Positions 1 through 64,000 of a DNA stretch of 64,000 nt are shown in pieces (within the stretch, counting starts at the first letter, position 1; each line of letters begins with the position of its first letter). Source of the stretch: a virus (taxonomy: Duplodnaviria > Caudoviricetes); the IMG/VR virus record IMGVR_UViG_3300025030_000042; one strand, given 5' to 3'. The position numbers were made by a program, and so were the translations under genes. The notes under the pieces were generated by a model. The model saw nothing but the letters and a program-made list of their open reading frames with translations. It was not told where the DNA came from and ran no database searches.

Positions 1-260
1 TTTACGGAACCCAAAGAAACACAATCACCATCGTTTGGAAGTGTATACTTATGATTATATCCGACAACATCACTATTCACTCTTGAATCTAAAGTAACGA
101 CCAAAGAAACCGTAGAAGTGTTTGTTATTTTTACGCTTTCCGGAAGGCTGGGTAATATATATGCCTGTTGACCGTTATTTGCTTCGCTTCCCGAAACTCC
201 AACAGATCCGGTCATCCAGGTTGTTAATATTTTCGGTGATTGTCCGCCATATTGAAACAT
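1..260 (-). CDS. Hypothetical protein, runs off the window edge; paralog of 275..694
   Basis: Not in the ORF track. ATG at 260 opens MFQYGGQSPKILTTWMTGSVGVSGSEANNGQQAYILPSLPESVKITNTS...NHKYTLPNDGD with no stop to position 1. It resembles GSATNNGETKIEFPSVTRDFTVINKS...NHYITLP of the neighbour. Confidence 0.7.
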   Translation of the reverse strand, partial: MFQYGGQSPKILTTWMTGSVGVSGSEANNGQQAYILPSLPESVKITNTSTVSLVVTLDSRVNSDVVGYNHKYTLPNDGDCVSLGSV

Positions 261-274
261 TATTGTTTATCCTA

Positions 275-694
275 TTAAGTATTGATTCCGGAACCGCTCG
301 GCATTTGTAAATCTTTAGCGTCCAAAGAAGTAAGATTAGCCACTATTCTGATTTCTGCGTTTGATCCAGTATTTTCCATCGCAACATATACTTCTTTTAC
401 CTTCATTTGAAATGTATATGAATCATCCATTCCGGGAAGAGTAATATAATGATTTTTAGAAGTTACAACAGAACTATTTGAAATACTGTCAAAATATACA
501 CGAATATGATTATTTGATTTATTAATTACTGTAAAATCGCGAGTTACACTAGGAAACTCTATTTTCGTTTCACCATTATTTGTTGCTGACCCTGATACAT
601 AAGAAGCAGTTAAAAACGGGCGGCCGCTGATTTGATAAGATCCTACATTGTTGATCCCGACGCGCGGCTGGTGTAAAATAGCATTATTACTCAT
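275..694 (-). CDS. Hypothetical beta-rich protein, probably virion-associated
   Basis: 139-aa ORF overlapping the upstream stop, in the head-gene operon; paralogous to 1..260. Confidence 0.7.
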   Translation of the reverse strand: MSNNAILHQPRVGINNVGSYQISGRPFLTASYVSGSATNNGETKIEFPSVTRDFTVINKSNNHIRVYFDSISNSSVVTSKNHYITLPGMDDSYTFQMKVKEVYVAMENTGSNAEIRIVANLTSLDAKDLQMPSGSGINT

Positions 695-1430
695 CTTTTT
701 CTTCCTTAGTTATTCCAGTTATAGAAGACCAAGATATTCCAGTTATTATATGAGAAATAGTCGCTTTACTTACTCCGTATTCTTGTGCTAACTCAGAATA
801 ACTTCCTTCTTTGTTTTTGTATTTTTTTATTATTTCGAATACTTGTTCTTCTGTAAGTATTCTTCTGCTTGACTTTTCTCCACATTTTCCAAAATGTGCT
901 AAACTCATATTTTTCCTTGCTTCACTAGAACGAACCATTCCAAAATGTGCTATACTTATTTTTTCTCTCGTTTCTTTTGAAACAATCCTTCCTTTTCGAA
1001 CTTCGCTCAACTTCTTTCTGTGTTCTAGAGAAAGTTTTTTTCCTTTGTGCGCTTCACTCATATTTTTTTTTGCTTCAATAGTGTGCTTATATCCCAAACT
1101 ACTTTCACATATTAATAGTTTATTATATCCACACTTCGGATCGTTCGAACGATAAAAATCCTTCCAATAGTTTTCTCGTTCAGCGAGATATGTTTTAAGT
1201 TCTTGCTCGTTTTTTCTTTCTACTATTATTGATTCTAACATTATAAACTGAAAGTTTTCTTTTCCATATTTATTCCAAGAACGCTGAAGATGTTTATTTG
1301 GTGAATTTTTATTATGTTTTAAATTTTGCTTATGACCACTCCATCTATTGGATACGTTTTTCGAACTACCAACATAAACTTTATTGTTTATTTTATTTAC
1401 TATTTTATATATTCCAGGAATCTTTATCAT
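687..1430 (-). CDS. GIY-YIG homing endonuclease with NUMOD3-like repeats and C-terminal HTH
   Basis: N-terminal GIYKIVNKINNKVYVGSS, SEAHKGKKLSLEHRKKLSE repeats, C-terminal LTEEQVFEI...ELAQEYGVSKATISHII. Confidence 0.9.
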   Translation of the reverse strand: MIKIPGIYKIVNKINNKVYVGSSKNVSNRWSGHKQNLKHNKNSPNKHLQRSWNKYGKENFQFIMLESIIVERKNEQELKTYLAERENYWKDFYRSNDPKCGYNKLLICESSLGYKHTIEAKKNMSEAHKGKKLSLEHRKKLSEVRKGRIVSKETREKISIAHFGMVRSSEARKNMSLAHFGKCGEKSSRRILTEEQVFEIIKKYKNKEGSYSELAQEYGVSKATISHIITGISWSSITGITKEEKDE

Positions 1431-1747
1431 TATTGTTCCCTTCTATTCCTATCTTCTTGCCTTCGTCGTCTTTCTTGTTTTACTCTAATCTTTTTTTGTT
1501 TCTTTCGCTTCTTTTTATTATAAATAGAATCTTGATTTTCTTTTTCTCTCATAAGATCCGCTTCTTTTCGTTTGCGACGCTTTCGATCCGATGGTTTTTC
1601 ATATGAAAGATGTTCTTTGACTTCCTTCATAAAATCTTCTTTCTTCATCTTCCTTAAAAATCTGCGGATCATATGCTCAACTGTCTCATTTGGCTTCAGT
1701 GTTACTTCAACATTTATCGGGTTCGTTGACTCTGGATGTTTTACCAT
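1430..1747 (-). CDS. rpsU: Phage-encoded 30S ribosomal protein bS21 with basic C-terminal extension
   Basis: VTLKPNETVEHMIRRFLRKMKKEDFMKEVKEHLSYEKPSDRKRRKRKEA matches the bS21 pattern (E..LRRF.R....YEKPS..RK). SD AAGGTG lies upstream. Confidence 0.85.
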   Translation of the reverse strand: MVKHPESTNPINVEVTLKPNETVEHMIRRFLRKMKKEDFMKEVKEHLSYEKPSDRKRRKRKEADLMREKENQDSIYNKKKRKKQKKIRVKQERRRRQEDRNRREQ

Positions 1748-1762
1748 TATTTCACCTTTATT

Positions 1763-2248
1763 TTATTTGTTACCAAAAAACATTGATATATCTACGCCCG
1801 CATCGCCCGCCGGCAAATCCGCCAACGGACTTCTTCTTGACATTGCCACCGGATCGGTCGATGGTTCTGAAGGAATGGGTCTTGCGTTCTCTTTTATTGG
1901 TGTAGTTCCAGCGAAAAAATCAACCCCTCCATATGCTTCCGACCCTATTGCCTTTAAAAGCATTTTTTTGTGTTCGTTAATTTGTTCAGCTTTGTTTGGA
2001 ACTTTAAACTTTGGCATTTGTTGTTCTTTTATTTGTTCTGGAGATATATTATTTTCTTTATTGTCGGCAGAAATATTTATGGATTCGTTTAGACCGACGA
2101 CCACTTCTTTAATGATGCCGGATAGAAGACCGGATTTACCAGATAGAAGCATTTCGTTGATGGTTTCACGAACACATTGTTTAACGAGTGGTTTTAATAT
2201 CTCCTTAAGAGATTCTTTTTGATTATTTTTTTTATTGTTATCGGACAT
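1763..2248 (-). CDS. Hypothetical head-cluster protein
   Basis: 161-aa ORF translationally coupled to the prohead protease stop (shared base 2248). Confidence 0.7.
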   Translation of the reverse strand: MSDNNKKNNQKESLKEILKPLVKQCVRETINEMLLSGKSGLLSGIIKEVVVGLNESINISADNKENNISPEQIKEQQMPKFKVPNKAEQINEHKKMLLKAIGSEAYGGVDFFAGTTPIKENARPIPSEPSTDPVAMSRRSPLADLPAGDAGVDISMFFGNK

Positions 2249-2874
2249 TATTTGTAACCTGTAATATCATTTAAAATGCGCCACAGACGATCTTTTTTGG
2301 TGAAAATATTTGAAGTAAACTTTTTACTTTCTTGTAAACTCAAAAAACTCCCATAAACACTTGGATTTTGAACTGCGTCAAAACATATGAATTGAAAATC
2401 TTCATCATTTACCAAAGATCCTTCGCTCGTTTCTTTCAAAGAACCAAGTGCCCTCGAAGAAATACCAATAGGAATATTTGATTCGACTAGAGATTTTAAA
2501 ATCTGCCCGGATGGCATTTTTTCTAATATTTCTATTTTTCCCCAAAGTTCATCACCTCGCCACCAAACTTCTCTAACTACGTGACTAATATTTTTTAAAT
2601 CAATATCCACCGATTCTGCTGGATGATTACATTCACCTACACTTCGCCTCTCTCTTATTAAACTTTGATAGTTATTCATCTCTCTGGCGAGAGTTTCTTT
2701 TTTATATATACGACCATTTTGATTTTTGCGATTAGCACACTGAAGCATACCTGTTAAAATCATAGTTCCACCTTTAACAAGGCGCTTTTCTTCTTCGTTG
2801 AGAAAATCTTGACAAACCCCTCCTTCGCAGAGTTCATAATATTCGCGAATAATATATCTTTTATTGTTTGTCAT
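2248..2874 (-). CDS. Prohead core protease (T4 gp21-like)
   Basis: Motifs NRKNQNGRIY, GECNHP (catalytic His), SHVVREVWW, GISSRALGSL (catalytic Ser), FICFDAVQNPS. Confidence 0.92.
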   Translation of the reverse strand: MTNNKRYIIREYYELCEGGVCQDFLNEEEKRLVKGGTMILTGMLQCANRKNQNGRIYKKETLAREMNNYQSLIRERRSVGECNHPAESVDIDLKNISHVVREVWWRGDELWGKIEILEKMPSGQILKSLVESNIPIGISSRALGSLKETSEGSLVNDEDFQFICFDAVQNPSVYGSFLSLQESKKFTSNIFTKKDRLWRILNDITGYK

Positions 2875-2911
2875 TATTTTTTTATTTTCCCAATCTTCAT
2901 CGTCACACCAA

Positions 2912-2919
2912 TAAATAGT
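2912..2919 (-). promoter_or_regulatory. Putative late promoter ACTATTTA
   Basis: Exact motif copy in the gap upstream of the prohead protease/bS21 operon; G at the 6th base downstream. Confidence 0.65.
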
Positions 2920-3044
2920 TCTGTAAGCCTTTAATAAACCTTATGAACATAATACCTTAATAATATCAAGCACTTACGAACCCTTACAACAATGCCTCAC
3001 GACGGGCAAATAAAATCTAATCGTACAAACTTGTCCATTATACA

Positions 3045-3938
3045 TTAAATATCACTCCCTTTATATTTATTCATCAAATCTAAAAAAAATTTTTCTGATT
3101 CTTCATTTGTTTTAGTGTGTTTGATAATGTTTTCTTTTGCTTCCAAAGGTCTTAGATTTTTTAAATCCCAACAAATCTTAAAGTTTATATGTTCCATTGA
3201 ATCATATGGAAGTAAACTTTGCGGGTATATGTGGTCAATATGCCAATATGATCCATAATTTTGCCAGTTCATATTTTCGTCAAACTGTTTTTCTAAATGA
3301 TCTTTCAGTTCTTGAACAGTATACGATAAGTGCTTAAAACAAGAACTATTACTTCTTCTATTTTTTTTCATAAAAACTTTATATATTGAACGATTAACTC
3401 TCATTTTCAACTTATAGCAAACATCCTCCCTATATCTTATTTTTTGATTTATGAGACTTTTTTCAAGCATACATTTTTTACAAATATTTGAATAACCATT
3501 TGAAAAATATTTACAAAAACGAAACTCTTTTATATTTTTTTCAACATCACAAATTTTACATATTTTATTATCAAGAATATATTCTATTTCACCATTTTGG
3601 TGTTGATTATAATATATTTCCCTATACTTTTTTGATTTTTTGCGACAACATTCTTTACATCTATTTCTTCTTCCTGATTTTAAACTTCTTTCAATGGAAA
3701 AATCATCAATTTCTTTTTCACATTTACAAACATTACAGATTTTTTTCCCTTCGTTTAAAATATTATCAATATTCTCATTTTTAATCTTCTGTTTGAGACG
3801 ATGTTGTTTTGATATTTCGCGATTACATACTTTACAAATATAACTTAAACCATCTGCGCTACGAGAATTTTTTGACCAAAACTCCTCCGTTCTTATTTTT
3901 TCTTGTTGACACTCGTTACATTTTCTTATATTCATCAT
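3045..3938 (-). CDS. HNH homing endonuclease with three tandem CxxC...CxxC modules
   Basis: C-terminal WHIDHIYPQ...LKNLRPLEAKENIIK; N-terminal repeats of K.C..C...K...F......C..C. Confidence 0.85.
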   Translation of the reverse strand: MMNIRKCNECQQEKIRTEEFWSKNSRSADGLSYICKVCNREISKQHRLKQKIKNENIDNILNEGKKICNVCKCEKEIDDFSIERSLKSGRRNRCKECCRKKSKKYREIYYNQHQNGEIEYILDNKICKICDVEKNIKEFRFCKYFSNGYSNICKKCMLEKSLINQKIRYREDVCYKLKMRVNRSIYKVFMKKNRRSNSSCFKHLSYTVQELKDHLEKQFDENMNWQNYGSYWHIDHIYPQSLLPYDSMEHINFKICWDLKNLRPLEAKENIIKHTKTNEESEKFFLDLMNKYKGSDI

Positions 3939-3948
3939 TCCTCTTCTA

Positions 3949-4269
3949 TTATATTTTCAAATATTTTTCTTTTTCAAGTGCTCTTTCTTCTTCAAGTATT
4001 TTGTTGATATTTTCTCGAAACAACTTAAAAAACTTTCGTGCTATTCTATCTTTAGAATGAGAACAATACAGATCGGTTCTGCCCGGTGTCGAGATACACC
4101 ATTCTTCTCGTTCGGGCATTTTACGAATCACGCCATCGTTTGAATAACCATAAACAAACTTATCTCCAAACTTCCCCTCGCGATCTCCGTCATCTTCTTC
4201 AATCTCTTGCCTCTCCTTAAACCTCTCGATCTCTTCGGAGATTATTCTTTTTAAATCCTTTATCTTCAT
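3949..4269 (-). CDS. Hypothetical protein with an LKRIISEE-type N-terminus (possible internal head protein)
   Basis: MKIKDLKRIISEEIERFKE start; SD GAGG and the late motif lie upstream. Confidence 0.65.
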   Translation of the reverse strand: MKIKDLKRIISEEIERFKERQEIEEDDGDREGKFGDKFVYGYSNDGVIRKMPEREEWCISTPGRTDLYCSHSKDRIARKFFKLFRENINKILEEERALEKEKYLKI

Positions 4270-4285
4270 TATTCCGCCCTCAAAC

Positions 4286-4293
4286 TAAATAGT
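4286..4293 (-). promoter_or_regulatory. Putative late promoter ACTATTTA
   Basis: Exact motif copy followed by GTTTG-A, then an SD-like GAGGGCGGA and ATG. Confidence 0.65.
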
Positions 4294-4583
4294 TATTTGG
4301 TAACCTTAATGTTTATGCCGTTATCCGAAAACAACATACAAAGAATATATGATGTTCCAGAAGAAAGACATCCAAATAAAAATATACCGATTATAAATAC
4401 TGGAAATAGTTTTATTTTTGCTATCCAAAACAATGAAAATACGATAAAACCGATCCAAGTTCCTAAACATAATGGACAGTTCAATATTTTTATTTTATTT
4501 CGTATCCGCTCAAATATAGAACCATAGACAATGATTTGGGTGATACCAAAACAAGAAAGAATGAACACAAGGAGATTGAGCAT
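4293..4583 (-). CDS. Small membrane protein with CxxC between hydrophobic segments (DUF1360-like)
   Basis: Three hydrophobic stretches; NCPLCLGTWIG motif. Confidence 0.65.
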   Translation of the reverse strand: MLNLLVFILSCFGITQIIVYGSIFERIRNKIKILNCPLCLGTWIGFIVFSLFWIAKIKLFPVFIIGIFLFGCLSSGTSYILCMLFSDNGINIKVTK

Positions 4584-5581
4584 TATTCTTTTTTTCTTCT
4601 GGTTTGACCAATGATTTTCGTGAATCTTTCTATATCGGAAGCGTCGTATCTTTGATCGAAAAAAGAAAATATATCATTGTTTTTTTGTTCCCATTTAACC
4701 CATTTAACATTAACCCACGGCCATTTTATTGAAGTTATTATACCTTTTGTTCCTGTATCTGGAAGATTTGCATCAACAATCACCTCAATTTTTGTTCCTT
4801 TTCGAAATCCTTGATCAAAAAAATTTTTTATATCTGGATTATCTGCCCTTCTTTTTATTTCCTCTGGTTTCTCTTTGTTCACGACAGTATCAATATGTTT
4901 TATAAATCCCTTTGAAAAAAATACTGCTTGTGTTGACTCGTTTTCGTGTATAGTTTTGGAACCAAGATCCACAACTCCTTCAAATCCCAAATTGGTTAAC
5001 ATTTTTGACCATTTAGCAATATATCCAATATTTGCGCCCGATAACATTCGTGTTATATTCCACATTTTACTAACTGGCTTATTTGGAAAATATGCTTTTT
5101 TTTCGGAATATTCTATCATTTCTTCAACATCATATGATTCTATTTCATTATAAAATGTCCTTGGTTCTTTTGAAACTATTTTTCTTATTTTGTTTTTATA
5201 TTGACCATAGTTTTCTCTAGTTATCTGTGCAGATTCGCCGTTTTTATCAATGACCAATAACTTCGATGAATTTTGTGCTTCAAATATTTGAATAAATGGA
5301 TTTTCAGAGACGTAGGGTATATCACCTTTACTAAAATCGTTTGCTATTGAAGGTAATAGTGGATAAGCATATATTCCTAGTGGTGTATTGTGTTTACTTC
5401 TTGTATTTATTCCAAGTTTTTCCAACTCTGTAAAACTCATATATTTCATTGAGTGTAAATCTTCAGAAACATATTTATTTACTTGTTCTATGGTAGATGG
5501 TAAAATCACTCCTTCTCGTTTGGCGCGAGTTTTTTCCTTCACCATATATTCACGCCAACTTTCTAAAAGTCTTCTATACAT
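4583..5581 (-). CDS. Hypothetical protein with possible ADP-ribosyltransferase-like fold; paralog of 8951..10042
   Basis: KLGINTRSKHNTPLGIYAYPL, WNITRM and GFEGVVDLG..IHENESTQAVFF are shared with 8951..10042; N-terminus MYRRLLESWREYM. Confidence 0.55.
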   Translation of the reverse strand: MYRRLLESWREYMVKEKTRAKREGVILPSTIEQVNKYVSEDLHSMKYMSFTELEKLGINTRSKHNTPLGIYAYPLLPSIANDFSKGDIPYVSENPFIQIFEAQNSSKLLVIDKNGESAQITRENYGQYKNKIRKIVSKEPRTFYNEIESYDVEEMIEYSEKKAYFPNKPVSKMWNITRMLSGANIGYIAKWSKMLTNLGFEGVVDLGSKTIHENESTQAVFFSKGFIKHIDTVVNKEKPEEIKRRADNPDIKNFFDQGFRKGTKIEVIVDANLPDTGTKGIITSIKWPWVNVKWVKWEQKNNDIFSFFDQRYDASDIERFTKIIGQTRRKKE

Positions 5582-5587
5582 TTTCTT

Positions 5588-6163
5588 TTAATAAGGTTTT
5601 TGTTGTGTGCCCGTAAAAACATTCGCAAATGGCGTTGTAGTTTTATCTTTGTGTGCCCCAACCTTGCCCATTGGCGTTGAATCTTCGGCGGCCGGATCGG
5701 TCATTCGGTCCTTCATTTGTTTCTTTCGTTTCTTTTGATAAATAAAGTGCGGTCGTTCATCATCCAACCACCGAGCAACAGCAAGTATTGTAAGATCGAT
5801 GGGATTTACATTTTCATCTTCAGGTTGTGCGATTTGTCCCTCAAGCGATCCATATATATTTCCACTATGAACAGTTCCAAGTTCGATCAGTCCTTTTTTA
5901 CTTAATATTTTAAATAAATGATTTTGTGTGTCATAAACTTTATCTTCCATCATATCGCTGGGAAATGTTATTATTTTACTTTCCGATGGAACAATAACGA
6001 TATCAATATCTTCATGATCGAGAATAATAATATTTCCGTCAACAGATTTTCTTATATCAAGTTTTATACTTGTAGAAGTTTCTTGTGGTTGTTGAGAAGG
6101 TTGTTCCTCAACATTATTTTTTTGTGTGTCCGCTTCGTTTCCGACTGTAATATTAACCGACAT
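5588..6163 (-). CDS. Hypothetical head-cluster protein
   Basis: 191-aa ORF overlapping the upstream stop, downstream of the portal. Confidence 0.7.
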   Translation of the reverse strand: MSVNITVGNEADTQKNNVEEQPSQQPQETSTSIKLDIRKSVDGNIIILDHEDIDIVIVPSESKIITFPSDMMEDKVYDTQNHLFKILSKKGLIELGTVHSGNIYGSLEGQIAQPEDENVNPIDLTILAVARWLDDERPHFIYQKKRKKQMKDRMTDPAAEDSTPMGKVGAHKDKTTTPFANVFTGTQQKPY

Positions 6164-6983
6164 AGATTTCTTTTACCAGTTCTTGTATTTTCATAACTTG
6201 ATTTATCAAAGCATCATCAATGCTTTGCCTTTCTTTGAAAGATTCCACAATATTTAAAACTTCATTTATCTTATTTTTTATTTCGCCGTCATCTTTTATA
6301 TCGGCATTTTCAAAGGATTCTTTAAGTTTATTTTTGAGCCTTCCGATTTCTTCGTTTAAGAACAACTTGAGTTCAACACCATTGTTGTTAAATGAAAATA
6401 TGTATTTATTTAAAAGTTGGCGTTGTTCGGTCAATAAGTTTTTATTATATTTTTCGTTAAACTTCTTTACAAATGTTTTGAACGCCAAATTTCCTATTGG
6501 CTCAAGAACAACAGCAGTCTCTTCTTTTTTTATCATATCGCCAATGATTTTTTGCTCAAGAACCAAACGCTTTTTAATAGGAAGTTTACCGTTAAATATT
6601 TGATAAACCGTCGCAAGACTTTTGTAATTTGGAATGAAGTTATCATATATTTCAACTCCAAACATTTGATTGATTTTGTTTATTAGTTTTGATTGTTCTG
6701 AAAACAATCTTTTCTCGTTGATTGAATATAAATGTTCTTGACGAGTTTCTTCGATCAATCGTTCTGCCAATCTTTGTTCAATACCTTCGTTTTCCAAAAG
6801 AGTATTGTATAATCTTAACTCTTTATTTAATATTGTTCCTTTTTTAAAATGTTCCTTTATAACAATAAGAAGGTTGTTTCTTTTTTTCTCATCTTTTTTT
6901 ACAATCGACTTTGTAAGTTCTTGAATAAGAATATTATAAAGAACGGCAGTGTTTCTCTTCTTATTATGTTTATTACTTGACAT
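6153..6983 (-). CDS. Helical protein downstream of the portal (possible prohead core/scaffold component)
   Basis: Likely start MSSNKHNKKRNTAVLY at 6983, overlapping the portal stop; helical and Glu/Lys-rich. Confidence 0.6.
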   Translation of the reverse strand: MSSNKHNKKRNTAVLYNILIQELTKSIVKKDEKKRNNLLIVIKEHFKKGTILNKELRLYNTLLENEGIEQRLAERLIEETRQEHLYSINEKRLFSEQSKLINKINQMFGVEIYDNFIPNYKSLATVYQIFNGKLPIKKRLVLEQKIIGDMIKKEETAVVLEPIGNLAFKTFVKKFNEKYNKNLLTEQRQLLNKYIFSFNNNGVELKLFLNEEIGRLKNKLKESFENADIKDDGEIKNKINEVLNIVESFKERQSIDDALINQVMKIQELVKEIYVG

Positions 6984-8961
6984 TCTTTTTATCTTCCTCA
7001 ATAGTTACCAATTGTAATAGTTTTTTTTCTTCTTTCTCGGTTAGAACTTTTCTTTTTACATCTCCAACCTTTTCCAAATCTTCAATCAATATATTTATTT
7101 CGTGACTGGTTCTTAAAATATCTGTTTCTTCATTATAAATAGTTTTGTTATTCTGTTCAACATTCTCTTTATTTTCATATATTCCCTTGGCAAATGTCGC
7201 CAAACCAGAATAACCCTTATGAATATTTCTTGCTGTGTTCCTACCAGATTCATCGTTGTATTTTGAGCGATACGAGCGCTTTCGTGCTCCCATATCTCGT
7301 TTATCTGACAAAACTGGATAATATAGTTTTCCTTTTGCTCCTTGGGTTAAATAAGGTTCATCTCGTTTTCCAGGTTCGGGCGATGAAGAATCTGAAGTAT
7401 CTGGTGATGCCAATAATGTTGATTCTTCTTCACTGCCGCCGGCAGATTCATCTCCTCCACCATCGAGATCATCTAAAGGAGATTCTCCGCTTCCACCAGC
7501 ACCACCAACGCTTGGTCCTTCAACAATTTCGTCAAGTTGGGCATCAAAATAACGATCAAAATACATTTCTTTTTGATTGCGAACCATTTCTTCATCGGAT
7601 AGACCGAATAGTTTCTTTCCGATCCAACGACGACTAAAGAATCCTTCGGTTGCTGCCGAAGCAACATCAAACTTTGTTCGCCAAGCTTCAAGTTCTTGAA
7701 GTTCTGCGATTTTTGAAGGATTGTTTAGAGATAGTTTAAATGATACAAGATCGCTTTTACGATATCCAAGCGTAAACAAATGAATAATACCAATCTTTTC
7801 AAGTTCGGATATTATTGAGCGTTGAATCCTTTGAATCGTTCGAGCAAATCGCAAATCTTTGGCACTCAAAGATGTTTTATCTGAGTCCGCTCCTTCTCCA
7901 CGAAATAAATATTCTTGAGGGATTTTGATCGCGGAAAATAACTTATCTTTGAGGTATTTGATATCGTCCATATCGCCACTGAACTGTCCGCCCGGCAAGG
8001 TTTCGATGCGAGTTTGTGTGTTTCCGCGAATAGGCAGAAAAAAATCTTCTTGAATGCTCGCAGGGTTAAAACGAAGATCGACTTTTCCTGTATCTGGATC
8101 TACTACCTGATTCCGTTTCATTGAAGTGATCATTTTCTGCATATATTGTTCTACTTCTTGTGGTGGAATAGACCCAACATCAATATAAAACACACGACGC
8201 TCCGGGGAACGAACTATTCTATACGCCATCATAGCATCTTCGAGCAGCATTATTTGACGAAATATTCGCCTTGCAGGATCAAGAATGGACGTCCCATTCG
8301 GCTGATATTTATCATTTCCAAGTATTCTAAAATGAGCAACCTGCCAGTTTTCAAAAGTCAATCCACCCGCATTCCAATGAAACTGAGTGTAGTTCGGATT
8401 CATTTTATCCTCGCCTTCCAACCGTTCCATTTCCGCCACTGGCAAGGGTATTACATTTTTAATTCCAATCTTTTCGTCAATATCTAAATAAATAAATAAA
8501 TCCCCATATTTACACAGCGCGCGCGCCCAACCAAAAAGATTAAAATCAATATTCAATATAGTATTGTATAATATATCAAGTTCGGTTTGTATTTCTTGAT
8601 TTGGGCAAGCAATCTTTAGCAACGGTTGAAGATCGCTGGAAGTAGTTATTTCGTCTCCGTAAATATCCAGGGCCGAATTCAGTATCGGATCGAACTCCAT
8701 CTGTTCAAACTCAGAATATCGAACCGCACGATTCTGTTTCATCATAATGTCGGTTCTTAAATGTTGAAACGGATCATAATCGGTTCGCTTAAAACTTTGC
8801 CCGTGAACAGACATAAAATCATATTTTTTTAAGTTTCTACGCCGAACATTTCTTTCCGATTGGCGACGATAGTTTACAAGTGGACCAGATAAAAGTCTTG
8901 TTAATTTCTTAAATAAAGTTGAAGCCGGATTGTTCGGATTTCTCTTGAAGTTATTTGCCAT
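6973..8961 (-). CDS. Portal protein (T4 gp20-like)
   Basis: LLEDAMMAYRIVRSPERRVFYIDVGSIPPQEVEQYMQK, EDFFLPIRG, IETLPGG, DIKYLKDKLFSAIKIP are gp20 family motifs. Confidence 0.95.
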   Translation of the reverse strand: MANNFKRNPNNPASTLFKKLTRLLSGPLVNYRRQSERNVRRRNLKKYDFMSVHGQSFKRTDYDPFQHLRTDIMMKQNRAVRYSEFEQMEFDPILNSALDIYGDEITTSSDLQPLLKIACPNQEIQTELDILYNTILNIDFNLFGWARALCKYGDLFIYLDIDEKIGIKNVIPLPVAEMERLEGEDKMNPNYTQFHWNAGGLTFENWQVAHFRILGNDKYQPNGTSILDPARRIFRQIMLLEDAMMAYRIVRSPERRVFYIDVGSIPPQEVEQYMQKMITSMKRNQVVDPDTGKVDLRFNPASIQEDFFLPIRGNTQTRIETLPGGQFSGDMDDIKYLKDKLFSAIKIPQEYLFRGEGADSDKTSLSAKDLRFARTIQRIQRSIISELEKIGIIHLFTLGYRKSDLVSFKLSLNNPSKIAELQELEAWRTKFDVASAATEGFFSRRWIGKKLFGLSDEEMVRNQKEMYFDRYFDAQLDEIVEGPSVGGAGGSGESPLDDLDGGGDESAGGSEEESTLLASPDTSDSSSPEPGKRDEPYLTQGAKGKLYYPVLSDKRDMGARKRSYRSKYNDESGRNTARNIHKGYSGLATFAKGIYENKENVEQNNKTIYNEETDILRTSHEINILIEDLEKVGDVKRKVLTEKEEKKLLQLVTIEEDKKNVK

Positions 8962-10042
8962 TGTTTATCCTTGATTTTAAAACTTGAATAATATCATTTT
9001 TTATTAATTTAAAAGATTTATCAAGTTTTAAAATTTTATTTATTAATTTTTCATTTTTATTATAATAATCATCTTTATAAATTATAATTTTAATTACCAA
9101 CCACGGATTGTATGTAGTATCGGAAGTAATTTGTATATTAAACTTATCTTGTTTTTCAATAGTATAATATTTCGGTAATATTTCATCATTTATAATTTTT
9201 TCTATTTCTGAATATTCATTTTTTTTCTGTTTATCGAATTCATCTATACTTATTGAAGTACCTGTTGAAATTTCTATAATATCCTTATCAAACGTCATGT
9301 TAAAAACTGATAATTTGTCTGAAATATTTAATAAATTTGATTCTAAATCCAATTCTTCTTTTTCATAAGGATTCTCAAAAACTTCTATTATTTCTATTTT
9401 ATCTTTTCCAAAAAAAACTGCTTGAGCTGGTTCATTATCGTGAATAATACTTTCTCCATAATCAACCATTCCATCGATATTCAAATTTCTTAAAATATAT
9501 GTCCAGATTTTAGGATTTTCATTAGCAATCATTCTAGTAATATTCCAAAAATAACCATCATAGGTTTGTACTTTAGCATCTTTTTTCCATTGTTCAATAT
9601 ATTTTTCAAAATTTTTGTTTTTATCTTTGTATTTATCAAATATTGGATTTATTTTAATATTATTTAATAATTGTTCATAATATTTTTCGTTATCTTGTAT
9701 TGAAAAATGAACAACAGCATTTAGATTTTTAGATTTAAATAAAATAACATACTTTCTATCACTAGCAAACGGAAGAGATTCATTTTCATATTTATTTAAA
9801 ATATCTTCTATTAATGGATAAGAATATATTCCAATTGGTGTATTATATTTACTTTTAGGATTTATACCCAATTTATTTATGTCTGAAAACTGAATAAAAT
9901 ATTGTGCCGGTATATTAATATATTTTTTAAGAATATCAAAAATATTTGAATTTTCCTTATTCATTTTTTTATATTTGGCAAGTTCGTCAAGTTTTTGTTC
10001 ATCAACAAACCGTCGCCAGTTTTCAAAAAGTTTATTAAACAT
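8951..10042 (-). CDS. Hypothetical protein with possible ADP-ribosyltransferase-like fold; paralog of 4583..5581
   Basis: KLGINPKSKYNTPIGIYSYPL, FWNITRM, NIDGMVDYG..IHDNEPAQAVFF; N-terminus MFNKLFENWRRFVDEQKLDE; TAATG coupling to the terminase stop. Confidence 0.55.
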   Translation of the reverse strand: MFNKLFENWRRFVDEQKLDELAKYKKMNKENSNIFDILKKYINIPAQYFIQFSDINKLGINPKSKYNTPIGIYSYPLIEDILNKYENESLPFASDRKYVILFKSKNLNAVVHFSIQDNEKYYEQLLNNIKINPIFDKYKDKNKNFEKYIEQWKKDAKVQTYDGYFWNITRMIANENPKIWTYILRNLNIDGMVDYGESIIHDNEPAQAVFFGKDKIEIIEVFENPYEKEELDLESNLLNISDKLSVFNMTFDKDIIEISTGTSISIDEFDKQKKNEYSEIEKIINDEILPKYYTIEKQDKFNIQITSDTTYNPWLVIKIIIYKDDYYNKNEKLINKILKLDKSFKLIKNDIIQVLKSRINNGK

Positions 10043-12846
10043 TATCCTTTATATATTCCCATATAATATCCCTGCTGAATCATTATATCTTGTTTAGTAG
10101 GTTTATATCCTTGTTGCCCCGGGATTCTTGTATCCAATGTCGATGTGCTAACGTGAATAGCATTCATAAATGCTTTTTTATATTCCACATCTTTTAATGA
10201 TGTCGCGAATACTTGATCCTTTATATAACAACCGATCGCGCACGCCATAATAAGATCGTCGTGACTATGGCGAGCCGCAGACGGTTTTGCGTTATTCCAA
10301 ATAAATGTTTTCAGTTCTTCATACATTCTTTTTGAATATAAATGTAGACTTCGCATTCTTATCATTTCTTCAAACTTCGCAATAATCAACGGTCTTGTTT
10401 TCGTTGTTGTAGAAAACCCTGGAACAGTATTTGACATTGATTCTGCCGCATATTGTTCAATAAACTCATTGCTTCCTTTTGTTGAATAATACATATTAGG
10501 ATATTCTAAATCTTCGATCAAGCGTTGAGTAACAAAGTATCCATTACTATTGATTTCGACCGCAATCATACATTCGCCATACTCTCTACCAGTCATATTT
10601 AACTGTTCGGAAAATAGATCGGGAGTTATTTTTCCTTTGTATTCCGCCACGATTTCCATTGTCTCAACTTTAAATACGTGAAACGCAGAAAAATCTTCGC
10701 CATCTCCACGAGCAACATCGGCAGAAATGAAATATGTCAATCCTGGTTGATAATCTTCCCAAACCCAAAGATTTCGATCGATGCCGGCGGTATATAAAGG
10801 ATCTTGAATGTGTTCAAAAACCTTTTTCATATCTTCTGGTGATATGACTGTATTGCCAGACATATTGAAGTTACAATTATGAACAATAAGATTTTCACAG
10901 ATATAAGAATTATCTTTCTCCACTTCAATATTATAAACACGAACACACTCTTCGGGACTTTCACTTTCAATATCAGAAATATTTGATATTAGCCCCCACC
11001 ACTTATCGTCATAAAATTTTGTTCTACATCCTTTCTTACTTTTAACGCCACTTTTAGTACACTCGTCTATTTTTTTTCCATCCACACTATTAAGTTCTAA
11101 AATCCAATTTGTTAAATGCTTTGGATTTTTTTTCAAATCAAATGAAACTCTGGTGTATAAATCAAATAAAGTCATTAATGTTCTAATTTGATAAATTAAT
11201 TTTTCGTTTACCAATCTTAAAACATTTTTTGTTTTAGGATTATGATATCCGTCTCCGAGCCAAACTCCATCGATCATACCCCTAATAAACTCAATATTCG
11301 TTTCAAAAATATTATTTTTAATAAGTTTGTTGTATGAATATCTTCCGGAAGTAAAAAGTTTTATTATTTCTATTAAAAATTTATTAGAAATATGAATCAC
11401 TGTACAATTAGAAGTTTCTCTTTCATAAAAGACACACCTAATCTCATATTTATTACAAAAACTTTTAACAAAATTTTTAAGTTCGTGTTCGTTTGAATGA
11501 AAAGCCAACTGAATACTATTTGGAGGATTGAGAATATTCCCTTCCGCTATATATAATCCCAAAAATTTACCAAGATCATAATCAACACTAATAAATCTTT
11601 TTGTATCTCCTTTTTGTCTAAAATATCTTGCTTTTATTTCTGTTTTATCAACACAGATATCAAACTCTGATATATCTATTTCTTTTATATTATTTTTAAA
11701 CACAGAGGAATTCAATTTCGGGAATAAACCATTTATGTATTGATTTATAACATATTGACCATATTTTTGTTCTAAATCATCTAAAGAATTCCAAGAAGTT
11801 TTAATATTTTTTGTTTCTAATAATTTCGAAAATACAGATGTGACAGTCAAAGAACCATCTACTTTTTTAATTTTTTCTAACGTTAAAATCGGATGATTTG
11901 TGGTTATTGATATATCGCTTTTTCTACACATAGGTACGCTAACTTTTTTAACTTTTTTAGAATTTTCTAAACGATTCATAGTTTTAGTTACACGCTGAAA
12001 TTTTCCAGTATGCGTTAAAACTAAATCTCCAACTTTTATATCTTCAATATATTTAAATCCATCATCTGTTATAATTTTCGTTCCACCTAAAACACATAAC
12101 AATTCTTGACCTATATCTCTCGACGTCATATTTTTTGTTTCTTTTTCATACCACGCCTGATCTCGATCGGGTCTTGAATCCCAAGGAAGTTCAACTAAAT
12201 GAAAATCATTTTCTCCAGATTTTGCTTCGGTACAGACTTTGTGAAAGAAGTTCCCTGCGCCGCAAGGCGTTGAAATCACTACACATTTTCCCTTTGTGGA
12301 CGATAGAGTGGGATATAAGGCTGCCCAGAGTTCTTCCATTCGTTCAATATGCGCCGCTTCGTCAATAACCAACAACGATAATGCTTCGGAACGACCCGCA
12401 TCCGGACTTGTCGTTGAAGCCTTTACCATTGAATCGTTTGTAAGATTAAAAGCGGATCTATTATTCACATCTGCTATTTTTGCTATTTGTTTTAACCAAT
12501 AAGGCAACTTTGTATACATATCTTTAGTTTTTCTAACAAACGCAGAAGCAACATTGTATTTTGTTGCTATAATAAGAACATTCTTTCCTTTATGAAAAAG
12601 AACCAACCAAAGAACATATGCTTGAGTTATTGTAGATATACCTAACTGTCGTGCCTTAAGAACAGCAGTAAAACGATAATCCATTAAATCTTTTATTAAA
12701 TCTTTTTGATACTGGAAGGTATTAAAGGGAACTAGCCCCTTTTTTTCATCATATATCCGAACATAGTTGGCAATAAAATAGTTCGGATCTTTTCCGCATT
12801 GTAATATTTCGTCGCGTATTTGTTGAGATGATAGTGTTGGTGGCAT
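10042..12846 (-). CDS. terL: Terminase large subunit (T4 gp17-like) containing an intein
   Basis: LKARQLGIST (Walker A region), LLVIDEAAHI (Walker B), VVISTPCG, nuclease ISADVARGDGEDFS and HDDLIMACAI. Confidence 0.95.
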   Translation of the reverse strand: MPPTLSSQQIRDEILQCGKDPNYFIANYVRIYDEKKGLVPFNTFQYQKDLIKDLMDYRFTAVLKARQLGISTITQAYVLWLVLFHKGKNVLIIATKYNVASAFVRKTKDMYTKLPYWLKQIAKIADVNNRSAFNLTNDSMVKASTTSPDAGRSEALSLLVIDEAAHIERMEELWAALYPTLSSTKGKCVVISTPCGAGNFFHKVCTEAKSGENDFHLVELPWDSRPDRDQAWYEKETKNMTSRDIGQELLCVLGGTKIITDDGFKYIEDIKVGDLVLTHTGKFQRVTKTMNRLENSKKVKKVSVPMCRKSDISITTNHPILTLEKIKKVDGSLTVTSVFSKLLETKNIKTSWNSLDDLEQKYGQYVINQYINGLFPKLNSSVFKNNIKEIDISEFDICVDKTEIKARYFRQKGDTKRFISVDYDLGKFLGLYIAEGNILNPPNSIQLAFHSNEHELKNFVKSFCNKYEIRCVFYERETSNCTVIHISNKFLIEIIKLFTSGRYSYNKLIKNNIFETNIEFIRGMIDGVWLGDGYHNPKTKNVLRLVNEKLIYQIRTLMTLFDLYTRVSFDLKKNPKHLTNWILELNSVDGKKIDECTKSGVKSKKGCRTKFYDDKWWGLISNISDIESESPEECVRVYNIEVEKDNSYICENLIVHNCNFNMSGNTVISPEDMKKVFEHIQDPLYTAGIDRNLWVWEDYQPGLTYFISADVARGDGEDFSAFHVFKVETMEIVAEYKGKITPDLFSEQLNMTGREYGECMIAVEINSNGYFVTQRLIEDLEYPNMYYSTKGSNEFIEQYAAESMSNTVPGFSTTTKTRPLIIAKFEEMIRMRSLHLYSKRMYEELKTFIWNNAKPSAARHSHDDLIMACAIGCYIKDQVFATSLKDVEYKKAFMNAIHVSTSTLDTRIPGQQGYKPTKQDIMIQQGYYMGIYKG
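10876..12096 (-). mobile_element. Intein (407 aa) with LAGLIDADG endonuclease inside terL
   Basis: Begins CVLGGTKIITDDG after GQELL and ends VYNIEVEKDNSYICENLIVHN before a +1 Cys; internal LGKFLGLYIAEGN and MIDGVWLGDG blocks. Confidence 0.92.
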
Positions 12847-12852
12847 AACATT

Positions 12853-13176
12853 TTATTTAATGTTTTCTTTACTCTCCGAAAAATCCATACTGCTATCTGG
12901 ATCTGTATTCATTTCTTTTTTTGTATTATCTGTATTGTCGGACATATCCAAATCAAGATAACTTCGCAATACTTCCACATATCCTTGGCGCCATTCTTGA
13001 GATGCTTCTGAAGATTCCATATTCCACATCATATCTCTTAATGACACATTGTTTGAAAAATCATTCTTTGCTTGTTGTTTTCCTTTTTCTATATCGGGAA
13101 CAAATACCCTTTCCTTAAAGACTTTTTGAAGTTCTTCTTTAATAAGAGTCATTAATCGCTTTTTAGTTACTTTCAT
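12853..13176 (-). CDS. Hypothetical protein with an LIKEEL-type N-terminus (possible internal head protein)
   Basis: MKVTKKRLMTLIKEELQKVFKE start; ATGA overlap with the upstream gene. Confidence 0.65.
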   Translation of the reverse strand: MKVTKKRLMTLIKEELQKVFKERVFVPDIEKGKQQAKNDFSNNVSLRDMMWNMESSEASQEWRQGYVEVLRSYLDLDMSDNTDNTKKEMNTDPDSSMDFSESKENIK

Positions 13177-13736
13177 TCTTTTTGATTATCCTTTTTGGAT
13201 ATCATTACATTTCTTGGTTTGTCGCCGGTCTTTTTGGTTCCCTTTGCCCAATCCAGAAAACTCTTTTCTAATGCACCTCTTGAATCGGCGGCGTCAAGTT
13301 CATCAACATCGTCTAACCCGCCGATTTTAAACCACATTTGGGCTTCAATCCACGTTCTGGCGGAACTGGTCGACTGAACAAGCGCCTTAAAACTGTCTTT
13401 TTCTGGTTTTAGGCTTAAAGTTTTGCCGGTTTCTTTATTATATTCCGATTTAAGAAACTTGGATACTTTTAGAATCATATCCTCTATATTTGACTCAAAT
13501 GTATTTTGTGCTATTTCGGATTTTTTTACGTCTACCTGGTATTTAATAGCAAGTTTGTTTGCAGAAAAGTTGACGCTAAAACCATCAATCACGCGCGAAT
13601 CATTTAAAACGTGTCCTTCCTCTCTCCGCAAGCCTATTTTAACAGGCTTTCCTTTTTCATCCAGCGCCCCATCATGACCTTTTGTTGAAATAATCTTTGA
13701 TATTGCTTGTATAATATCAAGAGTGCTTTGTGCCAT
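13173..13736 (-). CDS. Hypothetical protein
   Basis: 187-aa ORF tightly packed in the operon. Confidence 0.7.
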   Translation of the reverse strand: MAQSTLDIIQAISKIISTKGHDGALDEKGKPVKIGLRREEGHVLNDSRVIDGFSVNFSANKLAIKYQVDVKKSEIAQNTFESNIEDMILKVSKFLKSEYNKETGKTLSLKPEKDSFKALVQSTSSARTWIEAQMWFKIGGLDDVDELDAADSRGALEKSFLDWAKGTKKTGDKPRNVMISKKDNQKE

Positions 13737-13738
13737 TT

Positions 13739-14080
13739 TTATTCATTTCCTCTTTTCCAATCGTATTTTATTAAATAACACGAACGGCAACATTTATACT
13801 TTGTGAAATACAGATCATCTTCTACTAAAAATGAATATCTTTCACAAATAGGACAAGTCCTATCATCTTCTGTTGTAAATAGTTTATCATCAACCAAAAC
13901 TTCCTTTGATTTTCGTTGGTTTTCTTTGATACTAATCTGTTTTATCTGCTCTATATAATCTTTTTCTTTATTATCGTCCCAGTTACTTAACGGATGTTGA
14001 GTCGCCTCTTTTCCGTATTTTTCTTCTATTGCCTTTTCAAGTTTTATGAGATAGTTAGGGTCTTTTTCTTGTTTTTTCAT
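13739..14080 (-). CDS. Hypothetical Zn-binding protein
   Basis: Likely start MKKQEKDPNY at 14080 (ATGA overlap with the upstream stop); CPIC...CCRSC motif. Confidence 0.6.
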   Translation of the reverse strand: MKKQEKDPNYLIKLEKAIEEKYGKEATQHPLSNWDDNKEKDYIEQIKQISIKENQRKSKEVLVDDKLFTTEDDRTCPICERYSFLVEDDLYFTKYKCCRSCYLIKYDWKRGNE

Positions 14081-14511
14081 TTTATTCTTGATACCGCAAA
14101 AAATGTTCCCAGTGACAATAGGATGCCTCCAGCAACTCCCAGAGACATCCACAAAATACTGTTACTATTGGGGTTTTTTGAAGCAATCTCTCTCAATCTA
14201 TTTATCTCGTCATTTTTAATCTTTGTAATCTCTTCAAGTTTTCTCTGGGATATAGATAGATCTATTTTTGTTTTGCCGTTTTCAAGTTCGCATTCGGATT
14301 TCTGTCGCATTGTCAAATAATCTATTTCCAGTTTACATTTCTTTTCTTGATTGTTTTTGTCGGTGATTATTGAAGCTACTGCTTCGTCATCCATTAAACT
14401 TCCATCAAATATTGCCATTTCACCTTTCTTTATTCTTACCACTCTTCCTTCAGCAAACACGGACACTGGAAATATAAATATCAGTAATGTCGCAATAACT
14501 TTATTAAACAC
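14077..14511 (-). CDS. Secreted, membrane-anchored coiled-coil protein (spanin-like partner)
   Basis: Signal peptide MFNKVIATLLIFIFPVSVFA-EG with no lipobox Cys, a coiled coil, and a C-terminal hydrophobic ILWMSLGVAGGILLSLGTFFAV. Confidence 0.5.
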   Translation of the reverse strand: MFNKVIATLLIFIFPVSVFAEGRVVRIKKGEMAIFDGSLMDDEAVASIITDKNNQEKKCKLEIDYLTMRQKSECELENGKTKIDLSISQRKLEEITKIKNDEINRLREIASKNPNSNSILWMSLGVAGGILLSLGTFFAVSRIK

Positions 14512-14524
14512 TTAAAACTCCTAT

Positions 14525-14890
14525 CTATCCCCATTCTAATCCAAATTCTTTCGCTAAGATTTTCGTCAGTTCCTCGGGGTTGTTTTTATATTCATATAAC
14601 AATAACTTTATATCATTTTTCTTATCATTGTCAAGTTTTGTTTTATCGTTTTGATACTTTTTTTCAAGTTCCTGAATGACCACTTTATATGTCTCTTCAA
14701 GTTTTTTCTTTTCTTGTTCCCCTTGCTGATTTAACTTATCAATGACTTCCTTTTCTTTTTTATAACTTTCGATCGCCTTTTTTAATATTTCCATCGCCGG
14801 ATTATTTCCAGATCTATACAAAATCGCTAATAACACGATTAGCACCAGAATAATCGGAACATACCAAAACTTCTTTATTATCAACCACAT
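14525..14890 (-). CDS. Putative i-spanin (Rz-like)
   Basis: N-terminal TM WYVPIILVLIVLLAILY followed by a long Lys/Glu coiled coil; directly after the holin. Confidence 0.55.
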   Translation of the reverse strand: MWLIIKKFWYVPIILVLIVLLAILYRSGNNPAMEILKKAIESYKKEKEVIDKLNQQGEQEKKKLEETYKVVIQELEKKYQNDKTKLDNDKKNDIKLLLYEYKNNPEELTKILAKEFGLEWG

Positions 14891-14894
14891 TATT

Positions 14895-15143
14895 TTATTC
14901 CCCCTCTGGATTTGGTTCTTTTGAAGGTTCTTCTTGTTTTAAGGAGGATTTCTTTTGGTAAACATTCGTTCCTAAATAAAAACTTGTAATGATCGAAATC
15001 AGTGTTACGAATGAACCATCTGTAAGAATAGTCTTGCTGAAAATAATCGGTGGGATAACCAAGGCTAACCAAGAAAGAACAATAACAAAAAGCGATAACC
15101 TTAACTTTCTATTTCTACTCCAATCTAAGATGATTTTAAACAT
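14895..15143 (-). CDS. Putative holin
   Basis: 82 aa, basic N-terminus, two TM segments (LSLFVIVLSWLALVIPPII; FVTLISIITSFYLG), charged C-terminal tail. Confidence 0.65.
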   Translation of the reverse strand: MFKIILDWSRNRKLRLSLFVIVLSWLALVIPPIIFSKTILTDGSFVTLISIITSFYLGTNVYQKKSSLKQEEPSKEPNPEGE

Positions 15144-15179
15144 AAAAACCCTCCAATGACAGTAAATAGTATTGGAGGG
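15144..15179 (-). terminator. Hairpin plus U-tract that sequesters the holin SD and carries the late promoter in its loop
   Basis: Coding strand CCCTCCAAT-actatttactgtc-ATTGGAGGG-TTTTT-ATG: perfect 9-bp stem (15149-15157 / 15171-15179), with GGAGG in the 3' arm. Confidence 0.75.
15163..15170 (-). promoter_or_regulatory. Putative late promoter ACTATTTA in the hairpin loop
   Basis: Exact motif; the 6th downstream base (A, 15157) is the first base of the 3' arm. Confidence 0.7.
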
Positions 15180-15218
15180 CCAGATTAAACTTTATTAACC
15201 TTTCAGATATTATGTGCT

Positions 15219-16415
15219 TTATTCCATTACGCTCCATCCTCGATAATCGTGAACCGCTTGACCTAAAAACACAGAGTTTGAACCAGTTCTAAAATTGCTT
15301 GCTATACTTGCGTGCTGAGTTGCCATAGCAGATTTTGTAGAGCCATAATAAGTTATATTTGCTGGCGCAACATCTAAAGTTTCTGAAGCAGCAAATAGTT
15401 GTTTATTAGATCCGCTCGCATAATCATACCACGCTTGAAATTGGGATATTTGCGTTGCCGAATCATCGGCATATGTCGCAACAACAACAAAATCAGATAC
15501 ATCGATTAAATGTGCTCCATCTTGTTTGCTATTACCATTATATGTTATAGAGTTTCTTGTTTCAGTATTATCTTTCAAACTTCTAGCAGCAAAACAACTT
15601 ACTTTAAATCCCGGACCACAAACTCTTCGAGTTGCATTGATTAAATCGCACAAACCTGGCAAATGACTTCCAGATGGGGTTGTTTCATCATTTACCCAAT
15701 ATTCAACATCGAAATGAAGACCATCGAATCGTTCACTTATATATCTCGCTTGAGCATTAAAATCAGCGAGAGGACGAATAACATTTGTCATAACCCAATG
15801 TTGATTTCTTCCCCAATCGACATCTCCAGCCATTGCGTGAACTTGAATACCTGAACGATGAGCAACATCAACAAACTGTCTTATAGTTTCAGCATTATTG
15901 TTATTCCAATTATCTCCACCGAGATAACTATAAATGTCCAAAAATATTAAATTTACATAGTTATTTCTACAAAAATTAAGAAGCGTTTGACGCTTGGATA
16001 ATGTTTCCATAGGATCATTAGGAGTAGAATACAACCAAACATACATTCCCCTATATACAGTACTATCTGGCGGAACTGGCTTATTCGATAGTCTTTCTAA
16101 TGGCGTATGTATTTCAAATGATCCAGAAACTATATGAGATCCGGAAATAAATATTGAACCGGTTATCTGATGTTGATCGGAATCAGAAGATCCTAATTGA
16201 GCAGCATTTGTAGAATATAAATTTATTACTTGCGCTGACCCAGAAACAGATAATATCTTTGAAACAGTTACATTTCCAGAAGATTCGAGAGATGAAACTT
16301 GAGTAGAACCAGTAACCGAAAGTGTATTTCTTATAGTTACAGTTCCGGAAAAAGTTGGTCCCGTGCTACTTTGAATATTTTGTTTTGCGTTAAAATTCCT
16401 TATTTTATTTATCAT
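15219..16415 (-). CDS. Tail-fibre-like N-terminus fused to a putative TIM-barrel glycoside hydrolase
   Basis: N-terminal TLSVTGS / ITGSIFISGS repeats; C-terminal RGMYVWLY...GIQVHAMAGD...FDGLHFDVEYW pattern typical of (beta/alpha)8 glycosidases. Confidence 0.6.
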   Translation of the reverse strand: MINKIRNFNAKQNIQSSTGPTFSGTVTIRNTLSVTGSTQVSSLESSGNVTVSKILSVSGSAQVINLYSTNAAQLGSSDSDQHQITGSIFISGSHIVSGSFEIHTPLERLSNKPVPPDSTVYRGMYVWLYSTPNDPMETLSKRQTLLNFCRNNYVNLIFLDIYSYLGGDNWNNNNAETIRQFVDVAHRSGIQVHAMAGDVDWGRNQHWVMTNVIRPLADFNAQARYISERFDGLHFDVEYWVNDETTPSGSHLPGLCDLINATRRVCGPGFKVSCFAARSLKDNTETRNSITYNGNSKQDGAHLIDVSDFVVVATYADDSATQISQFQAWYDYASGSNKQLFAASETLDVAPANITYYGSTKSAMATQHASIASNFRTGSNSVFLGQAVHDYRGWSVME

Positions 16416-16420
16416 ACAAA

Positions 16421-16428
16421 TAAATAGT
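16421..16428 (-). promoter_or_regulatory. Putative late promoter ACTATTTA (leaderless ATG)
   Basis: ACTATTTA-TTTGT-ATG: the 6th base is the A of the start codon; no SD. Confidence 0.65.
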
Positions 16429-16430
16429 AT

Positions 16431-19400
16431 TTACACTTCTATATGAGCATATCCATTTCTTTTTTCTATTACAATCTGCTGATCCACACAATCCTTTAAA
16501 TATTCAAGATGACTTATTAAAATAATCGTATCAAACTCCGTCTTCAACATTTCCAATATTCTCGTAAATCCCTCAAGATGTTCTTCATCTAACTCACTGG
16601 CAGGCTCATCGAGAATCAATATGTTTGATGTCGGTAATGTCGTTACCTTCATCAACGCCAATCGTATAGCAAAAGCAGATAAAGATTTTTCCGAACCGGA
16701 ACCAGTATCAAGTGTTCTCGCTTCGTGTTTTGGGTGTTTCAAATATATTTCAAGTTTATCATCGCGATTATCAAAATACACCTGGAAGTTTACTATAGAA
16801 GATAAAATCTTATTTATTTCTTCATTGACGACCGGCAGTTTTCTTTTAATAATATCGTAAGATATACCGTTTGAATGAAAACATTTTAAGAATAAATCCA
16901 TTGCTTCATATTGTTCTCGCAAAGTTTGTCGTTCTTCGCTTTGATTTTTTAGATCCTCCAGTTTTTGTTCCAACGAACCATTGATCTTTACCATATTATA
17001 TATTTGATTTTCACACTCTGCGATCTTTGATGATATTTCTTTTTTTATTTTCTGCTTTTCATTTTTTTGTTCAATGGTTGTTTTTATTTCTTCTATTTTT
17101 TCTTTATTTTCCCGCCATTTTTGTTCTTCCAACTTCAGGTTTACTATTTCTTGTTCTATCTTTAGCACTTCAATATTATTTTTTTGGATTTGTAGTTCAT
17201 TTTGAAGTATTGATGAGGAAATGGAAGACTTTCTTTCTACAAGTTTATTATATTTTTGAATAAAATCATTTATTTTTTCTGGGTTTAATACTTCTATTGA
17301 GTTTTTGACGGCATCTACTTTTTCTTGTAACTCGTTTAATGATTGTTGTAACTTTTGTATATTATTTGACGCCAAATGTGCGTCTTTTATAAATTTACAA
17401 GTTGGATATTCACTTCCACAGGGAACTTCTTTTAAGAGTTCCTTTTTCTTTTCGTTTTGATTTATTTTTCTATCTATATCTTTAATATCATATGATATTT
17501 GTTCTATTTCTTTTTCTTTTTCCGAGATTTCTTTTTTCTTATTTTTATATTCTTCAATATCAAAAATCTCTGAAATAAACTTCTCTATTTTTTTAATCTG
17601 TTCTTTGTCCGACAACAGAATATTTTCTCTTCTTTCATTTTCTTCTTTAAGAACCAGTAAATCTTTTTCTTTCTTTTGAAGATTTTTTAATATTTGTTCA
17701 ATATCAATAATCAAGTTGCGTGGAGAGGTGTTGATTTTATTGTCAAGTTCACTTATTTCTTTATTTATTATTTCAAACTGTGTTTTATATTCGTGACACA
17801 ATAACTTTTGTTTTTTAATATTAGAAGATGCCTGACCAATATCCCCTTGAGTTTTTATTATTATATTTTTTAAATCTTTTTCTTCTAATCTTTTTAAAGC
17901 CATGCGAACTTCGGAACTTTCTTCTTTTGCTAACTTAAACTTTTGATCAAATACCTCAAGATCAAGAAACTTTGCCAATATTTCCTTTCTTTTCGTTGAT
18001 CCTTCATTGATAAAAGTCAAAGCGCCAAACTGATCCGTCATAGAGGTGATAAGAAAATCTTCTATTGTTCCGATTGTATTTCTTATATTTTTATCAGTAT
18101 CATTTCTTGTAATACCGTTAATTTGTTCTATTTTATTATTATATATTTTTTCAAAAATAACATCAGTTTTTGCTTCTAAAGTTTCCTCTCCCTTTAACTT
18201 TTTCAAATATTTTTCAGATTTTCTGGTCACTATATACTTCTCTTCGTCAATCTCAAACTCTACTGTTCCGGTGCCCCATTCTTTATTTTGATTTATTATA
18301 GAAAGATTTTTTCGTATTCCTTTAGTTGAGGTATTAAAAAGTGTGTAGATGAGAGCTAAAACCAAACTACTTTTCCCAAAAAAATTGGGGCCGAAGACCC
18401 CAGCGACCCCTTTTATTTTCTCAAAATCTATTTTATTTCCTTCATCATAGTTATAAAGATTATCCCAAGACAAAGATTTTAACTTCCACTTCACATTTCG
18501 CATAATATCTTCATCTTGAACTAAAACAGAGTTATATTTTTTATTTAACTCAAATATTCTATTCAATATCTCTTTTTTAAGGTTATAATCCTTTAAATAT
18601 TCTTTGATCAGTTTTTCTTGAACAGTAACATCGCGAAGGTTTTCTGAAAATAGTTTCGTGTGTTGCTCCGAAATATTTCCCTTATTTGTTGCTCTACTTA
18701 AAAATGAAACATTTTCTGGAGAATATTGATACTTTGTTTGATCTATTACCCTTCGGATTGTTTCTATTGGTAGATTGTTTTCTGCTATCAAGCGGACACG
18801 AGCGTTTTTTAATATCGTTACATTGTCGGGTAACTTTCCTTCTTCAGTTAAATTGACAGAAATAAATGGTTTAGGGTTTGGGACAGAAATATGACAACAA
18901 GTAAAGACTTCTTTACTTTCTATTTCCCAAGTCAAGAAACCTTTACTATCTTCTTCGGAAAAGTTCTGTTGTATTGTTGAACCCACAAACCTTGCTTTGC
19001 CGTTATTATCTAATATTTGATTTGTTTTATGAATATCTCCGGCAAAAACATAATCAGCATTCTTAAAATCTTCTAATCCTATATCACCATTTGTTACTGT
19101 CCAACCAAGATCCGTAACTGCTCCATTAATCGTTCCGTGATATAAAAATATATTTATCTTTTCTGGATTTGATGGAATAAGTTTCCAGTTTTCCTTATCT
19201 AAAATAGATAAATGATTTAAGACAATATTGTTTCCGATATCTATTTCTTGCGAATACTTTAGATAATGAAGATTTGGGTGTTTTAGGAGATTTACAACTG
19301 GAGTTATACTATCAATACGATTTAACGATTTAAGCCCCAAATCGTGATTTCCTACGATTATATATGTTTTAGCGATATCGGCAAGATTTTTAAGAAAATC

Positions 19401-19586
19401 TGCCGCCAACAGAACCATTTCGTTACTAATATTGATTTTGGAATGAACGAGATCGCCACAATGAATAATATAATCCGGACATTCTTTTTTGAGAATGTCA
19501 TATATTTGTTTAAATATTTCTTTATATTCTTGATGACGCTGATAAGTTCGGATGTGAGTATCGCTGATTTGAACAATCTTGGTCAT
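16431..19586 (-). CDS. Fused Mre11/SbcD nuclease and Rad50/SbcC ATPase (gp47-gp46-like)
   Basis: ISDTH, HCGDLVH, VGNHD, GDIH phosphoesterase motifs; GPNFFGKSSL Walker A; coiled coil with a CGSEYPTC hook; GSGSE signature, ILILDEP, ISH. Confidence 0.92.
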   Translation of the reverse strand: MTKIVQISDTHIRTYQRHQEYKEIFKQIYDILKKECPDYIIHCGDLVHSKINISNEMVLLAADFLKNLADIAKTYIIVGNHDLGLKSLNRIDSITPVVNLLKHPNLHYLKYSQEIDIGNNIVLNHLSILDKENWKLIPSNPEKINIFLYHGTINGAVTDLGWTVTNGDIGLEDFKNADYVFAGDIHKTNQILDNNGKARFVGSTIQQNFSEEDSKGFLTWEIESKEVFTCCHISVPNPKPFISVNLTEEGKLPDNVTILKNARVRLIAENNLPIETIRRVIDQTKYQYSPENVSFLSRATNKGNISEQHTKLFSENLRDVTVQEKLIKEYLKDYNLKKEILNRIFELNKKYNSVLVQDEDIMRNVKWKLKSLSWDNLYNYDEGNKIDFEKIKGVAGVFGPNFFGKSSLVLALIYTLFNTSTKGIRKNLSIINQNKEWGTGTVEFEIDEEKYIVTRKSEKYLKKLKGEETLEAKTDVIFEKIYNNKIEQINGITRNDTDKNIRNTIGTIEDFLITSMTDQFGALTFINEGSTKRKEILAKFLDLEVFDQKFKLAKEESSEVRMALKRLEEKDLKNIIIKTQGDIGQASSNIKKQKLLCHEYKTQFEIINKEISELDNKINTSPRNLIIDIEQILKNLQKKEKDLLVLKEENERRENILLSDKEQIKKIEKFISEIFDIEEYKNKKKEISEKEKEIEQISYDIKDIDRKINQNEKKKELLKEVPCGSEYPTCKFIKDAHLASNNIQKLQQSLNELQEKVDAVKNSIEVLNPEKINDFIQKYNKLVERKSSISSSILQNELQIQKNNIEVLKIEQEIVNLKLEEQKWRENKEKIEEIKTTIEQKNEKQKIKKEISSKIAECENQIYNMVKINGSLEQKLEDLKNQSEERQTLREQYEAMDLFLKCFHSNGISYDIIKRKLPVVNEEINKILSSIVNFQVYFDNRDDKLEIYLKHPKHEARTLDTGSGSEKSLSAFAIRLALMKVTTLPTSNILILDEPASELDEEHLEGFTRILEMLKTEFDTIILISHLEYLKDCVDQQIVIEKRNGYAHIEV

Positions 19587-19774
19587 TTATTCACTTTAAT
19601 TATAGATTTATCATATTCCGCAAACGACATCGAACGTTTGTTAATCCAATATGTATTATATCTTTTTTCAATTAATTTTACTATTAATCCTATCCCCCAT
19701 TCTTTAACACAATCATCAGAATAAATATTATTATTTAATTTTATTAAATCTCCAACTTTAAATTTATTATCCAA
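19583..19774 (-). CDS. Small KOW/SH3-like (KVGDL) protein
   Basis: MDNKFKVGDLIKL...GIGLIVK; ATGA overlap with the next gene. Confidence 0.6.
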   Translation of the reverse strand: MDNKFKVGDLIKLNNNIYSDDCVKEWGIGLIVKLIEKRYNTYWINKRSMSFAEYDKSIIKVNK

Positions 19775-20693
19775 ATGCCAGTCTCATTCTGTTATTTTCA
19801 TTGTTAAGATATATCGCCTCTTTTTTTCTTTTTAAAAACTCTTCTCTTGTCATTTCACCAACATCTTTAAATGGACTTATATTTATCTTCCACACCTCAA
19901 CACCATAAGACATAAGTTTATCAGCGATTTTCATTTCTTTTTTTTGAGCATCCGAATCCAAAGCAATATAAACTACCGTGTTTTCTTTTGTAATCCTTTC
20001 AAAAAGCAAATGATCTTCTTGTAGAGACGACCCCAGTAGTGGAACAGCATTTTCACCCGCTACAATAGCATCAAAAATACCTTCCGTCAAGACAATCGGT
20101 TTATTCCAATCAATATATAACTCATTGAAAATAATAGAACTTTTTTGTATTGCTGGGCCTTTATATTTTGGAAACCCATCCCGATATGTCCTGGAAACAA
20201 AGAAATTTATGTAACCTTCTTTGTTAAACGAAGGAATAATAACTCTTTCATAATATTCTGAAGTTGGAGACAAATCCACTCCACATTTATAAAAATGCTG
20301 GTATTTTGTCTCTACTCCTCTACTTATTAGAAAGTTTCTTGCTGGATTTAATGATATACTTTTTTCGGTAAGACTGATGAATGTTTTTGGTAGTTCTACT
20401 TTTATTATATCTTCTTTTTGTGTATCCGCCTCAAATATAATATCATCGGATAGATTGATTTCGTTTGAAAGTTCTTTCCACTTGTTTTTTTGATCTCGCG
20501 AACCGAATTTTTTCAACAGAGGATATAAAGAACGACCGGATTTATCGCAAATCCAACACTTCCAAACATTTTTTTCTATATTGACGCTCAACTTTCTCTT
20601 ATGATGCTTACAAAACGGGCAATGAAAAAGATATTCATCGTTTGTTTTAAAATACGAACCAAAAATATCTTTCAATATTGATATTTTATTCAT
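19767..20693 (-). CDS. DNA primase (DnaG/gp61-like)
   Basis: Zn finger FHCPFCKHH...WKCWIC; TOPRIM LTEGIFDAI and ALDSDA. Confidence 0.9.
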   Translation of the reverse strand: MNKISILKDIFGSYFKTNDEYLFHCPFCKHHKRKLSVNIEKNVWKCWICDKSGRSLYPLLKKFGSRDQKNKWKELSNEINLSDDIIFEADTQKEDIIKVELPKTFISLTEKSISLNPARNFLISRGVETKYQHFYKCGVDLSPTSEYYERVIIPSFNKEGYINFFVSRTYRDGFPKYKGPAIQKSSIIFNELYIDWNKPIVLTEGIFDAIVAGENAVPLLGSSLQEDHLLFERITKENTVVYIALDSDAQKKEMKIADKLMSYGVEVWKINISPFKDVGEMTREEFLKRKKEAIYLNNENNRMRLAFG

Positions 20694-20904
20694 ATTTTTT
20701 TAGATTACGCAGTTTTTCATTTCTATATATAAATTTTTTATTATAAATCCACAAAACTCTTGACATTTTATTATTTATTTCAATAATCAAATCTATTGCT
20801 TTTTCTACTTTTATTTTAGTAGAACGATGCAATAGATTATAATCTTTTCCCAATGTTTCCCAACAATAAGAGACTAAATCTCCAACTTTAAACACTTTAT
20901 TCAT
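20686..20904 (-). CDS. Small KOW/SH3-like (KVGDL) protein
   Basis: MNKVFKVGDLVSY start; ATGA overlap with the upstream gene. Confidence 0.55.
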   Translation of the reverse strand: MNKVFKVGDLVSYCWETLGKDYNLLHRSTKIKVEKAIDLIIEINNKMSRVLWIYNKKFIYRNEKLRNLKKYE

Positions 20905-21107
20905 ATTTTAACAACCCATGATTCTTCTTCTGGAAAAACATTAATATATGGTTTTAACCATAAAACATCAAATCTTTTTATTCCACAGTTATCTTCATAC
21001 TTCCCAACCACAATCCCTATATTTTTTGTTTCATCTGGAAATAAATCTTTATCTAAAAGACTAAAATTTAGTTTTACAAGATCACCGATTTTTATGTCAT
21101 TGCTCAT
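20901..21107 (-). CDS. Small KOW/SH3-like (KIGDL) protein
   Basis: MSNDIKIGDLVKL...IGIVVGK...FDVLW. Confidence 0.6.
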   Translation of the reverse strand: MSNDIKIGDLVKLNFSLLDKDLFPDETKNIGIVVGKYEDNCGIKRFDVLWLKPYINVFPEEESWVVKI

Positions 21108-21113
21108 AAAATG

Positions 21114-21141
21114 AGAATATCACAAAAGCGAAAAATGTCAA
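21114..21141 (-). promoter_or_regulatory. Putative sigma70-type early promoter for the primase/Mre11-Rad50 islet
   Basis: TTGACA (21141-21136), 16-bp spacer with TG-n, TATTCT (21119-21114), then 6 nt to the ATG at 21107. Confidence 0.55.
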
Positions 21142-21662
21142 GCAAAAAGCGGACCGGCAAGGGCAAGCACCACTGCATCGGCGCGATCGTCTGTTCCTCC
21201 CGCCGGATTTCCGTTTTTGGTCATCTTATATAAAAAAGGTGTGTTTGTATTTTTGTATCTATTATATACAAAATCAATGGCGGGTTGTTTCTTTTCTCGC
21301 GTTGTCTTATTTTTCCCAAAAGGAGTTTTTATTCCAAGTTTTGATCGTGCCGAACGAACATTTACAAGAACTGGAGTTATATTGAAAGTTTTATATATTG
21401 AGTAACACACCATTCCATTCCACCTCTGAAGAATGGCGATTGTTTTTGCCATATTGCCTCCGGAAAAAGAAACAACAGGTTCTTCAATATAGATTTTATC
21501 TGGTATTTGAATGGACTTAATATAACTTTCAAATACTTCCGCTTTATGTTCAAGAATGTTTAACTTTTTAAATATAAGGACATCGGACAGACAAATATTA
21601 TTTTTGTTGTCCAATAAAGCAATACCAACTTTTGTGGTGCTGGCGTCTATACCAAGAATCAT
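21138..21662 (-). CDS. RuvC-like Holliday junction resolvase
   Basis: Likely start MILGIDASTTKVGIALL at 21662; IYIEEP; DDRADAVVLALAG. Confidence 0.85.
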   Translation of the reverse strand: MILGIDASTTKVGIALLDNKNNICLSDVLIFKKLNILEHKAEVFESYIKSIQIPDKIYIEEPVVSFSGGNMAKTIAILQRWNGMVCYSIYKTFNITPVLVNVRSARSKLGIKTPFGKNKTTREKKQPAIDFVYNRYKNTNTPFLYKMTKNGNPAGGTDDRADAVVLALAGPLFA

Positions 21663-21663
21663 T

Positions 21664-22368
21664 CTATTGTTTTTTGTTCCATCTTTTAAAATGAACGATA
21701 TGCCAAATCGCACACTGACTCACATTATATATTTTTGATATTTCGACTATTGACATTTCTTGTTTATAATATAACTCTCGAATTTTATCGACTTTTTCCC
21801 AATCAAGTTTTGCGTTCGGATTACCACTACCAGCATTTTTTATATTCATTTTTTGTTTTGTAACATCAGAATGACATTTTCCAAACATAGGATTTTTTTC
21901 ACCATTTGTATCATAATGATTTTTACTCATCTTTTCTTTCGCCTCTTTGGTGTGAGTTTTTCCAAAAAATGAATTATTTTCTTTACAATATTTTCCCTTT
22001 CTAGATTCACTTATATTTTTTCTATGTTCTTCAGAAAAATGTTTATTATAATGAGGATGATTTATGCTACTTAAAAATCCATTTCCACCCAAATGTACAT
22101 TACATAAATTTTCCAATCCATACCAATCGATCAAAAACTGTTCATATTTGTATGCTTTGTTTTCAGCATCAGTTCCATAAAATAATTTTACTTTTATACG
22201 GATCACTTTTTTAAATCCGATTTTTTTCATTTTATTAACACAATATTTATTTCTTTTTTTATTTACATTTATTCTATCGCCACTTCCTTTTCCTACATAA
22301 AATACGGGCGTTCCATATTTTCTCGGATCGTGAAACTCGTAAACATAATGAATTTTATCATTATTCAC
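21664..22368 (-). CDS. GIY-YIG-superfamily homing endonuclease with NUMOD3-like repeats and HTH
   Basis: HYVYEFHDPR...FYVGKGSGDR; SEEHRKNISE and GKTHTKEAKEKMS repeats; C-terminal HTH. Confidence 0.8.
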   Translation of the reverse strand: MNNDKIHYVYEFHDPRKYGTPVFYVGKGSGDRINVNKKRNKYCVNKMKKIGFKKVIRIKVKLFYGTDAENKAYKYEQFLIDWYGLENLCNVHLGGNGFLSSINHPHYNKHFSEEHRKNISESRKGKYCKENNSFFGKTHTKEAKEKMSKNHYDTNGEKNPMFGKCHSDVTKQKMNIKNAGSGNPNAKLDWEKVDKIRELYYKQEMSIVEISKIYNVSQCAIWHIVHFKRWNKKQ

Positions 22369-22381
22369 AAAAATCGTCCCC

Positions 22382-23533
22382 TTAAAAAATGTCCGTCTTC
22401 AGTTTTATCAAATAGTCGTCCGCTTCTCGCTTGCGCAAAGGTCGTGCCAACTTGGCAATCGCAATCAAGTTTTTGTCGTCATCAAAAATACCAATCTTTG
22501 AAATATATGTAATCTTTTCATATGATCCAGTATATCCGGTCCAAGGAGATTTAACAATATTTTTTGCTTGTATATCTTCTCTTTCTCTATATGAAACGGA
22601 ACTTGTCAATGCCACTAAAGATCCCGATTGCGATCGATCAATAAATGTCGGGTTATTAGAAAAGTTAAGTTCTCCTTTTCTTGCGTGACAGTTCATTGTT
22701 ATGGTATTTACATAGTTAACACCTTCAAAAGATAAACTAAATGATGACGAGGGAGCACCATTGGTAAATCCAAAATAAGTCCACCGAGGAACAACAGAAC
22801 CACCACCAGTTGTATACACTTCGGTATGTTCCGTTGTCAAATCCCAGGTTCCAGTTAAAACCATAAATCCTTCGTTGTATAATACAACACCCGCAACAGA
22901 TCCAGATTGATTGCTTCCAGATGGTTCGGTTTGAACAAGTTCTCCATTTTGCCTTAAATCTTGGGCTCTGGAAATCATTGTTCCGGAAACATAAAACTTT
23001 AAATCTACGCTACCTTTTCTAATACTGGAACCATAAAATATACTGGGAATAGATATAAGTCCGATTTCTTGCGTTGATTTGTCTCCGAGACCGATTTCGG
23101 TGTTATAAGAATAATGCGGCGACCATTTAGAATAATAGTTTAAAGTATTTTTTAATGCCGTTATTCTTGCTCTTGAAGAGTTACTTGAATAAAACTCTTT
23201 TGATATTGATGCCGTCATTGGATATGATCCGGTAATCGTATCTCCATAAGAATAATCGGCGTGATATGAAGTTTTTGTTACCGCTTTTAAAGAATACGGA
23301 TCGGAACCTTTAACCACGAACGGATATATCATTGAAGTTGATAGACGATCAACATTTATTTCGTGAAGACTGATGCTTCCTTGTGGTGTGTGAGTTACAA
23401 TATTCGTAAAAGAACCGGACTCTTTAAAAATATTGTTATAATATATGTTTCGATCATATATTATAAAGTCTGCGCGCGGATAGGTTTTGATGCGGGAATA
23501 TAGAAGATCACCTTCTTTGAACTTATAAAACAT
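22382..23533 (-). CDS. Baseplate/tail structural protein with a tail-collar-fibre-like C-terminal domain
   Basis: NFSNNPTF...YISKIGIFDDDKNLIAIAKLARPLRK, paralogous to the C-terminus of 26962..28035. Confidence 0.7.
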   Translation of the reverse strand: MFYKFKEGDLLYSRIKTYPRADFIIYDRNIYYNNIFKESGSFTNIVTHTPQGSISLHEINVDRLSTSMIYPFVVKGSDPYSLKAVTKTSYHADYSYGDTITGSYPMTASISKEFYSSNSSRARITALKNTLNYYSKWSPHYSYNTEIGLGDKSTQEIGLISIPSIFYGSSIRKGSVDLKFYVSGTMISRAQDLRQNGELVQTEPSGSNQSGSVAGVVLYNEGFMVLTGTWDLTTEHTEVYTTGGGSVVPRWTYFGFTNGAPSSSFSLSFEGVNYVNTITMNCHARKGELNFSNNPTFIDRSQSGSLVALTSSVSYREREDIQAKNIVKSPWTGYTGSYEKITYISKIGIFDDDKNLIAIAKLARPLRKREADDYLIKLKTDIF

Positions 23534-23546
23534 TCATAGTAAATAG
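23520..23546. repeat. 27-bp direct repeat, copy 1 (late motif plus first codons MFYKF of 22382..23533)
   Basis: aacttataaaacattcatagtaaatag matches 26802..26828 at 26 of 27 bases. Confidence 0.85.
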
Positions 23547-23547
23547 T
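23540..23547 (-). promoter_or_regulatory. Putative late promoter ACTATTTA
   Basis: ACTATTTA-CTATG-A-ATG; no SD. Confidence 0.65.
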
Positions 23548-23551
23548 ATAT

Positions 23552-24457
23552 TTAACCAACTCTCCAAATTTCAAAACTTGAACTTAAAATAGTTACAACC
23601 TTTCCGGATTTTGTTGACAAAACATCTAAATCAATATAATGAGAACCAGAAACAAATTCTATATAATAAAATCCACTATTCGGTAGACTTTGCAATTTAG
23701 TAGATGCGGGAATTTCTGAGTGAAAGTGTATAGTATTAGTATCATCAATTTGAATTCTTATGTTAACATTATTCGATGAATCATAATTCCACATATAATT
23801 CCATCCAACTCTATATGTCCCATTATTTAAAATATTTATTGGTATTGTAAATACTTGTTGGTAATTTGTATCAGTGGTACTAAAGACTGTATTTGAACGA
23901 GATTGCGAAAAATTATGCCCAAAAAACGATACATTAGAATCAATTTGATTAAATTTTACATCTATCCCCTCTAAATGAGCTGATAAATTTTCTATATTAT
24001 CTGAATATAAACCACTTCCAGTTACGGGAGAATAACTAGATGGAACAAAATCAATATCTAATTTATCTCCATCAATTTCATCAAAACCACCAGATAAATG
24101 TCTTAGAGAGTGACTATCAATATCGATATCATCTATGAGATTTACATTTACAATATTAAATCCATTAATGTTTAAGTTTCCAGATAAAGGTCTGGAACCA
24201 TCAGTTAAAAGTTCTTCTTGTGGTATACAAAATGATGCTGTAGCGGAGTGATAAAAAATAATATCGTTTAGCGAAGATTCTTCTGCGGGAGACAAAGACG
24301 GCTCAATATATATATAAATTGTATCTCCAACTCTATTAATATATTGTAATTCTTTGGAGATTAAAGAACTTCCGGTTATTTCTTGTGTTAGTTCACATAA
24401 TTCTATTTGTCCAAAAGAAGAACTAAAACTACTCGTGGTGTATATATATTGTGCCAT
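23552..24457 (-). CDS. Putative tail fibre/adaptor protein; paralog of 24466..25071
   Basis: Shares H..GG.DEIDGDKL.I.F.P..Y.P, LSAHLEGID, FSTT...Q and Y...WNY.WN with its neighbour. Confidence 0.55.
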   Translation of the reverse strand: MAQYIYTTSSFSSSFGQIELCELTQEITGSSLISKELQYINRVGDTIYIYIEPSLSPAEESSLNDIIFYHSATASFCIPQEELLTDGSRPLSGNLNINGFNIVNVNLIDDIDIDSHSLRHLSGGFDEIDGDKLDIDFVPSSYSPVTGSGLYSDNIENLSAHLEGIDVKFNQIDSNVSFFGHNFSQSRSNTVFSTTDTNYQQVFTIPINILNNGTYRVGWNYMWNYDSSNNVNIRIQIDDTNTIHFHSEIPASTKLQSLPNSGFYYIEFVSGSHYIDLDVLSTKSGKVVTILSSSFEIWRVG

Positions 24458-24465
24458 ATTTATAT

Positions 24466-25071
24466 TTATACCAAATTTACTTCCAATCTAGATGTTAAAA
24501 TTCTTATTTCTTTTCCTAAAACCTCTGATTTTACTTTAAGAAAGATATTGTGTATTCCGCTATTTAAATATACTTCTAAATTTCCATATTCAGAAAAACT
24601 ATCTTCATTGTTAATAAATATTCCATAATGTTTATTAATCAACATACTTTGAATGTTATCTAAATTAATTTCTATTAATAAACGATTATTTTTAACAGTA
24701 TTCCATGTATAATTCCAAGAAATTTTATATAAATTAGATTCTGATAAATTAAAATTAATCATATTCGCATTTTGAAAAGTATTAGAAGTTGTAGAAAAAA
24801 TTTTATCTTCTAAATTGGACGATATTGGTGATAAATTAATAAAAGAAAGTTTATCATCAATACCATTTAAATGAGAAATTAATTGTTCGGAATTAATAGA
24901 ATCAGGAATATAATTATTTGGATTAAAATTTATCCTTAATTTATTGGCATTTATCTCATCTAATCCATTTATTTCGTGCTCTTTACTATGAATTATTTCT
25001 GCTAATCCAGTTAATTCACTTATTTCTTTTCCTCTGGATAATTTTAAGAAATTTCTTAATTTATTAAGCAC
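24466..25071 (-). CDS. Putative tail fibre/adaptor protein; paralog of 23552..24457
   Basis: GLDEINANKLRINFNPNNYIP, LISHLNGID, IFSTTSNTFQ, YKISWNYTWN. Confidence 0.55.
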   Translation of the reverse strand: MLNKLRNFLKLSRGKEISELTGLAEIIHSKEHEINGLDEINANKLRINFNPNNYIPDSINSEQLISHLNGIDDKLSFINLSPISSNLEDKIFSTTSNTFQNANMINFNLSESNLYKISWNYTWNTVKNNRLLIEINLDNIQSMLINKHYGIFINNEDSFSEYGNLEVYLNSGIHNIFLKVKSEVLGKEIRILTSRLEVNLV

Positions 25072-25116
25072 AATATAATCAACAAATAATTTCTAAATCA
25101 TATATATTATACTTCA

Positions 25117-26739
25117 TTAACTTAGATTCCTTGACCAGTTAGGATATGGATAGTCAGCAGGAGTAGTTGTTATATGTTCATACTCTGATTTAAATCTAAT
25201 AGAGGCAGAATAACCTGGAAGAGTTAAATCTAAAACTCTTTGTGCTGGACCTTCTTTATCCGAAGAACGAACGATAGCATTTGCTACACTAGCATCTAGT
25301 AAATAATCATAAATAGCATTTAAATTTTCAAGATTATTCATAAGCAATATTGGGTCTAATATTGTTGTTAAAGTAGTATTATAAAAAACAGAAAGGTTTT
25401 TGCTCGTATCCCAATCATTACCTTCAAAATCAGTAGTTGTTTCTGGGTCTCCAAGTGGCCATCGCACAAAACGATCTGATGGTTGGAAACAGTCCCTTGC
25501 AAGCAAAAGCACTCCATAATGAGAATTCCCAGAAATTGTATTGTGAGAAACAATTGGAGATACTATAGGAGACCTATCTAACCAATTATTAACAGAGACA
25601 GCATATGTTGGTCGAAGGTCTTGCCCATTTTCTATATAAGCCCCATCAATAACTATATTATTCTGATATATTTCTGCATACTCTGTTTCTACAGAAATAG
25701 CACCAACATAGAAGAATTTATCTTCTCCAATATAAGTACCAATATCTAAAGTAATATCATTGGAATATATTGCCATTGGTAAAAAATGCTCAGGAAGGAC
25801 AAAACTGCTTCTATAGGCCCTAATAACTGCTGCTCGAACGGTTGCAGGGCGAATACAACGAGCCGTTGTCATTGTTAGTGTGTTCTGAAATAGAGAAACT
25901 TTATGATTAAGGTCTGGTGTTTCTGCGGATTTAGTCAAATCTACTAAGTGTAGACACGCATCAATAAAATTATAAATAGTATTATGATGAATTTCTACAT
26001 TAGAATCAGTAGGTCCTAAGTGCAAACCTTCGTGTCTAAAAGAAGGAAATCCAACACTACTATGCATAGCACCATTTATATTGCAATGATGTACTAAAAT
26101 GTTATTTCTAACTGGATGTTGTGTAAGAGTAGGGTTAGGATTATCAGAAATTGTTATTGGTTTATTGATATTAGTAAAATTATTTGAAATAACAACATTT
26201 ACATTTAGAGTTGAAGTAAAGCGCAGGGAAAATAATTCCGAAAAATCACAATGTGACACTTCCGTTGATTCACAACTAGTAATAATAATAGAACTTCCTG
26301 GAATTTTTTTAAATTTAAGAGAAGAAATTAAAACTACCGGTGGTACAGGAAGAAGAGAAAAGTTGTGAGGTCCGAATACTCCTGTATCATCGTTTTGGCC
26401 GCCTATCTCAAGTAGGGCACCTAAAAGAACTGGACGATTTACTTCGTCTCCAATAACTTGGACGTTTTTTCTAAGACGAATACCCCTCTCATTTCTTAAT
26501 TCTAATCCGCTGGGCAAATTAACAGGCGGCCCAGTAAATCTTGAATCTGTTTCTGTTTCACCAAGATTCCACGCCTGTGGCACTGAAGCTCCTAGTCCTG
26601 GGTCTGTTACTCCCATGACATTTACTACGTCGTAATTATTCACTGCGTCTTGAAATGTTTTCCAATCGCCTCCTACAACAAGATTGTTGACGTCAAGAAC
26701 TTTGAATACTCCAGTTGGATAAATTGTAATTGATGACAT
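25117..26739 (-). CDS. Right-handed beta-helix (pectin lyase-like) tailspike/depolymerase
   Basis: Repeated Asn/Ile ladders (VEIHHNTIYNF, VSLFQNTL, EIYQNNIVI, IVSHNTISGN); own late motif and SD AAGGAG. Confidence 0.65.
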   Translation of the reverse strand: MSSITIYPTGVFKVLDVNNLVVGGDWKTFQDAVNNYDVVNVMGVTDPGLGASVPQAWNLGETETDSRFTGPPVNLPSGLELRNERGIRLRKNVQVIGDEVNRPVLLGALLEIGGQNDDTGVFGPHNFSLLPVPPVVLISSLKFKKIPGSSIIITSCESTEVSHCDFSELFSLRFTSTLNVNVVISNNFTNINKPITISDNPNPTLTQHPVRNNILVHHCNINGAMHSSVGFPSFRHEGLHLGPTDSNVEIHHNTIYNFIDACLHLVDLTKSAETPDLNHKVSLFQNTLTMTTARCIRPATVRAAVIRAYRSSFVLPEHFLPMAIYSNDITLDIGTYIGEDKFFYVGAISVETEYAEIYQNNIVIDGAYIENGQDLRPTYAVSVNNWLDRSPIVSPIVSHNTISGNSHYGVLLLARDCFQPSDRFVRWPLGDPETTTDFEGNDWDTSKNLSVFYNTTLTTILDPILLMNNLENLNAIYDYLLDASVANAIVRSSDKEGPAQRVLDLTLPGYSASIRFKSEYEHITTTPADYPYPNWSRNLS

Positions 26740-26761
26740 TTATAATGTTTCTCCTTTTAAG

Positions 26762-26769
26762 TAAATAGT
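26762..26769 (-). promoter_or_regulatory. Putative late promoter ACTATTTA
   Basis: ACTATTTA-CTTAA-A-AGGAG upstream of the beta-helix gene. Confidence 0.65.
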
Positions 26770-26801
26770 CTTTTTTTAGTCTTTTAAATTATTGATTATT
26801 A

Positions 26802-26828
26802 AACTTATAGAACATTCATAGTAAATAG
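26802..26828. repeat. 27-bp direct repeat, copy 2 (orphan promoter plus mini-ORF MFYKFNNQ*)
   Basis: aacttatagaacattcatagtaaatag; the ATG at 26815 reads MFYKFNNQ-stop (26789), compared with MFYKFKEG in the intact gene. Confidence 0.85.
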
Positions 26829-26844
26829 AAGGGAGGAGAATGTT

Positions 26845-26961
26845 TTATTCTCTATATGAAATTGCTTTTCCAGCATATGTATCTGTTTTTTTGTGACATT
26901 CAACACACATTTCTTCCGACTTGTTCAAAAATCTTCTACAATCAACGAATCTTTGATAATC
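26845..26961 (-). pseudogene. HNH endonuclease C-terminal remnant
   Basis: Minus-strand frame reads ...EEMCVECHKKTDTYAGKAISYRE*, the characteristic C..CH..TD HNH tail; the rest of the domain is absent. Confidence 0.6.
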
Positions 26962-28035
26962 TTACGCGTCTACTCTCAAGCGAAGAGTCAAATCAACCGA
27001 TGGAGATTTCTTCAATGATTCCGAAACCTTGCCGATCGCAAGCAACGCTCCATCAGCAGAATATAATCCTATTCCTGTAATATACGATACGGGTTCATCT
27101 TGTGTATTTTGTTTTACTCTTATTTTAGAGCCAGATAAGTATGTAGGATTACTACTATAGTTGAAATCATTGTGGTTTAGCCTACAAAAATAAATCGTAC
27201 TGTTCAACTCGGTCGTATTATTAAACTGAATATTTCTTATTCTGCGACGAATATAATCGCAACTTGAACTAATAACACTACCGGTCAACGATCCTGTAAT
27301 CGTATCACCAGAACCCGGTTGAGTCATTCTAACATCAATATCGCTCATTCCGGTGGGTTGCGCAGTAAATACAGATGCCGTCAAAACACAAACGCCGGCT
27401 TGATAAAAAATAAGTCCTGCCAACCCGTTTGTTGAACCAGTCGCTTGTCCAGAAGAACAAGAGAGAATACCATATTCGCCCGCTGGGGAGTTTACACGAA
27501 AATCATTTTGCGCGCCGGCATCAGAAATCGTCAACCAACCGTTCGTCGCTTGTGTGTAACTTCCGGTTCCGAGCTGGATTGTAAAAGAACCCTTCTGGAT
27601 TTCATCTTTATATAGGAGACGCGCAAAGTTGATAAAAATACATTCGTGAAGTTTGGTTCCACCGGCAAGAATATTTCCATCTTGATCGAACCTTTGAACG
27701 GAACCGGTATGATCGTGTCCCATCAGAATCTGTGCCATATTATTATAAAGATTTATCTTTTTTTCTTGTTGTGTAACGGGTGTTGAAGAAGATAGGGTAG
27801 AGTCGTTTGAGAAACCTACTGTAATGTCGAAGATATGGTTTGCCGATGAACTAAGGTGCGGATAGTCATAGACACTTTGCCACATGCCGTGAGCATAGTT
27901 TTTAATATTCGTTTCACTTCCCAAACTTGAGTAATTTCCCGATAAAATCGAGCCCGTTATGGGAATATTTTCCCGGAGAAGTGTGCGATTTGTAGAAATA
28001 TCATTTTGATTAAAAGTTTTATAAACGGTAGCCAT
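26962..28035 (-). CDS. Baseplate/tail structural protein with a tail-collar-fibre-like C-terminal domain
   Basis: FNYSSNPTY...VSYITGIGLYSADGALLAIGKVSESLKKS. Confidence 0.7.
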   Translation of the reverse strand: MATVYKTFNQNDISTNRTLLRENIPITGSILSGNYSSLGSETNIKNYAHGMWQSVYDYPHLSSSANHIFDITVGFSNDSTLSSSTPVTQQEKKINLYNNMAQILMGHDHTGSVQRFDQDGNILAGGTKLHECIFINFARLLYKDEIQKGSFTIQLGTGSYTQATNGWLTISDAGAQNDFRVNSPAGEYGILSCSSGQATGSTNGLAGLIFYQAGVCVLTASVFTAQPTGMSDIDVRMTQPGSGDTITGSLTGSVISSSCDYIRRRIRNIQFNNTTELNSTIYFCRLNHNDFNYSSNPTYLSGSKIRVKQNTQDEPVSYITGIGLYSADGALLAIGKVSESLKKSPSVDLTLRLRVDA

Positions 28036-29325
28036 TTATATATTTCCTCTTTGTTGACTCTTACTTCTTAAGATTTTCTTGATTTTTTCCAACCTTTCCT
28101 TACTATAAATATTATCTATATTTATATATTTTTCAGATAAATATATTATATGTTTTATTTCTTTAAGACCGAGATTATATTCTTTCGCCAAATCTTTTAT
28201 GAAATAGTTTTCTGTATCATATTTCTTTCTAATATCTATTACAATATTATCTTCAACTCTTTCTTTTTTACTTTTTTTAATGTTTTCTTTTAGATAACTC
28301 CAAGATTTTCCTAGGACTATACCACTAATAGTGGTTTGATTTACATTATATTCTCTTGCGAGTTCTTTTTGGGAATATTTACCAGAATCATATTTTGCTC
28401 TCATTTCTTTTACTTGTTTTTCTACCAATATAGAAGAAGCGTTCTTTTCTCCAACATTACTTTTCTTTTTATTTACTTCTTCAGAATGTTTTCTTCCTTT
28501 GTTTAACTTTCCATTTTCCGATTTTCTTTTACTTTCTATTTCCTTAAGTCTTTCTGGAGTTATTATATTTTCAATGTGCTTCCAACTAATAGAATGTAAA
28601 ACTTTTCTTATAGTAATAACTTTTACGTCATATTGATTTGCCAAATCTTTTTGCTCATATTGTCCGGTGTTATATTTTTCTCGTATTTCTAATACTTGTT
28701 TTTCGTTAAGTTTTGAATCGCTTCTTGCCTCTCCTTTTGGTATCCAACGCCCTTTATTCATTTGTTTTCTTTTTTCAATAAGTTTTGAAAGTTCTTTTTC
28801 GTTAATATCAGAAATATATTTCCAACTTTTTCTATTTATTATCCTTGAAACAGTTTCTCGTTTTACATTATATCTTTCTGCTATTTCATTAGGATATAAT
28901 CCTATTAAATATAATCTTAATATTTCTTTTGCTTTTTCAAAATCTAAAATGGTATTACTTCTTTTTAATGATATTTCATTAATTTTATCAATAGAATATT
29001 TATATCCTAAAGTGCTACCGGCAATCTTACAAGTATTATATCCTATCTCTGGTCTCCACGGTTCAAAGCAATCAAGATACCATTGCTCTGTTCTTAATAC
29101 ATTTTGTTTTTTGTTTATTATTTTTATTGGAATAAAACTAAAGTTTTCTTCACCATATTTATTCCAAGCATTTTGTAATCTTACCGAAAAATGCTCATTA
29201 TTTTGCAATGCTTTAAAATGTGCTTTTTTCCGTTGTTTAAAAGATTGAGAAGAACTTCCTAAATAAAACTTAAAGTTGATATTATTAACTATTATATATA
29301 TTCCTATTTTCCCCAACGAAATCAT
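28036..29325 (-). CDS. GIY-YIG homing endonuclease with four tandem HTH modules
   Basis: IGIYIIVNNINFKFYLGSS; repeats of L.EKQV.EIR.KY..G.Y.QKDLA..Y.V...TI..I....SW. Confidence 0.88.
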   Translation of the reverse strand: MISLGKIGIYIIVNNINFKFYLGSSSQSFKQRKKAHFKALQNNEHFSVRLQNAWNKYGEENFSFIPIKIINKKQNVLRTEQWYLDCFEPWRPEIGYNTCKIAGSTLGYKYSIDKINEISLKRSNTILDFEKAKEILRLYLIGLYPNEIAERYNVKRETVSRIINRKSWKYISDINEKELSKLIEKRKQMNKGRWIPKGEARSDSKLNEKQVLEIREKYNTGQYEQKDLANQYDVKVITIRKVLHSISWKHIENIITPERLKEIESKRKSENGKLNKGRKHSEEVNKKKSNVGEKNASSILVEKQVKEMRAKYDSGKYSQKELAREYNVNQTTISGIVLGKSWSYLKENIKKSKKERVEDNIVIDIRKKYDTENYFIKDLAKEYNLGLKEIKHIIYLSEKYINIDNIYSKERLEKIKKILRSKSQQRGNI

Positions 29326-29328
29326 TTA

Positions 29329-30219
29329 TTACACCTTGATATATCTGCACGGAATATTCAAAGAATATCCAGTAGTTGCGCCCATTACACTCACATAACT
29401 ATCAATATACTTTACTGTTGTGCTCGAACCATTCTTATTCGTCATCGAAACAGTTGACCCTATTAAATCAAATAGATAATCCGAGCTGTTTAAATCTATA
29501 CTCGATTGTATACTAAAAGTCAAGACTGTTCCTCTCGGTCCGTCAATCGCCTGTGTCGGTAAAGTTTGCCTCTCGGTATTTTCAGATACTTGGTCATCCG
29601 TCCCCAAACTCAAGAAATAACTGGCGATACTATCATCATTTATATATGAAACTCTCGCCAGCGTTCCATTCGTAGAAACAATCTTTCCAAATCTATTGTC
29701 GATCTCAATCATATATTGAGTTTCAATAAGATCCGCATCAATCGTAAAGTTTGGACTAATCGCAGTGGTGTGTAATCCCTGATCCAATCTTATATAAGTT
29801 CCGCCCGTTCCACTTTCTCCTGGAATTATACCGGTTAAAGTAAGAAATAAATCTTCTGTTGCTTTATTTACTGCCACCACAAACGATCCAATACTGTGCA
29901 TCGCTGTGGTTGGACTGAAAACAGTATTTATTCTTATTACCGGCAAATATAGAAGGTTTGTTCGAGGAATACTAATAAGTTTATGTTTCCCGATCGAAGT
30001 ATCGTTTGTGAATGCTTCAAAAATCGGCGTTTGTAAAATCGACAGATCATAATAAGCACTTCCAGAGGTATGATTTGGATTATATTGCGTATAATCGATT
30101 TCGTCGTCAAAGCAAGCAAACTTTGTTACCTTAAACTCGCCTTTGGCAAGTCTTAAACGACCAAGATCTGTCAAAACGACGTCAAGTTGAACGTCAGAAT
30201 CGTTTGATAAAAAAGCCAT
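29329..30219 (-). CDS. Virion structural protein with a tail-collar-fibre-like N-terminal motif
   Basis: DVVLTDLGRLRLAKGEFKVTKFACFDDEIDY; paralog of 37623..38495. Confidence 0.7.
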   Translation of the reverse strand: MAFLSNDSDVQLDVVLTDLGRLRLAKGEFKVTKFACFDDEIDYTQYNPNHTSGSAYYDLSILQTPIFEAFTNDTSIGKHKLISIPRTNLLYLPVIRINTVFSPTTAMHSIGSFVVAVNKATEDLFLTLTGIIPGESGTGGTYIRLDQGLHTTAISPNFTIDADLIETQYMIEIDNRFGKIVSTNGTLARVSYINDDSIASYFLSLGTDDQVSENTERQTLPTQAIDGPRGTVLTFSIQSSIDLNSSDYLFDLIGSTVSMTNKNGSSTTVKYIDSYVSVMGATTGYSLNIPCRYIKV

Positions 30220-31374
30220 TTATTCTATTCCTCCAAAAACTTCTTCTTCTGTAAATAGAACTTTGTTTCCTTTTTTCATATTCTCATTCTTTTCCAAAGG
30301 TCGTAAGTTCTCTAACGCCCAACACTTTTGAAAGTTTGAATGATCCATTGAATCATAAATAAGTTCTGATTGCGGAATAATATGATCAATCCACCAAGTC
30401 TTTTGTTCAGTTCCCGCCCAACCGCCGTAGTTATCCCACGACATCCATTCTTCAAACTGTGATTCAAGACGCTCTTTAAGTTGTTCAATCGTATAAGGTA
30501 AATACTTCAAACAAGTTTCTCCATTTTTAGAGGAGTTTTGTTCTTTTAATATTTTTTGTATAGAACGAGAAATATTTCTTTTTATTTTAGCACAAACATT
30601 ATTTCTATATTTATTTCGATCGTGCTCTCTTATCTTTTCTCTGCCTTTTTCTGATTGTCTATATTCTTTATGTTTTTCTTCGCGACATTTTTTACATTGA
30701 TGAGTGTATCCAGTAATCGTATATAAATCTTTTACAAACTCATTAACATCTTTTTCTATTTTACACTTTGAACAAACCTTTTTATCAATAATAACTTTAA
30801 CTATTCCTTTATTATTCTCTCGCCACTTTTTTGTGGCTCGTATTGTTGATTCTCTTACTTTTTCTGTTTTTCCAAGTTCAGAACAACAATCTTTACAAGT
30901 TCTTTTTCTTCCATTCGGCGAATACCTATCAATATAAAAATCATTTATTTTTTTAATCGTTTTACATATACTACACTTCTTTTCACCTTCAGATTTAATA
31001 AGCTCTGGATTGTTAGTAAACTTTTCTTTTTGTCCGTTTCTATATTTCAAAAAATTTTCTTTTCTACATTCTTTACATTGTGTTGTAAGTTTGTCGGGTC
31101 TTTTATTGTCAATATCAAAATATTCACTTGTCGCCGGTTTATCTCTATTCAAACATTTTCTATTGCTACATCTTTTATATCCGAATGGTATTTCACCTAA
31201 TATTTCAAAATCTTTTTGCTTTCCAGACATTCTCTGATTGGCACACATTTTACAGTAAATTTTTAATCCATCTTTTTTATTTTTATCTTTTCCAAACTCC
31301 TCCAACCTCTTCTCCTCACCGCAACTTCGACATTCTTTCGTCTCCATCTCAAACTCCTTGAATATTCTTCCCAT
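30220..31374 (-). CDS. HNH homing endonuclease with four tandem CxxC...CxxC modules
   Basis: WWIDHIIPQ...LENLRPLEKNENMKKGNK; paralog of 3045..3938. Confidence 0.85.
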   Translation of the reverse strand: MGRIFKEFEMETKECRSCGEEKRLEEFGKDKNKKDGLKIYCKMCANQRMSGKQKDFEILGEIPFGYKRCSNRKCLNRDKPATSEYFDIDNKRPDKLTTQCKECRKENFLKYRNGQKEKFTNNPELIKSEGEKKCSICKTIKKINDFYIDRYSPNGRKRTCKDCCSELGKTEKVRESTIRATKKWRENNKGIVKVIIDKKVCSKCKIEKDVNEFVKDLYTITGYTHQCKKCREEKHKEYRQSEKGREKIREHDRNKYRNNVCAKIKRNISRSIQKILKEQNSSKNGETCLKYLPYTIEQLKERLESQFEEWMSWDNYGGWAGTEQKTWWIDHIIPQSELIYDSMDHSNFQKCWALENLRPLEKNENMKKGNKVLFTEEEVFGGIE

Positions 31375-31398
31375 TTTACCAAAAAATCTTTTCAGGAG

Positions 31399-31599
31399 TC
31401 AACCTTTTTCTTTTTCCCACCTACAATACGCCTCAATCAGAAACAAAGGTGCCTTGATAGATGTTGGATTTTTCAAAAAGTGAACATAAGCCCACAACCC
31501 ATCGAACTTATAAACAATTCCAATCCCGTATATATTGTAAAAACCACCATTTTTATGTCTTACCAAATCTCCGATTTTAATGTTATTGTTATTCTTCAT
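31399..31599 (-). CDS. Small KOW/SH3-like (KIGDL) protein
   Basis: Likely start MKNNNNIKIGDLVRHK at 31599, overlapping the upstream stop; YGIGIVYK. Confidence 0.6.
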   Translation of the reverse strand: MKNNNNIKIGDLVRHKNGGFYNIYGIGIVYKFDGLWAYVHFLKNPTSIKAPLFLIEAYCRWEKEKG

Positions 31600-34414
31600 C
31601 AACCTTCTTCGTTTTACTATTGAACATAACATTTAAATCTATTCTTTTTCCAGTTTTTTTACTTGTCAATCTTATTTTATATGTCTCGCCCCATATCGAA
31701 CGATCCGCTACTCCCAATATAACTCCTTGTATTTCTTTCGCACTTTCAGCCTTATCAAATCCAGATCTTTGTTCATTTATTAGTGATTGTTTTAATGCCG
31801 GTCGTATTAAAATATATTTCTTTCCAGATTTTGTTATAATATCTTTTTCTTTTTTGAAGTCCACCACATTTATTATAGGATATATTGAACCACCATCGTC
31901 AACGAGTTCAACTTCAAAAACTTCGGTCGGATTGCTCATATGATTATGATTATCAATAGATCTTACTACATAGTAATATTTTGTATTTGGTTTTACTTTA
32001 TCTATATATGTTGCCGAAGTTGCTTTTTGAGGAGTAACCTGGTTAATATCTGTATATACTGTTTTTATTAGTTTGCCAGAAAAATCCTTATAACTACTTG
32101 GTTTTACTTCAGTTCTATATATTTGATATATTGTATTATGATCATCTGTAGTGTATTTTATTTTTTCTTTATCGTCAAGATTTTTTGCCTTTCTTATTTC
32201 ATTTATTTTTTCTTTATCCCCGTCTTCAATCTCTATTGGATCCAAAAAATATTCACCGGTATTTGAGCGAAGCATAAATATCAACCGATCATTAACGGCG
32301 CGATAAGGAACAATATCTATTTCCGGGAAAACGGGCGGATCGTCAATAACAGCGCCAACAAATGAATAATATGGAACTTCTACTAAAATAATATGCGGTG
32401 CTTGTGTTACCAGAAACGAAGCCAGTTCACCATTTGTTTCAACATTGGTATAACTATATTTATTTCCAACGACCGCTTGATACGCATAAATGTTATATGT
32501 ATACTCTTTATTATATTTAACTTGTGTATCAATAAATTCAACAACATCTATTTCATTGCTGTTTGGAAAATAAAAGTTTTGCAATACTTGATTTCCGGAA
32601 GATTTTTCCACCCTATAAAGAACGGTTTCTGAATATGCTATCTTTCCTTTTAAAATCTCTTCATATGTTCTAAATCTTTCCTTTATAAGTTTTCGTAACT
32701 TTCCAACAAATATTATCTTTAATATATTGCGAAAAAACTTATTATTCGCATTATTTATAAAGTTTTCATCATTCTTTCCCAAAAAGACTGAAATATCTTG
32801 ATTTGAAGAAAAAATGTTTGACGCTCCCGAAACGATTTCATCTTGATCATCAATCTGTTTTAAAAGTCCCGATATATCCCATACACGACGATCATTTTTT
32901 TGAAATGAAAAAGACTTCTTGATATTTTCTCCATCAACCGTTTTAAATATTTCAAGTAATTCTTTTGCTTCTATAACTTTATTAAAATCGGGCTTTTCTA
33001 TATCATTGATGCCGGCGACAACTTTGTTTAACACTAAAGAACTCAAGTTCGTATCCTTTAAGATTTGTGCAAAAACGGTTGTTCTGTCGGTTGAAAAAGA
33101 AATATTCGTAAACATAGGAAATAAATATTTCTTATCATTAAAGTTTTTCAAAAGTTCAATATTTGAAAGTGGAACAATGATATTTGTATTTTTTCTTAAA
33201 AGTATATTCAATCTATCAACCTTGCTGGTTCTTATTCTTTCTTCTGCTTCTCTATTACCAGATCTCTTTATTTTTTTATATTCTCGCGCAAATCTTGAAT
33301 AGTAATCGCTTTGAATATTTGAGTTTATTTCTTTTAGATTTATAGTTCCCGCCAACGATATTAAATCTTGAAACTCTATTTTATTTGATTCCTGACTTAA
33401 TTCTGACATCATTGTGTATAGATTTGGTATAAGGGGTTCTGGAATATCAGATAAAATCTTTTCATAATCTTCAATATAAAAATTATAATCCGTTTCAATG
33501 TCGGCGCTAATAGGATTATTTATTCCAGAATATCTCATTAACTCTTTTTTAGAAAATGGTATTGGTAGTTCAAAACAAAAATCTACATATTCAATACCTT
33601 GTTGTATTGCTGGAGGAAATATTTCTCCATTTTGCCCCGTTCCACCTTTTACAAACACTTCCCATAAATTTTCATTAAAAACAAAATCATATTCTCCATT
33701 TTGATTTAAAAACGAAGACGCATTCACTACCGCTCGAGATTCAAATACGGGAGAAGCATTATTGTTATTTGTATTATTATTTGAACTTCTTTTTTCAGTT
33801 CTTAAAAATCTATTTTTTTGTGCCTGGATTAAAATCCATTGCTGTGTTCCAAAAAATACATCTTCTTGAGTTTGTATTTTACTTTTAAATAAACTATCAA
33901 GTTGTGTATTTATTTTGTCTTTTAATATTCCAACTTTTTCAATATTTTGAGGCTTAACTATTCCTTTGCCAGTAAAGTTATAATCAAGTATTTTAAAAGA
34001 ACTTCCTTGTTCGGTATTCAGATATATTAAATGTTTATCATCATCCGTGACCGTCCAATATTTACCAGCAAATATTCTAAATAAATCAATAATCGTATTA
34101 TTTCCAGCACCAACAGTTACACCCGCCATGCGATCCTTTAAAGGAGGACCGAACGATTCATTGTTGATTACATATATTTTTTTTCCTATTGCCGATGCTT
34201 TATCGCTTATTGATAACTCTGATTTGAGTAGTTTTATTTCTCCCATCTTAACATATGAGGTTGTTTCAAGTTTTATTTTTTCATCTACAAGTCTTTCAAC
34301 GATTTCATCTTGAGATGGTATTAAACTAATAGTGTTTATATATGTCTTTTTAGGATCTCCTGAAACAACAGAAACCGCAACATTTCTTGATTTTGTTTTA
34401 TTCTCACAAGACAT
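31589..34414 (-). CDS. Large virion structural protein with Fn3-like segments
   Basis: FIDTQVKYNKEYTYNIYAY and YIDKVKPNTKYYYVVRSID are fibronectin type III-like; lies in the baseplate block. Confidence 0.6.
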   Translation of the reverse strand: MSCENKTKSRNVAVSVVSGDPKKTYINTISLIPSQDEIVERLVDEKIKLETTSYVKMGEIKLLKSELSISDKASAIGKKIYVINNESFGPPLKDRMAGVTVGAGNNTIIDLFRIFAGKYWTVTDDDKHLIYLNTEQGSSFKILDYNFTGKGIVKPQNIEKVGILKDKINTQLDSLFKSKIQTQEDVFFGTQQWILIQAQKNRFLRTEKRSSNNNTNNNNASPVFESRAVVNASSFLNQNGEYDFVFNENLWEVFVKGGTGQNGEIFPPAIQQGIEYVDFCFELPIPFSKKELMRYSGINNPISADIETDYNFYIEDYEKILSDIPEPLIPNLYTMMSELSQESNKIEFQDLISLAGTINLKEINSNIQSDYYSRFAREYKKIKRSGNREAEERIRTSKVDRLNILLRKNTNIIVPLSNIELLKNFNDKKYLFPMFTNISFSTDRTTVFAQILKDTNLSSLVLNKVVAGINDIEKPDFNKVIEAKELLEIFKTVDGENIKKSFSFQKNDRRVWDISGLLKQIDDQDEIVSGASNIFSSNQDISVFLGKNDENFINNANNKFFRNILKIIFVGKLRKLIKERFRTYEEILKGKIAYSETVLYRVEKSSGNQVLQNFYFPNSNEIDVVEFIDTQVKYNKEYTYNIYAYQAVVGNKYSYTNVETNGELASFLVTQAPHIILVEVPYYSFVGAVIDDPPVFPEIDIVPYRAVNDRLIFMLRSNTGEYFLDPIEIEDGDKEKINEIRKAKNLDDKEKIKYTTDDHNTIYQIYRTEVKPSSYKDFSGKLIKTVYTDINQVTPQKATSATYIDKVKPNTKYYYVVRSIDNHNHMSNPTEVFEVELVDDGGSIYPIINVVDFKKEKDIITKSGKKYILIRPALKQSLINEQRSGFDKAESAKEIQGVILGVADRSIWGETYKIRLTSKKTGKRIDLNVMFNSKTKKVDEE

Positions 34415-37400
34415 TAGAACTTAAACCTCCTAGAATCATTAACAATAAACGCATTGGTAGTAGGAGTTGTTGTTTCTATTTGTGTTGCGTCAGTTTCTTT
34501 TGGTTTTCCTATTGGTTGTGTTGTATAATACTCTCCCTCAAGCATTTTATATTCTTTTTCTTTATTTGATAAATCTTCGGTTATTTCCGTTATTTTAGTT
34601 ACAACTGTTATTTGTGGAGATTCTTCTGGTATTATATCGTGTGGACTTAAAATAAAATACTCATTATATATCATAAGTTTAAGATCTTTTGGTTGTGTAA
34701 CTTGAAACTCTGGATTATTATATGGTTTTAATCTACATAAAATATTTTTATCTTTTGTCATATTAAATAATGCCGGCGTCATCTTCTTCCAAATCGGTAT
34801 TTTTACATACGCCTCTGTTTCATTTTTTTCAAACCCAGTCAATACCTCTATTGTTTGTAACATATTATATTTATAGTTATAAAGTGGTTTTAAGAAAGGA
34901 TTTGCTTTTATATCAACCGCTTGAGATAACGCTTTCTCGTTTATATTTTCTGGTGTTGCTAATCCGACCATCAATGATTTTATTTGATTTGGAAGTTCAA
35001 CTATCTTATTTTGAGATTTATTCTCTAAAATATGAAAAGGTTCGTTGATATTATAAAACTTTATTTCTTCTTCTTTTTTGTTTTCAAAAGTAACGAAATC
35101 ATCTGTCAACATCAAAAATAAAGAAGAATTTGAAGTTTCTTTTATTTCTTGATTTGATGTTTCAAGATTGTTAATAACTGGATTATCTTGTTTTGTTTGT
35201 GTTTCAAAAGTTGAGTTAACGCCAAAAACATCGGCAGTTGAAGTTGTTTTCTCTTTTGAAACTTGTTCTCGTTCGCTTTCAATAACCAATCCTCTTTCTG
35301 AAACTGTTGATAATAAATTAGAACGAGTCTTTTGTTGCGTAGTGTTCACTTTCGTATTATTGTTGCTTGTATTAAATGTTCCTTGAATGGGAAGAAAGGG
35401 AGATTTTCTCAAAGCATTAAATCTTGTTACTGTTGAAGAAATTTGTTGATATTGTTGAGTATTATTTTCTATTCCATTCGTGAGAGTAACTTTTTGATCT
35501 CCCAAATTAACCATAGTTGGAGATAAATATGTATATTTTGAGTTAGCCAGCGAATCATCTACAGTATATTCTTTGATTTGTGATTTTAGATTTATATTTA
35601 TATCTTCAGATTTAAAATATTTTAATGTTTCTATTTTCGTTCTTTCTTCAAACTTTAATCCAGAAATAACAACTAGTCCATCGTTATTTTCTGTTTCTAT
35701 TTTTCCCTCAAGGGTAAGAAAATCATATCCAACATTTTTGGGTATATCGGAATCAAATATCTTTGTAAATGTATTTGATATTTCAATACTTTTTAGTGTT
35801 TGACTAAAGTTTCCGCCACCATCGTCTTGTTTTTGTCCAGACGTTCTTCTTTTTTCCGTTCCAGCAACCGAAACCTTGGCGATGCTTAAAATCTGATTGA
35901 CACTATCTTTAATAATATTGATCACCTTCAATATCGTATCTAAAGTAGCGGTTTTAGGATTTACATAATAGAACAATAGTTTTTGAAAATCACTAAAATC
36001 AGTTTTTTGAGAAAAGAACAACATCGTTTCAATGAAGATTGAAATCGAACTTATCCAAGGAGATTCTTTATTAGATTTATTTGATAAAGTATTTATAAAC
36101 TTATTATTTAATCTATTTTTATCATAATCATAGTTATACAAACATTGATTGTAATATTTTTGTAAATCATTTATCTGTTTTGAAAGTTTATTTGCTTGTT
36201 CTCTTAAAAATAACGGTGTTTTATCTTCTATCTGTAAAATAACTTCATATTGATATAGACCAAAAGTTATATCAGAAGCAAACTTATCCATACCAGTAAA
36301 ATATCTCATTCCTAAAATATCGGTATCTTCCAAAGAAATATTTATTTCCCGTAACGTGCCAACACTAGAAGCTCTGGTTATAAAGTTTTGTGGCTCTTTT
36401 TCTCCGGACATAATCACATTTTCTGGAGGATCTTCTGTATTAAAAACTTTACCGATATATCCTTCTATTGAATCACTTTTAACTCGTATTCTTCTAATCA
36501 CCATTTGTGATATTCTAACATACTTCAATAAATCTAAAACATTTGAAGTGAAAATACTTCCAAACTGTGTTTTTTCACGAACCATTTGTAAAAAGTTAAT
36601 CGCAAATAGAAATCTTACATCCCCATTTTTATCTCTTGAAATGGACGCTTCTGAAAAATAAGAAGTATTAGATAGATTTATAATCTTTTGACCATTTATT
36701 TTATTTATAATATTATTTATTTGCTGGGTATATGGTGTTATATCAAATTCAATCTGTTCAAGTTCATTTGAAGTTCTTGAATCTTGAACCTTATTGTTTG
36801 AAACTGTAATCAGTTGTAATATTTCTTCATTTTTTTGAACATCTTTATATTTTGCCCAGTTACCTTGTTGAGTTTGATGAACATCTCCTACCCAAATATT
36901 ATTTTGTTCATCTACGAAAACAAACGCTCGTGAGTTTAAAATATAATCATCAAATATCAACTCTGAAGCAGTTTTTCCATACATATTATCTTCATTATTG
37001 AGATCAAGGTTCATTTCTTTCGCAAGCTCTTTAATATCAATATAACTTACAGCAAAATACGAAAGATGTTGTGGATTTTCATTGTTTAAAGTAAAGTTTG
37101 TATTTAAGGTGATATCATAGATTTTGTTTCCATTATCATCTACGCTTGAATCTATTTGATTTAACTTTGATTTTTTAACAACATCAGAAACAGAAATCAG
37201 ATTTTGTTTAATATTTTTGTCATTATATAAATCTTTATTTGTAATAATATTTTTTATAAAACTATTCGTTATTTCTTTATCTAAACTTTGAAATACGATA
37301 ACTTTTAAATATTTCACAAAGTTTATATTTTCAAACCAAGTAGAAACTAATCCATCATCCAACTTCTCCTTTATAACAAGTTGTATATTTACAAATAACT

Positions 37401-37617
37401 TTTTAGAAGAGTTCTTTGTTTTTCTTTCCAAGAATGCTGGAATAGATTCTCTTTTTAGTTTTCCCGTTTTCGGATCTCGTATAACATTCGGTTCTCTTTC
37501 GGAATCAATATGAGGATTTATTTCTTGATACTCCATTCCAGAAGATTCTAAAGAAATATTCTTAAAATATACATTCGGCAATATTGAGTCAAAAAATGAT
37601 TTATTATCTATTGCCAT
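34414..37617 (-). CDS. Large hypothetical virion structural protein
   Basis: 1067-aa ORF coupled to the downstream gene (TAATG) in the baseplate block. Confidence 0.65.
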   Translation of the reverse strand: MAIDNKSFFDSILPNVYFKNISLESSGMEYQEINPHIDSEREPNVIRDPKTGKLKRESIPAFLERKTKNSSKKLFVNIQLVIKEKLDDGLVSTWFENINFVKYLKVIVFQSLDKEITNSFIKNIITNKDLYNDKNIKQNLISVSDVVKKSKLNQIDSSVDDNGNKIYDITLNTNFTLNNENPQHLSYFAVSYIDIKELAKEMNLDLNNEDNMYGKTASELIFDDYILNSRAFVFVDEQNNIWVGDVHQTQQGNWAKYKDVQKNEEILQLITVSNNKVQDSRTSNELEQIEFDITPYTQQINNIINKINGQKIINLSNTSYFSEASISRDKNGDVRFLFAINFLQMVREKTQFGSIFTSNVLDLLKYVRISQMVIRRIRVKSDSIEGYIGKVFNTEDPPENVIMSGEKEPQNFITRASSVGTLREINISLEDTDILGMRYFTGMDKFASDITFGLYQYEVILQIEDKTPLFLREQANKLSKQINDLQKYYNQCLYNYDYDKNRLNNKFINTLSNKSNKESPWISSISIFIETMLFFSQKTDFSDFQKLLFYYVNPKTATLDTILKVINIIKDSVNQILSIAKVSVAGTEKRRTSGQKQDDGGGNFSQTLKSIEISNTFTKIFDSDIPKNVGYDFLTLEGKIETENNDGLVVISGLKFEERTKIETLKYFKSEDININLKSQIKEYTVDDSLANSKYTYLSPTMVNLGDQKVTLTNGIENNTQQYQQISSTVTRFNALRKSPFLPIQGTFNTSNNNTKVNTTQQKTRSNLLSTVSERGLVIESEREQVSKEKTTSTADVFGVNSTFETQTKQDNPVINNLETSNQEIKETSNSSLFLMLTDDFVTFENKKEEEIKFYNINEPFHILENKSQNKIVELPNQIKSLMVGLATPENINEKALSQAVDIKANPFLKPLYNYKYNMLQTIEVLTGFEKNETEAYVKIPIWKKMTPALFNMTKDKNILCRLKPYNNPEFQVTQPKDLKLMIYNEYFILSPHDIIPEESPQITVVTKITEITEDLSNKEKEYKMLEGEYYTTQPIGKPKETDATQIETTTPTTNAFIVNDSRRFKF

Positions 37618-37622
37618 TTATA

Positions 37623-38495
37623 TTAACATTCCTTTTTATTTGGCATTATTGGAGTTTGTGTAATATCTCTTACAACATCTTCTGTTTCGTCGCATATATC
37701 TATGTTATCTGAAAATATATCTTTTTTATTGGCGCTTGATAAATGTTTACACATAATACTTTTATCTATTTCATTATCCACCAAAACATCCAAATAATAT
37801 CCAACTTTTTGTGATTCTTTATCGGTCTCAAAAAACAATGGTGTCTGTTTAATCTCTTTTCTGTGCGGAGGGATTTTAGATTTTTTAACTTCTTCTATTT
37901 TATAGACTTCTATATCAAAGTTATCGTTCAAAAATCTTGTATTTTCTTCCGTCACCTCTAATAATATATAATCTTCTTTCACGGAAATCATTGTTCCATC
38001 TGGAAATATTTTATTTGGATTTGTGAACTCCACATTATTTCCAACATATGTAATATATTCCACAGAAGAACTTAACTGCGGTATTCTTAAAGATTGATTA
38101 GAACCGGTTAAATATTCTACCGATCCAGATAAACTACCGTTTAAATATTTAATGTTCCACGATGGAATATATGAAGTGTTTAAATATGAATTTCCTAATA
38201 AGTTACTATATAAAAACCCTTTATCTCTTGTATTTTGATATTCTTCTCCTCTTTTAACATTTGTTTCAATACCATCAACATTCGGTTGAATATCGTTATA
38301 AGGAGTATTCTCTTTTATTCTCGTTTGAATATCGTTTTGATGTTCTATTAATCCAGCATACGCTCCATCATATATAACATCGTCGTCCATAAAAGCGTAA
38401 TATTCTGGCTTAAACTTGCCTTTGGACAAAAGTTTCTTTCCAAAAGAAGTTAATTCTATTGATATCACCCTTTCTTTTGGGTCAATAAATGACAT
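37623..38495 (-). CDS. Virion structural protein; paralog of 29329..30219
   Basis: SIELTSFGKKLLSKGKFKPEYYAFMDDDVIYD. Confidence 0.7.
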   Translation of the reverse strand: MSFIDPKERVISIELTSFGKKLLSKGKFKPEYYAFMDDDVIYDGAYAGLIEHQNDIQTRIKENTPYNDIQPNVDGIETNVKRGEEYQNTRDKGFLYSNLLGNSYLNTSYIPSWNIKYLNGSLSGSVEYLTGSNQSLRIPQLSSSVEYITYVGNNVEFTNPNKIFPDGTMISVKEDYILLEVTEENTRFLNDNFDIEVYKIEEVKKSKIPPHRKEIKQTPLFFETDKESQKVGYYLDVLVDNEIDKSIMCKHLSSANKKDIFSDNIDICDETEDVVRDITQTPIMPNKKEC

Positions 38496-41400
38496 TATTT
38501 ATCTTCTACATCCTTTTTATCTTTTATTGCTAAAGTTGCATCCATTTTTACTAATTCAACCAAAGAAAAGAAATCGTATGGCCAGTTATAACTATAGTCT
38601 GGCTCTACTGCTTTAGAAGCACCTCGACCGCCGCCAATATTAAAATTAAACTTAAATCGATCGTCGTCAAATGAATCGGCGGTTTTAGCAAAATAGTTCC
38701 ATTGTGCTTTTTCTTTAACCTTAAATACCATCCATTGTAGTTTATCTGAAAATGTTCCTTTCAAGAGTTCATTTGATAATAATTTATGAGAAATAGAAAC
38801 CTCTTTTTGTTCTACTTTAACTCCGATTTCTGGTTGAAGGTTTTGCCAAATATCTGCCAAATCTTGTTTTGTAAGTTTGTGTTCAAACTCAAATATATAC
38901 ATAGCAAACGGTCTTATATTCTTATTTTTTATGAAGTCCATTTTAGGAGGAAATACATATTTCTTCATTTTTTCTACCATATCAACAATAGTATCTCCAA
39001 CTTGTTTTTCATTTTCTTTTTTCTGTCTTTTATTTAACGCCAAATCTATTTCTCTTCTACTAATACTGAAAAACTTTTTATTTCCGTTAACCACAACAAA
39101 TGGAACAGCAACGACCGCTTCTTTAATAACTTTCTCGTCAGCTATTCTACCAAGTTTTTTCGGAGTTTTATCAAATCCTAGTAAATCTGCCATAGATTTA
39201 ATTTCATATTTTGGACTACTTCCGCCAGCAAAATAAACGTTATGTCCTGTTGTTTTATTTCCTTTTTTATCTGCACCTTCCAATACCCAATAATCCAAAG
39301 AGTTTGTTTCAATAGAAACAACCCTTTTATTTCCCAAAACACCAGCAGCATAATAATCCGGATATGTCATCGCCGATCCGCTGGCGGCACTATATACCTG
39401 ACCATAATCTATAGCCCCAGCATCTTCACGATAAAATGGATCGGAAATCATATGTTGAATTTTTTTATCCAATGTGTCAACAAAAACGATATCTACAGCA
39501 GCAACAACTGAACCAGTAGTAACATTTGTGTCGACAAATGGATTATTTTCATATACCAATCTAGCAGAAGCGCTAACTCTTTGATATAATGGAATACCTC
39601 CTGGATTAGAAGAACCTACTGTAGAATTTGTCGTACTATTAATAGCTGAAACTAGATTTAAAGCTGCATTAAAATTACTAGTACTTACAATAAAATCTCC
39701 ACTCGCAACTCCACCAACCAAACTAGTTCCATCTATAATTATAGTTTTTGAATCTAACTGTAAATGATCTCCTATATAAACAGTTACTTTTGCGTTTTGT
39801 TTTTCCAATTCTACAAGATTTTCAGATCTATTAAACCAAGAACCAATCGCTTTTTGTTGAGTATTTGTATTAGTAACACTAATAGAACTTTTTCCTTCTG
39901 AATTAAGTTTTGAATCTGGAATATCATTAATGCTAAAATATATTCCTTCGGAACCAGTTATAATATCACCATATTGATGCCACATTCCCCGCGATAATGA
40001 ACCGGTTCCGGAGTTTTCAGAAGGTGCTACTGGAGTTTTATTTTTAAAATTTAAAATAGGAGTTTCCCATTTCGGTTGAATAGACCACACTATTTCACTG
40101 TTTGTTGGATCATCTTCAACTAATATTGGTTCATATTCTTCTGATTTTCCTTTTCCATAGGTGACTTTTTTGACTTTTGTTTTTCCAAGTAAATTAACAG
40201 AAGCACTTAACATCATCCAATTATTTGATGCTGAAATAAATGTAGAAACTAAATCCGAAACGCCCAATGAATTTATAGTAATACCAACTTCATCATCGCG
40301 AGCATTCACTGTTTTATTAAATGCGCTTTTATCTAAATGCGCCAATGTTGTCCAATCCATAATATTGTCGGTTAAATAAACACCACAAACTCCATTTCTT
40401 TCTGTTGGCATTCTCGTATAAGACATAGTTAAATGTGATTGAATTTCATCTATTGTGTATTTTCCAGCACCTTTATATGGATAAAATAAAAGTCTAGCAG
40501 ATCCATATCCATTAAAATATGAAGGCGTAAATGGTTCATATGAATGATGATATGAAACAATTGTGTTTGAAGCAGTAAAATAATGATGCGGAAATACCCA
40601 GGGTGGTCCGAATGCTGAATTTCTATCATACATTTTAGTGTGAGTTCCCTTTAAATCATCCCAATCGGAACCACTAACTTTAAATGTCTTAGAATCTAAA
40701 TAAGAAAACTCTTTCGATGAACGCCTTTCATGATAATCCGTCAAACTTTTAATTTGACCATTGTAAACAGTTACATCCATCCCAAAAAATGATTTAGAAT
40801 CTTCTTCTTTTACTATAATTCCTTCTTGTGGTATAGGTTTAGAAGTAAAAGTAGTAAAGTTTTCATTTTCCAAAAAGAAATCTGGGACTTCTGCTAAAAA
40901 GTTGTGTATAGCGAGTTTATATTTTTGTGATCCTTTGCCTCCCCAAAAGGCAGCTTGATTTGTGGCAGCATCGTTAAATTTTGTTCTTAAAGAAGCAGAA
41001 TGATCTGGTTCCATATCCCAAATCATTTTTTTTGAAATATAATTTTCTGGAGTTACCAACCCTTCAAACGGAATTCTTGAAGAAAATGGACTTGCTAAAA
41101 CCGTTTGCCATTCTACTTTATCATCACTACCAGTAGGATTCACGCCGATTAAACCATATACCTGATCATTAAGCAATAAAGAAGCATCATTTCCATCTAT
41201 TACCCATTGATTCGCCCGAGCGTTGGTGGGAATTCCATAAACACCTCGTGATGTTCTAGAACTAGTTAAATACGGCTCTAATCCATAAGATAAAGCATCT
41301 TCACTACCAACACCTGACTTAAAATCTTCCATAATGTTCGGAGGAATATTTCCATCATATATTGGAAAATCAACTGCTATTCCAGATTTAATGGAATTAT

Positions 41401-44400
41401 ATAAAATCCCTGGTCCAAAAAATGGCGCCAGAAATGCTCGCCAACTTCCAGTAGAAGCACTTCTATTACCATAACCCCGAGGGAACACATTATCACCATA
41501 GGATTGTGAAAACAAAGTTGCTATTTGTAGAGTTCTATTTTGAGGATAAAATCCCTCATATGGAAGAAATTTTAATAATGCTTTACAAGATAATACAATC
41601 TCATCTATTTTTCCCATATCTTTATGATCGTTGTTAATGATATCAAAATATTTCATAAAATCTGTATGAGAATATGTTTTATAAAAATCATTTTGAGAAC
41701 TATTATCTATAGTAGCGCCAGTTAAATTTAAAAATCCATCATTATCTGAATAAAAGTTTCCTCCTTGTTGATCAACATAATTCGTCATATGTTCGCTTAT
41801 TCTAAACTCTGGAATTATTGAATAATCTTTTCCAATGGATTTTAAACCATCATTATAATCACTATATGATTCGTAAAATGGTTTCTTCCCAGATTCATCT
41901 GGTGCTGACCACTTAGTATCTCCAGCAAAAATCTTGCTACCGGTTAATCTAACTTCAAAGTTAAGCGCTGGAGATATCGCCGACTCTATTAAGACTTTTC
42001 TAATCCACGGAATTCCCGTATATTCCACAGTTCTTCGAGAATATAACGCCCCGACTTGAAAGCTATCTGCCCACGCAGAACTTCTAACTTCTGCTGTCCC
42101 CAATAGAGTATGAGAAGTTATAAAATCATTATAATTCATACCATTTAAAGGTATACTATACCTTGTACTTCCAGAATGGAACATATTCCAAAAACGATTC
42201 GCCCGAGTAGATGTATAATTGGTATCATTATAATCTTTTCCACTGCCATTCATGTTGTCTAATACTACCCAAGATTTACCAAATAAACTGGTATTTGTAT
42301 AATCTCCAAGCGCATCCGTTAATGTCCCAAATCCTCCGCCAAGACGATACCAGTGATCCCAAACACTAGAAGTTCTTGTTAATGTATATAATGATCTTGG
42401 CTTACCATTGTTATAAAGTTCACCAATTTGTGTTGCAGTCATTCCTCCACTTAATAAAGAAAAATCACTCATATATCCTTCATAAGGAAATGATCCGTAT
42501 GAAGAACTAGCAATGCACGATCCGGTAGAAGATATCGTTACCGAGCCAGTTCCAGCGCCCCAAATATCTGAAGTTACTTCGGAACCATTTACATAAAACT
42601 TCACTCGGGTTGCCATTGCGTTCGCCAAATCTACAACAGTAACAACATGATACCAAGTACCATCATTTATTTCTGTTTGTGTTCTCCACTGACTATTATT
42701 GCTTCCACTAAAACCAAGATATCTTGTATTTACCGCAGAGCCAGTCTCAAGATAAAAGACGTAGTTATCTGCCCCCATAGATAATATTGTTTGGCGAGCA
42801 GGTTGTTGTGAAGTAGAACCAGAAAAACTTGACGTAAGATTTATCCAAGCAGAAACAGTAAAATCATTTGGAAACGTTGAACCTTGAGAACCAAAAAAAC
42901 TATTACCAGCGCCAAGATACACACCCTCTTTATAATAATTTATTCCTAACGTCTGTGCTGAAGGCTCTGATGTTCTAGCGTTTGATTCAGAAACAAAATT
43001 AAATCTCACCACTGCCGGATTTGTATTTCCGGGAAGAGAGGGTTGTTTATTATAATCCGGATTACCTCCAAAAAATGTCGTATAATTATTTTGAAGTTCT
43101 CCCTCTCCACCACTCGAACCAGTTACGACATTCGCCGTTTCATAACTATTTCTTCCATCTAGCGACCACTTGCTTTGATTTACCGTAAATCCTTGAGAGT
43201 TTTGAACATTTGTTTGATGTCTTTGTCCTCTATTTTCGTTCCAAATATCAAAACTATAGTTTTCCCTTTGTCTAACTTTAGAAAGATAGGTATTTATTTC
43301 TCTGGGAAATAGAGTTTCAGAATACTTTAAAAAGTTAAACTTATTGATGGGATTATTTACATCTTCAACACTACGATTGATGTAGTTGTTTACAAGTTTA
43401 TCATAAATCGTAAACTTATTATTTAGTTTGATACGATTTGATAAATCATCGTTGGCAAATGATGATATCTCTCCGGCATATGGATATTTTATTGTTATAT
43501 TTTCTTCTTTATTGTTCTCGCCCAAAATAACAAACTGCTGAACGATTGGCTTATATTTTGAAGTTATTGAAGGTTCCGTATAAGAAACCAACTTTGAACC
43601 TCGTTTTTCTACGACCGTTTGTTGTCCGCCAGCAACCGAAACAATCAACGGCTGTGGTTTTTCAATAATCGTGATTATATTATTCTTTTTTAGATATCTC
43701 GCCAATGGAGTTTCGCCGGCGCGAATCTGTTTCCACGATGACCAACCATAAGGACCATTTCTTTTGTTTAATAGGGTGTTCAAATATGTAAATCTATTTG
43801 GAACCGAAAGACTTCCAACCGAAAAGAAGCCATCAATAATGTTCGTATTATAGAAACCGTTATTTATGTTATTCCAGTTTACATTCTCACCAAATCCAAG
43901 AAGATGATTTGATGCTGTTATATTTTCATATATATGATAGTTTAAAAATGTAAAGTTATCTGGAATAAAATCTGTCGCAGAATAGAGCGATAGTTCTTGA
44001 GCATCAATATCATAATATCTTGTTCCACCAATAAGAGCAGAACCATTTGAACTGGCACTTATAAATGTGATATCTTCTGATCCCGTTGAAAACCCATACG
44101 GAAGCAAATAATATGAAGAACTTATCCAAGAATAGTTAAACTCATTTCTTGGTATCGCGTGTTGAATAAACAGGTTGTCAAATACAGAAGCGGTTACTAA
44201 AGAATCGTTTGATCCGCTCTGTTTTGGTCTTTCCAATCTGTTTCTGTAAACTTTGTGAAATGACGCCGTTCCTTCATATGTATGTGCCTGAACTCTTCCA
44301 AGTTGACTATCATATCCAAACGGTCCACAATGTCTTGCTGACGCTGTGTTCAAATACTTTCGTATAAAAGGATTTCTATAGTTTAAGCTATTATATGGAG

Positions 44401-47400
44401 AATATTCTGCCGACTCCAAATCAAGACCTTGACCACCATTACTATCTCCAGAAGTTAGTTTATCTCCGGGAGCAGAAAATCTTGTCACAAATATGTGTCC
44501 GGACTTTGCGCGAGTTGGTTTTGTATAATGAGAAGTTCCCGATAATATCAGTGGAGAAACTAACATTACAGAAGTTCCAACAGATGAAGTAAACCCATTA
44601 TTTTCTACGAACGCTTGATTATTTTCTTTTCTACCGGTTGTATGAACAACTTCATAAGTCTTACGATAGTTTTGATTTATTATATTTTTTATGTTGACCG
44701 GTCTTTTTGCTACTTCATCTCTGTAATATTGCGCTCGTGCTATATTTACATCTGAAGTCAAAGAAGCAAGATTTTCTGGACTTTCTACTCTCAACTCATT
44801 ATTTGAAACAAATATTCTCCAACCTTCCGGTCTATTTGTTTCATCATTTAAAGTTGAACCGGTATTTAATCCAATATGTCTATACTGTAATCCGCCGACG
44901 TATTGTTCAGTAAACGGTCCTTGTAACGGCGGATCTTTTTCATTTCCATAAACATCTCTATGAAGATTTACAATAGCGACATCATCTTTAAAGTTCTTTA
45001 TTTGACTTTGATATCCAGTATTTACCGAAGAACTTACCATATTGAATGGTAAAACTAAATCACTATTTTGTGTCGTTCCATCATAAGCGTTTACCGCTTT
45101 GCCGATCATTGTTTTCTTTTTATTTAGACCTAAATCATCAGTATTGTCAATAGGCTCCAAAACACTTGACGATGGAATATAAACAAAGTTTTGGGTTGGA
45201 TTTCCAAAACGAGTTGAGTTTAAAATATACTGCGGGGATACTTTATTTTTATTTTTCTTAAAAACTTCATTTTGTGTAACAACCAATCTATAAGGAGTGG
45301 TTAGTTTTCTATTAAATGTTTGTAATGAAGCAGATAGAAGCCTGTTTCGCTCTTCATCAAATGTGGCATCTCCAGTAGATAATGGAGAATCAGATCTTAA
45401 GGCTTTTTGTTGCCAATATAATCTATTCTCTCTTTGCTTTCCGCTTTCTGGATAATGACCGTGTTCCCAATCATAAGTTAGTTCATTGATCCCTTTCATA
45501 CCCGATTCTGGATCATCTATCTTATGTTCTATTCTTGGAAGTTTTGACCAATATTTATTTCTTTCAAATATATGACTTTCTATAACATTCATAATACCTT
45601 CAGAAATATTTGCCGATGCTGGAACTAACTGTAAAAGCATCTTTCCGAGCGAAGAATCAATCCACTTATAAAAATCAATATATTTTTCTATGTCCGGCGT
45701 ATTTGCCACCTTCTCAAAAAACATACTCCGGAGTTTTTCCAATCCCTTATAAGATTGTCTATACTTATGAACCGGCTCGCCGACAAGATTGTTAAACTCT
45801 TTTATTGTCGCGAAAATATCAATCATTTCATCAGAAATGGTTTGATACATACTCTTTTCAACGGAGAAATAATGTTTGATTGGTCTTGAAGATCTTGTAA
45901 AAACAACATCATCTTGTTCCAAAATCTCAATCATATCCGAACTATCAAGTATTTCTGGTAACTTTTGCTTTGCTCCAAAAATATATTCTTTATCTACAAT
46001 ATTAGTGTAACTGGCTGGAAAGAAATCTCCTCGTCCAGTGTGTTGGCGATTTATTATTGGTCCCAACCATCCATATCGTTGTTGAGTGGTGCTCGATCCA
46101 GATGACAAATCATCTACATAAAACTGTGAACTCGCATCGGAACCGGTTACTTTAGCAAAATCCCAATGAAGCATTAAAGCATTGGCGCTTGGTAAAAACG
46201 AACCGGTTGAAGAACCCGAAAGATTATGCTGAAATAAATGAATAGAATCAAGCGGATGTAAGGTTCCGTAGTTCGTTGGATCTATTGCGTGGGCTTTTAT
46301 TTCATCATTTGAAAGGTGTGTCGCCCAAACCCTTGCGGACGATATTTTAACATCCGATTGTTGAAGGACAGAACCGGTGAAATCAGTCCTGTGAGAACCA
46401 ATATAAAACCTCTTAAGATTTGTTAAAAAGTCAGTCGCTTGAGATGTATTTATTGTTCCAGAAACAACGAACTCATTTTGAACTTTATCTAATATTGTAT
46501 TGACGCCATAAAACTCGATGTTATAGGTGCCACCATAAGTTCCACTTATCGCATTAATATAAGGATATTTTGTCGGCGCTATACGAACAGCAAGATTCCA
46601 TTTCTCATTATTGTAAACATCTCTAAATAAACTACTTGTTAATACTGGGAAATATCCTTCTGATGACCCAGTTAGTTTAAAATAAACATCGCTTGATTCC
46701 ATCTTATCTCTTACGGCATATATTTGAAAGTTCGCTACATCTCCGCTTGTTGCTCCTATACGAGATGCAAGATTCCAAGCAGTGTTATTAAAATCTCCAG
46801 TTAACGCAGTATGAACTCCCATAAGAGACGAAGTAATAAATGGTGTTTCAAAATATAACTCCGATCTTTGATCAAACTTCTTTGGAAATACTACTTCACA
46901 TTCATAAGTTTGAGCATAACCCGTCTTTTCGTATTTTTGACTTGACGCCGACAAGATAGAAACTGAATCGGTATTTGAACTTGCCGTATATTGATACACC
47001 GTCGCTGAAAACGATCCGGTATTATTAAAATCAATATAGTTCTTTTTAACTGTAGTATAACGATAGTTGTCTTTAAACTCGTGCGTTATATTGTCGGCAT
47101 AAAGATTTATTCTTACAAGTTCATCATCAACACCAAAACATCTTATTAGGTTTCTTAAAGATTTTTCTGTTCCCTTTGATTTGTAGATATATGTTAGATT
47201 ATTGTAAATGTTTTGATAAATCAGATTACGAACATCGTGAAGTTTTTGTTCTAACTCAACCTTTTCATCTTTTTGAACCAAGTGAGAAATAATATCAGCA
47301 TCAGCAAATATTTCCGGAGTTACAAATCCCATTGATGATAAAAGTCTGTCAGCAAATGGAAGTGGTTTATTGCTGCTGGAAATATAGTTCGCATTCTTTA

Positions 47401-48919
47401 AAGAAACCAACGACTTTATTTGTAGTTGTAAAGTATCAAAATAACTTGAGATTATTTGAGTCAGATTTAATAAATGATTTGCTTCTCTATCTCGATCCTC
47501 CTCTATAATCCACGCCGGAAATGAGTTATATATTGAAGCATTGTTGTTTAAATCATAATATGAACCAGTAGATCTCTTATTGCTTAAAAGAGTATAAACA
47601 TCTTTATGTTCCAAATATATAATAGGATCTTTGTTTTCAAATGCCGCTTTTCCAGAAATAACCATTGCTGATCCGGTCGCTCTTACTCCGGAAGCATATC
47701 CTTGCCACCAACCGTGAGACAAACGACCGGAATAATCTAAAACTGTTGAGTCTATAGAACCAGAACCAACAATTCCTTCATTGAACTTATAATAAACTCC
47801 AAGTTCAACATTAGCATCATCTGTATTAGTTCCGCCGTGAACCTGCGACTTCCAATATCTTCCAATATCTCTTGAAGTTCTTACGGACTTCCAAAAACGA
47901 AACTCATCAACAGAACCAGAAAGTTTTCCCCAACCTTCTGCCGCTGGAGGAGATTCTGTTGGGCTTGATTTTGTTCGTAGGGCACTAATATTTGCTATCA
48001 GTGATCCTGTTATTTCATTTATAGCACCATTGGAAACAGTTGTAATATCATTCAGTTCGCCGTTCTTGTATAAAGAAACAAGCAAATCAAATCCGTGATT
48101 TTGTGTTGAAATGGCATAATGATTCCAAGTGTTTGACATAACAGAACTTGTAGAAACCGTTCCATCATTCAAACCAACCGCAGTATCAACACCAGCAGAA
48201 ACCGTTCCGGAAACACAAGTTACATAAAAAACTGTATTCGGTTCCGTAGAACCTGTAATATAAACCGTAAAACGACCATATTGACTTCCAATGGCATACG
48301 AAGGAGTTTCACCATTCCACAAATCAAAAATAACAGATTTGCCATGAGCGTTTCCAATCTCTCCAGTATTTAACCAAAACTCAATCGTATTACCACGATC
48401 ACCACCAAACCGAAGATTGCTTTCTCTGTGTTTACTGGATTTATATTTATTTGCTCCGATTTTGCTTCCGGTTAAAACATTGTGCGGACCACCTTTTATT
48501 GTAATCCACTCAAGACTTGCGCTTGGAGGTTGAACGAATAACTCATCGGATGTTAATACTTTTGTTCCCCAGCCATTTACACAAAAGCGAACAAACCCGT
48601 TTGTTCTTGGATATTCGTTATCAAAAATGTATTTGTCAAGATAAGAAGAACTGTTCCAAAACTCTAACTTTTCTTTTGAAGAACCGTCAAAAGGATACTG
48701 ATTGTATATTCTTTTAATGCTGTCTTCATAATATTTTTCACAATTTCCATAGAAACAAAACTCTGCTGGATTACTAAAATCAACCGTAGGAATATATCGT
48801 TCTTTGTCTTCCACATAAGCAGAAACATATTCTTGTGATTCCGCTTCGGAACCGACAGAGTTGATGGTTGCGTTTGTTAAAATTTTGTTGTTTGAAAATA
48901 GATCTTTGATCTTAGACAT
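38495..48919 (-). CDS. Giant baseplate wedge-like protein (3474 aa) with LamG/ConA-like domains
   Basis: YKSKGTEKSLRNLIRCFG wedge motif; LamG-like TIEFW...WNHYAIS...GSVDEFRFW and FTVSAWI...WYHVV...GYMSDFSL; lies downstream of gp6/gp25. Confidence 0.75.
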   Translation of the reverse strand: MSKIKDLFSNNKILTNATINSVGSEAESQEYVSAYVEDKERYIPTVDFSNPAEFCFYGNCEKYYEDSIKRIYNQYPFDGSSKEKLEFWNSSSYLDKYIFDNEYPRTNGFVRFCVNGWGTKVLTSDELFVQPPSASLEWITIKGGPHNVLTGSKIGANKYKSSKHRESNLRFGGDRGNTIEFWLNTGEIGNAHGKSVIFDLWNGETPSYAIGSQYGRFTVYITGSTEPNTVFYVTCVSGTVSAGVDTAVGLNDGTVSTSSVMSNTWNHYAISTQNHGFDLLVSLYKNGELNDITTVSNGAINEITGSLIANISALRTKSSPTESPPAAEGWGKLSGSVDEFRFWKSVRTSRDIGRYWKSQVHGGTNTDDANVELGVYYKFNEGIVGSGSIDSTVLDYSGRLSHGWWQGYASGVRATGSAMVISGKAAFENKDPIIYLEHKDVYTLLSNKRSTGSYYDLNNNASIYNSFPAWIIEEDRDREANHLLNLTQIISSYFDTLQLQIKSLVSLKNANYISSSNKPLPFADRLLSSMGFVTPEIFADADIISHLVQKDEKVELEQKLHDVRNLIYQNIYNNLTYIYKSKGTEKSLRNLIRCFGVDDELVRINLYADNITHEFKDNYRYTTVKKNYIDFNNTGSFSATVYQYTASSNTDSVSILSASSQKYEKTGYAQTYECEVVFPKKFDQRSELYFETPFITSSLMGVHTALTGDFNNTAWNLASRIGATSGDVANFQIYAVRDKMESSDVYFKLTGSSEGYFPVLTSSLFRDVYNNEKWNLAVRIAPTKYPYINAISGTYGGTYNIEFYGVNTILDKVQNEFVVSGTINTSQATDFLTNLKRFYIGSHRTDFTGSVLQQSDVKISSARVWATHLSNDEIKAHAIDPTNYGTLHPLDSIHLFQHNLSGSSTGSFLPSANALMLHWDFAKVTGSDASSQFYVDDLSSGSSTTQQRYGWLGPIINRQHTGRGDFFPASYTNIVDKEYIFGAKQKLPEILDSSDMIEILEQDDVVFTRSSRPIKHYFSVEKSMYQTISDEMIDIFATIKEFNNLVGEPVHKYRQSYKGLEKLRSMFFEKVANTPDIEKYIDFYKWIDSSLGKMLLQLVPASANISEGIMNVIESHIFERNKYWSKLPRIEHKIDDPESGMKGINELTYDWEHGHYPESGKQRENRLYWQQKALRSDSPLSTGDATFDEERNRLLSASLQTFNRKLTTPYRLVVTQNEVFKKNKNKVSPQYILNSTRFGNPTQNFVYIPSSSVLEPIDNTDDLGLNKKKTMIGKAVNAYDGTTQNSDLVLPFNMVSSSVNTGYQSQIKNFKDDVAIVNLHRDVYGNEKDPPLQGPFTEQYVGGLQYRHIGLNTGSTLNDETNRPEGWRIFVSNNELRVESPENLASLTSDVNIARAQYYRDEVAKRPVNIKNIINQNYRKTYEVVHTTGRKENNQAFVENNGFTSSVGTSVMLVSPLILSGTSHYTKPTRAKSGHIFVTRFSAPGDKLTSGDSNGGQGLDLESAEYSPYNSLNYRNPFIRKYLNTASARHCGPFGYDSQLGRVQAHTYEGTASFHKVYRNRLERPKQSGSNDSLVTASVFDNLFIQHAIPRNEFNYSWISSSYYLLPYGFSTGSEDITFISASSNGSALIGGTRYYDIDAQELSLYSATDFIPDNFTFLNYHIYENITASNHLLGFGENVNWNNINNGFYNTNIIDGFFSVGSLSVPNRFTYLNTLLNKRNGPYGWSSWKQIRAGETPLARYLKKNNIITIIEKPQPLIVSVAGGQQTVVEKRGSKLVSYTEPSITSKYKPIVQQFVILGENNKEENITIKYPYAGEISSFANDDLSNRIKLNNKFTIYDKLVNNYINRSVEDVNNPINKFNFLKYSETLFPREINTYLSKVRQRENYSFDIWNENRGQRHQTNVQNSQGFTVNQSKWSLDGRNSYETANVVTGSSGGEGELQNNYTTFFGGNPDYNKQPSLPGNTNPAVVRFNFVSESNARTSEPSAQTLGINYYKEGVYLGAGNSFFGSQGSTFPNDFTVSAWINLTSSFSGSTSQQPARQTILSMGADNYVFYLETGSAVNTRYLGFSGSNNSQWRTQTEINDGTWYHVVTVVDLANAMATRVKFYVNGSEVTSDIWGAGTGSVTISSTGSCIASSSYGSFPYEGYMSDFSLLSGGMTATQIGELYNNGKPRSLYTLTRTSSVWDHWYRLGGGFGTLTDALGDYTNTSLFGKSWVVLDNMNGSGKDYNDTNYTSTRANRFWNMFHSGSTRYSIPLNGMNYNDFITSHTLLGTAEVRSSAWADSFQVGALYSRRTVEYTGIPWIRKVLIESAISPALNFEVRLTGSKIFAGDTKWSAPDESGKKPFYESYSDYNDGLKSIGKDYSIIPEFRISEHMTNYVDQQGGNFYSDNDGFLNLTGATIDNSSQNDFYKTYSHTDFMKYFDIINNDHKDMGKIDEIVLSCKALLKFLPYEGFYPQNRTLQIATLFSQSYGDNVFPRGYGNRSASTGSWRAFLAPFFGPGILYNSIKSGIAVDFPIYDGNIPPNIMEDFKSGVGSEDALSYGLEPYLTSSRTSRGVYGIPTNARANQWVIDGNDASLLLNDQVYGLIGVNPTGSDDKVEWQTVLASPFSSRIPFEGLVTPENYISKKMIWDMEPDHSASLRTKFNDAATNQAAFWGGKGSQKYKLAIHNFLAEVPDFFLENENFTTFTSKPIPQEGIIVKEEDSKSFFGMDVTVYNGQIKSLTDYHERRSSKEFSYLDSKTFKVSGSDWDDLKGTHTKMYDRNSAFGPPWVFPHHYFTASNTIVSYHHSYEPFTPSYFNGYGSARLLFYPYKGAGKYTIDEIQSHLTMSYTRMPTERNGVCGVYLTDNIMDWTTLAHLDKSAFNKTVNARDDEVGITINSLGVSDLVSTFISASNNWMMLSASVNLLGKTKVKKVTYGKGKSEEYEPILVEDDPTNSEIVWSIQPKWETPILNFKNKTPVAPSENSGTGSLSRGMWHQYGDIITGSEGIYFSINDIPDSKLNSEGKSSISVTNTNTQQKAIGSWFNRSENLVELEKQNAKVTVYIGDHLQLDSKTIIIDGTSLVGGVASGDFIVSTSNFNAALNLVSAINSTTNSTVGSSNPGGIPLYQRVSASARLVYENNPFVDTNVTTGSVVAAVDIVFVDTLDKKIQHMISDPFYREDAGAIDYGQVYSAASGSAMTYPDYYAAGVLGNKRVVSIETNSLDYWVLEGADKKGNKTTGHNVYFAGGSSPKYEIKSMADLLGFDKTPKKLGRIADEKVIKEAVVAVPFVVVNGNKKFFSISRREIDLALNKRQKKENEKQVGDTIVDMVEKMKKYVFPPKMDFIKNKNIRPFAMYIFEFEHKLTKQDLADIWQNLQPEIGVKVEQKEVSISHKLLSNELLKGTFSDKLQWMVFKVKEKAQWNYFAKTADSFDDDRFKFNFNIGGGRGASKAVEPDYSYNWPYDFFSLVELVKMDATLAIKDKKDVEDK

Positions 48920-48927
48920 TGCTACAG

Positions 48928-48935
48928 TAAATACT
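48928..48935 (-). promoter_or_regulatory. Putative late promoter, variant AGTATTTA
   Basis: AGTATTTA-CTGTA-G-CA-ATG upstream of the giant gene; no SD. Confidence 0.55.
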
Positions 48936-48967
48936 ATTGAGTAGGAATTTTAATCTTTTTCTATATT

Positions 48968-50431
48968 TTATTTATCTACCCTAAACTTCCAGGATTGCTT
49001 CATTTCGCGATAATCATTTGCTGTTGTCTTATATAAAAAGTTCATTTGATACATATATCCGGGTTCAAATATTTCCATATCTATATCACAGTATGACCCG
49101 CTTTCATCGTAGCCCAAACGAGTGTGATTCATTGATCCCGTGCCCCAATCCAGTACCACCAATCCATCCGTCACTCTTTTGACTCTATAATATAAATCTT
49201 CAATAAAAGCGTTTGTCGCTTGATTTTTAGCCACAGAATATATCGTTGGCTGATGATCCTTGTCACGAACGAAAACTCTAAAGTTCGCTTTCTCTTCTGG
49301 AGAATATACAGGTTTCAGATTTGTTATTGCCGCAACATAGTTAAACGATGGATTAAAGTTGTATGAGTTTAACGATTTTACTGTTATCGCACTACCGGTA
49401 AAATAACAAGTCGTAAAGTTTGCTCCATACCATCTATCGTAAACAACACTTGCGCTGGTGTTGAGAGCAAATGAAGCTGTGTACACTCCAACCGAATGAT
49501 ATCCGCCGGTTACAGGATATCTTGGCGTTATCGTTCGGATTTCGTTTGAACCGGTCGCAGTTGTAAATATTTTGAGGTATATGTTGCCGGTGGAAATGTC
49601 TGGGATATTTTTGAGTTGACCCCGAACATAGTTGTAAAGATACAGTGTATTTAAGTTATCGGTAGCAGAAGCAAGAGAACTGGAGTTATAGAAATTTCCG
49701 CGCGCATCTTTATATGACGAATCCCATCTCGCCTCAATAACTGGTCGCTTAAAGAAAAACTCCGACCCTCTTCCAAAAAACTGTTTGGTATATGATGAAG
49801 ATTGAGCAGTCTCAATACTTCCGGACATATAAATACCAACACCATAGTTGGTAGTTGCTTCACCATTTGAGTTAGCAATCCATTCTTCGGTCAAACTTGT
49901 AATATCCAAAGAAAGATCTTCTATTCCGGTTTCAAAATATTGAGTATATGCTGGAAGAGATAATCCTTCATTGTAGGCGCCTGTGTGATAGTCTCCTCCA
50001 TTATTTGTCCAACCGACATATCCAGACGAACCAGAACTTGCTGTGAGCCAGTTGGAAACACCTTCATCCCAATATCCATCCATATCCAACCCATATCCCT
50101 CGTTCCACGAACGAGAAATAGGTTGAATAGCAAGAGTATACTTTCTTGGGACCGTAAAAGAATGCTCGGCATTATAAAGATTTAAATAAAATGATACCGA
50201 ACCGCTTTGAGGAATAGTTCCATTATCACGACTTTGAGATATTGAAGTTATTGAAAACTCTACTAAAATGCGAGATAACTCGGCAGAAGAACTATTAGCT
50301 TGACCGTAAATAACATATGTTTCCAAAACATCTGCCATTCCAGAGTTAGAAGCGGTCGCACGAGTCGTCAAATCCATACGATAAGCATTTCGTATTGTAT
50401 TATCTTTATTTGCTGTCCATCTTTTAATCAT
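48968..50431 (-). CDS. Baseplate-associated structural protein (DNRLRE-like N-terminus)
   Basis: KDNTI...SRILVEFSI...WNEG.G...SNW...WT..GGD pattern; lies between gp6 and the giant wedge. Confidence 0.6.
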   Translation of the reverse strand: MIKRWTANKDNTIRNAYRMDLTTRATASNSGMADVLETYVIYGQANSSSAELSRILVEFSITSISQSRDNGTIPQSGSVSFYLNLYNAEHSFTVPRKYTLAIQPISRSWNEGYGLDMDGYWDEGVSNWLTASSGSSGYVGWTNNGGDYHTGAYNEGLSLPAYTQYFETGIEDLSLDITSLTEEWIANSNGEATTNYGVGIYMSGSIETAQSSSYTKQFFGRGSEFFFKRPVIEARWDSSYKDARGNFYNSSSLASATDNLNTLYLYNYVRGQLKNIPDISTGNIYLKIFTTATGSNEIRTITPRYPVTGGYHSVGVYTASFALNTSASVVYDRWYGANFTTCYFTGSAITVKSLNSYNFNPSFNYVAAITNLKPVYSPEEKANFRVFVRDKDHQPTIYSVAKNQATNAFIEDLYYRVKRVTDGLVVLDWGTGSMNHTRLGYDESGSYCDIDMEIFEPGYMYQMNFLYKTTANDYREMKQSWKFRVDK

Positions 50432-50451
50432 TTTTTATTTGTTCCAAAATA

Positions 50452-52248
50452 TTAACGAACGCTTATACGGACATCTAACTTGGGAAATTTAATTTCCCAT
50501 ATCATATCTTCATCAACCACCACCATTCTTCCATCTGCCGTCAACGCTTTATTAATATTAAATCTTGTATCAGAATAGTTCCCACCATTCTTATTTACCA
50601 CCTTGACACTCGCAACATCCAAAACCTCATCAATGTTTTTAAGTATTTGATATACTTGTGTTATTAAAAACGGTTCTCCAATCTCTGGAGGTTCTTGATA
50701 AAAACTTGCCAAATAATCTGTTGCCGCCGAAAGAACAGCAAACTTATTTTCTTCTTCGCTCACAATGATTTCTATTTCAAGACCAAGGTTCACAACTTTT
50801 GTGTTTAAGATGTCTATTGTATCGTTGATTACTTTTTTTTGATTTAACCACGCTTTCATATTCTCTTTTATCGTATTTGAAGTCGTTGTAAGCACTCCAG
50901 TCTGATCTTCACTCACACAATATAGATTTAAGTTTCTTTTAAACGAATCGTGGTCTTGAACAACATTTACTCTTTTAACCGCTCCAAACTGCGGTGGCAT
51001 CGCATACACAACCGCTTTATAATCCTGAAGAGTTACCGCCCGATTTTGTGTGGCAAAATTATCATATATTCTTCTTCTCAACTCTGTTGATGATGGCAAA
51101 GAAACATCGCCAACTATCGGTTCCTCGTTCGTAACTTCAAGTGAGTTTATAATGACACTAACTTTCGTGGGATTTAAACTTATAATGTTGTCAAACTGAA
51201 ATAGTGGATCGATAACTTCTGTTAATGAATCCGTTGAAGCGTTCACATTTTCCGTATTATTGCTTCTATACACTATTCTCAACTTTGTATTTGACGGAAC
51301 AACTCCAAACTTATCTGTCGCAATAAGTTTACTTGGATCAAATGTGGTGTCGGTCGTATAACTTTTGCCGTGAATGTTTAAAATAACATTTGTCGGATCG
51401 GCAATAGAGTTTGTTTTTATTTCATCTTCCGAACCATATCCGAACTGGAGATATGTAATATCTCTTTCTCTCTCAACCACAAATCTTCGTGCCACAACAA
51501 CAGGTTTTAATATTTCTCTTGCCACATCTTTATCTGTTGACCGATTTATGATCGATTTATAAATAACATTTTCAGAAAGATATGGAACTTCATAGTATTC
51601 GTGACCTTCGCTATCCAAAACTGATACTATTTCTGTTATATTTTCTGATTCCAACGGAACTTTCAAAAATCTTTCATAGTTTCCTATGGTGACAGTCTCT
51701 ACGAGAAGTTCGCCGGATATTACTTGTCCGTGCGCTTTAATGGCGTATGATGTCGGCAATCCTGTATCAGAATCTACTCCAGAAACCACCACTTCATTGT
51801 TATCGTCCGAGAAATCAACATTCTCGTTTAATATAAAAAGATTTCCTGTTACCGACGCTATTTCCGTTCCTCTTTGAAGAAGAGGAATATAATCCGAATC
51901 TGGTCCAAGTCCTACTGATTTTGCTGGAACTATGACATAAAATGTTGCTATTCCATAAGAAGAAGGATTTGATTGAAACTTATATCCCAATGCTCTACCG
52001 TGACGGATTATATTATCATATTCTACAGAAGTATCAAGAAAACTTTCGTTAACACTATAATCAAGATAAAAGTTTAGAATGTCTCCAACATAAGATACAG
52101 TATCAAGAACCATAGAACCAAATGATGCTTCAGAAAAATCTTTGTTTGTGTTCGCATAATATCGTTTAGCATAATCAACGAGATCTTTCTTTATGCTATT
52201 GAAGTCACGAGAAGTGTATTTGATTAACTTTTTTTTGTTGTCAGCCAA
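50452..52248 (-). CDS. Baseplate wedge subunit (T4 gp6-like)
   Basis: YTSRDFNSIKKDLVDYAK, DFSEASFGSMVLD, LQFGYG, ATQNRAVTLQDY; TTG start with SD GAGG. Confidence 0.9.
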   Translation of the reverse strand: MADNKKKLIKYTSRDFNSIKKDLVDYAKRYYANTNKDFSEASFGSMVLDTVSYVGDILNFYLDYSVNESFLDTSVEYDNIIRHGRALGYKFQSNPSSYGIATFYVIVPAKSVGLGPDSDYIPLLQRGTEIASVTGNLFILNENVDFSDDNNEVVVSGVDSDTGLPTSYAIKAHGQVISGELLVETVTIGNYERFLKVPLESENITEIVSVLDSEGHEYYEVPYLSENVIYKSIINRSTDKDVAREILKPVVVARRFVVERERDITYLQFGYGSEDEIKTNSIADPTNVILNIHGKSYTTDTTFDPSKLIATDKFGVVPSNTKLRIVYRSNNTENVNASTDSLTEVIDPLFQFDNIISLNPTKVSVIINSLEVTNEEPIVGDVSLPSSTELRRRIYDNFATQNRAVTLQDYKAVVYAMPPQFGAVKRVNVVQDHDSFKRNLNLYCVSEDQTGVLTTTSNTIKENMKAWLNQKKVINDTIDILNTKVVNLGLEIEIIVSEEENKFAVLSAATDYLASFYQEPPEIGEPFLITQVYQILKNIDEVLDVASVKVVNKNGGNYSDTRFNINKALTADGRMVVVDEDMIWEIKFPKLDVRISVR

Positions 52249-52266
52249 GTTTTAATATCCTCAATA

Positions 52267-52274
52267 TAAATAGG
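52267..52274 (-). promoter_or_regulatory. Putative late promoter, variant CCTATTTA
   Basis: CCTATTTA-TATTG-A-GGAT upstream of gp6. Confidence 0.55.
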
Positions 52275-52277
52275 ATT

Positions 52278-52649
52278 TTATTCTACTTTCTCTATAATGG
52301 TAAATAAATCTTCCAGATCCAAAGGAAGAATCTTATATCTTATAGAAACACTTAAAAGATTGCTATCTGTAGCAACATCAATATCTATTATTTCAATGAA
52401 CGGCATATATTTTGAAACTTGTGTTGCTATTTTATTTGAAACATCCGAATGTATTTCTGAACCTGCGTTTTCAAAAAGAAAGTTTCTTAAACCACAACCG
52501 AATAGTGGATCATAAATGCGTTCGCCCGGGGCAGTGAAAATAAGATTCTTGAGATTTTGTTTGACAAGATCCGCATATTCTTTATTGAGGGCATATGCGC
52601 CATCACTGTAATCAATATGAAGAGGTAATCTAACCCCGATGCCAGACAT
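52278..52649 (-). CDS. Baseplate wedge gp25-like protein
   Basis: VKQNLKNLIFTAPGERIYDPLFGCGLRNFLFE. Confidence 0.9.
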   Translation of the reverse strand: MSGIGVRLPLHIDYSDGAYALNKEYADLVKQNLKNLIFTAPGERIYDPLFGCGLRNFLFENAGSEIHSDVSNKIATQVSKYMPFIEIIDIDVATDSNLLSVSIRYKILPLDLEDLFTIIEKVE

Positions 52650-55600
52650 TATTTATTATCTTCCTCAGCGCAAACTTCTCCATTTTCAGTTTTCTTTTCC
52701 ATTTCTTTTTGATTTTCTCTTTCTTGTTCTCCTGGAAGTAATCCGGCAGCTAAAGCACCAAACCCGTATGGTCCAATAGGAGGACCAAAACCAAATGGTC
52801 CAAATATATTCACCGGTGCGACGGGCAAAATGCTACCCGGATTTAATGGTAATCCCAATGATTTTATAAGTTTATAGCTTGGGTCATAAGTTTCCGCCAG
52901 TCCCTTAATTAACAAGGGAACAGTCATCCTCGCCATAGACTCATATCCTTTCGCTCCGGCAGTCGTAAGATTTCTCATATATTCTGCCCTTATTCCAACA
53001 TTATCTCCAGCACCTTCAACATTCGGATCTTCTCTCTTCCACCACATTCTATCTGGAGTTAGTGTTCTAATCAGTGAAAACAGTTCTTTTTTTGTATTTT
53101 CAAACACTTCCCTATCGTAATGTCTTTCCAAAAATACTACATTGTAAATAGAAATCAATGTTAAGAAGCGCTCAAGAGGAAACACAAATCTAAATAATAG
53201 TTTATATTCTTCTGTTTCAACAAGTTTTTGTTTTAATCTTTCTATAATCTTATTTTCTTCTTCACGACCAATAGGCTTATCAGTAGTCAAATCCATTTCT
53301 TCATCTTCTACCGAAATCAATGGAATAGAAAAAACCATATTTTTTTCAAGTGAAAATGCTTTATATTGAACCGCTTTATTTTGATCAATATTAAACTTTT
53401 TCATTATTTTTAACATTTTTGAATCTGATTTAAGTTCTGGAATATATGTAAGTCTCAATCCAAAGTTACCACACCTCTTTTGTTCTTTGCCGAACTCTTT
53501 TTCGGTCAAAAAGAACTGGCTTGGTCTTTGAACAACATCAACTCCTCTTCCGTTCAAAGTTTTTGTTCTAACATATTTTTCTAATATCAAACCACCTTCC
53601 GCATATCTATTTTTTCCTAATGTCTGTTTTCCTTTGACATCAACGAAAAATCTCTCCGATTCTATTGCTTCAGGAACATCTTCCGGAGTTAACATCCAGT
53701 TATTCAAAAAATAATGATTTAATGTTACATTTTTGGGCGATCTAAATATACTCTCTATATTTGAAGATATTTCATTGAGTTCTATTTTTATTAGTTCTTC
53801 CAAATGATAAATCCCAGAAATAAAATCCGGACTTGAGGGATCATTTTTAATGGTTTCATTTGGCTCATCGGTATTGTTTGGATTTATTGTTCCAGAACCG
53901 ATTTCTTTTTTTATTGTATCAAAAATAATATTCTTTACTTCATTTTGTTCTTTATTGATATCCGCCTTGATTTTTTCCACGACAAACTTAACAAATAAAT
54001 CAGAGTTTAGAATGTCCGCGACTTTAAATGTAGAAAATGTAAATATATTCTTTAATAAAACATCCAAAATATAAATCTTAACGATAGTTTTAGTAGCGCC
54101 GGATAATCCAGCCGTTTCTACCGCAGATTGTTGATTGTTTCCACAAACTTGATCAAACTTATCTTTTGTATTTTGTTTTATTTCATTTATATTCAATAGA
54201 CCGTTTTTATTATTCGGCGGACAACTTGTATTAAATGTTTGAACTCTATCGTTTTTTAATAAATCAAGTTTATTAAACTCTTTGATATTAAAAAGAGATG
54301 AGTTAGATATTTGTAATGCTGTTTGTTGAATAAAAAACTGCGTCAACTTATTAAAAACATCGTTTCTAAAATAACTTACAAACTCGCTATCATTTTTAGA
54401 TATTTTATCAATATCATTTTTTAATATTGGGCTCCACAGTTTTACTATAAAATCTGAAAACACTTTTTGTTGTGGAGATGTACTATCATCTAACCCAACA
54501 TTCATTTTAGAAATAATATTTTTTGTTTCAACATCAATATTTTTATTGACCGAAATGTCTAAAAGTTCGGTATTCGTGTCTATAATAGTTCTATAAGTAT
54601 CGTGTATATCTTTTGACTGGAGAAGAAGATATTCAACCAAACTTTTGTCACTCAATAGAGATAGGGCAAGATCTTCTTTTATTTCAGTGATTTCGGTGAT
54701 ATAAGAAGTATATTGTTTTTCTTTTTTTTCTTGTTCACACTCTTTATTTTGCTGTATTAGACCACTGCTCATATTTGATGTATTTACCAATCCACCAATA
54801 GAAGTTGGTTTAGCGAGTTTTGATTGTTCTTTTTCTTCTAATACCGCTACTGTTTGTTCTTTCGTCGCTTTTTTGTTTCGTAGGGAAATATTTTTTCTTA
54901 TTTCCTCAAGTTCTTTATTTCTTGATTTCGTTCCATTGAAAACATATGTTGTGTTTACACTTGAAACACCATCTTTCTTCACAAAGTTATCAACCGTAGA
55001 AAGCGATTGTTTTAAATCCGGAAGTATTGTTATATTTTTGGAATCAAATAATCCTGATAACATATCTGACATAAGAATATTACTATCTTCTTTTGATAAA
55101 TCCGACAGTTTTTTCAATCTTATATCATATGCTTTTTTAAAGTTTTCAACATCCGTCTTCAAACCATCTTGAAGATTTGAAATCATTCCTTGTAGAAATG
55201 ATGATACATCATTTTCAAAAGCAAACTGAATGCCTGAAAACATTACATCTACAGTCTTTTCGTTTAAATAAGAGACCGATAGAGGATCTTTATTCAAGAA
55301 ACAGTTCTTATTATCAAAGTTTGGAATAACACCTTGAAAAAATGATTCATTTAGTTTTGAAAACAACTTTATCTTTTCGGCGTTTCTTTTCTTTTTCTCA
55401 GAAAGTTGTTCATCAATCTGCTTTGAAGACATACGACCTTCAAGTATACATTTCCGAAACTTATCTAACGAAACATTTTCACAAGAATCGGGTATTCTTT
55501 CGTTCAACTGCTCACACACTTTTTTATCAACATATTGTCCAAGCAATAAAAACAGTTCTTTTATTTTTTCTTTATTCGGGAAAATCTTTCTCAAGGATGG

Positions 55601-58219
55601 GTATTTTGAATCAATAAGATTTTCAATAATATTGACAACATCTTGCGGAGGATCTCCGTTGATCAATGAACATACTTCGCTCGGCAATAACATTGCCGAT
55701 AAATCATCAAAAAAGTTCTTTAATATATCTTCGTCGGTTATCTCTGAAGAGATTATATTAAAGTTGACGCCGGCTTTATTTACCAAATCAACAAACGGTA
55801 TATCACCATATCTTTCGCCGTTATTTATTCCCTCGTTAGAGCAAGCATTACACAAAGATTCAAAAATGGTTCGTATTATAGATATCAAAGAAAATGTAAG
55901 TGCTTGTTTTACGGAATCTTCAATGGTTTTGCCAACATCACTTAAAATATCTTCAGTTGGTAGATTATCTGGAACGCTTATCGTCGGCAATGATGGAAGT
56001 TTAAACTTGCTCAATATTTTATCTTTTGAGAATCCAGATATAAAATCAGATAGTAGCGTTGGATCAAATCCATTTATTGCTTTACATATTTCAGATTGTG
56101 GAATAGATTCTCTCATAGCAAGAATCATTTGTTCTGAATCAGTTCCGATATTAGAGCCAGCCGGAGATTCTCTATTTATTTCTATTATTTTATTTTGAAC
56201 GCCCTCGTAGTGTTCCATCGGCAAAAGATTTGACACTTCATTCAAATCTTCATACGACATTGATTCTAATATTGACTGACACCCTATATTAAACAACTCG
56301 TCTGGAGAGAAATCATAAGTCAAACACGATGACACCAACGAAATAAGAGTTTTCAAATCCACTCTGTTCAAAACTTCTTTATAAACATCATCAAGCGTTT
56401 GAACCCTATCGAGAATGGCTACAATCTCCTCACATGATAAAAAATCATCCCCTACAAAATCAACTGTCGTAGAACGCTCTCTTTGGGTGTTTTCTCGGTA
56501 TTCTGTATTAAAGATTTTTAAATCTTCATTTTCCTTTTGCTCCGTCGTCTTTAACGGACCATCAGTATCTATTGTTGGTTTGCCGCTATTAAAATCTGGT
56601 AATGGACAACTATACTCTTGAACAAACTTTATCCAACTCTTTCTATTTGTCCTCTTCAAATCTTTTATCATTGCTTCAAGATAAAAGATATATCCCATTG
56701 TCCTTTCATATTTAACAGGTTCGCTTCTTTTAAAGCAATCAAATCCAATGCGCAACGGAACAGAAACACCCGTTTGATTTATTAAAACATATGCTACTTG
56801 AAAACAAGGCCCTTCAAACCCTATTTCAAATGTATCTTCTTCCTTTTCTCTTAACTCAAAATCATTATCTTTCAAAAACTTTACGAATACTGGAATAAAT
56901 GATCTTAACCTTTTTGCTTCCAAGCGAAGATCTATATCGGTCGTTCCAGTCCATTTATCCGCATCTTTGGCATATTCCTCAAAATCTTTAGCAACATATT
57001 CAATGTTTTTTCTTATCTTTGACGAATAAAAATGTGTTGTCTTCCAATCAAAAGGTATGGATCCTTCAACGTTGGGAATATCTGATAAAAAGTCTGCTTG
57101 ACGCGGAATGGCATCAAAAAACCTTGACGGTATTTTAACAAGAAACTTTAACTTGGAGTTCGGTCTTTCATCAAGAAACCACTCTTTAACTTCGGCAAAC
57201 TGATATGAAGTCATCAGTTTTTGAACATATGTAAAATCTCTTTGCTTATCGTAAAACTCCAACAAAAGTTCCACGCCCGTTAGAAGTGCTTCTTTTTTTT
57301 GTTGTTCCAACTCCAAATCATCGGTAGATTCGTGTTCCGTTGTTATCGTTATATAATAACCACAAGTCGGTTCATCAAAAAAAGGTTCACATTCGGTTAG
57401 TTTTGTCCAATCTGGAAATGGTATTTTGCGTGGCGGAACATTTGATATTTGTTCTATACATTTTTCACAGTTTGTTGGAAGAAGTGGAGCGGTTTTATCA
57501 AGTGGATGAATAAACTCCGCAAAACAAAATACTTTTTTTGTTTTTTGGATTTCTTTAACTTTGTCATATTTCGCATTTAAATCCGTAACTTCAACTTGAG
57601 CCCATAAACACTCAAAACCAACGCCCCATTCTATAACTTTTAATATCGTCCCGTTATCCATCATAAGGATAAGTTGTCCCTTATCCTTTGTATCCTCCCA
57701 AGCGTTTTTGCCTACCTTTACATAAGCAGGAGCATAACGCAACGCAAGTCTGCTCTTTGGATCTTTGGTTAAAACAAAGTGAGTTCCGGCGCCAATATCG
57801 GCTGCCTGCGGAGGATCGGGAACTTTTGGTGATTCAACCTGTTCTGATTGAGATTCTACTGGTTTTGTAGATACAGAGTTTGTGGACTGTCCAGAATCTT
57901 CTTGAATAACACGCCAAGTCGAGTAATCAAGAGTTCCAAGAATCTTATCAAAATCAGCATCAGAAAGATTACCTACTTTTTTGATTCTTTCTTTATTTCT
58001 TTTCTGATATTCTGAAAGATATAATCGCGATTCTTTTTCAAAGTTCCCATAAATATTGGCGTCTTTAAAAGAAAATCCTTTACCGAAGTCTTTTAGGAAG
58101 TTTTGAGCCTTTTGAACCTCTGGAAGACTCTGTAAAAAATCTTGTAGTTTTTTAACAGCATCACCTGTATCGCCAAACTTCAAAGGTGGATCTGTTAGTT
58201 TTTGTGGTAGTTCAGCCAT
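52649..58219 (-). CDS. Very large virion protein with an N-terminal peptidoglycan-binding domain and SH3-like segment
   Basis: LKFGDTGDAVKKLQDFL (PG_binding_1-like); LALRYAP...TILKVIEWG...WAQVEV (SH3b-like); long helical body. Confidence 0.6.
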   Translation of the reverse strand: MAELPQKLTDPPLKFGDTGDAVKKLQDFLQSLPEVQKAQNFLKDFGKGFSFKDANIYGNFEKESRLYLSEYQKRNKERIKKVGNLSDADFDKILGTLDYSTWRVIQEDSGQSTNSVSTKPVESQSEQVESPKVPDPPQAADIGAGTHFVLTKDPKSRLALRYAPAYVKVGKNAWEDTKDKGQLILMMDNGTILKVIEWGVGFECLWAQVEVTDLNAKYDKVKEIQKTKKVFCFAEFIHPLDKTAPLLPTNCEKCIEQISNVPPRKIPFPDWTKLTECEPFFDEPTCGYYITITTEHESTDDLELEQQKKEALLTGVELLLEFYDKQRDFTYVQKLMTSYQFAEVKEWFLDERPNSKLKFLVKIPSRFFDAIPRQADFLSDIPNVEGSIPFDWKTTHFYSSKIRKNIEYVAKDFEEYAKDADKWTGTTDIDLRLEAKRLRSFIPVFVKFLKDNDFELREKEEDTFEIGFEGPCFQVAYVLINQTGVSVPLRIGFDCFKRSEPVKYERTMGYIFYLEAMIKDLKRTNRKSWIKFVQEYSCPLPDFNSGKPTIDTDGPLKTTEQKENEDLKIFNTEYRENTQRERSTTVDFVGDDFLSCEEIVAILDRVQTLDDVYKEVLNRVDLKTLISLVSSCLTYDFSPDELFNIGCQSILESMSYEDLNEVSNLLPMEHYEGVQNKIIEINRESPAGSNIGTDSEQMILAMRESIPQSEICKAINGFDPTLLSDFISGFSKDKILSKFKLPSLPTISVPDNLPTEDILSDVGKTIEDSVKQALTFSLISIIRTIFESLCNACSNEGINNGERYGDIPFVDLVNKAGVNFNIISSEITDEDILKNFFDDLSAMLLPSEVCSLINGDPPQDVVNIIENLIDSKYPSLRKIFPNKEKIKELFLLLGQYVDKKVCEQLNERIPDSCENVSLDKFRKCILEGRMSSKQIDEQLSEKKKRNAEKIKLFSKLNESFFQGVIPNFDNKNCFLNKDPLSVSYLNEKTVDVMFSGIQFAFENDVSSFLQGMISNLQDGLKTDVENFKKAYDIRLKKLSDLSKEDSNILMSDMLSGLFDSKNITILPDLKQSLSTVDNFVKKDGVSSVNTTYVFNGTKSRNKELEEIRKNISLRNKKATKEQTVAVLEEKEQSKLAKPTSIGGLVNTSNMSSGLIQQNKECEQEKKEKQYTSYITEITEIKEDLALSLLSDKSLVEYLLLQSKDIHDTYRTIIDTNTELLDISVNKNIDVETKNIISKMNVGLDDSTSPQQKVFSDFIVKLWSPILKNDIDKISKNDSEFVSYFRNDVFNKLTQFFIQQTALQISNSSLFNIKEFNKLDLLKNDRVQTFNTSCPPNNKNGLLNINEIKQNTKDKFDQVCGNNQQSAVETAGLSGATKTIVKIYILDVLLKNIFTFSTFKVADILNSDLFVKFVVEKIKADINKEQNEVKNIIFDTIKKEIGSGTINPNNTDEPNETIKNDPSSPDFISGIYHLEELIKIELNEISSNIESIFRSPKNVTLNHYFLNNWMLTPEDVPEAIESERFFVDVKGKQTLGKNRYAEGGLILEKYVRTKTLNGRGVDVVQRPSQFFLTEKEFGKEQKRCGNFGLRLTYIPELKSDSKMLKIMKKFNIDQNKAVQYKAFSLEKNMVFSIPLISVEDEEMDLTTDKPIGREEENKIIERLKQKLVETEEYKLLFRFVFPLERFLTLISIYNVVFLERHYDREVFENTKKELFSLIRTLTPDRMWWKREDPNVEGAGDNVGIRAEYMRNLTTAGAKGYESMARMTVPLLIKGLAETYDPSYKLIKSLGLPLNPGSILPVAPVNIFGPFGFGPPIGPYGFGALAAGLLPGEQERENQKEMEKKTENGEVCAEEDNK

Positions 58220-58221
58220 TT

Positions 58222-59145
58222 TTAGTTAGTATTATTCCATCGCGATAAAACATATTTTTGACCTGCTGAAGATAAATAAGTTATTTTGAATGCTGCCAGA
58301 TTTTTCTTAATATTGACCAACGATGTTTTAACTTTTGTTAAATAATCTATTGCCGCTTTAGTTCCTTTAATAGATACTGTTTGACTTGGGGTAGTCGGAG
58401 CACTAAAGTAGGGCGAAATATGCCAATGATTTTGGATAGTTGCGTTATAATCGTATTGAATCATCAACATAGCGTCCACGGCGCCAACAAGAGAATCGAT
58501 ATGAAATGTAAGACGCTCCAACGCCTCTACAAGATTATCACCCTTCGCCATCGGTTGTAAATCTTCGTCGTCATTTCCCGCAATAAGATCTATTCCCTTT
58601 ATAGATATAACCTCCCCACCTTGCGAGTTTTTCAAATCCCCACCCGTTACAAGTTTTATTCCCTCTCTCGCAATGATTCTAACAGCATCAGCTTTTAATC
58701 CAATCGCTGAACGAACTTTACTGTTTCCTACCTTACCCTCCGTTAAATCAAAATATTCGTCTATATCCGCCTTCTGCGAAATATATATCCTTGCCGTATC
58801 TCTTTTAAAATCTGGATCACACCAAAGTTGTTCATTATTTTGATTTATTTTTTTTGATTCCGCCCCTATTCTTCCAACGACAATATCGATACTCGAACAT
58901 TGAGTATCGCCCTTACCCCCATATCCGGATATTCTTGAACCGGAACGATCTTTACCTAAAACGATATAGGCGTTTCCTTGAGAATATACTTTTTCTGATT
59001 TAGTTGTTAGAAAATGAGGGAGTGGTTCCGGAATGATATCGCCAGCAGTTCCGTTTGGTTTAAAACGATCATCCAGTTCGGAAATATATTCTTTAGTTTT
59101 TTCCTCAAATCCGCCTAAATCTATTGCTTTTTTATGATTTTTCAA
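58222..59145 (-). CDS. Baseplate central spike (gp5 C-terminal/gpV-like) with an HxH tip
   Basis: AYIVLGKDR, IDIVVGR, PMAKGDNLVEALE, NHWHISPYFSAPTTPS. Confidence 0.65.
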   Translation of the reverse strand: MKNHKKAIDLGGFEEKTKEYISELDDRFKPNGTAGDIIPEPLPHFLTTKSEKVYSQGNAYIVLGKDRSGSRISGYGGKGDTQCSSIDIVVGRIGAESKKINQNNEQLWCDPDFKRDTARIYISQKADIDEYFDLTEGKVGNSKVRSAIGLKADAVRIIAREGIKLVTGGDLKNSQGGEVISIKGIDLIAGNDDEDLQPMAKGDNLVEALERLTFHIDSLVGAVDAMLMIQYDYNATIQNHWHISPYFSAPTTPSQTVSIKGTKAAIDYLTKVKTSLVNIKKNLAAFKITYLSSAGQKYVLSRWNNTN

Positions 59146-59384
59146 ATATTATAAGACTCCAACTTTTTTAAATGTTGTTTAAAAAAAGTTATCTTTTTAT
59201 CATTCCAACCATTATATAGATACATTTCTACTTCTGGTTCTTTTACCCAAAATATTTTATATGCCACTTCATAATCGTCTATATTTTCTGCCATATATTC
59301 TCCAATAACCATATAAATCATTCCAATACTTTTTTTATAGTTGATATGTTCAATCAAATCTCCAACTTTAAGCATTTTTAACAT
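59142..59384 (-). CDS. Small KOW/SH3-like (KVGDL) protein
   Basis: MLKVGDLIEHI...IGMIY...YKIFWV; overlaps both neighbours. Confidence 0.55.
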   Translation of the reverse strand: MLKMLKVGDLIEHINYKKSIGMIYMVIGEYMAENIDDYEVAYKIFWVKEPEVEMYLYNGWNDKKITFFKQHLKKLESYNI

Positions 59385-61650
59385 CCTTCATCGTGACCAC
59401 ACAAGATTGCGCCACAGATATCTGGCTTGTCGGTATTATGCCTCCGGTAGTGTTGATTTGACCTATATTTGCAACAACTACCGCATAGTTATCGGTAAAC
59501 TCTTTTCCAGTTAACCAACTTTCTTTTGGTAACCTCATTTCATAATGCCATGCTTCGTGTTGATAGTTTTGGATACCAAATAAATAGGAGTTTTCTTTCA
59601 ACCATTTATATAATTTTGTTTGTTTTTGTTGTTCATTGATTTTACTATTTGGAGTCAATCCAAGATTTCCAAGATCAAATGCTAATCCAAGTTCGTGTGG
59701 TGAATTATAGGCTAGCAATTTTCTCCCTTTTTCTATGGAACCATATTTCGATATCAAAACTTGCTCATAATGTTCTCTGCTTTTCCAGCGATGTTGTCTC
59801 CAGCCACTTGCCACTTTTATTTCTTGTTCCCCGGTATCTTTTTGCCACTTCGCATTCATCGCCATAAATCTTTTGGCAACTAATATATGTAAATATTGTT
59901 GTCCCCCAACACTTGGAATTTTTACCAACAATCCACTATCAAAACTCAAAGGTATTCCATAATCTTTAACATACACTCTGCTTTCTTTAAATGGTTCTGC
60001 CTTTTTTAAAGAAACGCCTTGTGGTATCTTCGTTTGAGTTCCAGTTTTTATTTTAGCGCTTGGTGAAGTAGGAGCATTACCTGTAACTGGAGATTTACTG
60101 TCTGGTTGTTTAGGAATTTGATTTTTTGTTGTCTCCGGAGGATTTTCGTCATCCGCGATTTGTTCAGGTTTTGACAAAGTATTACTATTTGTTGATTCAT
60201 TTTTATTTGGACCGACATATTGTAACGCATAATCACCAATATCTCTATGAGACTTGCCATTTAATACTTCAATATTTACATTTTTTACACTTGCCGATAT
60301 TTTATTTTTAAAATCTTTTGCTTTTTTAAATGGCGTTCCTTTTTCTTGAACCAATATATCATATTGAACATTTGAATCTTTGCTTACATATTTATCCCAA
60401 ACGCTTTGAATATAATCTCCAAAATCGCCATCCGAAAAAACAATCTTATTTGGTTTAACGAAATCAAAACTTAGCGATGCTGTCTTTATAGCACCGCCAC
60501 CAGCAGAATGACCAACAATGGTTATATATCCCACATTCAAAGAACTGGAAAAACTTTCTTTTAAAATATTCAAAACTTCTTGGTGAAATCTTCCAAAGTT
60601 ATCCTTTCCCGTCCAAGCACTTGTTTGTCTGCCGGTAGGTGTTTTGGTATTTATACTCCACGGAAGTTCTGGGATTATAATAACAAAGTTTCTTTTTTGT
60701 TCTTTCGACATTTTTTTTGAGGACTGTATAATCCTTTTCTCAAAATCATGTCCATCTCCAAACTCTTTAAATCCGTGGAAATAATAAATAAGTTCTACTG
60801 GCGCTGAAAAATCAGTAGACACTGGAGAATAAATGATTGTTTCTCTTTTTCCGGAAAGATGTTGTTCGTCTTGAAGACCATTGGAAGGCAGATTTCCTAT
60901 CCAGGATATTCCTTTTATATTATTTTTTTCTATTGCCTTCACCCATTTATTTACTACTATTGGAGAAAACTTGTGTCCCTTCAACAACTTATTTTCGCCC
61001 AATACAGAACTGTAAGATTTTCTTGGCAATAATGGAAGTCCTGTATGAGATAACGCTTTATTTTTTCCAGGAATATCCGAGCCTTTTGGAGTATTTGAGT
61101 TTAATCCTCCGGAACAACTGTTGTGCTGTGTTGCTCCACTTACAGATCCAACGGAAGTTGGCGCGGTATTTGTATTATCTACCGGTCGAATATACATTGG
61201 ATCTTGATAGTTTACTTTATCAACAAAATCTACCCACACTAACGAACCGACTTGAGGAGATGGAACTTGATCGCTTTGCGCAATAAATGTTGGATACATT
61301 TCTATGGTCGCTATATCATTATTATTTTCTGGTATTGGTAACGCGGAATGTATTTCTGGTATTCTTGCTTTAATACGGACGAATTTTGGTTTTGAGTCTT
61401 CGGATCCTAAAAAAGAACCAAAAAAGTCAGACACCCAACTTCCTGCTTCTGGTTTTGAAGGAACTTCTTCTACTTGTAAAACGATTGCTTTAAATGGTCC
61501 AACATTTGCCAGGGCATTTGGAGTAAAAACTTGTTCCGTTATTCTTTTAAATAACTTTATTGGGTCGTCGGTATAGAAATCAATCTTTTCGGTGATTTGA
61601 GGGATCTGAATGGGGTTCAGAACGCCGTGAGATGGAATCTTCGGAGGCAT
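59368..61650 (-). CDS. gp5-like hub protein: OB-fold, alpha/beta hydrolase and M15 (VanY-like) peptidase
   Basis: PQVGSLVWVDFVD (OB-fold); YYFHG and VGHSAGG (GxSxG); SGWR, SPHELGLAFD (Hx6D) and EAWHY (Zn peptidase). Confidence 0.8.
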   Translation of the reverse strand: MPPKIPSHGVLNPIQIPQITEKIDFYTDDPIKLFKRITEQVFTPNALANVGPFKAIVLQVEEVPSKPEAGSWVSDFFGSFLGSEDSKPKFVRIKARIPEIHSALPIPENNNDIATIEMYPTFIAQSDQVPSPQVGSLVWVDFVDKVNYQDPMYIRPVDNTNTAPTSVGSVSGATQHNSCSGGLNSNTPKGSDIPGKNKALSHTGLPLLPRKSYSSVLGENKLLKGHKFSPIVVNKWVKAIEKNNIKGISWIGNLPSNGLQDEQHLSGKRETIIYSPVSTDFSAPVELIYYFHGFKEFGDGHDFEKRIIQSSKKMSKEQKRNFVIIIPELPWSINTKTPTGRQTSAWTGKDNFGRFHQEVLNILKESFSSSLNVGYITIVGHSAGGGAIKTASLSFDFVKPNKIVFSDGDFGDYIQSVWDKYVSKDSNVQYDILVQEKGTPFKKAKDFKNKISASVKNVNIEVLNGKSHRDIGDYALQYVGPNKNESTNSNTLSKPEQIADDENPPETTKNQIPKQPDSKSPVTGNAPTSPSAKIKTGTQTKIPQGVSLKKAEPFKESRVYVKDYGIPLSFDSGLLVKIPSVGGQQYLHILVAKRFMAMNAKWQKDTGEQEIKVASGWRQHRWKSREHYEQVLISKYGSIEKGRKLLAYNSPHELGLAFDLGNLGLTPNSKINEQQKQTKLYKWLKENSYLFGIQNYQHEAWHYEMRLPKESWLTGKEFTDNYAVVVANIGQINTTGGIIPTSQISVAQSCVVTMKDVKNA

Positions 61651-61652
61651 TT

Positions 61653-61952
61653 TTATTTTGTTTCATTTATTTCGCTAAATAGATCATTAGCTTCTTCTTC
61701 TGATAGTTCTATACTATTTTCTCCAGTTTCTTTTTTTCTTAATATCTCACCAATTTTAATTAACTGTTCGTTTGATCTTTGAAGCGCTTCAACATATTTA
61801 GCAAGTATCAATCCTGCTTTGGGAATATTTTCTTCATTTTTCTTTATATATTCAAGCGATGTAAGATAACCTATACCAGCTCGATCGCGATCATCGTTGA
61901 TATTTTTTAATGCTTGTATTAATGCTTCTTCTGAGGTTTTACTTTTTGCCAT
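61653..61952 (-). CDS. Hypothetical helical protein
   Basis: ATG at 61952 directly after the late motif; YVEALQRSNEQLIKI. Confidence 0.65.
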   Translation of the reverse strand: MAKSKTSEEALIQALKNINDDRDRAGIGYLTSLEYIKKNEENIPKAGLILAKYVEALQRSNEQLIKIGEILRKKETGENSIELSEEEANDLFSEINETK

Positions 61953-61958
61953 CACAAA

Positions 61959-61966
61959 TAAATAGA
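61959..61966 (-). promoter_or_regulatory. Putative late promoter, variant TCTATTTA
   Basis: TCTATTTA-TTTGT-G-ATG right after the sigma-factor stop. Confidence 0.6.
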
Positions 61967-61974
61967 TATATTAT

Positions 61975-62694
61975 CTAAATATCACCATTATTCCAATCTT
62001 GTCTAAAATCAATGTAACATATTTTAAGTTTCTTTAAAACTTGGACTATTTGTTTGGTGTTTAAATCGGTAAGTTCTCTAATATTAAAGTATATTGCCTT
62101 TTTATTAAAAATCTCTATTTTATCGGCATTTTCATAGAGATAGTTTATAGCCCACAAAACTTTTCCTTCTGTAGTAGAAGAATCATATTCATATTTCCAA
62201 TCCTCCATCTCTTTTAAAAAGAAATTATTAAATTCCGACTTTTCTCTCTTTCTATTGTAGGGATTTTCAACCGAAAAAAAAGCATTTTGATCTTCTATGG
62301 AAAGATTTTCATAACTAACTTCCTCTTTCATTCTTTTACTTTTCTTCTTTGTTTGTTGAATGAAAAAGTTTTTACTTATTACTGAAAAATACGAAAACGC
62401 CTTATATCCTCTTTTAACATCAAATTTATTTAATATTGTTACGAGAAAAACCTTACACTCTTGTTTTAAAATATCTATATTTGGAAGTTTATTAAATCTA
62501 TAAGTAAGAACAATCTTATCAACCATTTCGTTAAATGCCGGCGCTATAAGATCATTATAAAGAGATTCTCTGATGTCCCTTAAATCCGTCTTAACATAAT
62601 CCAAAATTGCTTCTTCGTGGACTTTCGTAAAATACAAATTCTTAGTTCTTTTTGCTCGTTTCCGAGTTATTTCTTCACACAAGAGAATCATCAT
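61975..62694 (-). CDS. Phage RNA polymerase sigma factor (candidate late, gp55-like)
   Basis: Region 2 motif LNKFDVKRGYKAFSYFSVISKNFFIQ; YFTKVHEEAILDY N-terminus; C-terminal HTH-like segment. Confidence 0.75.
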   Translation of the reverse strand: MMILLCEEITRKRAKRTKNLYFTKVHEEAILDYVKTDLRDIRESLYNDLIAPAFNEMVDKIVLTYRFNKLPNIDILKQECKVFLVTILNKFDVKRGYKAFSYFSVISKNFFIQQTKKKSKRMKEEVSYENLSIEDQNAFFSVENPYNRKREKSEFNNFFLKEMEDWKYEYDSSTTEGKVLWAINYLYENADKIEIFNKKAIYFNIRELTDLNTKQIVQVLKKLKICYIDFRQDWNNGDI

Positions 62695-62992
62695 CCCCTT
62701 CTTGTTCTTCTTCTATTTCTTCAACAATATCATATGTTTTTTTTCGTTCCTTTATTTTTTGAACTACATCTTTGGCGTGTTTTAAAAGTTGTTCTAGCGT
62801 GTCATCTCCGTGAAAAACTGGAAGTTCATAAACTTTTTCTAAATGTAATAAAAAATCTTTTAATAAATCATATACTTCCGTTACATCTTGATACATAAAA
62901 TCTGCTTTCTTAAGAAGTTCTCTAATATACCAAATCAATAAAATCAGAGAACTTAAAAAAACAACATTAAGAAGTATTAAAAATATTATCAT
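62675..62992 (-). CDS. Membrane-anchored hypothetical protein
   Basis: N-terminal TM IIFLILLNVVFLSSLILLIWY followed by a coiled coil. Confidence 0.65.
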   Translation of the reverse strand: MIIFLILLNVVFLSSLILLIWYIRELLKKADFMYQDVTEVYDLLKDFLLHLEKVYELPVFHGDDTLEQLLKHAKDVVQKIKERKKTYDIVEEIEEEQEGDDDSLV

Positions 62993-63234
62993 TTTCTATT
63001 TTCTTCCAGTTCCTTTTTCATTTCACTTAAATCTTTTCTTATTTCTTCAATATGTTTTTTTGTTACTTTTCCGACATTGCTGGATTGAACAATCGTCGGA
63101 ATAGTTAAAACATTTACCATTGATTTTTTTGAACCACACCTGTCACAATCTTTTGATTCACCACACTCATCTGGAGAATGATTTAATGTGATTATCGCTT
63201 CGCATTTTTCACATTCATAAGCATATCGTGGCAT
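62989..63234 (-). CDS. FmdB-family zinc-ribbon protein
   Basis: Likely start MPRYAYECEKC at 63234; CDRCGS. Confidence 0.75.
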   Translation of the reverse strand: MPRYAYECEKCEAIITLNHSPDECGESKDCDRCGSKKSMVNVLTIPTIVQSSNVGKVTKKHIEEIRKDLSEMKKELEENRK

Positions 63235-63235
63235 T

Positions 63236-63433
63236 TTATTCTTCCGATTGTTCTTCATCATTTAGATTGATTTGAAACTTTGGCGGATTTATAACTTCCA
63301 ACTCTCCTTGATCGTTTTTAACAAACTCCAAGTCTTTTAGAATTTCAACAATGTCACTTTGTTCTGCCAATGACTTTACAAGCGCCATTGTTAAACAGCT
63401 CATACTTTGATGACTCAACTTTAAATTTTCCAT
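63236..63433 (-). CDS. Hypothetical small protein
   Basis: 65-aa ORF overlapping the gmd stop. Confidence 0.6.
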
Positions 63434-64000
63434 TTTTGACTCCCCTTAGTAATCTCTTGTTTTATTAAAAGTTCATCTGAATCATACATCATTTTTACGA
63501 GTTTTTCAAATTTTATTTTTGGTATCCAACCAAGATTCTTTTTTGCTTTTGAATAATCGCCCAACAGAAGAGGAACTTCTTGTGGTCTGAAATATTTAGG
63601 ATCTATTTCTACATATTTCATAGGATCACCAAGCCCAGCATATTCAAAAGTTAAATCAAGAAACTCACGAATAGAATGAGTTTCACCAGAGCAAATAACA
63701 TAATCTTCTGGAGTTTGTTGTTGTAACATCAAATACATAGCTTCGACATAATCTTTTGCGTGACCCCAATCTCGTTTCGCTTCAAGATTACCTAAATAAA
63801 GTTTATCTTGTAACCCATATTTTATTCTTGCTGCCGCTAATGTTATTTTGCGCGTTACAAATGTTTCACCGCGACGCTCCGATTCATGGTTAAACAATAT
63901 TCCAGAACACGCAAATAAACCATAAGACCTACGATAAACGTCAACCATGTGATGTGCTGCAAGTTTAGAAATGGCATAAATTGAAGAAGGAATGGTGATA
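63421..64000 (-). CDS. gmd: GDP-mannose 4,6-dehydratase (5' part outside the window)
   Basis: Frame open to the window end: [13 protein letters not shown] (YxxxK), [50 protein letters not shown]. Confidence 0.95.

Follow-up and report, generated by a model that had tools for sequence, protein, structure and literature searches.

Ribosomal protein bS21 is the dominant ribosomal protein encoded by viruses (Mizuno et al. 2019, PMC6375957). Entry into ribosomes has been demonstrated for a single phage bS21, that of the pelagiphage HTVC008M, which was acquired from its alphaproteobacterial host; E. coli 70S ribosomes incorporate this protein and then show poor translation in vitro (PMC6375957). 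In freshwater phages of Bacteroidetes, bS21 lies within the terminase/portal/protease/capsid block and is expressed with the late genes (Chen et al. 2022, PMC9723584), and among 900 published bS21 phages the prohead protease is the commonest neighbour of bS21, in 310 genomes (PMC9723584). The statement of the sequence-only reading that large phages can carry bS21 among structural genes and express it late is thus documented in the same work, and the presence of bS21 in a capsid-gene block is an arrangement already known in kind. On the ribosome, bS21 adjoins the anti-Shine-Dalgarno (anti-SD) sequence (PMC9723584, PMC10491246). Work in E. coli indicates that it holds the anti-SD in the exit path and that ribosomes without uS2 and bS21 favour leaderless mRNA (PMC10491246). 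The bS21 of Bacteroidia has a less basic C-terminal domain, and its signature Tyr54, by stacking on A1534, contributes to hiding the anti-SD (Jha et al., PMC7797042).

We analysed a stretch of 64,000 nucleotides from the virus record IMGVR_UViG_3300025030_000042, referred to here as the window, in which every gene is on the minus strand and the GC content is about 32%. The identical bS21 protein was read on 23 contigs from several groundwater metagenome assemblies, the longest contig recorded for it has 211,467 bp, and the source is an uncultured 211-kb groundwater T4-like phage. The bS21 gene is placed among the head genes as follows.

10042-12846, minus strand: terminase, 934 aa, upstream of bS21 in the direction of transcription
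6973-8961, minus strand: T4-type portal, upstream of bS21
2912-2918, minus strand: CTATTTA box from the motif scan, 44 nt before the protease ATG, probable late promoter of the protease, scaffold-like and bS21 genes
2248-2874, minus strand: prohead protease, T4 gp21-like (Peptidase_S77, 79.7 bits; phrog_207, head maturation protease)
1763-2248, minus strand: scaffold-like protein, 161 aa, named by position only, its start overlapping the protease stop
1752-1756, minus strand: Shine-Dalgarno-like GGTGA, separated from the bS21 ATG by 4 nt; its pairing with the anti-SD has dG -4.3 kcal/mol
1430-1747, minus strand: bS21 gene of 105 codons and a TAA stop, whose final base is also the A of the endonuclease ATG (ORF list, PF01165, TIGR00030)
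1521-1527, minus strand: CTATTTA box from the motif scan, within the bS21 reading frame at codons S74-I75-Y76; the endonuclease ATG is 97 nt further on
687-1430, minus strand: GIY-YIG/NUMOD3 homing endonuclease between bS21 and the 139-aa gene (Pfam GIY-YIG and NUMOD3; PHROG homing endonuclease)
275-694, minus strand: conserved head-block gene, 139 aa, directly after bS21 in the relatives

The earlier placement of bS21 downstream of the late motif at 2912 and of the prohead protease proved correct, with the protease and the scaffold-like gene directly upstream on the same strand. The gap of 15 nt between the scaffold-like gene and bS21 holds the GGTGA element, and an SD before bS21 was also seen in the relatives. 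On its other side, bS21 is joined to the endonuclease by a TAATG overlap, and the endonuclease overlaps the next gene by 8 nt. A gp23-type major capsid protein is encoded about 6 kb beyond the 139-aa gene, as seen in the locus L001. The 139-aa gene, which matched no Pfam or PHROG family, forms a tandem pair of paralogous small genes with 3-260 (139 and about 130 aa, 33% identical; also at L001:11054-11880), and neither of the two had a Pfam or PHROG match.

A second nuclease-like gene of 297 aa is located at 3045-3938 between head-gene units; its product has Cys-rich repeats and matches endonuclease VII and Lar-like families in PHROG, together with a weak match to GmrSD_C. The terminase (934 aa, 10042-12846) has a weak Hint-domain match, suggesting an intein, and the portal of the relative L009 (L009:1887-7178) has 1763 aa with several intein and LAGLIDADG matches. 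The head genes of this phage group seem to be rich in selfish elements.

The open reading frame at 1430-1747 is a genuine phage homologue of bacterial ribosomal protein bS21. Pfam Ribosomal_S21 (PF01165) matched residues 14-63 with 44.2 bits (cut-off 27), TIGR00030, the NCBIfam S21p equivalog, matched with 45 bits against a cut-off of 28.95, and PHROG 21469, 'ribosomal protein S21', was also matched; with both HMM scores above their cut-offs, the bS21-like core claimed from the letters was confirmed. By sequence comparison, the protein matched 23 distinct solved bS21 chains. The core motifs R28-R29-F30 in helix 1 and Y49-E-K-P-S53 before the C-terminal helix are present; R29, F30 and R57 are invariant in alignment A1, and K51 and S53 do not vary among the 51 members of the family alignment described below. 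An AlphaFold2 model from 18 homologues had a mean pLDDT of 89.6, with predicted helices at 23-36, 39-47 and 52-104, the last being continuous. The core is real, since the profile matches, the solved-chain matches and the AlphaFold2 helices agree. Bacterial bS21 (RpsU; e.g., the E. coli PDB chains) has the same core motifs, helix layout and basic C-terminal helix, whereas the window protein is phage-encoded, has 105 aa instead of about 60-71 aa, and carries an N-terminal lead of about 10 residues and an extra tail of 30 residues.

An exhaustive profile search yielded 609 bS21 homologues, the closest of which are uncultured sequences of 73-90 aa with 44-63% identity. The closest homologue, L009, is 63% identical and lies in a head block, likewise L011 and L012, and the contigs of the closest relatives share the order of protease, scaffold-like gene, bS21, 139-aa homologue and capsid protein. 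When IMG/VR was scanned with an alignment of the closest proteins, 80 loci were found, and 57 of them were syntenic, holding 51 unique bS21 proteins. In the 57 loci, bS21 is preceded at about 1 kb by the protease and at about 0.4 kb by the scaffold gene, and the scaffold-like gene keeps its place before bS21 with 29-50% identity. In most of the syntenic loci, the homologue of the 139-aa gene begins 0.23-0.33 kb after the bS21 start, and the capsid gene comes next. These homologues, placed right behind bS21 in most of the related phages, share a conserved N-terminal motif, G-x-N-N-V-G-S-Y-Q-I-S-G, and the 139-aa product may be a head-block partner of bS21 or a capsid accessory protein. Other searches returned little: a word-index protein search with bS21 gave only its own sequence, a scan with the protease as a single protein gave three loci, and megablast of 12 kb against phage records gave no match.

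Among cultured phages, portal similarity is highest to Flavobacterium phage immuto (44%), followed by Microcystis phage Mel-JY01 (43%). Mel-JY01 (PP395634.1, 190 kb) resembles the window in its T4-like head block with SD-led head genes and in its order of prohead protease, a gene of about 150 aa, bS21 and then the capsid protein, where a 75-aa gene annotated 'RpsU ribosomal protein S21' is located at exactly the position of bS21. This RpsU, however, has a short tail and is only 33% identical to the window bS21, and no homing endonuclease follows it. In immuto, an unrelated acidic 75-aa gene occupies the position of bS21. A homologue of the 139-aa gene was found in neither Mel-JY01 nor immuto by tblastn (E <= 0.01). 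In a tblastn search of bS21 against 50,697 phage records, nothing was found at E <= 1e-3; because Mel-JY01 was in this set and its bS21 was missed, the blank reflects a limit of sensitivity or of the low-complexity filter and not absence.

In the phylogenetic tree, all 51 unique family bS21 proteins clustered together (SH-aLRT 95), separately from the closest bacterial bS21 proteins, and the sister of the window protein was L009 (SH-aLRT 92), in a quick maximum-likelihood IQ-TREE search on 78 columns with low resolution. The bacterial rows in this tree are mostly from Planctomycetota/PVC, taken from a pattern-biased scan, and control genomes scanned to add further phyla yielded no loci. That genome scan for bacterial bS21 gave mostly Planctomycetota/PVC proteins with 32-49% identity, and its search patterns favour lineages with K-P-S-D/E. 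A hint at the host from these matches was dropped, because the patterns are biased and the phage proteins group on their own; the phylogeny, suggested earlier as a source of a host clue, thus gave none. In one 'bacterial' row inside the phage group, a contig of an Acidiferrobacteraceae MAG (PBOB01000007.1), bS21 is identical to that of an IMG/VR locus, both contigs have 24,260 bp and are evidently one and the same, and the phage head block is carried; this lone row is probably a phage contig binned into the MAG. From the conserved synteny and the single phage group in the tree, bS21 is an old, vertically kept and long-fixed part of the head block in a large group of aquatic T4-like phages. HTVC008M is likewise a T4-like aquatic myovirus with bS21; unlike its protein, the window family is an old phage group of its own, for which no clear donor is seen.

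We consider it likely that a true bS21 is fixed in the head block and serves in the late supply or replacement of bS21 on the host 30S subunit, and that residues 76-105 are a stop-loss extension, these three parts being taken as one joint explanation.

Of the CTATTTA boxes in the window, 18 are on the coding strand and 4 on the opposite one, mostly at 45 nt or less from a start codon. The bS21 gene sits 1.1 kb downstream of the box at 2912-2918, and the motif and terminator scans found no further box and no minus-strand terminator-like site between the two, so bS21 is probably co-transcribed with the protease and scaffold genes. The box at 2912-2918 is probably the late promoter for a unit of protease, scaffold-like gene and bS21, in which bS21 is last. 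We infer that bS21 is made late, together with the capsid proteins. Among the 57 related loci, 34 have a CTA[AT]TTA box within a few bases of the bS21 stop, and four loci (L009, L181 as its copy in IMG/VR, L184 and L216) have the box and the stop overlapping. A late-type promoter box right after bS21 is therefore a conserved feature, and it presumably drives the next gene. In immuto (locus L013; 2170, 5795, 8785 and 10668), a CTATTTA box precedes head genes, and this phage lacks both SD sequences and bS21; the box is thus common to the wider T4-like lineage regardless of bS21. Near-identical stretches (CTATTTACTATGAATGTT[C/T]TATAAGTT) with the box right on the ATG were observed at 26815-26828 and 23533-23546, and they look like duplicated promoters with gene starts; from the copy at 26828 it is 89 nt to the start annotated at 26739.

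By analogy with the described systems, the phage bS21 most likely binds the platform of the host 30S subunits and supports the anti-SD end of the 16S rRNA. It would top up or replace the host bS21 during the late burst of translation of SD-led structural mRNAs. Alternatively, the phage protein might be a competitor that displaces the host bS21 and shuts down or biases host translation, as the family is far diverged from any bacterial bS21 and the E. coli 70S ribosomes that took up the HTVC008M protein translate at about 5% of the wild type in vitro (PMC6375957). However, the authors of that study say that the loss may be a mismatch in a foreign ribosome, the rRNA-binding core motifs are conserved in the family, and a late structural-gene position is poor timing for host shut-off. 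We regard this alternative as unlikely.

SD usage was measured in the window and in related loci. In the window, an SD with dG <= -4.5 kcal/mol precedes 40% of 53 genes as compared with 14% of control positions, and the proportions at dG <= -8 are 13% and 1.6%, respectively. In 50 bS21-bearing family loci, dG <= -6 was obtained for 46% of 476 genes versus 10% of controls; in the four relatives without bS21 (immuto and L281-L283), SDs were at the background level of 0-9%. The data are suggestive of an association between the presence of bS21 and SD use that fits a classical SD-supporting role; only four loci without bS21 and crude gene calls underlie it, and phylogeny and host are confounding factors. 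A box is located 10-14 nt before the start codon in three or four genes (23533, 16415, 48919 and perhaps 61955), and these genes plausibly have very short mRNA leaders or none. The sequence-only reading had proposed that the phage uses both SD-led and leaderless starts; strong SDs and box-abutting starts are indeed both present, and the leaderless status is deduced from the position of the boxes.

The type of bS21 was judged from the position of Tyr54. Leu65 of the window bS21 aligns with Tyr54 of the best solved chain, 9i5v_9. In the family, this position, 16 residues after the aromatic residue of the K-P-S motif, is R/K in 40 of 51 proteins and aromatic in two of 51, and the median pI of the C-terminal domain is 11.6. 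Neither of the two features of the Bacteroidia type, an aromatic residue at Tyr54 and a less basic C-terminal domain, was found in the window bS21. By its residues, the family bS21 is of the ordinary basic, SD-compatible type without the Bacteroidia aromatic that hides the anti-SD. The freshwater Bacteroidetes phages, AT-rich large myoviruses, also have bS21 in the head-gene block (PMC9723584), but in those phages bS21 retains Tyr54 and is encoded on the strand opposite the head genes, whereas the window bS21 is on the same strand, has Leu at this position and has a highly basic tail. Because E. coli ribosomes without bS21 favour leaderless mRNA, a canonical bS21 is expected to favour SD-led and not leaderless initiation. 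The proposal that this bS21 retunes late ribosomes between SD-led and leaderless messages, with a specific role of the tail, finds no support, since the family protein is of the ordinary basic type and its carriers are SD users, and it is quite unlikely.

The C-terminal part of the protein was divided at the point where L009 ends.

1523-1747, minus strand: residues 1-75, with the short N-terminal lead, the bS21 core and a basic C-terminal helix of normal length (alignments, AlphaFold2, L009 end)
1433-1522, minus strand: residues 76-105, the extension of 30 codons with 17 K/R, pI 11.7 and 83% purine (codon comparison with L009 and L100, composition)

The tail after K-P-S has 52 residues with 26 K/R and 10 D/E and a pI of 11.35, and it is the longest among the 51 unique family proteins (median 31; 5-95%, 17-42). 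In the bS21 of the window, 37 residues lie past the end of the Pfam model; a normal bS21 also has a basic C-terminal helix past this model, and residues 54-75 are this usual helix. The Arg/Lys-rich extension, given as about 35 aa before, is thus real as a basic tail and the longest in the family, but the true excess is about 20-30 aa. Among the 150 best database representatives, the median tail is 26 residues and about 10% equal or exceed that of the window, though some of them look like gene-calling artefacts, and viral bS21 clusters with representatives of 88-106 aa are present in the ESM Atlas. Residues 76-105 are predicted by AlphaFold2 to continue the C-terminal helix, and their 90 nt are the most purine-rich stretch of 90 nt in the window. 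Another family bS21, L237:2757-3071, has 104 aa with an N-terminal lead of about 16 residues and a tail of 45 residues; long bS21 variants therefore arose more than once.

The origin of the extension was examined codon by codon, as the low complexity of the 3' ends made their pairwise MAFFT DNA alignment uninformative. The bS21 of L009 ends with ...GAA ACT ATT TAA, in which the stop is inside the CTATTTA box, and the 139-aa homologue starts 30 nt later. The window reads ...GAT TCT ATT TAT AAT AAA AAG... at the matching place, with an offset of two residues relative to L009. The same box in the same frame encodes Ser74-Ile75-Tyr76 here, and 29 more codons follow to the TAA that overlaps the endonuclease ATG. 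The L009 stop aligns with the third base of the Tyr codon (1520) in the window, and L009 ends at the match of residue 75. In L100 (90 aa), ACT AAT TAT is followed by 9 more codons. The stop codon in the box after bS21 would have changed to TAT, and translation would then run through 90 purine-rich bases to the TAA overlapping the endonuclease ATG; the direction of this change, a loss in the window and not a gain in L009, is read from three close relatives only. Because the tail lies beyond the L009 stop and none of the 50 other proteins has one so long, it is a young extension and not a conserved functional module. Residues 76-105 are most likely a young, lineage-specific read-through by stop loss and not a special adaptation. 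Selection for a charged helix may nevertheless be behind the tail, and the purine richness could be a cause or a consequence of the coding for Lys/Arg/Glu.

The bS21 gene is identical in all eight loci of the strains, and L003, L004, L005 and L007 are 99.2-100% identical to L001. With strains about 99-100% identical and bS21 invariant, a within-population selection test on the tail had no power. A block of identity in L003 around bS21 and the endonuclease was considered and rejected, as it amounts to the 99% identity seen generally, combined with a local indel of the scaffold gene.

The sequence-only reading regarded the tail as an adaptive module, which would make extra contacts with 16S rRNA or mRNA and enable late ribosomes to handle both strong-SD and leaderless phage messages. 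The location of bS21 beside the anti-SD (PMC9723584, PMC10491246) and the occurrence in the window of strong SDs together with three or four box-abutting starts would suit such a module, but the short-tailed relatives show the same box and SD architecture, and leaderless translation in E. coli is favoured by the loss of bS21 (PMC10491246). The long charged helix is predicted with high confidence and its DNA is exceptionally purine-rich; high AlphaFold confidence, however, is usual for K/R/E-rich helices and is silent on function. Furthermore, the last 30 residues have no counterpart in the 50 other unique family proteins and begin exactly at the stop of the sister protein. We consider an adaptive origin of the tail to be quite improbable.

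The preferred reading of the tail, a stop-loss read-through, places its DNA directly in front of the homing endonuclease, which was not present at the corresponding site in the relatives L009, L100 and L011. The purine-rich leader before the endonuclease includes an SD-like AGAAGGGAA (dG -5.3) just before the TAATG junction. As a check of whether the tail DNA came with the endonuclease, its nearest relatives were compared; they are 42% identical or less, and none has the same 5' flank. When metagenome contigs were scanned with 20-mers for alleles without the endonuclease, only chance matches came up. Through translational coupling, the extension may benefit the endonuclease more than the ribosome. 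A combined reading would hold that the extension is a non-neutral helix reaching from the 30S platform toward the mRNA exit, where it alters the choice of 5' leaders, and that its frame has at the same time been captured by the endonuclease for restart. If true, one DNA stretch would be a protein tail, a late promoter box and an endonuclease leader at once; we think that this model has a low chance of being right.

Finally, packaging of bS21 in the capsid as a basic internal protein, which would be delivered with the DNA and act at the onset of the next infection, was raised in PMC9723584 and would agree with the fixed place between the scaffold and capsid genes and the very basic protein, but by eye the short N-terminal lead showed no recognisable signal for capsid targeting or a protease site, and this role, like host shut-off a less likely alternative to supply or replacement, is very unlikely.

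In one large group of aquatic T4-like phages, bS21 closes a transcription unit that is immediately followed by a late-type promoter box. The original point of this locus is that the long tail is best explained by read-through across the embedded promoter box into the leader of the inserted endonuclease. Long basic tails can arise trivially by such read-through into purine-rich leaders, and therefore the length of a tail alone should not count as evidence of new ribosome contacts. The ordinary SD-compatible bS21 and the SD use of its carriers fit a role of supply or replacement in the SD-led late translation of these phages.

Follow-up and report, generated by a model that had tools for sequence, protein, structure and literature searches.

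A CTATTTA box as candidate late promoter of a gp55-family sigma factor in a clade of phages distantly related to T4

Known late promoters and the box of the analyzed phage

Among sigma factors, the phage protein gp55 is the textbook case of a minimal one; the sole target characterized for it is, to our knowledge, TATAAATA together with near variants. Leaderless mRNAs are a general phenomenon of bacteria and phages, for example the lambda cI message transcribed from PRM. During late transcription of T4 the gp55 sigma reads TATAAATA at positions -13 to -6 and acts in concert with the clamp gp45 and with gp33 (PMC2988020, PMC7892883), and the bases at -12, -9 and -8 are flipped into pockets of gp55 (PMC7892883). 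For the late promoter of Aeromonas phage Aeh1, PMC2988020 cites a variant with a/gC at -13/-12. Furthermore, bS21 has been found in the structural gene block of phages predicted to infect Bacteroidetes; promoters and leaders were not analyzed there and the words 'promoter' and 'motif' are absent from that paper (Chen et al. 2022, PMC9723584).

We analyzed a 64-kb stretch of phage DNA, here referred to as the window. The phage, uncultured and from groundwater, has a genome of 211 kb and is distantly related to T4. As in T4, an 8-bp AT-rich box without a -35 element is located in tiny gaps before virion genes, the implied start lies 5-6 nt after the box and the phage encodes a sigma factor of the gp55 family. 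When aCTATTTA is placed in the register -13 to -6, the positions -11, -10, -7 and -6 are identical to T4. However, the box sequence is neither TATAAATA nor NATAAATA but CTATTTA, in the clade A-CTA[T/C/A]TTA, and the three flipped positions -12, -9 and -8 read C, T and T where T4 has an A at each. The weakly specified position -13 differs as well and, unlike in T4, the boxes of one class directly adjoin the start codon. The aC at the beginning of the box is shared with Aeh1, which shows re-specification at -12 to be tolerated within the gp55 family. In contrast to the window with TT at -9/-8, Aeh1 has kept AAATA at -10 to -6.

By gene content only, the phage resembles the large freshwater and groundwater phages described by Chen et al. 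(PMC9723584), since its bS21 gene shares a block with the terminase, portal, protease and capsid genes. T4-type late promoters read by gp55 were already known; new here is the CTATTTA variant of the box. We found no description of CTATTTA or of the TATTTATA motif as a phage or late promoter in the literature searched, nor one for Immutovirus, and no report on leaderless mRNAs coupled to T4-like late promoters.

Distribution of the boxes and their spacing to start codons

The strand and position bias of the motif, a check proposed by an earlier sequence-only reading, was pronounced: CTATTTA had 18 coding-strand but only four template-strand copies in the window, and 10 of the 18 coding-strand copies ended at most 45 nt from a start codon. 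This zone covers 3.8% of the positions (P = 2e-10 with a uniform model, 2e-9 against 7-mers of the same composition). The other eight sit inside genes. In an unbiased scan of all 7-mers CTATTTA was the top-enriched word upstream of starts (p = 1.5e-11), and each of its 21 single-base variants had at most one copy near a start. On the template strand the word was rarer than predicted by Markov models (4 observed, 10-21 expected). The T4 late box TATAAATA was not enriched in the window: two of its 10 coding-strand copies were near starts, both within an A-rich spacer. CTAAATA had no copy near a start, and a scan with the sigma-70 consensus revealed no enrichment (83 found, 85 expected).

The twelve boxes of the window are listed in Table 1. 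All ten sites named by the sequence-only reading were recovered on the minus (coding) strand. That list was incomplete, since the boxes at 61676 and 30252 are located within the 3' ends of upstream ORFs and had been overlooked. Likewise, the six exact copies it listed are real, but the exact ACTATTTA is present nine times in the whole window, a raw count that does not differ significantly from the 5.6 expected, with three intragenic copies (7136, 13876 and 25973). That most intergenic gaps contain a box held true for 9 of the 14 gaps of at least 15 nt.

Table 1. Boxes of the window and the two genes adjoining box 1
Feature	Coordinates	Strand	Position	Remarks
Box 1, TCTATTTA	61959..61965	(-)	6 nt before ATG 61952 (99-aa gene)	no SD, leaderless type
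Box 2	61676..61682	(-)	25 nt before ATG 61650 (760-aa gene)	
Box 3, CCTATTTA	52267..52273	(-)	18 nt before TTG 52248 (gp6-like baseplate wedge gene)	SD GAGGA
Variant box, AGTATTTA	48928..48934	(-)	8 nt before ATG 48919 (3474-aa gene)	no SD
Box 5	30252..30258	(-)	32 nt before ATG 30219 (296-aa gene)	SD-led
Box 6, TCTATTTA	26822..26828	(-)		with 8-codon mini-ORF
Box 7	26762..26768	(-)	22 nt before ATG 26739 (540-aa beta-helix protein)	SD AAGGAG
Box 8	23540..23546	(-)	6 nt before ATG 23533 (383-aa gene)	no SD, leaderless type
Box 9	16421..16427	(-)	5 nt before ATG 16415 (398-aa gene)	no SD, leaderless type
Box 10	15163..15169	(-)	19 nt before ATG 15143 (82-aa gene)	
Box 11	4286..4292	(-)	16 nt before ATG 4269 (106-aa gene)	SD GAGG begins at 5th base past box
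Box 12	2912..2918	(-)	37 nt before ATG 2874	operon: prohead protease, 161-aa gene, bS21 gene
Putative gp55-family late sigma factor, 238-239 aa	61975..62694	(-)	ORF directly upstream of box 1	proposed box reader
99-aa acidic helical protein	61653..61952	(-)	directly after the gp55-like gene in G001, G003 and G004 (synteny)	

The box-preceded genes include the capsid operon and the protease as well as gp6-like baseplate, gp13-like and fibre-like genes. Among the 29 upstream sugar-island genes none had a box near its start (Fisher P 0.0045). A test of orientation at divergent and convergent junctions covered five junctions in total, none of them with a box. Atlas look-ups left the 383-aa and 296-aa proteins without a function and returned for the 398-aa protein only a generic secreted-protein domain. 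The 90-aa ORF at 62989-63261 gave no record on exact look-up, and a 12-kb megablast query matched none of the cultured phages.

The weakest site is the variant AGTATTTA at 48928, one of nine coding-strand GTATTTA copies. Box 6 and its mini-ORF duplicate box 8 and the first codons of the 383-aa gene in a near-identical block of ~32 nt. Box 10 is located in a hairpin loop; the stem has ~12 pairs and five T's come after it (15144-15185; dG -17.8 kcal/mol, z -4.2).

The distance between box and ATG was either 4-9 nt without an SD or at least 15 nt with an SD; distances of 10-14 nt were not found. No ATG or SD began closer to the box than its 5th following base, and it is exactly at this base that the SD cores pile up. 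The four SD-less starts reported before (16415, 23533, 61952 and 48919) were confirmed, with ATGs 5, 6, 8 and 6 nt past the box in the order 16415, 23533, 48919 and 61952. All four are ATG codons and three of the N-termini were confirmed by relatives. ATG 61952 was also chosen by public gene calls as start of the 99-aa ORF, whose N-terminus MAK.K is common to the window and a relative. The homologues of the 3474-aa protein in relatives begin at the same residues. For the 383-aa gene an in-frame stop codon is located immediately upstream and N-terminal conservation begins at residue 2; relatives lacking the box have an SD at this gene, whereas the window and L006, with the box 6-8 nt away, have none. 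The 398-aa gene contains no alternative Met within its first 50 codons.

This spacing fits a transcription start at about the 5th base and leaderless mRNAs predicted for four genes of the window. The proposal of a "systematic" leaderless coupling was overstated, with 4 of 12 boxes being of the leaderless type and the major capsid and protease operons being SD-led. The same applies to the "major structural genes" said to be leaderless: these encode the 99-aa acidic protein, the 3474-aa protein and two uncharacterized fibre- or lectin-like proteins, none of which is a known major structural protein.

The base at +6 was a purine in 12 of 12 window boxes (background 0.56; P about 1e-3), and so was the base at +9. 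In relatives only 63% of boxes had a purine at +6. The purine described as fixed is therefore a property of the window and not of the clade.

Conservation of the box and the gp55-family sigma factor

In relatives with 37-50% protein identity the box was A-CTA[T/C/A]TTA, again without a -35 element. Over 109 pooled sites, information was confined to the seven core positions and -1; the absence of information at -35 bears out the earlier remark that no consistent -35 is apparent. Upstream of starts in the relatives G004 (3e-10), G001 and G003, CTATTTA either ranked first among the 7-mers or was strongly enriched; the relatives are partly redundant and pooled P-values therefore overstate independence. 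Upstream of the orthologue of the 296-aa gene, CTATTTA, CTACTTA or CTAATTA was found at a distance of 19-40 nt in 11 of 11 relatives, and both spacing classes, leaderless-type and SD-led, recur in relatives, in which gene starts were set by a crude ORF rule. A related box, [A/C]TATTTAT, is present in the cultured Flavobacterium phage vB_FspM_immuto, a relative.

The ORF at 61975-62694 matched ORFs of relatives in phmmer (E 1e-68), which in turn match phrog_234. This family was the best match for all four aligned sigma members (window member E 1.7e-3, best 3e-6). The sigma family comprises 1753 clusters at 50% identity. The sigma profile aligned to T4 gp55 in hhalign with E 2e-4 over 142 columns at a probability of 48%; a PDB sequence search with this profile gave no match. 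The AF2 model (pLDDT 93) had T4 gp55 (7d7c_F) as top VIA match with Z 10.9, and all other top VIA rows were sigma factors; the Z for T4 gp55 was tied with other sigma factors. Foldseek alone gave weak E-values for the model; the match to T4 gp55 came from the VIA re-alignment. Judged by profile and structural model, 61975-62694 is a divergent gp55-family sigma factor whose link to T4 gp55 is remote. It exceeds T4 gp55 by ~55 residues, carries an additional helical domain at the C-terminus and is devoid of a T4-like hydrophobic C-terminal tail.

The 99-aa protein encoded next to it showed no similarity to T4 gp33 (hhalign E 0.27; no PHROG match), and its fold, a helical hairpin, had generic structural matches only. 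In relatives gp33 was not recognized. The gp45 clamp families phrog_223 and PF02916 had no match in five relatives, a search in which the controls were silent too.

Taken together, the distinct late-promoter specificity suggested by the sequence-only reading is retained as a -10-only box which is unlike TATAAATA, conserved in the clade and adjacent to a sigma gene, but its systematic leaderless part is not.

Competing readings and proposed mechanism

We consider it probable, on the sequence evidence, that CTATTTA is the -35-less -10-type late promoter of this clade, read by the gp55-family sigma and giving rise to leaderless or SD-led mRNAs. The box could instead be a promoter read by another factor, a host or ECF-type sigma, the gp55-like neighbour being unrelated. 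In favour of this, region 4 of ECF sigmas can be aligned to the C-terminal half of the gp55-like model. Such a factor is nevertheless unlikely: the -35 normally required by ECF and primary sigmas is missing, TATTTA agrees with TATAAT at only 3 of 6 positions, the final T not among them, and box and gp55-like gene co-occur in all genomes examined, with lineage-specific box variants. Since the boxes lie between genes of long co-oriented operons, and mapped 5' ends can be processing products according to the T4 literature (PMC2988020), an RNA endonuclease might recognize the box and create 5' ends near starts by cleaving polycistronic transcripts. We regard this as very unlikely. Invariance at seven bases, together with single-base variants that are inert, is met more typically where a protein recognizes DNA. 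Template-strand copies were depleted in all four genomes (22 observed, about 44 expected), which is unexpected for a site existing in sense transcripts only. In addition, the box is found at the end of long non-coding gaps, adjoining the downstream start and not the upstream stop at 31 of 44 sites.

TATTTA is the reverse complement of TAAATA, and the extended box CTATTTATAA of the Flavobacterium phage corresponds to TATAAATA on the opposite strand. Accordingly, the functional element might be TAAATAG with the T4 core TAAATA, and T4-type late promoters would fire antisense. There is little to recommend this: the invariant C would fall at -5, which is unconserved in T4, the T4-critical positions -12/-13 would be only 40-59% conserved, and the position of the element follows that of downstream starts and obeys the ATG/SD spacing rule. 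Moreover, the depleted orientation would then be the one in which TAAATAG fires in sense, which makes little biological sense. Equally hard to credit is a role of the box as SD-independent translation enhancer or ribosome-binding signal. It would suit the four SD-less genes with a box 5-8 nt upstream and a phage encoding its own bS21, but an enhancer should keep a fixed distance, whereas box and ATG are 4 to 45 nt apart with an SD between them at most sites.

In the preferred promoter reading the extended box would be A-CTATTTA-YY. Most likely, host core RNA polymerase together with the phage gp55-family sigma (61975-62694) reads it on the non-template strand. The box would occupy -13 to -6 in the T4 register and transcription would start about 5-6 nt past it. 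From the box-to-start spacing two classes of mRNA would therefore follow, one beginning at or a few bases from the AUG and thus leaderless (four window genes), the other beginning at or just before the SD. We infer the reading of the box by the sigma factor, the start site, the late timing and the leaderless translation. Such leaderless mRNAs would show the usual features, an ATG without SD as far behind a -10-type box as the expected transcription start, but unlike leaderless mRNAs in general they would recur as a class within a single phage promoter family.

More tentatively, a large and undescribed gp55 branch of more than 1,700 clusters at 50% identity may have had its three base-flipping pockets re-specified for CTAYTTA. 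With late mRNAs beginning exactly at the AUG or SD and an own bS21 in a late operon, this could possibly amount to a phage-programmed switch in both transcription specificity and the mode of translation initiation.

A clade-wide CTAYTTA which differs at exactly the bases flipped by T4 gp55 would represent a natural experiment on the specificity of a sigma factor consisting of region 2 only. For thousands of uncultured T4-like phages the box also offers a practical guide to the annotation of transcription units. From the two spacing classes it is predicted that many late messages, a sizeable share, are leaderless or start at the SD in phages that carry their own bS21. It has long been suspected that phage ribosomal proteins are linked to a selective translation of late mRNAs, and this thereby becomes directly testable, and as the Flavobacterium phage vB_FspM_immuto is cultured, experiments are feasible.

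The CTATTTA box in the window and in related phages

The sequence-only reading had listed ten copies of a late promoter motif, and every one of these sites was found on the coding strand. The raw count of ACTATTTA in the window is unremarkable (9 versus 5.6 in shuffles). Of these nine copies, three lie inside genes and had not been mentioned. Both a strand and a position bias were confirmed for the core CTATTTA, since 18 copies are on the coding strand versus 4 on the template strand and 10 of the 18 end no more than 45 nt from a start codon (a uniform model gives P = 2e-10, comparison with all same-composition 7-mers 2e-9). When every 7-mer was counted without bias over the 45 nt preceding gene starts, CTATTTA came out on top (p = 1.5e-11). 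Each of its 21 single-base variants had at most one copy near a start in the window, so all seven positions of the box matter. Two further boxes, at 61676 and 30252, had been overlooked; both lie within the 3' ends of upstream ORFs. The purine at +6, which had been taken as fixed, was present at all 12 window boxes but at only 63% of the boxes of relatives. Position +9 was likewise a purine in 12 of 12 window boxes, and +1 and +2 were pyrimidines in 10 of 12.

Box 26822, together with the ~25 nt that follow it, repeats almost exactly box 23540 and the opening codons of the 383-aa gene. The copy at 26822 leaves a mini-ORF of 8 codons; a promoter cassette has thus been duplicated. A stem-loop of ~12 pairs (dG -17.8 kcal/mol, z -4.2) with five T's after it holds box 15163 in its loop. 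Its 3' arm is formed by the GGAGG Shine-Dalgarno (SD) sequence of an 82-aa gene, which would be hidden in read-through RNA and exposed in RNA begun at the box.

Relatives were found via the 383-aa protein (37-49% identity), and three long IMG/VR contigs as well as a Flavobacterium phage genome were examined in full. On one contig (G004) CTATTTA was the top upstream 7-mer (3e-10), and the other two (G001 and G003) showed strong enrichment. The 109 pooled sites gave A-CTA[T/C/A]TTA, with a -35 region without any information. All 11 relatives examined have CTATTTA, CTACTTA or CTAATTA at 19-40 nt before the orthologue of the 296-aa gene, so the position is conserved even though the sequence has drifted. 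At the 383-aa gene promoter turnover is visible: the box is absent from most relatives, where a clear SD is coupled to the gene upstream, and in the window and one further relative (L006) a box is located 6-8 nt from the ATG, with no SD. In the Flavobacterium phage vB_FspM_immuto (MW353176), [A/C]TATTTAT was found before the portal gene and many other genes. ATATTTA headed the upstream 7-mers of this phage (38 of 106 copies, p 1e-28), a second form was CTATTTA, and the leaders are A-rich and carry no SD.

Orientation of the box and predicted start of transcription

The reverse complement of the box, TAAATAG, holds the TAAATA core of T4 and could be regarded as the functional element; the extended box of vB_FspM_immuto, [A/C]TATTTATAA, matches T4's TATAAATA exactly when reverse-complemented. 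Against this reading, boxes in long gaps track the downstream start. Of 44 boxes in gaps of at least 70 nt, 31 were closer to the start downstream than to the stop upstream, and the box is often found 15-27 nt from the ATG even where the gap measures hundreds of nt. Additionally, template-strand copies were depleted in all four genomes (4, 3, 4 and 11 versus 9.7, 12.4, 7.7 and 14.5 under a second-order model), the pattern expected from selection against antisense firing. Both findings speak against the reverse-complement reading.

The distance from the box to the first ATG opening a long ORF was, over all genomes taken together, either 4-9 nt (12 sites) or 15-38 nt, with no site at 10-14 nt. 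At the sites with the longer spacing, the 5th base after the box is the earliest position at which an SD core begins, and it is precisely where these cores accumulate (9 sites). Of the 12 sites with the shorter spacing, 8 have their ATG at the 5th, 6th or 7th base; in the others it begins no later than the 10th. ATG and SD thus respect one boundary, as expected if transcription starts ~5-6 nt after the box; this would be the same spacing as at the T4 late box.

The four short-class genes of the window, encoding the 99-aa, 3474-aa, 383-aa and 398-aa proteins, all begin with ATG and have no SD. Three of the N-termini were confirmed by homologues or public gene calls, and the first 50 codons of the fourth gene contain no alternative Met. 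Together with the two spacing classes, these genes make leaderless initiation a coherent prediction, plausible but unproven. The systematic leaderless translation proposed earlier has to be narrowed, as it is predicted for only 4 of the 12 boxes and does not include the capsid and protease operons.

The gp55-like sigma factor and its neighbouring gene

The gp55-family protein encoded directly upstream of the first box is 50% identical to ORFs of relatives which hit PHROG 234, annotated as "late sigma transcription factor" and the best match of all four aligned members. A profile of 77 sequences was aligned to T4 gp55 over 142 columns (hhalign, E 2e-4), and the family comprises 1,753 clusters at 50% identity. 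The AlphaFold model (pLDDT 93) had its best VIA-align match in T4 gp55 from the promoter open complex (7d7c_F, Z 10.9), followed in the other top rows by sigma factors throughout. Because these Z-scores are tied within 1, what can safely be said is that the predicted fold is that of sigma region 2, with gp55 closest to it. In contrast to T4 gp55, the model contains a region-4-like C-terminal half, an extra domain of three to four helices (residues ~145-239) aligning with region 4 of ECF sigmas. No conserved -35 element was found at the pooled boxes.

The T4 late box spans -13 to -6 (PMC2988020), and three non-template bases, those at -12, -9 and -8, are flipped out by T4 gp55 and received in pockets lined by Y97, N13/H95 and T99 (PMC7892883). 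Late promoters of phage Aeh1 carry a/gC at -13/-12 (PMC2988020). If aCTATTTA is placed in the T4 register, as we infer, -11, -10, -7 and -6 would be identical, whereas the flipped positions would read C, T, T instead of the A, A, A of T4; the weakly specified -13 would be the only further difference. According to hhalign, Y97 is kept (Y102), while H95, T99 and N13 are replaced by F100, S104 and T23. Since the alignment to gp55 is remote, a tie between these pocket substitutions and the altered box bases is offered as a hypothesis and not as a result.

The stop codon of the sigma gene is directly followed by the first box. In relatives, the gene of the acidic 99-aa protein is always the next one after the gp55-like gene. 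In the model of this protein, a helical hairpin is followed by a flexible linker and then by a short C-terminal helix bearing the motif D-[LI]-[FY]-[DS]-[ME]-[IL], which resembles clamp-binding tails. The protein may be an analogue of the T4 co-activator gp33; similarity to gp33 was not detectable, and no gp33 homologue was recognised in relatives. A gp45 (sliding clamp) homologue was not recognised in the five relatives searched either, where the controls were silent as well.

Gene content and the genes preceded by boxes

All real genes of the window are located on the minus strand, with a GC content of 32.5% and only ~840 nt of noncoding DNA in 64 kb. Proteins identical to those of the window are also encoded on contigs from groundwater metagenomes, the longest of 210,866 bp. 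The nearest cultured phages by portal (44% identity) are vB_FspM_immuto and Microcystis phage Mel-JY01. This kinship and the T4-type gene content place the window in a remote member of the T4 superfamily.

Features of the window and how they were recognised
Feature	Position	Strand	Basis or remark
gp55-family sigma ORF	61975-62694	-	directly upstream of first box
99-aa acidic protein	61653-61952	-	
T4-type portal; gp21-type prohead protease	window	-	family scans
gp6-like and gp25-like baseplate wedge proteins	window	-	family scans
Primase; RuvC-like resolvase	window	-	family scans
SbcD (Mre11-like) and SbcC (Rad50-like) fused, one 1051-aa protein	16431-19586	-	family scans
Large terminase split by Hint-type intein	10042-12846	-	family scans
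Homing endonucleases, GIY-YIG	28036-29325 and 687-1430	-	family scans
Homing endonucleases, endonuclease VII/HNH-like	30220-31374 and 3045-3938	-	family scans
Homing endonuclease	21664-22368	-	family scans
bS21, 105-aa ORF matching Pfam Ribosomal_S21	1430-1747	-	family scans
296-aa gene	29329-30219		
Near-identical segments	26780-26860 and 23498-23578	-	boxes 26822 and 23540
Stem-loop	15144-15185	-	box 15163 in loop
Sigma-70-type promoter	21114-21141	-	TTGACA, 16 nt, TG-TATTCT

The bS21 gene sits within the box-driven protease operon. The arrangement of the block around it is the same as in the described bS21 phages, in a paper which does not treat promoters (PMC9723584). A good sigma-70-type promoter precedes the RuvC-like and primase genes and is a candidate for a different class, early or middle.

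Within the window, a box is found ahead of the gp6-like wedge gene, of the protease/bS21 operon and of fibre-like genes; just outside it, boxes also lie before the gp23 capsid gene operon and a gp13-like gene. No box precedes the primase, RuvC-like resolvase and SbcCD genes of the window. Upstream, past the high-coordinate end of the window, a nucleotide-sugar/glycan block of ~20 kb (NeuB, DegT, epimerases, formyltransferase) extends as far as the gp55-like gene. These 19.9 kb before the sigma gene (L066, 1-19856) contain 29 sugar-metabolism genes and a single, intragenic copy of the box, with none near any of the 29 starts. By comparison, 11 of 51 genes had a box versus 0 of 29 in the sugar block (Fisher P = 0.0045). 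This restriction to the virion module fits an assignment of the box-preceded genes to the late class.

No description of a CTATTTA late box was found in the literature searched. We judge the box to represent a genuine variant of T4-type late promotion, re-specified in sequence and shared across the clade.

Follow-up and report, generated by a model that had tools for sequence, protein, structure and literature searches.

The window, a 64-kb stretch of viral DNA, carries a hairpin that probably serves both as a T4-type translational lock, with the promoter inside the hairpin, and as an intrinsic terminator. The hairpin lies in the 75-nt gap between a 398-aa gene and an 82-aa open reading frame (ORF) and begins 40 nt past the stop codon of the former. 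Its parts, in the order in which an RNA would contain them, are listed below.

15171..15179, minus strand: 5' arm (anti-Shine-Dalgarno), CCCTCCAAT, read from the window letters
15158..15170, minus strand: 13-nt loop, ACTATTTACTGTC, read from the window letters
15163-15170, minus strand: candidate late-promoter word ACTATTTA in the loop, from motif statistics in the window and in relatives
15149..15157, minus strand: 3' arm, ATTGGAGGG, which pairs with CCCTCCAAT
15150-15154, minus strand: Shine-Dalgarno (SD) sequence GGAGG inside the 3' arm
15144..15148, minus strand: U5 tract abutting the stem, both the SD-AUG spacer and a likely terminator tail

The ATG of the 82-aa ORF follows at 15143, immediately 3' of the U5 tract. 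The hairpin had been described, with the same letters and coordinates, in an earlier reading made without database searches (the sequence-only reading), and the minus-strand window sequence agrees with that description exactly. The stem consists of nine perfect base pairs; G15180 and G15181 can extend it by G.U pairs with U15148 and U15147, and with two inner pairs added it reaches up to 13 pairs. Folding of the hairpin alone gave about -17 kcal/mol. A 106-nt context folded at -24.8 kcal/mol (z = -2.5), a value equalled by 2 of 200 shuffles, and the pairing energy between the 5' side and the region downstream of the predicted transcription start was matched in none of 200 shuffles of the 5' side. 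The 64-kb window contains 54 perfect hairpins with a stem of at least 8 bp; the one at 15149-15179 is the only intergenic one and, with G-C pairs at five of nine positions, has the highest G-C share among them. A search of 14500-15800 against Rfam returned no family.

The accessibility of the SD was computed for RNAs with different 5' ends. In upstream-initiated RNAs of 180 and 360 nt, the thermodynamic prediction put the probability that the SD is unpaired at ~0. In an RNA starting at 15157 the probability was 0.2-0.75 (starts at 15156-15160 were computed), and the SD is thus only partly open in the short RNA. The idea that the hairpin buries the SD, put forward in the sequence-only reading, is borne out by these two sets of values.

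Origin of the window

Every gene of the window is encoded on the minus strand. Family searches identified T4-type genes for a gp21-type prohead protease (PF03420), a gp20-type portal and gp6/gp25-type baseplate proteins, together with matches for a primase, a fused Mre11-Rad50 and an intein-bearing terminase. The nearest isolates by portal protein, Flavobacterium phage vB_FspM_immuto and Microcystis phage Mel-JY01, are ~44% identical and are followed by thousands of T4-like records, and a DNA search with 7 kb around the site gave no match among deposited phage records. Because of the family matches, the portal relatives and the lack of a DNA-level match, the source is, as judged by sequence comparison, an uncultured, deep-branching T4-related myovirus without a DNA-level relative among deposited phages. 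The same proteins were found on groundwater contigs of up to 211 kb. IMG/VR searches with the 398-aa protein, the 82-aa protein and the portal gave no usable relatives, and the Mre11-Rad50 query gave one (L001), whose contig stops before the holin-like region.

Two further features of the window were recorded. The large terminase (934 aa, 10042-12846, minus strand) contains an intein with a Hint domain and an endonuclease-like insert, which is kept in L003-L006. Within the Mre11-Rad50 coding sequence, at 18386-18402 on the minus strand, there is a terminator-like hairpin with a 7-bp stem (5 G-C pairs), a UUCG loop and a following U7 run. It is located at the Walker A motif, near the nuclease/ATPase junction, and may be a coding coincidence or an internal attenuator.

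Genes around the hairpin

The gene behind the hairpin and its neighbours are as follows.

14895..15143, minus strand: 82-aa ORF, candidate holin, from hydrophobic segments and a charged tail
14525..14890, minus strand: 121-aa protein with an N-terminal anchor and a coiled coil, weakly Rz-type i-spanin-like (phrog_1327, E 1.3e-3)
14077..14511, minus strand: 144-aa protein with a signal-like N terminus and a C-terminal hydrophobic segment, third putative lysis-cassette gene
15219..16415, minus strand: 398-aa gene; residues 110-398 are a TIM-barrel glycoside-hydrolase-like domain in the predicted structure

Two hydrophobic segments, a strong and a weaker one, are present in the 82-aa protein, and 9 of its last 20 residues are charged. 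Its size, these segments and its neighbours are the grounds on which we infer that it is a holin. The sequence-only reading had used that name outright; the same three features speak for it, whereas searches of Pfam and PHROG gave no family match and the Atlas neighbours are unnamed viral proteins. A lysis cassette made up of the 82-, 121- and 144-aa genes is a reasonable reading. For the 398-aa protein, residues 110-398 gave a high-confidence TIM barrel model, with the C. difficile peptidoglycan hydrolase Cwp19, PgaB and GH18-type enzymes as the nearest solved folds. Because of this glycoside-hydrolase-like domain, the protein may be the cassette's missing endolysin or a depolymerase. Its N-terminal 100 residues are disordered or of low confidence and rich in S/T/G repeats, and its homologues are roughly 290 aa long and occur in varied contexts.

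The loop word as a candidate late promoter

Besides the copy in the loop, three features of the window bear on its transcription.

16421..16428, minus strand: ACTATTTA copy 5 nt before the ATG of the 398-aa gene, late-type and apparently leaderless, by motif match
21114..21141, minus strand: sigma-70-type consensus match TTGACA-16-TATTCT with TG, ahead of primase and Mre11-Rad50, by consensus only
61975..62694, minus strand: 239-aa sigma-like protein, candidate reader of CTATTTA, by its phrog_234 match

CTATTTA occurs 18 times on the coding strand of the window, and nine of these copies are intergenic, though intergenic DNA makes up 2.2% of the window. Four copies are on the opposite strand, and no intergenic one is among them. 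All ten intergenic copies on the coding strand (nine CTATTTA and a GTATTTA variant at 48934) have a purine six positions past the word. At the sites 16427, 61965 and 23546 this purine is the first base of the start codon or adjoins it, which suggests apparently leaderless mRNAs at several CTATTTA sites. The word precedes structural and lysis genes, namely those for the protease, the baseplate, a 3474-aa protein, tailspike-like proteins, the 398-aa glycosidase-like protein and the 82-aa ORF. A motif scan of the window found no intergenic late-type copy in the primase / endonuclease / Mre11-Rad50 block, and the sigma-70-type match at 21114..21141 is a possible source of early read-through RNA. 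For the copy in the loop, counting six bases on from the word leads to A15157, with which the 3' arm begins, and by this six-base rule transcription would start there. A 27-nt direct repeat, 26/27 identical, was seen at 26802-26828 and 23520-23546 (minus strand); it holds the late-type word and first codons, and flanks a beta-helix gene and the two genes that follow it.

The 239-aa protein matched phrog_234, 'late sigma transcription factor', weakly (E 1.7e-3), aligned weakly to region 2 of RpoS (E 0.25) and had no match in Pfam. A copy of the motif lies within 10 nt after its gene. Its family is very large, with over 7,400 proteins of about 50% identity or more in marine and freshwater metagenomes, on contigs of up to 190 kb; JGI names several of these homologues a specialised sigma subunit. 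The nearest isolates, Flavobacterium phage immuto and Microcystis phage Mel-JY01, are only ~30% identical. We used the sigma-like protein to fetch 80 IMG/VR loci (L021-L100) as relatives. The 8-mers with the strongest enrichment ahead of gene starts in these loci included CTAATTAT and CTATTTAT (41x and 10x, respectively), alongside SD words, and CTAATTA was as frequent as CTATTTA. The CTAWTTA word often stood directly after the sigma gene, its distance to the start codon peaked at 5 nt and at 15-25 nt, and the base at +6 was a purine in 42 of 53 motif sites. These comparisons give good support to the proposal that CTAWTTA is a single-element, T4-late-like promoter with a start six bases downstream. 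The loop word is most likely read by host RNA polymerase together with the phage's gp55-like sigma, the putative product of 61975-62694. That the word is promoter-like had been proposed in the sequence-only reading, and the statistics of the window and of relatives with the same sigma-like gene bear this out.

The loop word is nearly the reverse complement of the T4 late promoter TATAAATA, and for this reason its orientation was assigned from the direction of the genes and the statistics of spacing. We considered a plus-strand promoter with the T4-like reverse complement (nTAAATAG) and rejected it, because the genes all run on the minus strand and the enrichment and spacing statistics appear only in the sense orientation. 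A full-text literature search for CTATTTA as a late promoter found no phage paper.

Pairing in strain variants and at other loci

Twelve near-identical contigs (L002-L013) have an identical gap and for that reason give no covariation. Variation was found in two further contigs. L020 is from a strain with 37 differences from the window over 1.3 kb, and it keeps the motif copy at 16421..16428. In its 5' arm a C to T change places a U.G pair opposite a G of the SD (C-G to U.G), and at the base of the stem a G to A change turns a G.U pair into A-U; the tract that follows is U6. L014 has the arms AATCCTCCA and TGGAGGATT, in which the pair beside the SD core is changed on both sides, from C-G to U-A, and it again has CTATTTA in the loop, followed by U6 and ATG. 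Its allele of the 82-aa gene is 64% identical and lies directly after Mre11-Rad50, without the 398-aa gene. Positions 1-912 of L014 compared with 14595-16600 of the window form a mosaic: near-identity extends over the C terminus of Mre11-Rad50 and over the 121-aa gene, on either side of the divergent 82-aa gene. From this comparison, the holin-plus-hairpin module appears to be exchanged or fast-evolving.

Contigs from four DNA runs contained only the L014 and L020 variants again, no RNA run was listed among the public runs with the sequence, and scanning metagenomes with the alignment of the holin-like protein gave no match. In five distant homologues of the 82-aa protein (P0048-P0052, 37-51% identity) the gene directly adjoins or overlaps the one upstream and the hairpin is absent, so the device is tied to the gene arrangement of the lineage and not to the protein family.

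At all motif sites in the 80 relatives, pairing was scored between the sequence 5' of the word and the stretch that runs from the predicted start to the start codon. This score singled out three sites, those of the window, L014 and L057, the last of which precedes an HNH gene. A scan with CCTCCA, CTATTTA and TGGAGG spaced as in the hairpin returned 52 matches, most of which were set aside as chance or as ordinary terminators in unrelated DNA. Three more families, on unrelated metagenome contigs, show every element of the layout, and in each an ATG at the right distance opens a long ORF. In L143 and L144 the layout precedes a 330-aa GIY-YIG homing endonuclease beside phoH, in L146 it precedes an HNH endonuclease, and in L114 and L115, which differ from each other by a C-G to U.G change, it precedes a 98-aa ORF. 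This ORF (308-604 of L114, minus strand, and in L115) has a signal-like N terminus and a beta-rich remainder, and is on a contig with a phage dehydrogenase-like gene.

In 9/9 layout sequences the predicted start (the +6 purine) is on the descending side, past the SD-pairing 5' arm, and at or near the border of the SD-bearing 3' arm. Wherever the ORF is clear, 4-7 nt separate GGAGG from the start codon. The arm sequences vary between loci and always include the complement of the local SD. Pairing is kept through compensatory or wobble changes in L014, in L020 and in L115 relative to L114, a small sample with two variants within the lineage. Covariation in relatives had been named in the sequence-only reading as a check on the hairpin, and the double change of L014 and the wobble changes are of that kind.

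Other candidate sites were also inspected. The late-motif site at 26,8xx offers possible long-range anti-SD / SD pairing, but its fold (z -0.3) was no better than shuffles, and the one at 4,29x was weak (z -1.4); both were rejected as further locks. In L151 (IMGVR_UViG_2617271113_000004, 191 kb) the hairpin CCTCCAAT / ATTGGAGG at 570-600 on the minus strand has the T4 late promoter TATAAATA in its loop and lies 8 nt before the ATG of the gene after a 2058-aa protein. It was found only because its reverse complement fits the search pattern and, by its sequence, is a textbook T4-type lock in another large environmental phage.

The U tract as a likely terminator tail

A run of four to six U follows the stem in 8/9 layout sequences, the exception being L146. 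In the relatives, UUUU occurs in the spacer of 8/313 ordinary SD-led starts (2.6%). Judged by this comparison, the U-run is a selected part of the hairpin class, and its enrichment makes it likely that the hairpin also acts as a terminator. The window hairpin has the intrinsic-terminator features of a stem with 5/9 G-C pairs, an immediate U5 and a position 40 nt after a stop codon. Its loop of 13 nt (8 nt if two inner pairs and a bulge form) is long compared with the ~3-8 nt of intrinsic terminators, and a consensus terminator scan did not list the 15144-15179 site. The combination of terminator and translation lock envisaged in the sequence-only reading is supported, as a prediction, by the non-random U-run (8/9 vs 8/313).

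Proposed mechanism and alternative explanations

From these features we infer promoter activity, a start site, termination and a translational effect, which would act together as follows. RNA from upstream would come from the late-type promoter at 16421-16428, or from early transcripts through primase and Mre11-Rad50. Such read-through RNA would fold the stem of 9-13 bp, in which the GGAGG of the holin-like gene is paired with the anti-SD. Part of the upstream RNA would probably terminate at the U5 tract, and RNA reading past it would be unable to start translation of the holin-like gene. The loop word (A)CTATTTA would drive transcription from about six bases on, at A15157, and the resulting mRNA would be translatable, with its SD free because the 5' arm is absent.

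The sequence-only reading saw in this arrangement a timing switch between early and late expression. L014, where the hairpin comes after a recombination gene, fits that view. In the window, however, the gene upstream of the hairpin has a late-type motif of its own (16428-16421). If the 398-aa gene has, as it appears, its own late-type promoter, the hairpin must uncouple the holin-like gene from late read-through too. As read from its position, the window hairpin would be an insulator as much as a clock.

A simpler explanation is that the hairpin is a plain intrinsic terminator of the 398-aa gene (of Mre11-Rad50 in L014) with the promoter of the next operon beside it, and that masking of the SD has no regulatory weight. 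The SD would then overlap the stem only since GGAGG is convenient G+C-rich stem material in an A+T-rich genome. The G+C-rich stem, the direct U-run and the location 40 nt after the stop codon would all be expected of such a terminator, the U-run is strongly tied to the hairpin class, and this is the sole strong intergenic hairpin in the window. We nevertheless regard it as unlikely that termination is the whole function. L146 lacks the U-run yet retains the motif and the pairing of anti-SD with SD, GGAGG is constantly 4-7 nt from the start codon in the examples with a clear ORF, and a 13-nt loop is atypical of terminators. In T4, moreover, experiments showed that such masking lowers translation ~100-fold (PMC3014915).

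Two other explanations assign a different role to the loop word or to the arms. CTATTTA could be a signal at the RNA level, where an endoribonuclease cuts ~six bases downstream, frees the 3' arm, activates translation and produces apparently leaderless mRNAs. Strand specificity, intergenic location and a fixed distance to the start codon would be expected equally from an RNA signal. The site nevertheless has the format of a T4-type late promoter (a single A+T-rich word, no -35 element and a purine six bases on), a gp55-like sigma gene stands beside the first motif copy in the window and in many relatives, and no candidate nuclease was identified; RNA processing is, in our estimate, quite improbable. 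The inverted repeat could also be a DNA operator at which a dimeric regulator, bound to both arms, represses the promoter of the holin-like gene, in the manner of I-TevI at the late promoter of its own gene. Inverted repeats on either side of a -10 element are a typical operator design, and autorepression by I-TevI at a late promoter is documented (PMC2988022). Against this, the one-sided C to T changes in the 5' arm (L020; L115 vs L114) keep a U.G pair in the sense RNA and break the symmetry of the DNA. The arms also differ from locus to locus yet contain the local SD complement, as fits RNA pairing and not the specificity of one protein, and we consider the operator explanation very improbable indeed.

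Relation to known systems and significance

In phage T4, genes e, soc and 49 have a hairpin that sequesters the ribosome-binding site (RBS), and late promoters whose transcripts begin within that hairpin (McPheeters et al. 1986; reviewed in PMC3014915). A late promoter with an RBS-masking hairpin also precedes T4 I-TevI, I-TevII, I-TevIII and segB and mobE of Aeromonas phage Aeh1 (PMC2988022). The precedent cited in the sequence-only reading (e, soc, 49 and I-TevI) is as these two sources describe it. The mechanism class proposed for the window is textbook T4 biology. Like T4 gene e, the window has a putative lysis-related late gene downstream of presumed earlier transcription, an SD that is predicted here to be paired in long RNA, and a candidate single-element late promoter placed so that the late RNA would lack the 5' arm. 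The window phage also shares with T4 a gp21-type protease, a gp20-type portal and gp6/gp25-type baseplate proteins, and has a candidate gp55-like sigma. Unlike the hairpins of e, soc and 49, that of the window has the promoter word (A)CTATTTA in place of TATAAATA, with the whole word inside the 13-nt loop, is terminator-like by virtue of its U-run, and would guard a holin-like ORF rather than an endolysin. Its nearest candidate promoter upstream, in contrast to theirs, is itself late-type.

The endonuclease locks of T4 have a counterpart in environmental contigs, where, from sequence alone, CTATTTA-in-hairpin layouts precede GIY-YIG (L143, L144) and HNH (L146, L057) genes. The window gene differs from the T4 and Aeh1 cases in not being an endonuclease, and the promoter word and the phage lineage differ as well. 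Compared with the intrinsic terminators of T4 and E. coli, the window hairpin has the same G+C-rich stem, immediate U-run and place just past a stop codon, whereas its loop is 13 nt instead of ~4 nt and its stem, which encloses a candidate promoter word, also provides the SD and anti-SD. What is new in the window instance is the holin-like target, the statistically supported terminator tail and the two natural variants that keep the pairing.

We think there is nearly, though not quite, an even chance that a broader interpretation holds. According to it, a three-in-one module of terminator, lock and promoter would be present in a large uncultured aquatic T4-related clade, where it would guard genes that are costly if untimely, such as those for holins and homing endonucleases. 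Late transcription in the clade would be carried out by an undescribed pair, a gp55-like sigma of 230-245 aa and CTAWTTA, and the hairpins would mark its start to within a base or two. The layout offers an RNA-free way to orient and phase the candidate late promoter CTAWTTA, with a start six bases on, and this candidate is tied to a very abundant sigma family that has no cultured close relative. It may also flag the genes that such phages treat as dangerous if expressed early. If the proposed lock is real, lysis timing in an uncultured 211-kb groundwater phage would be guarded in the way that T4 guards the expression of lysozyme and homing endonucleases, and the promoter-in-hairpin lock would be an old device, widespread among T4-related phages and not peculiar to the T-even coliphages.
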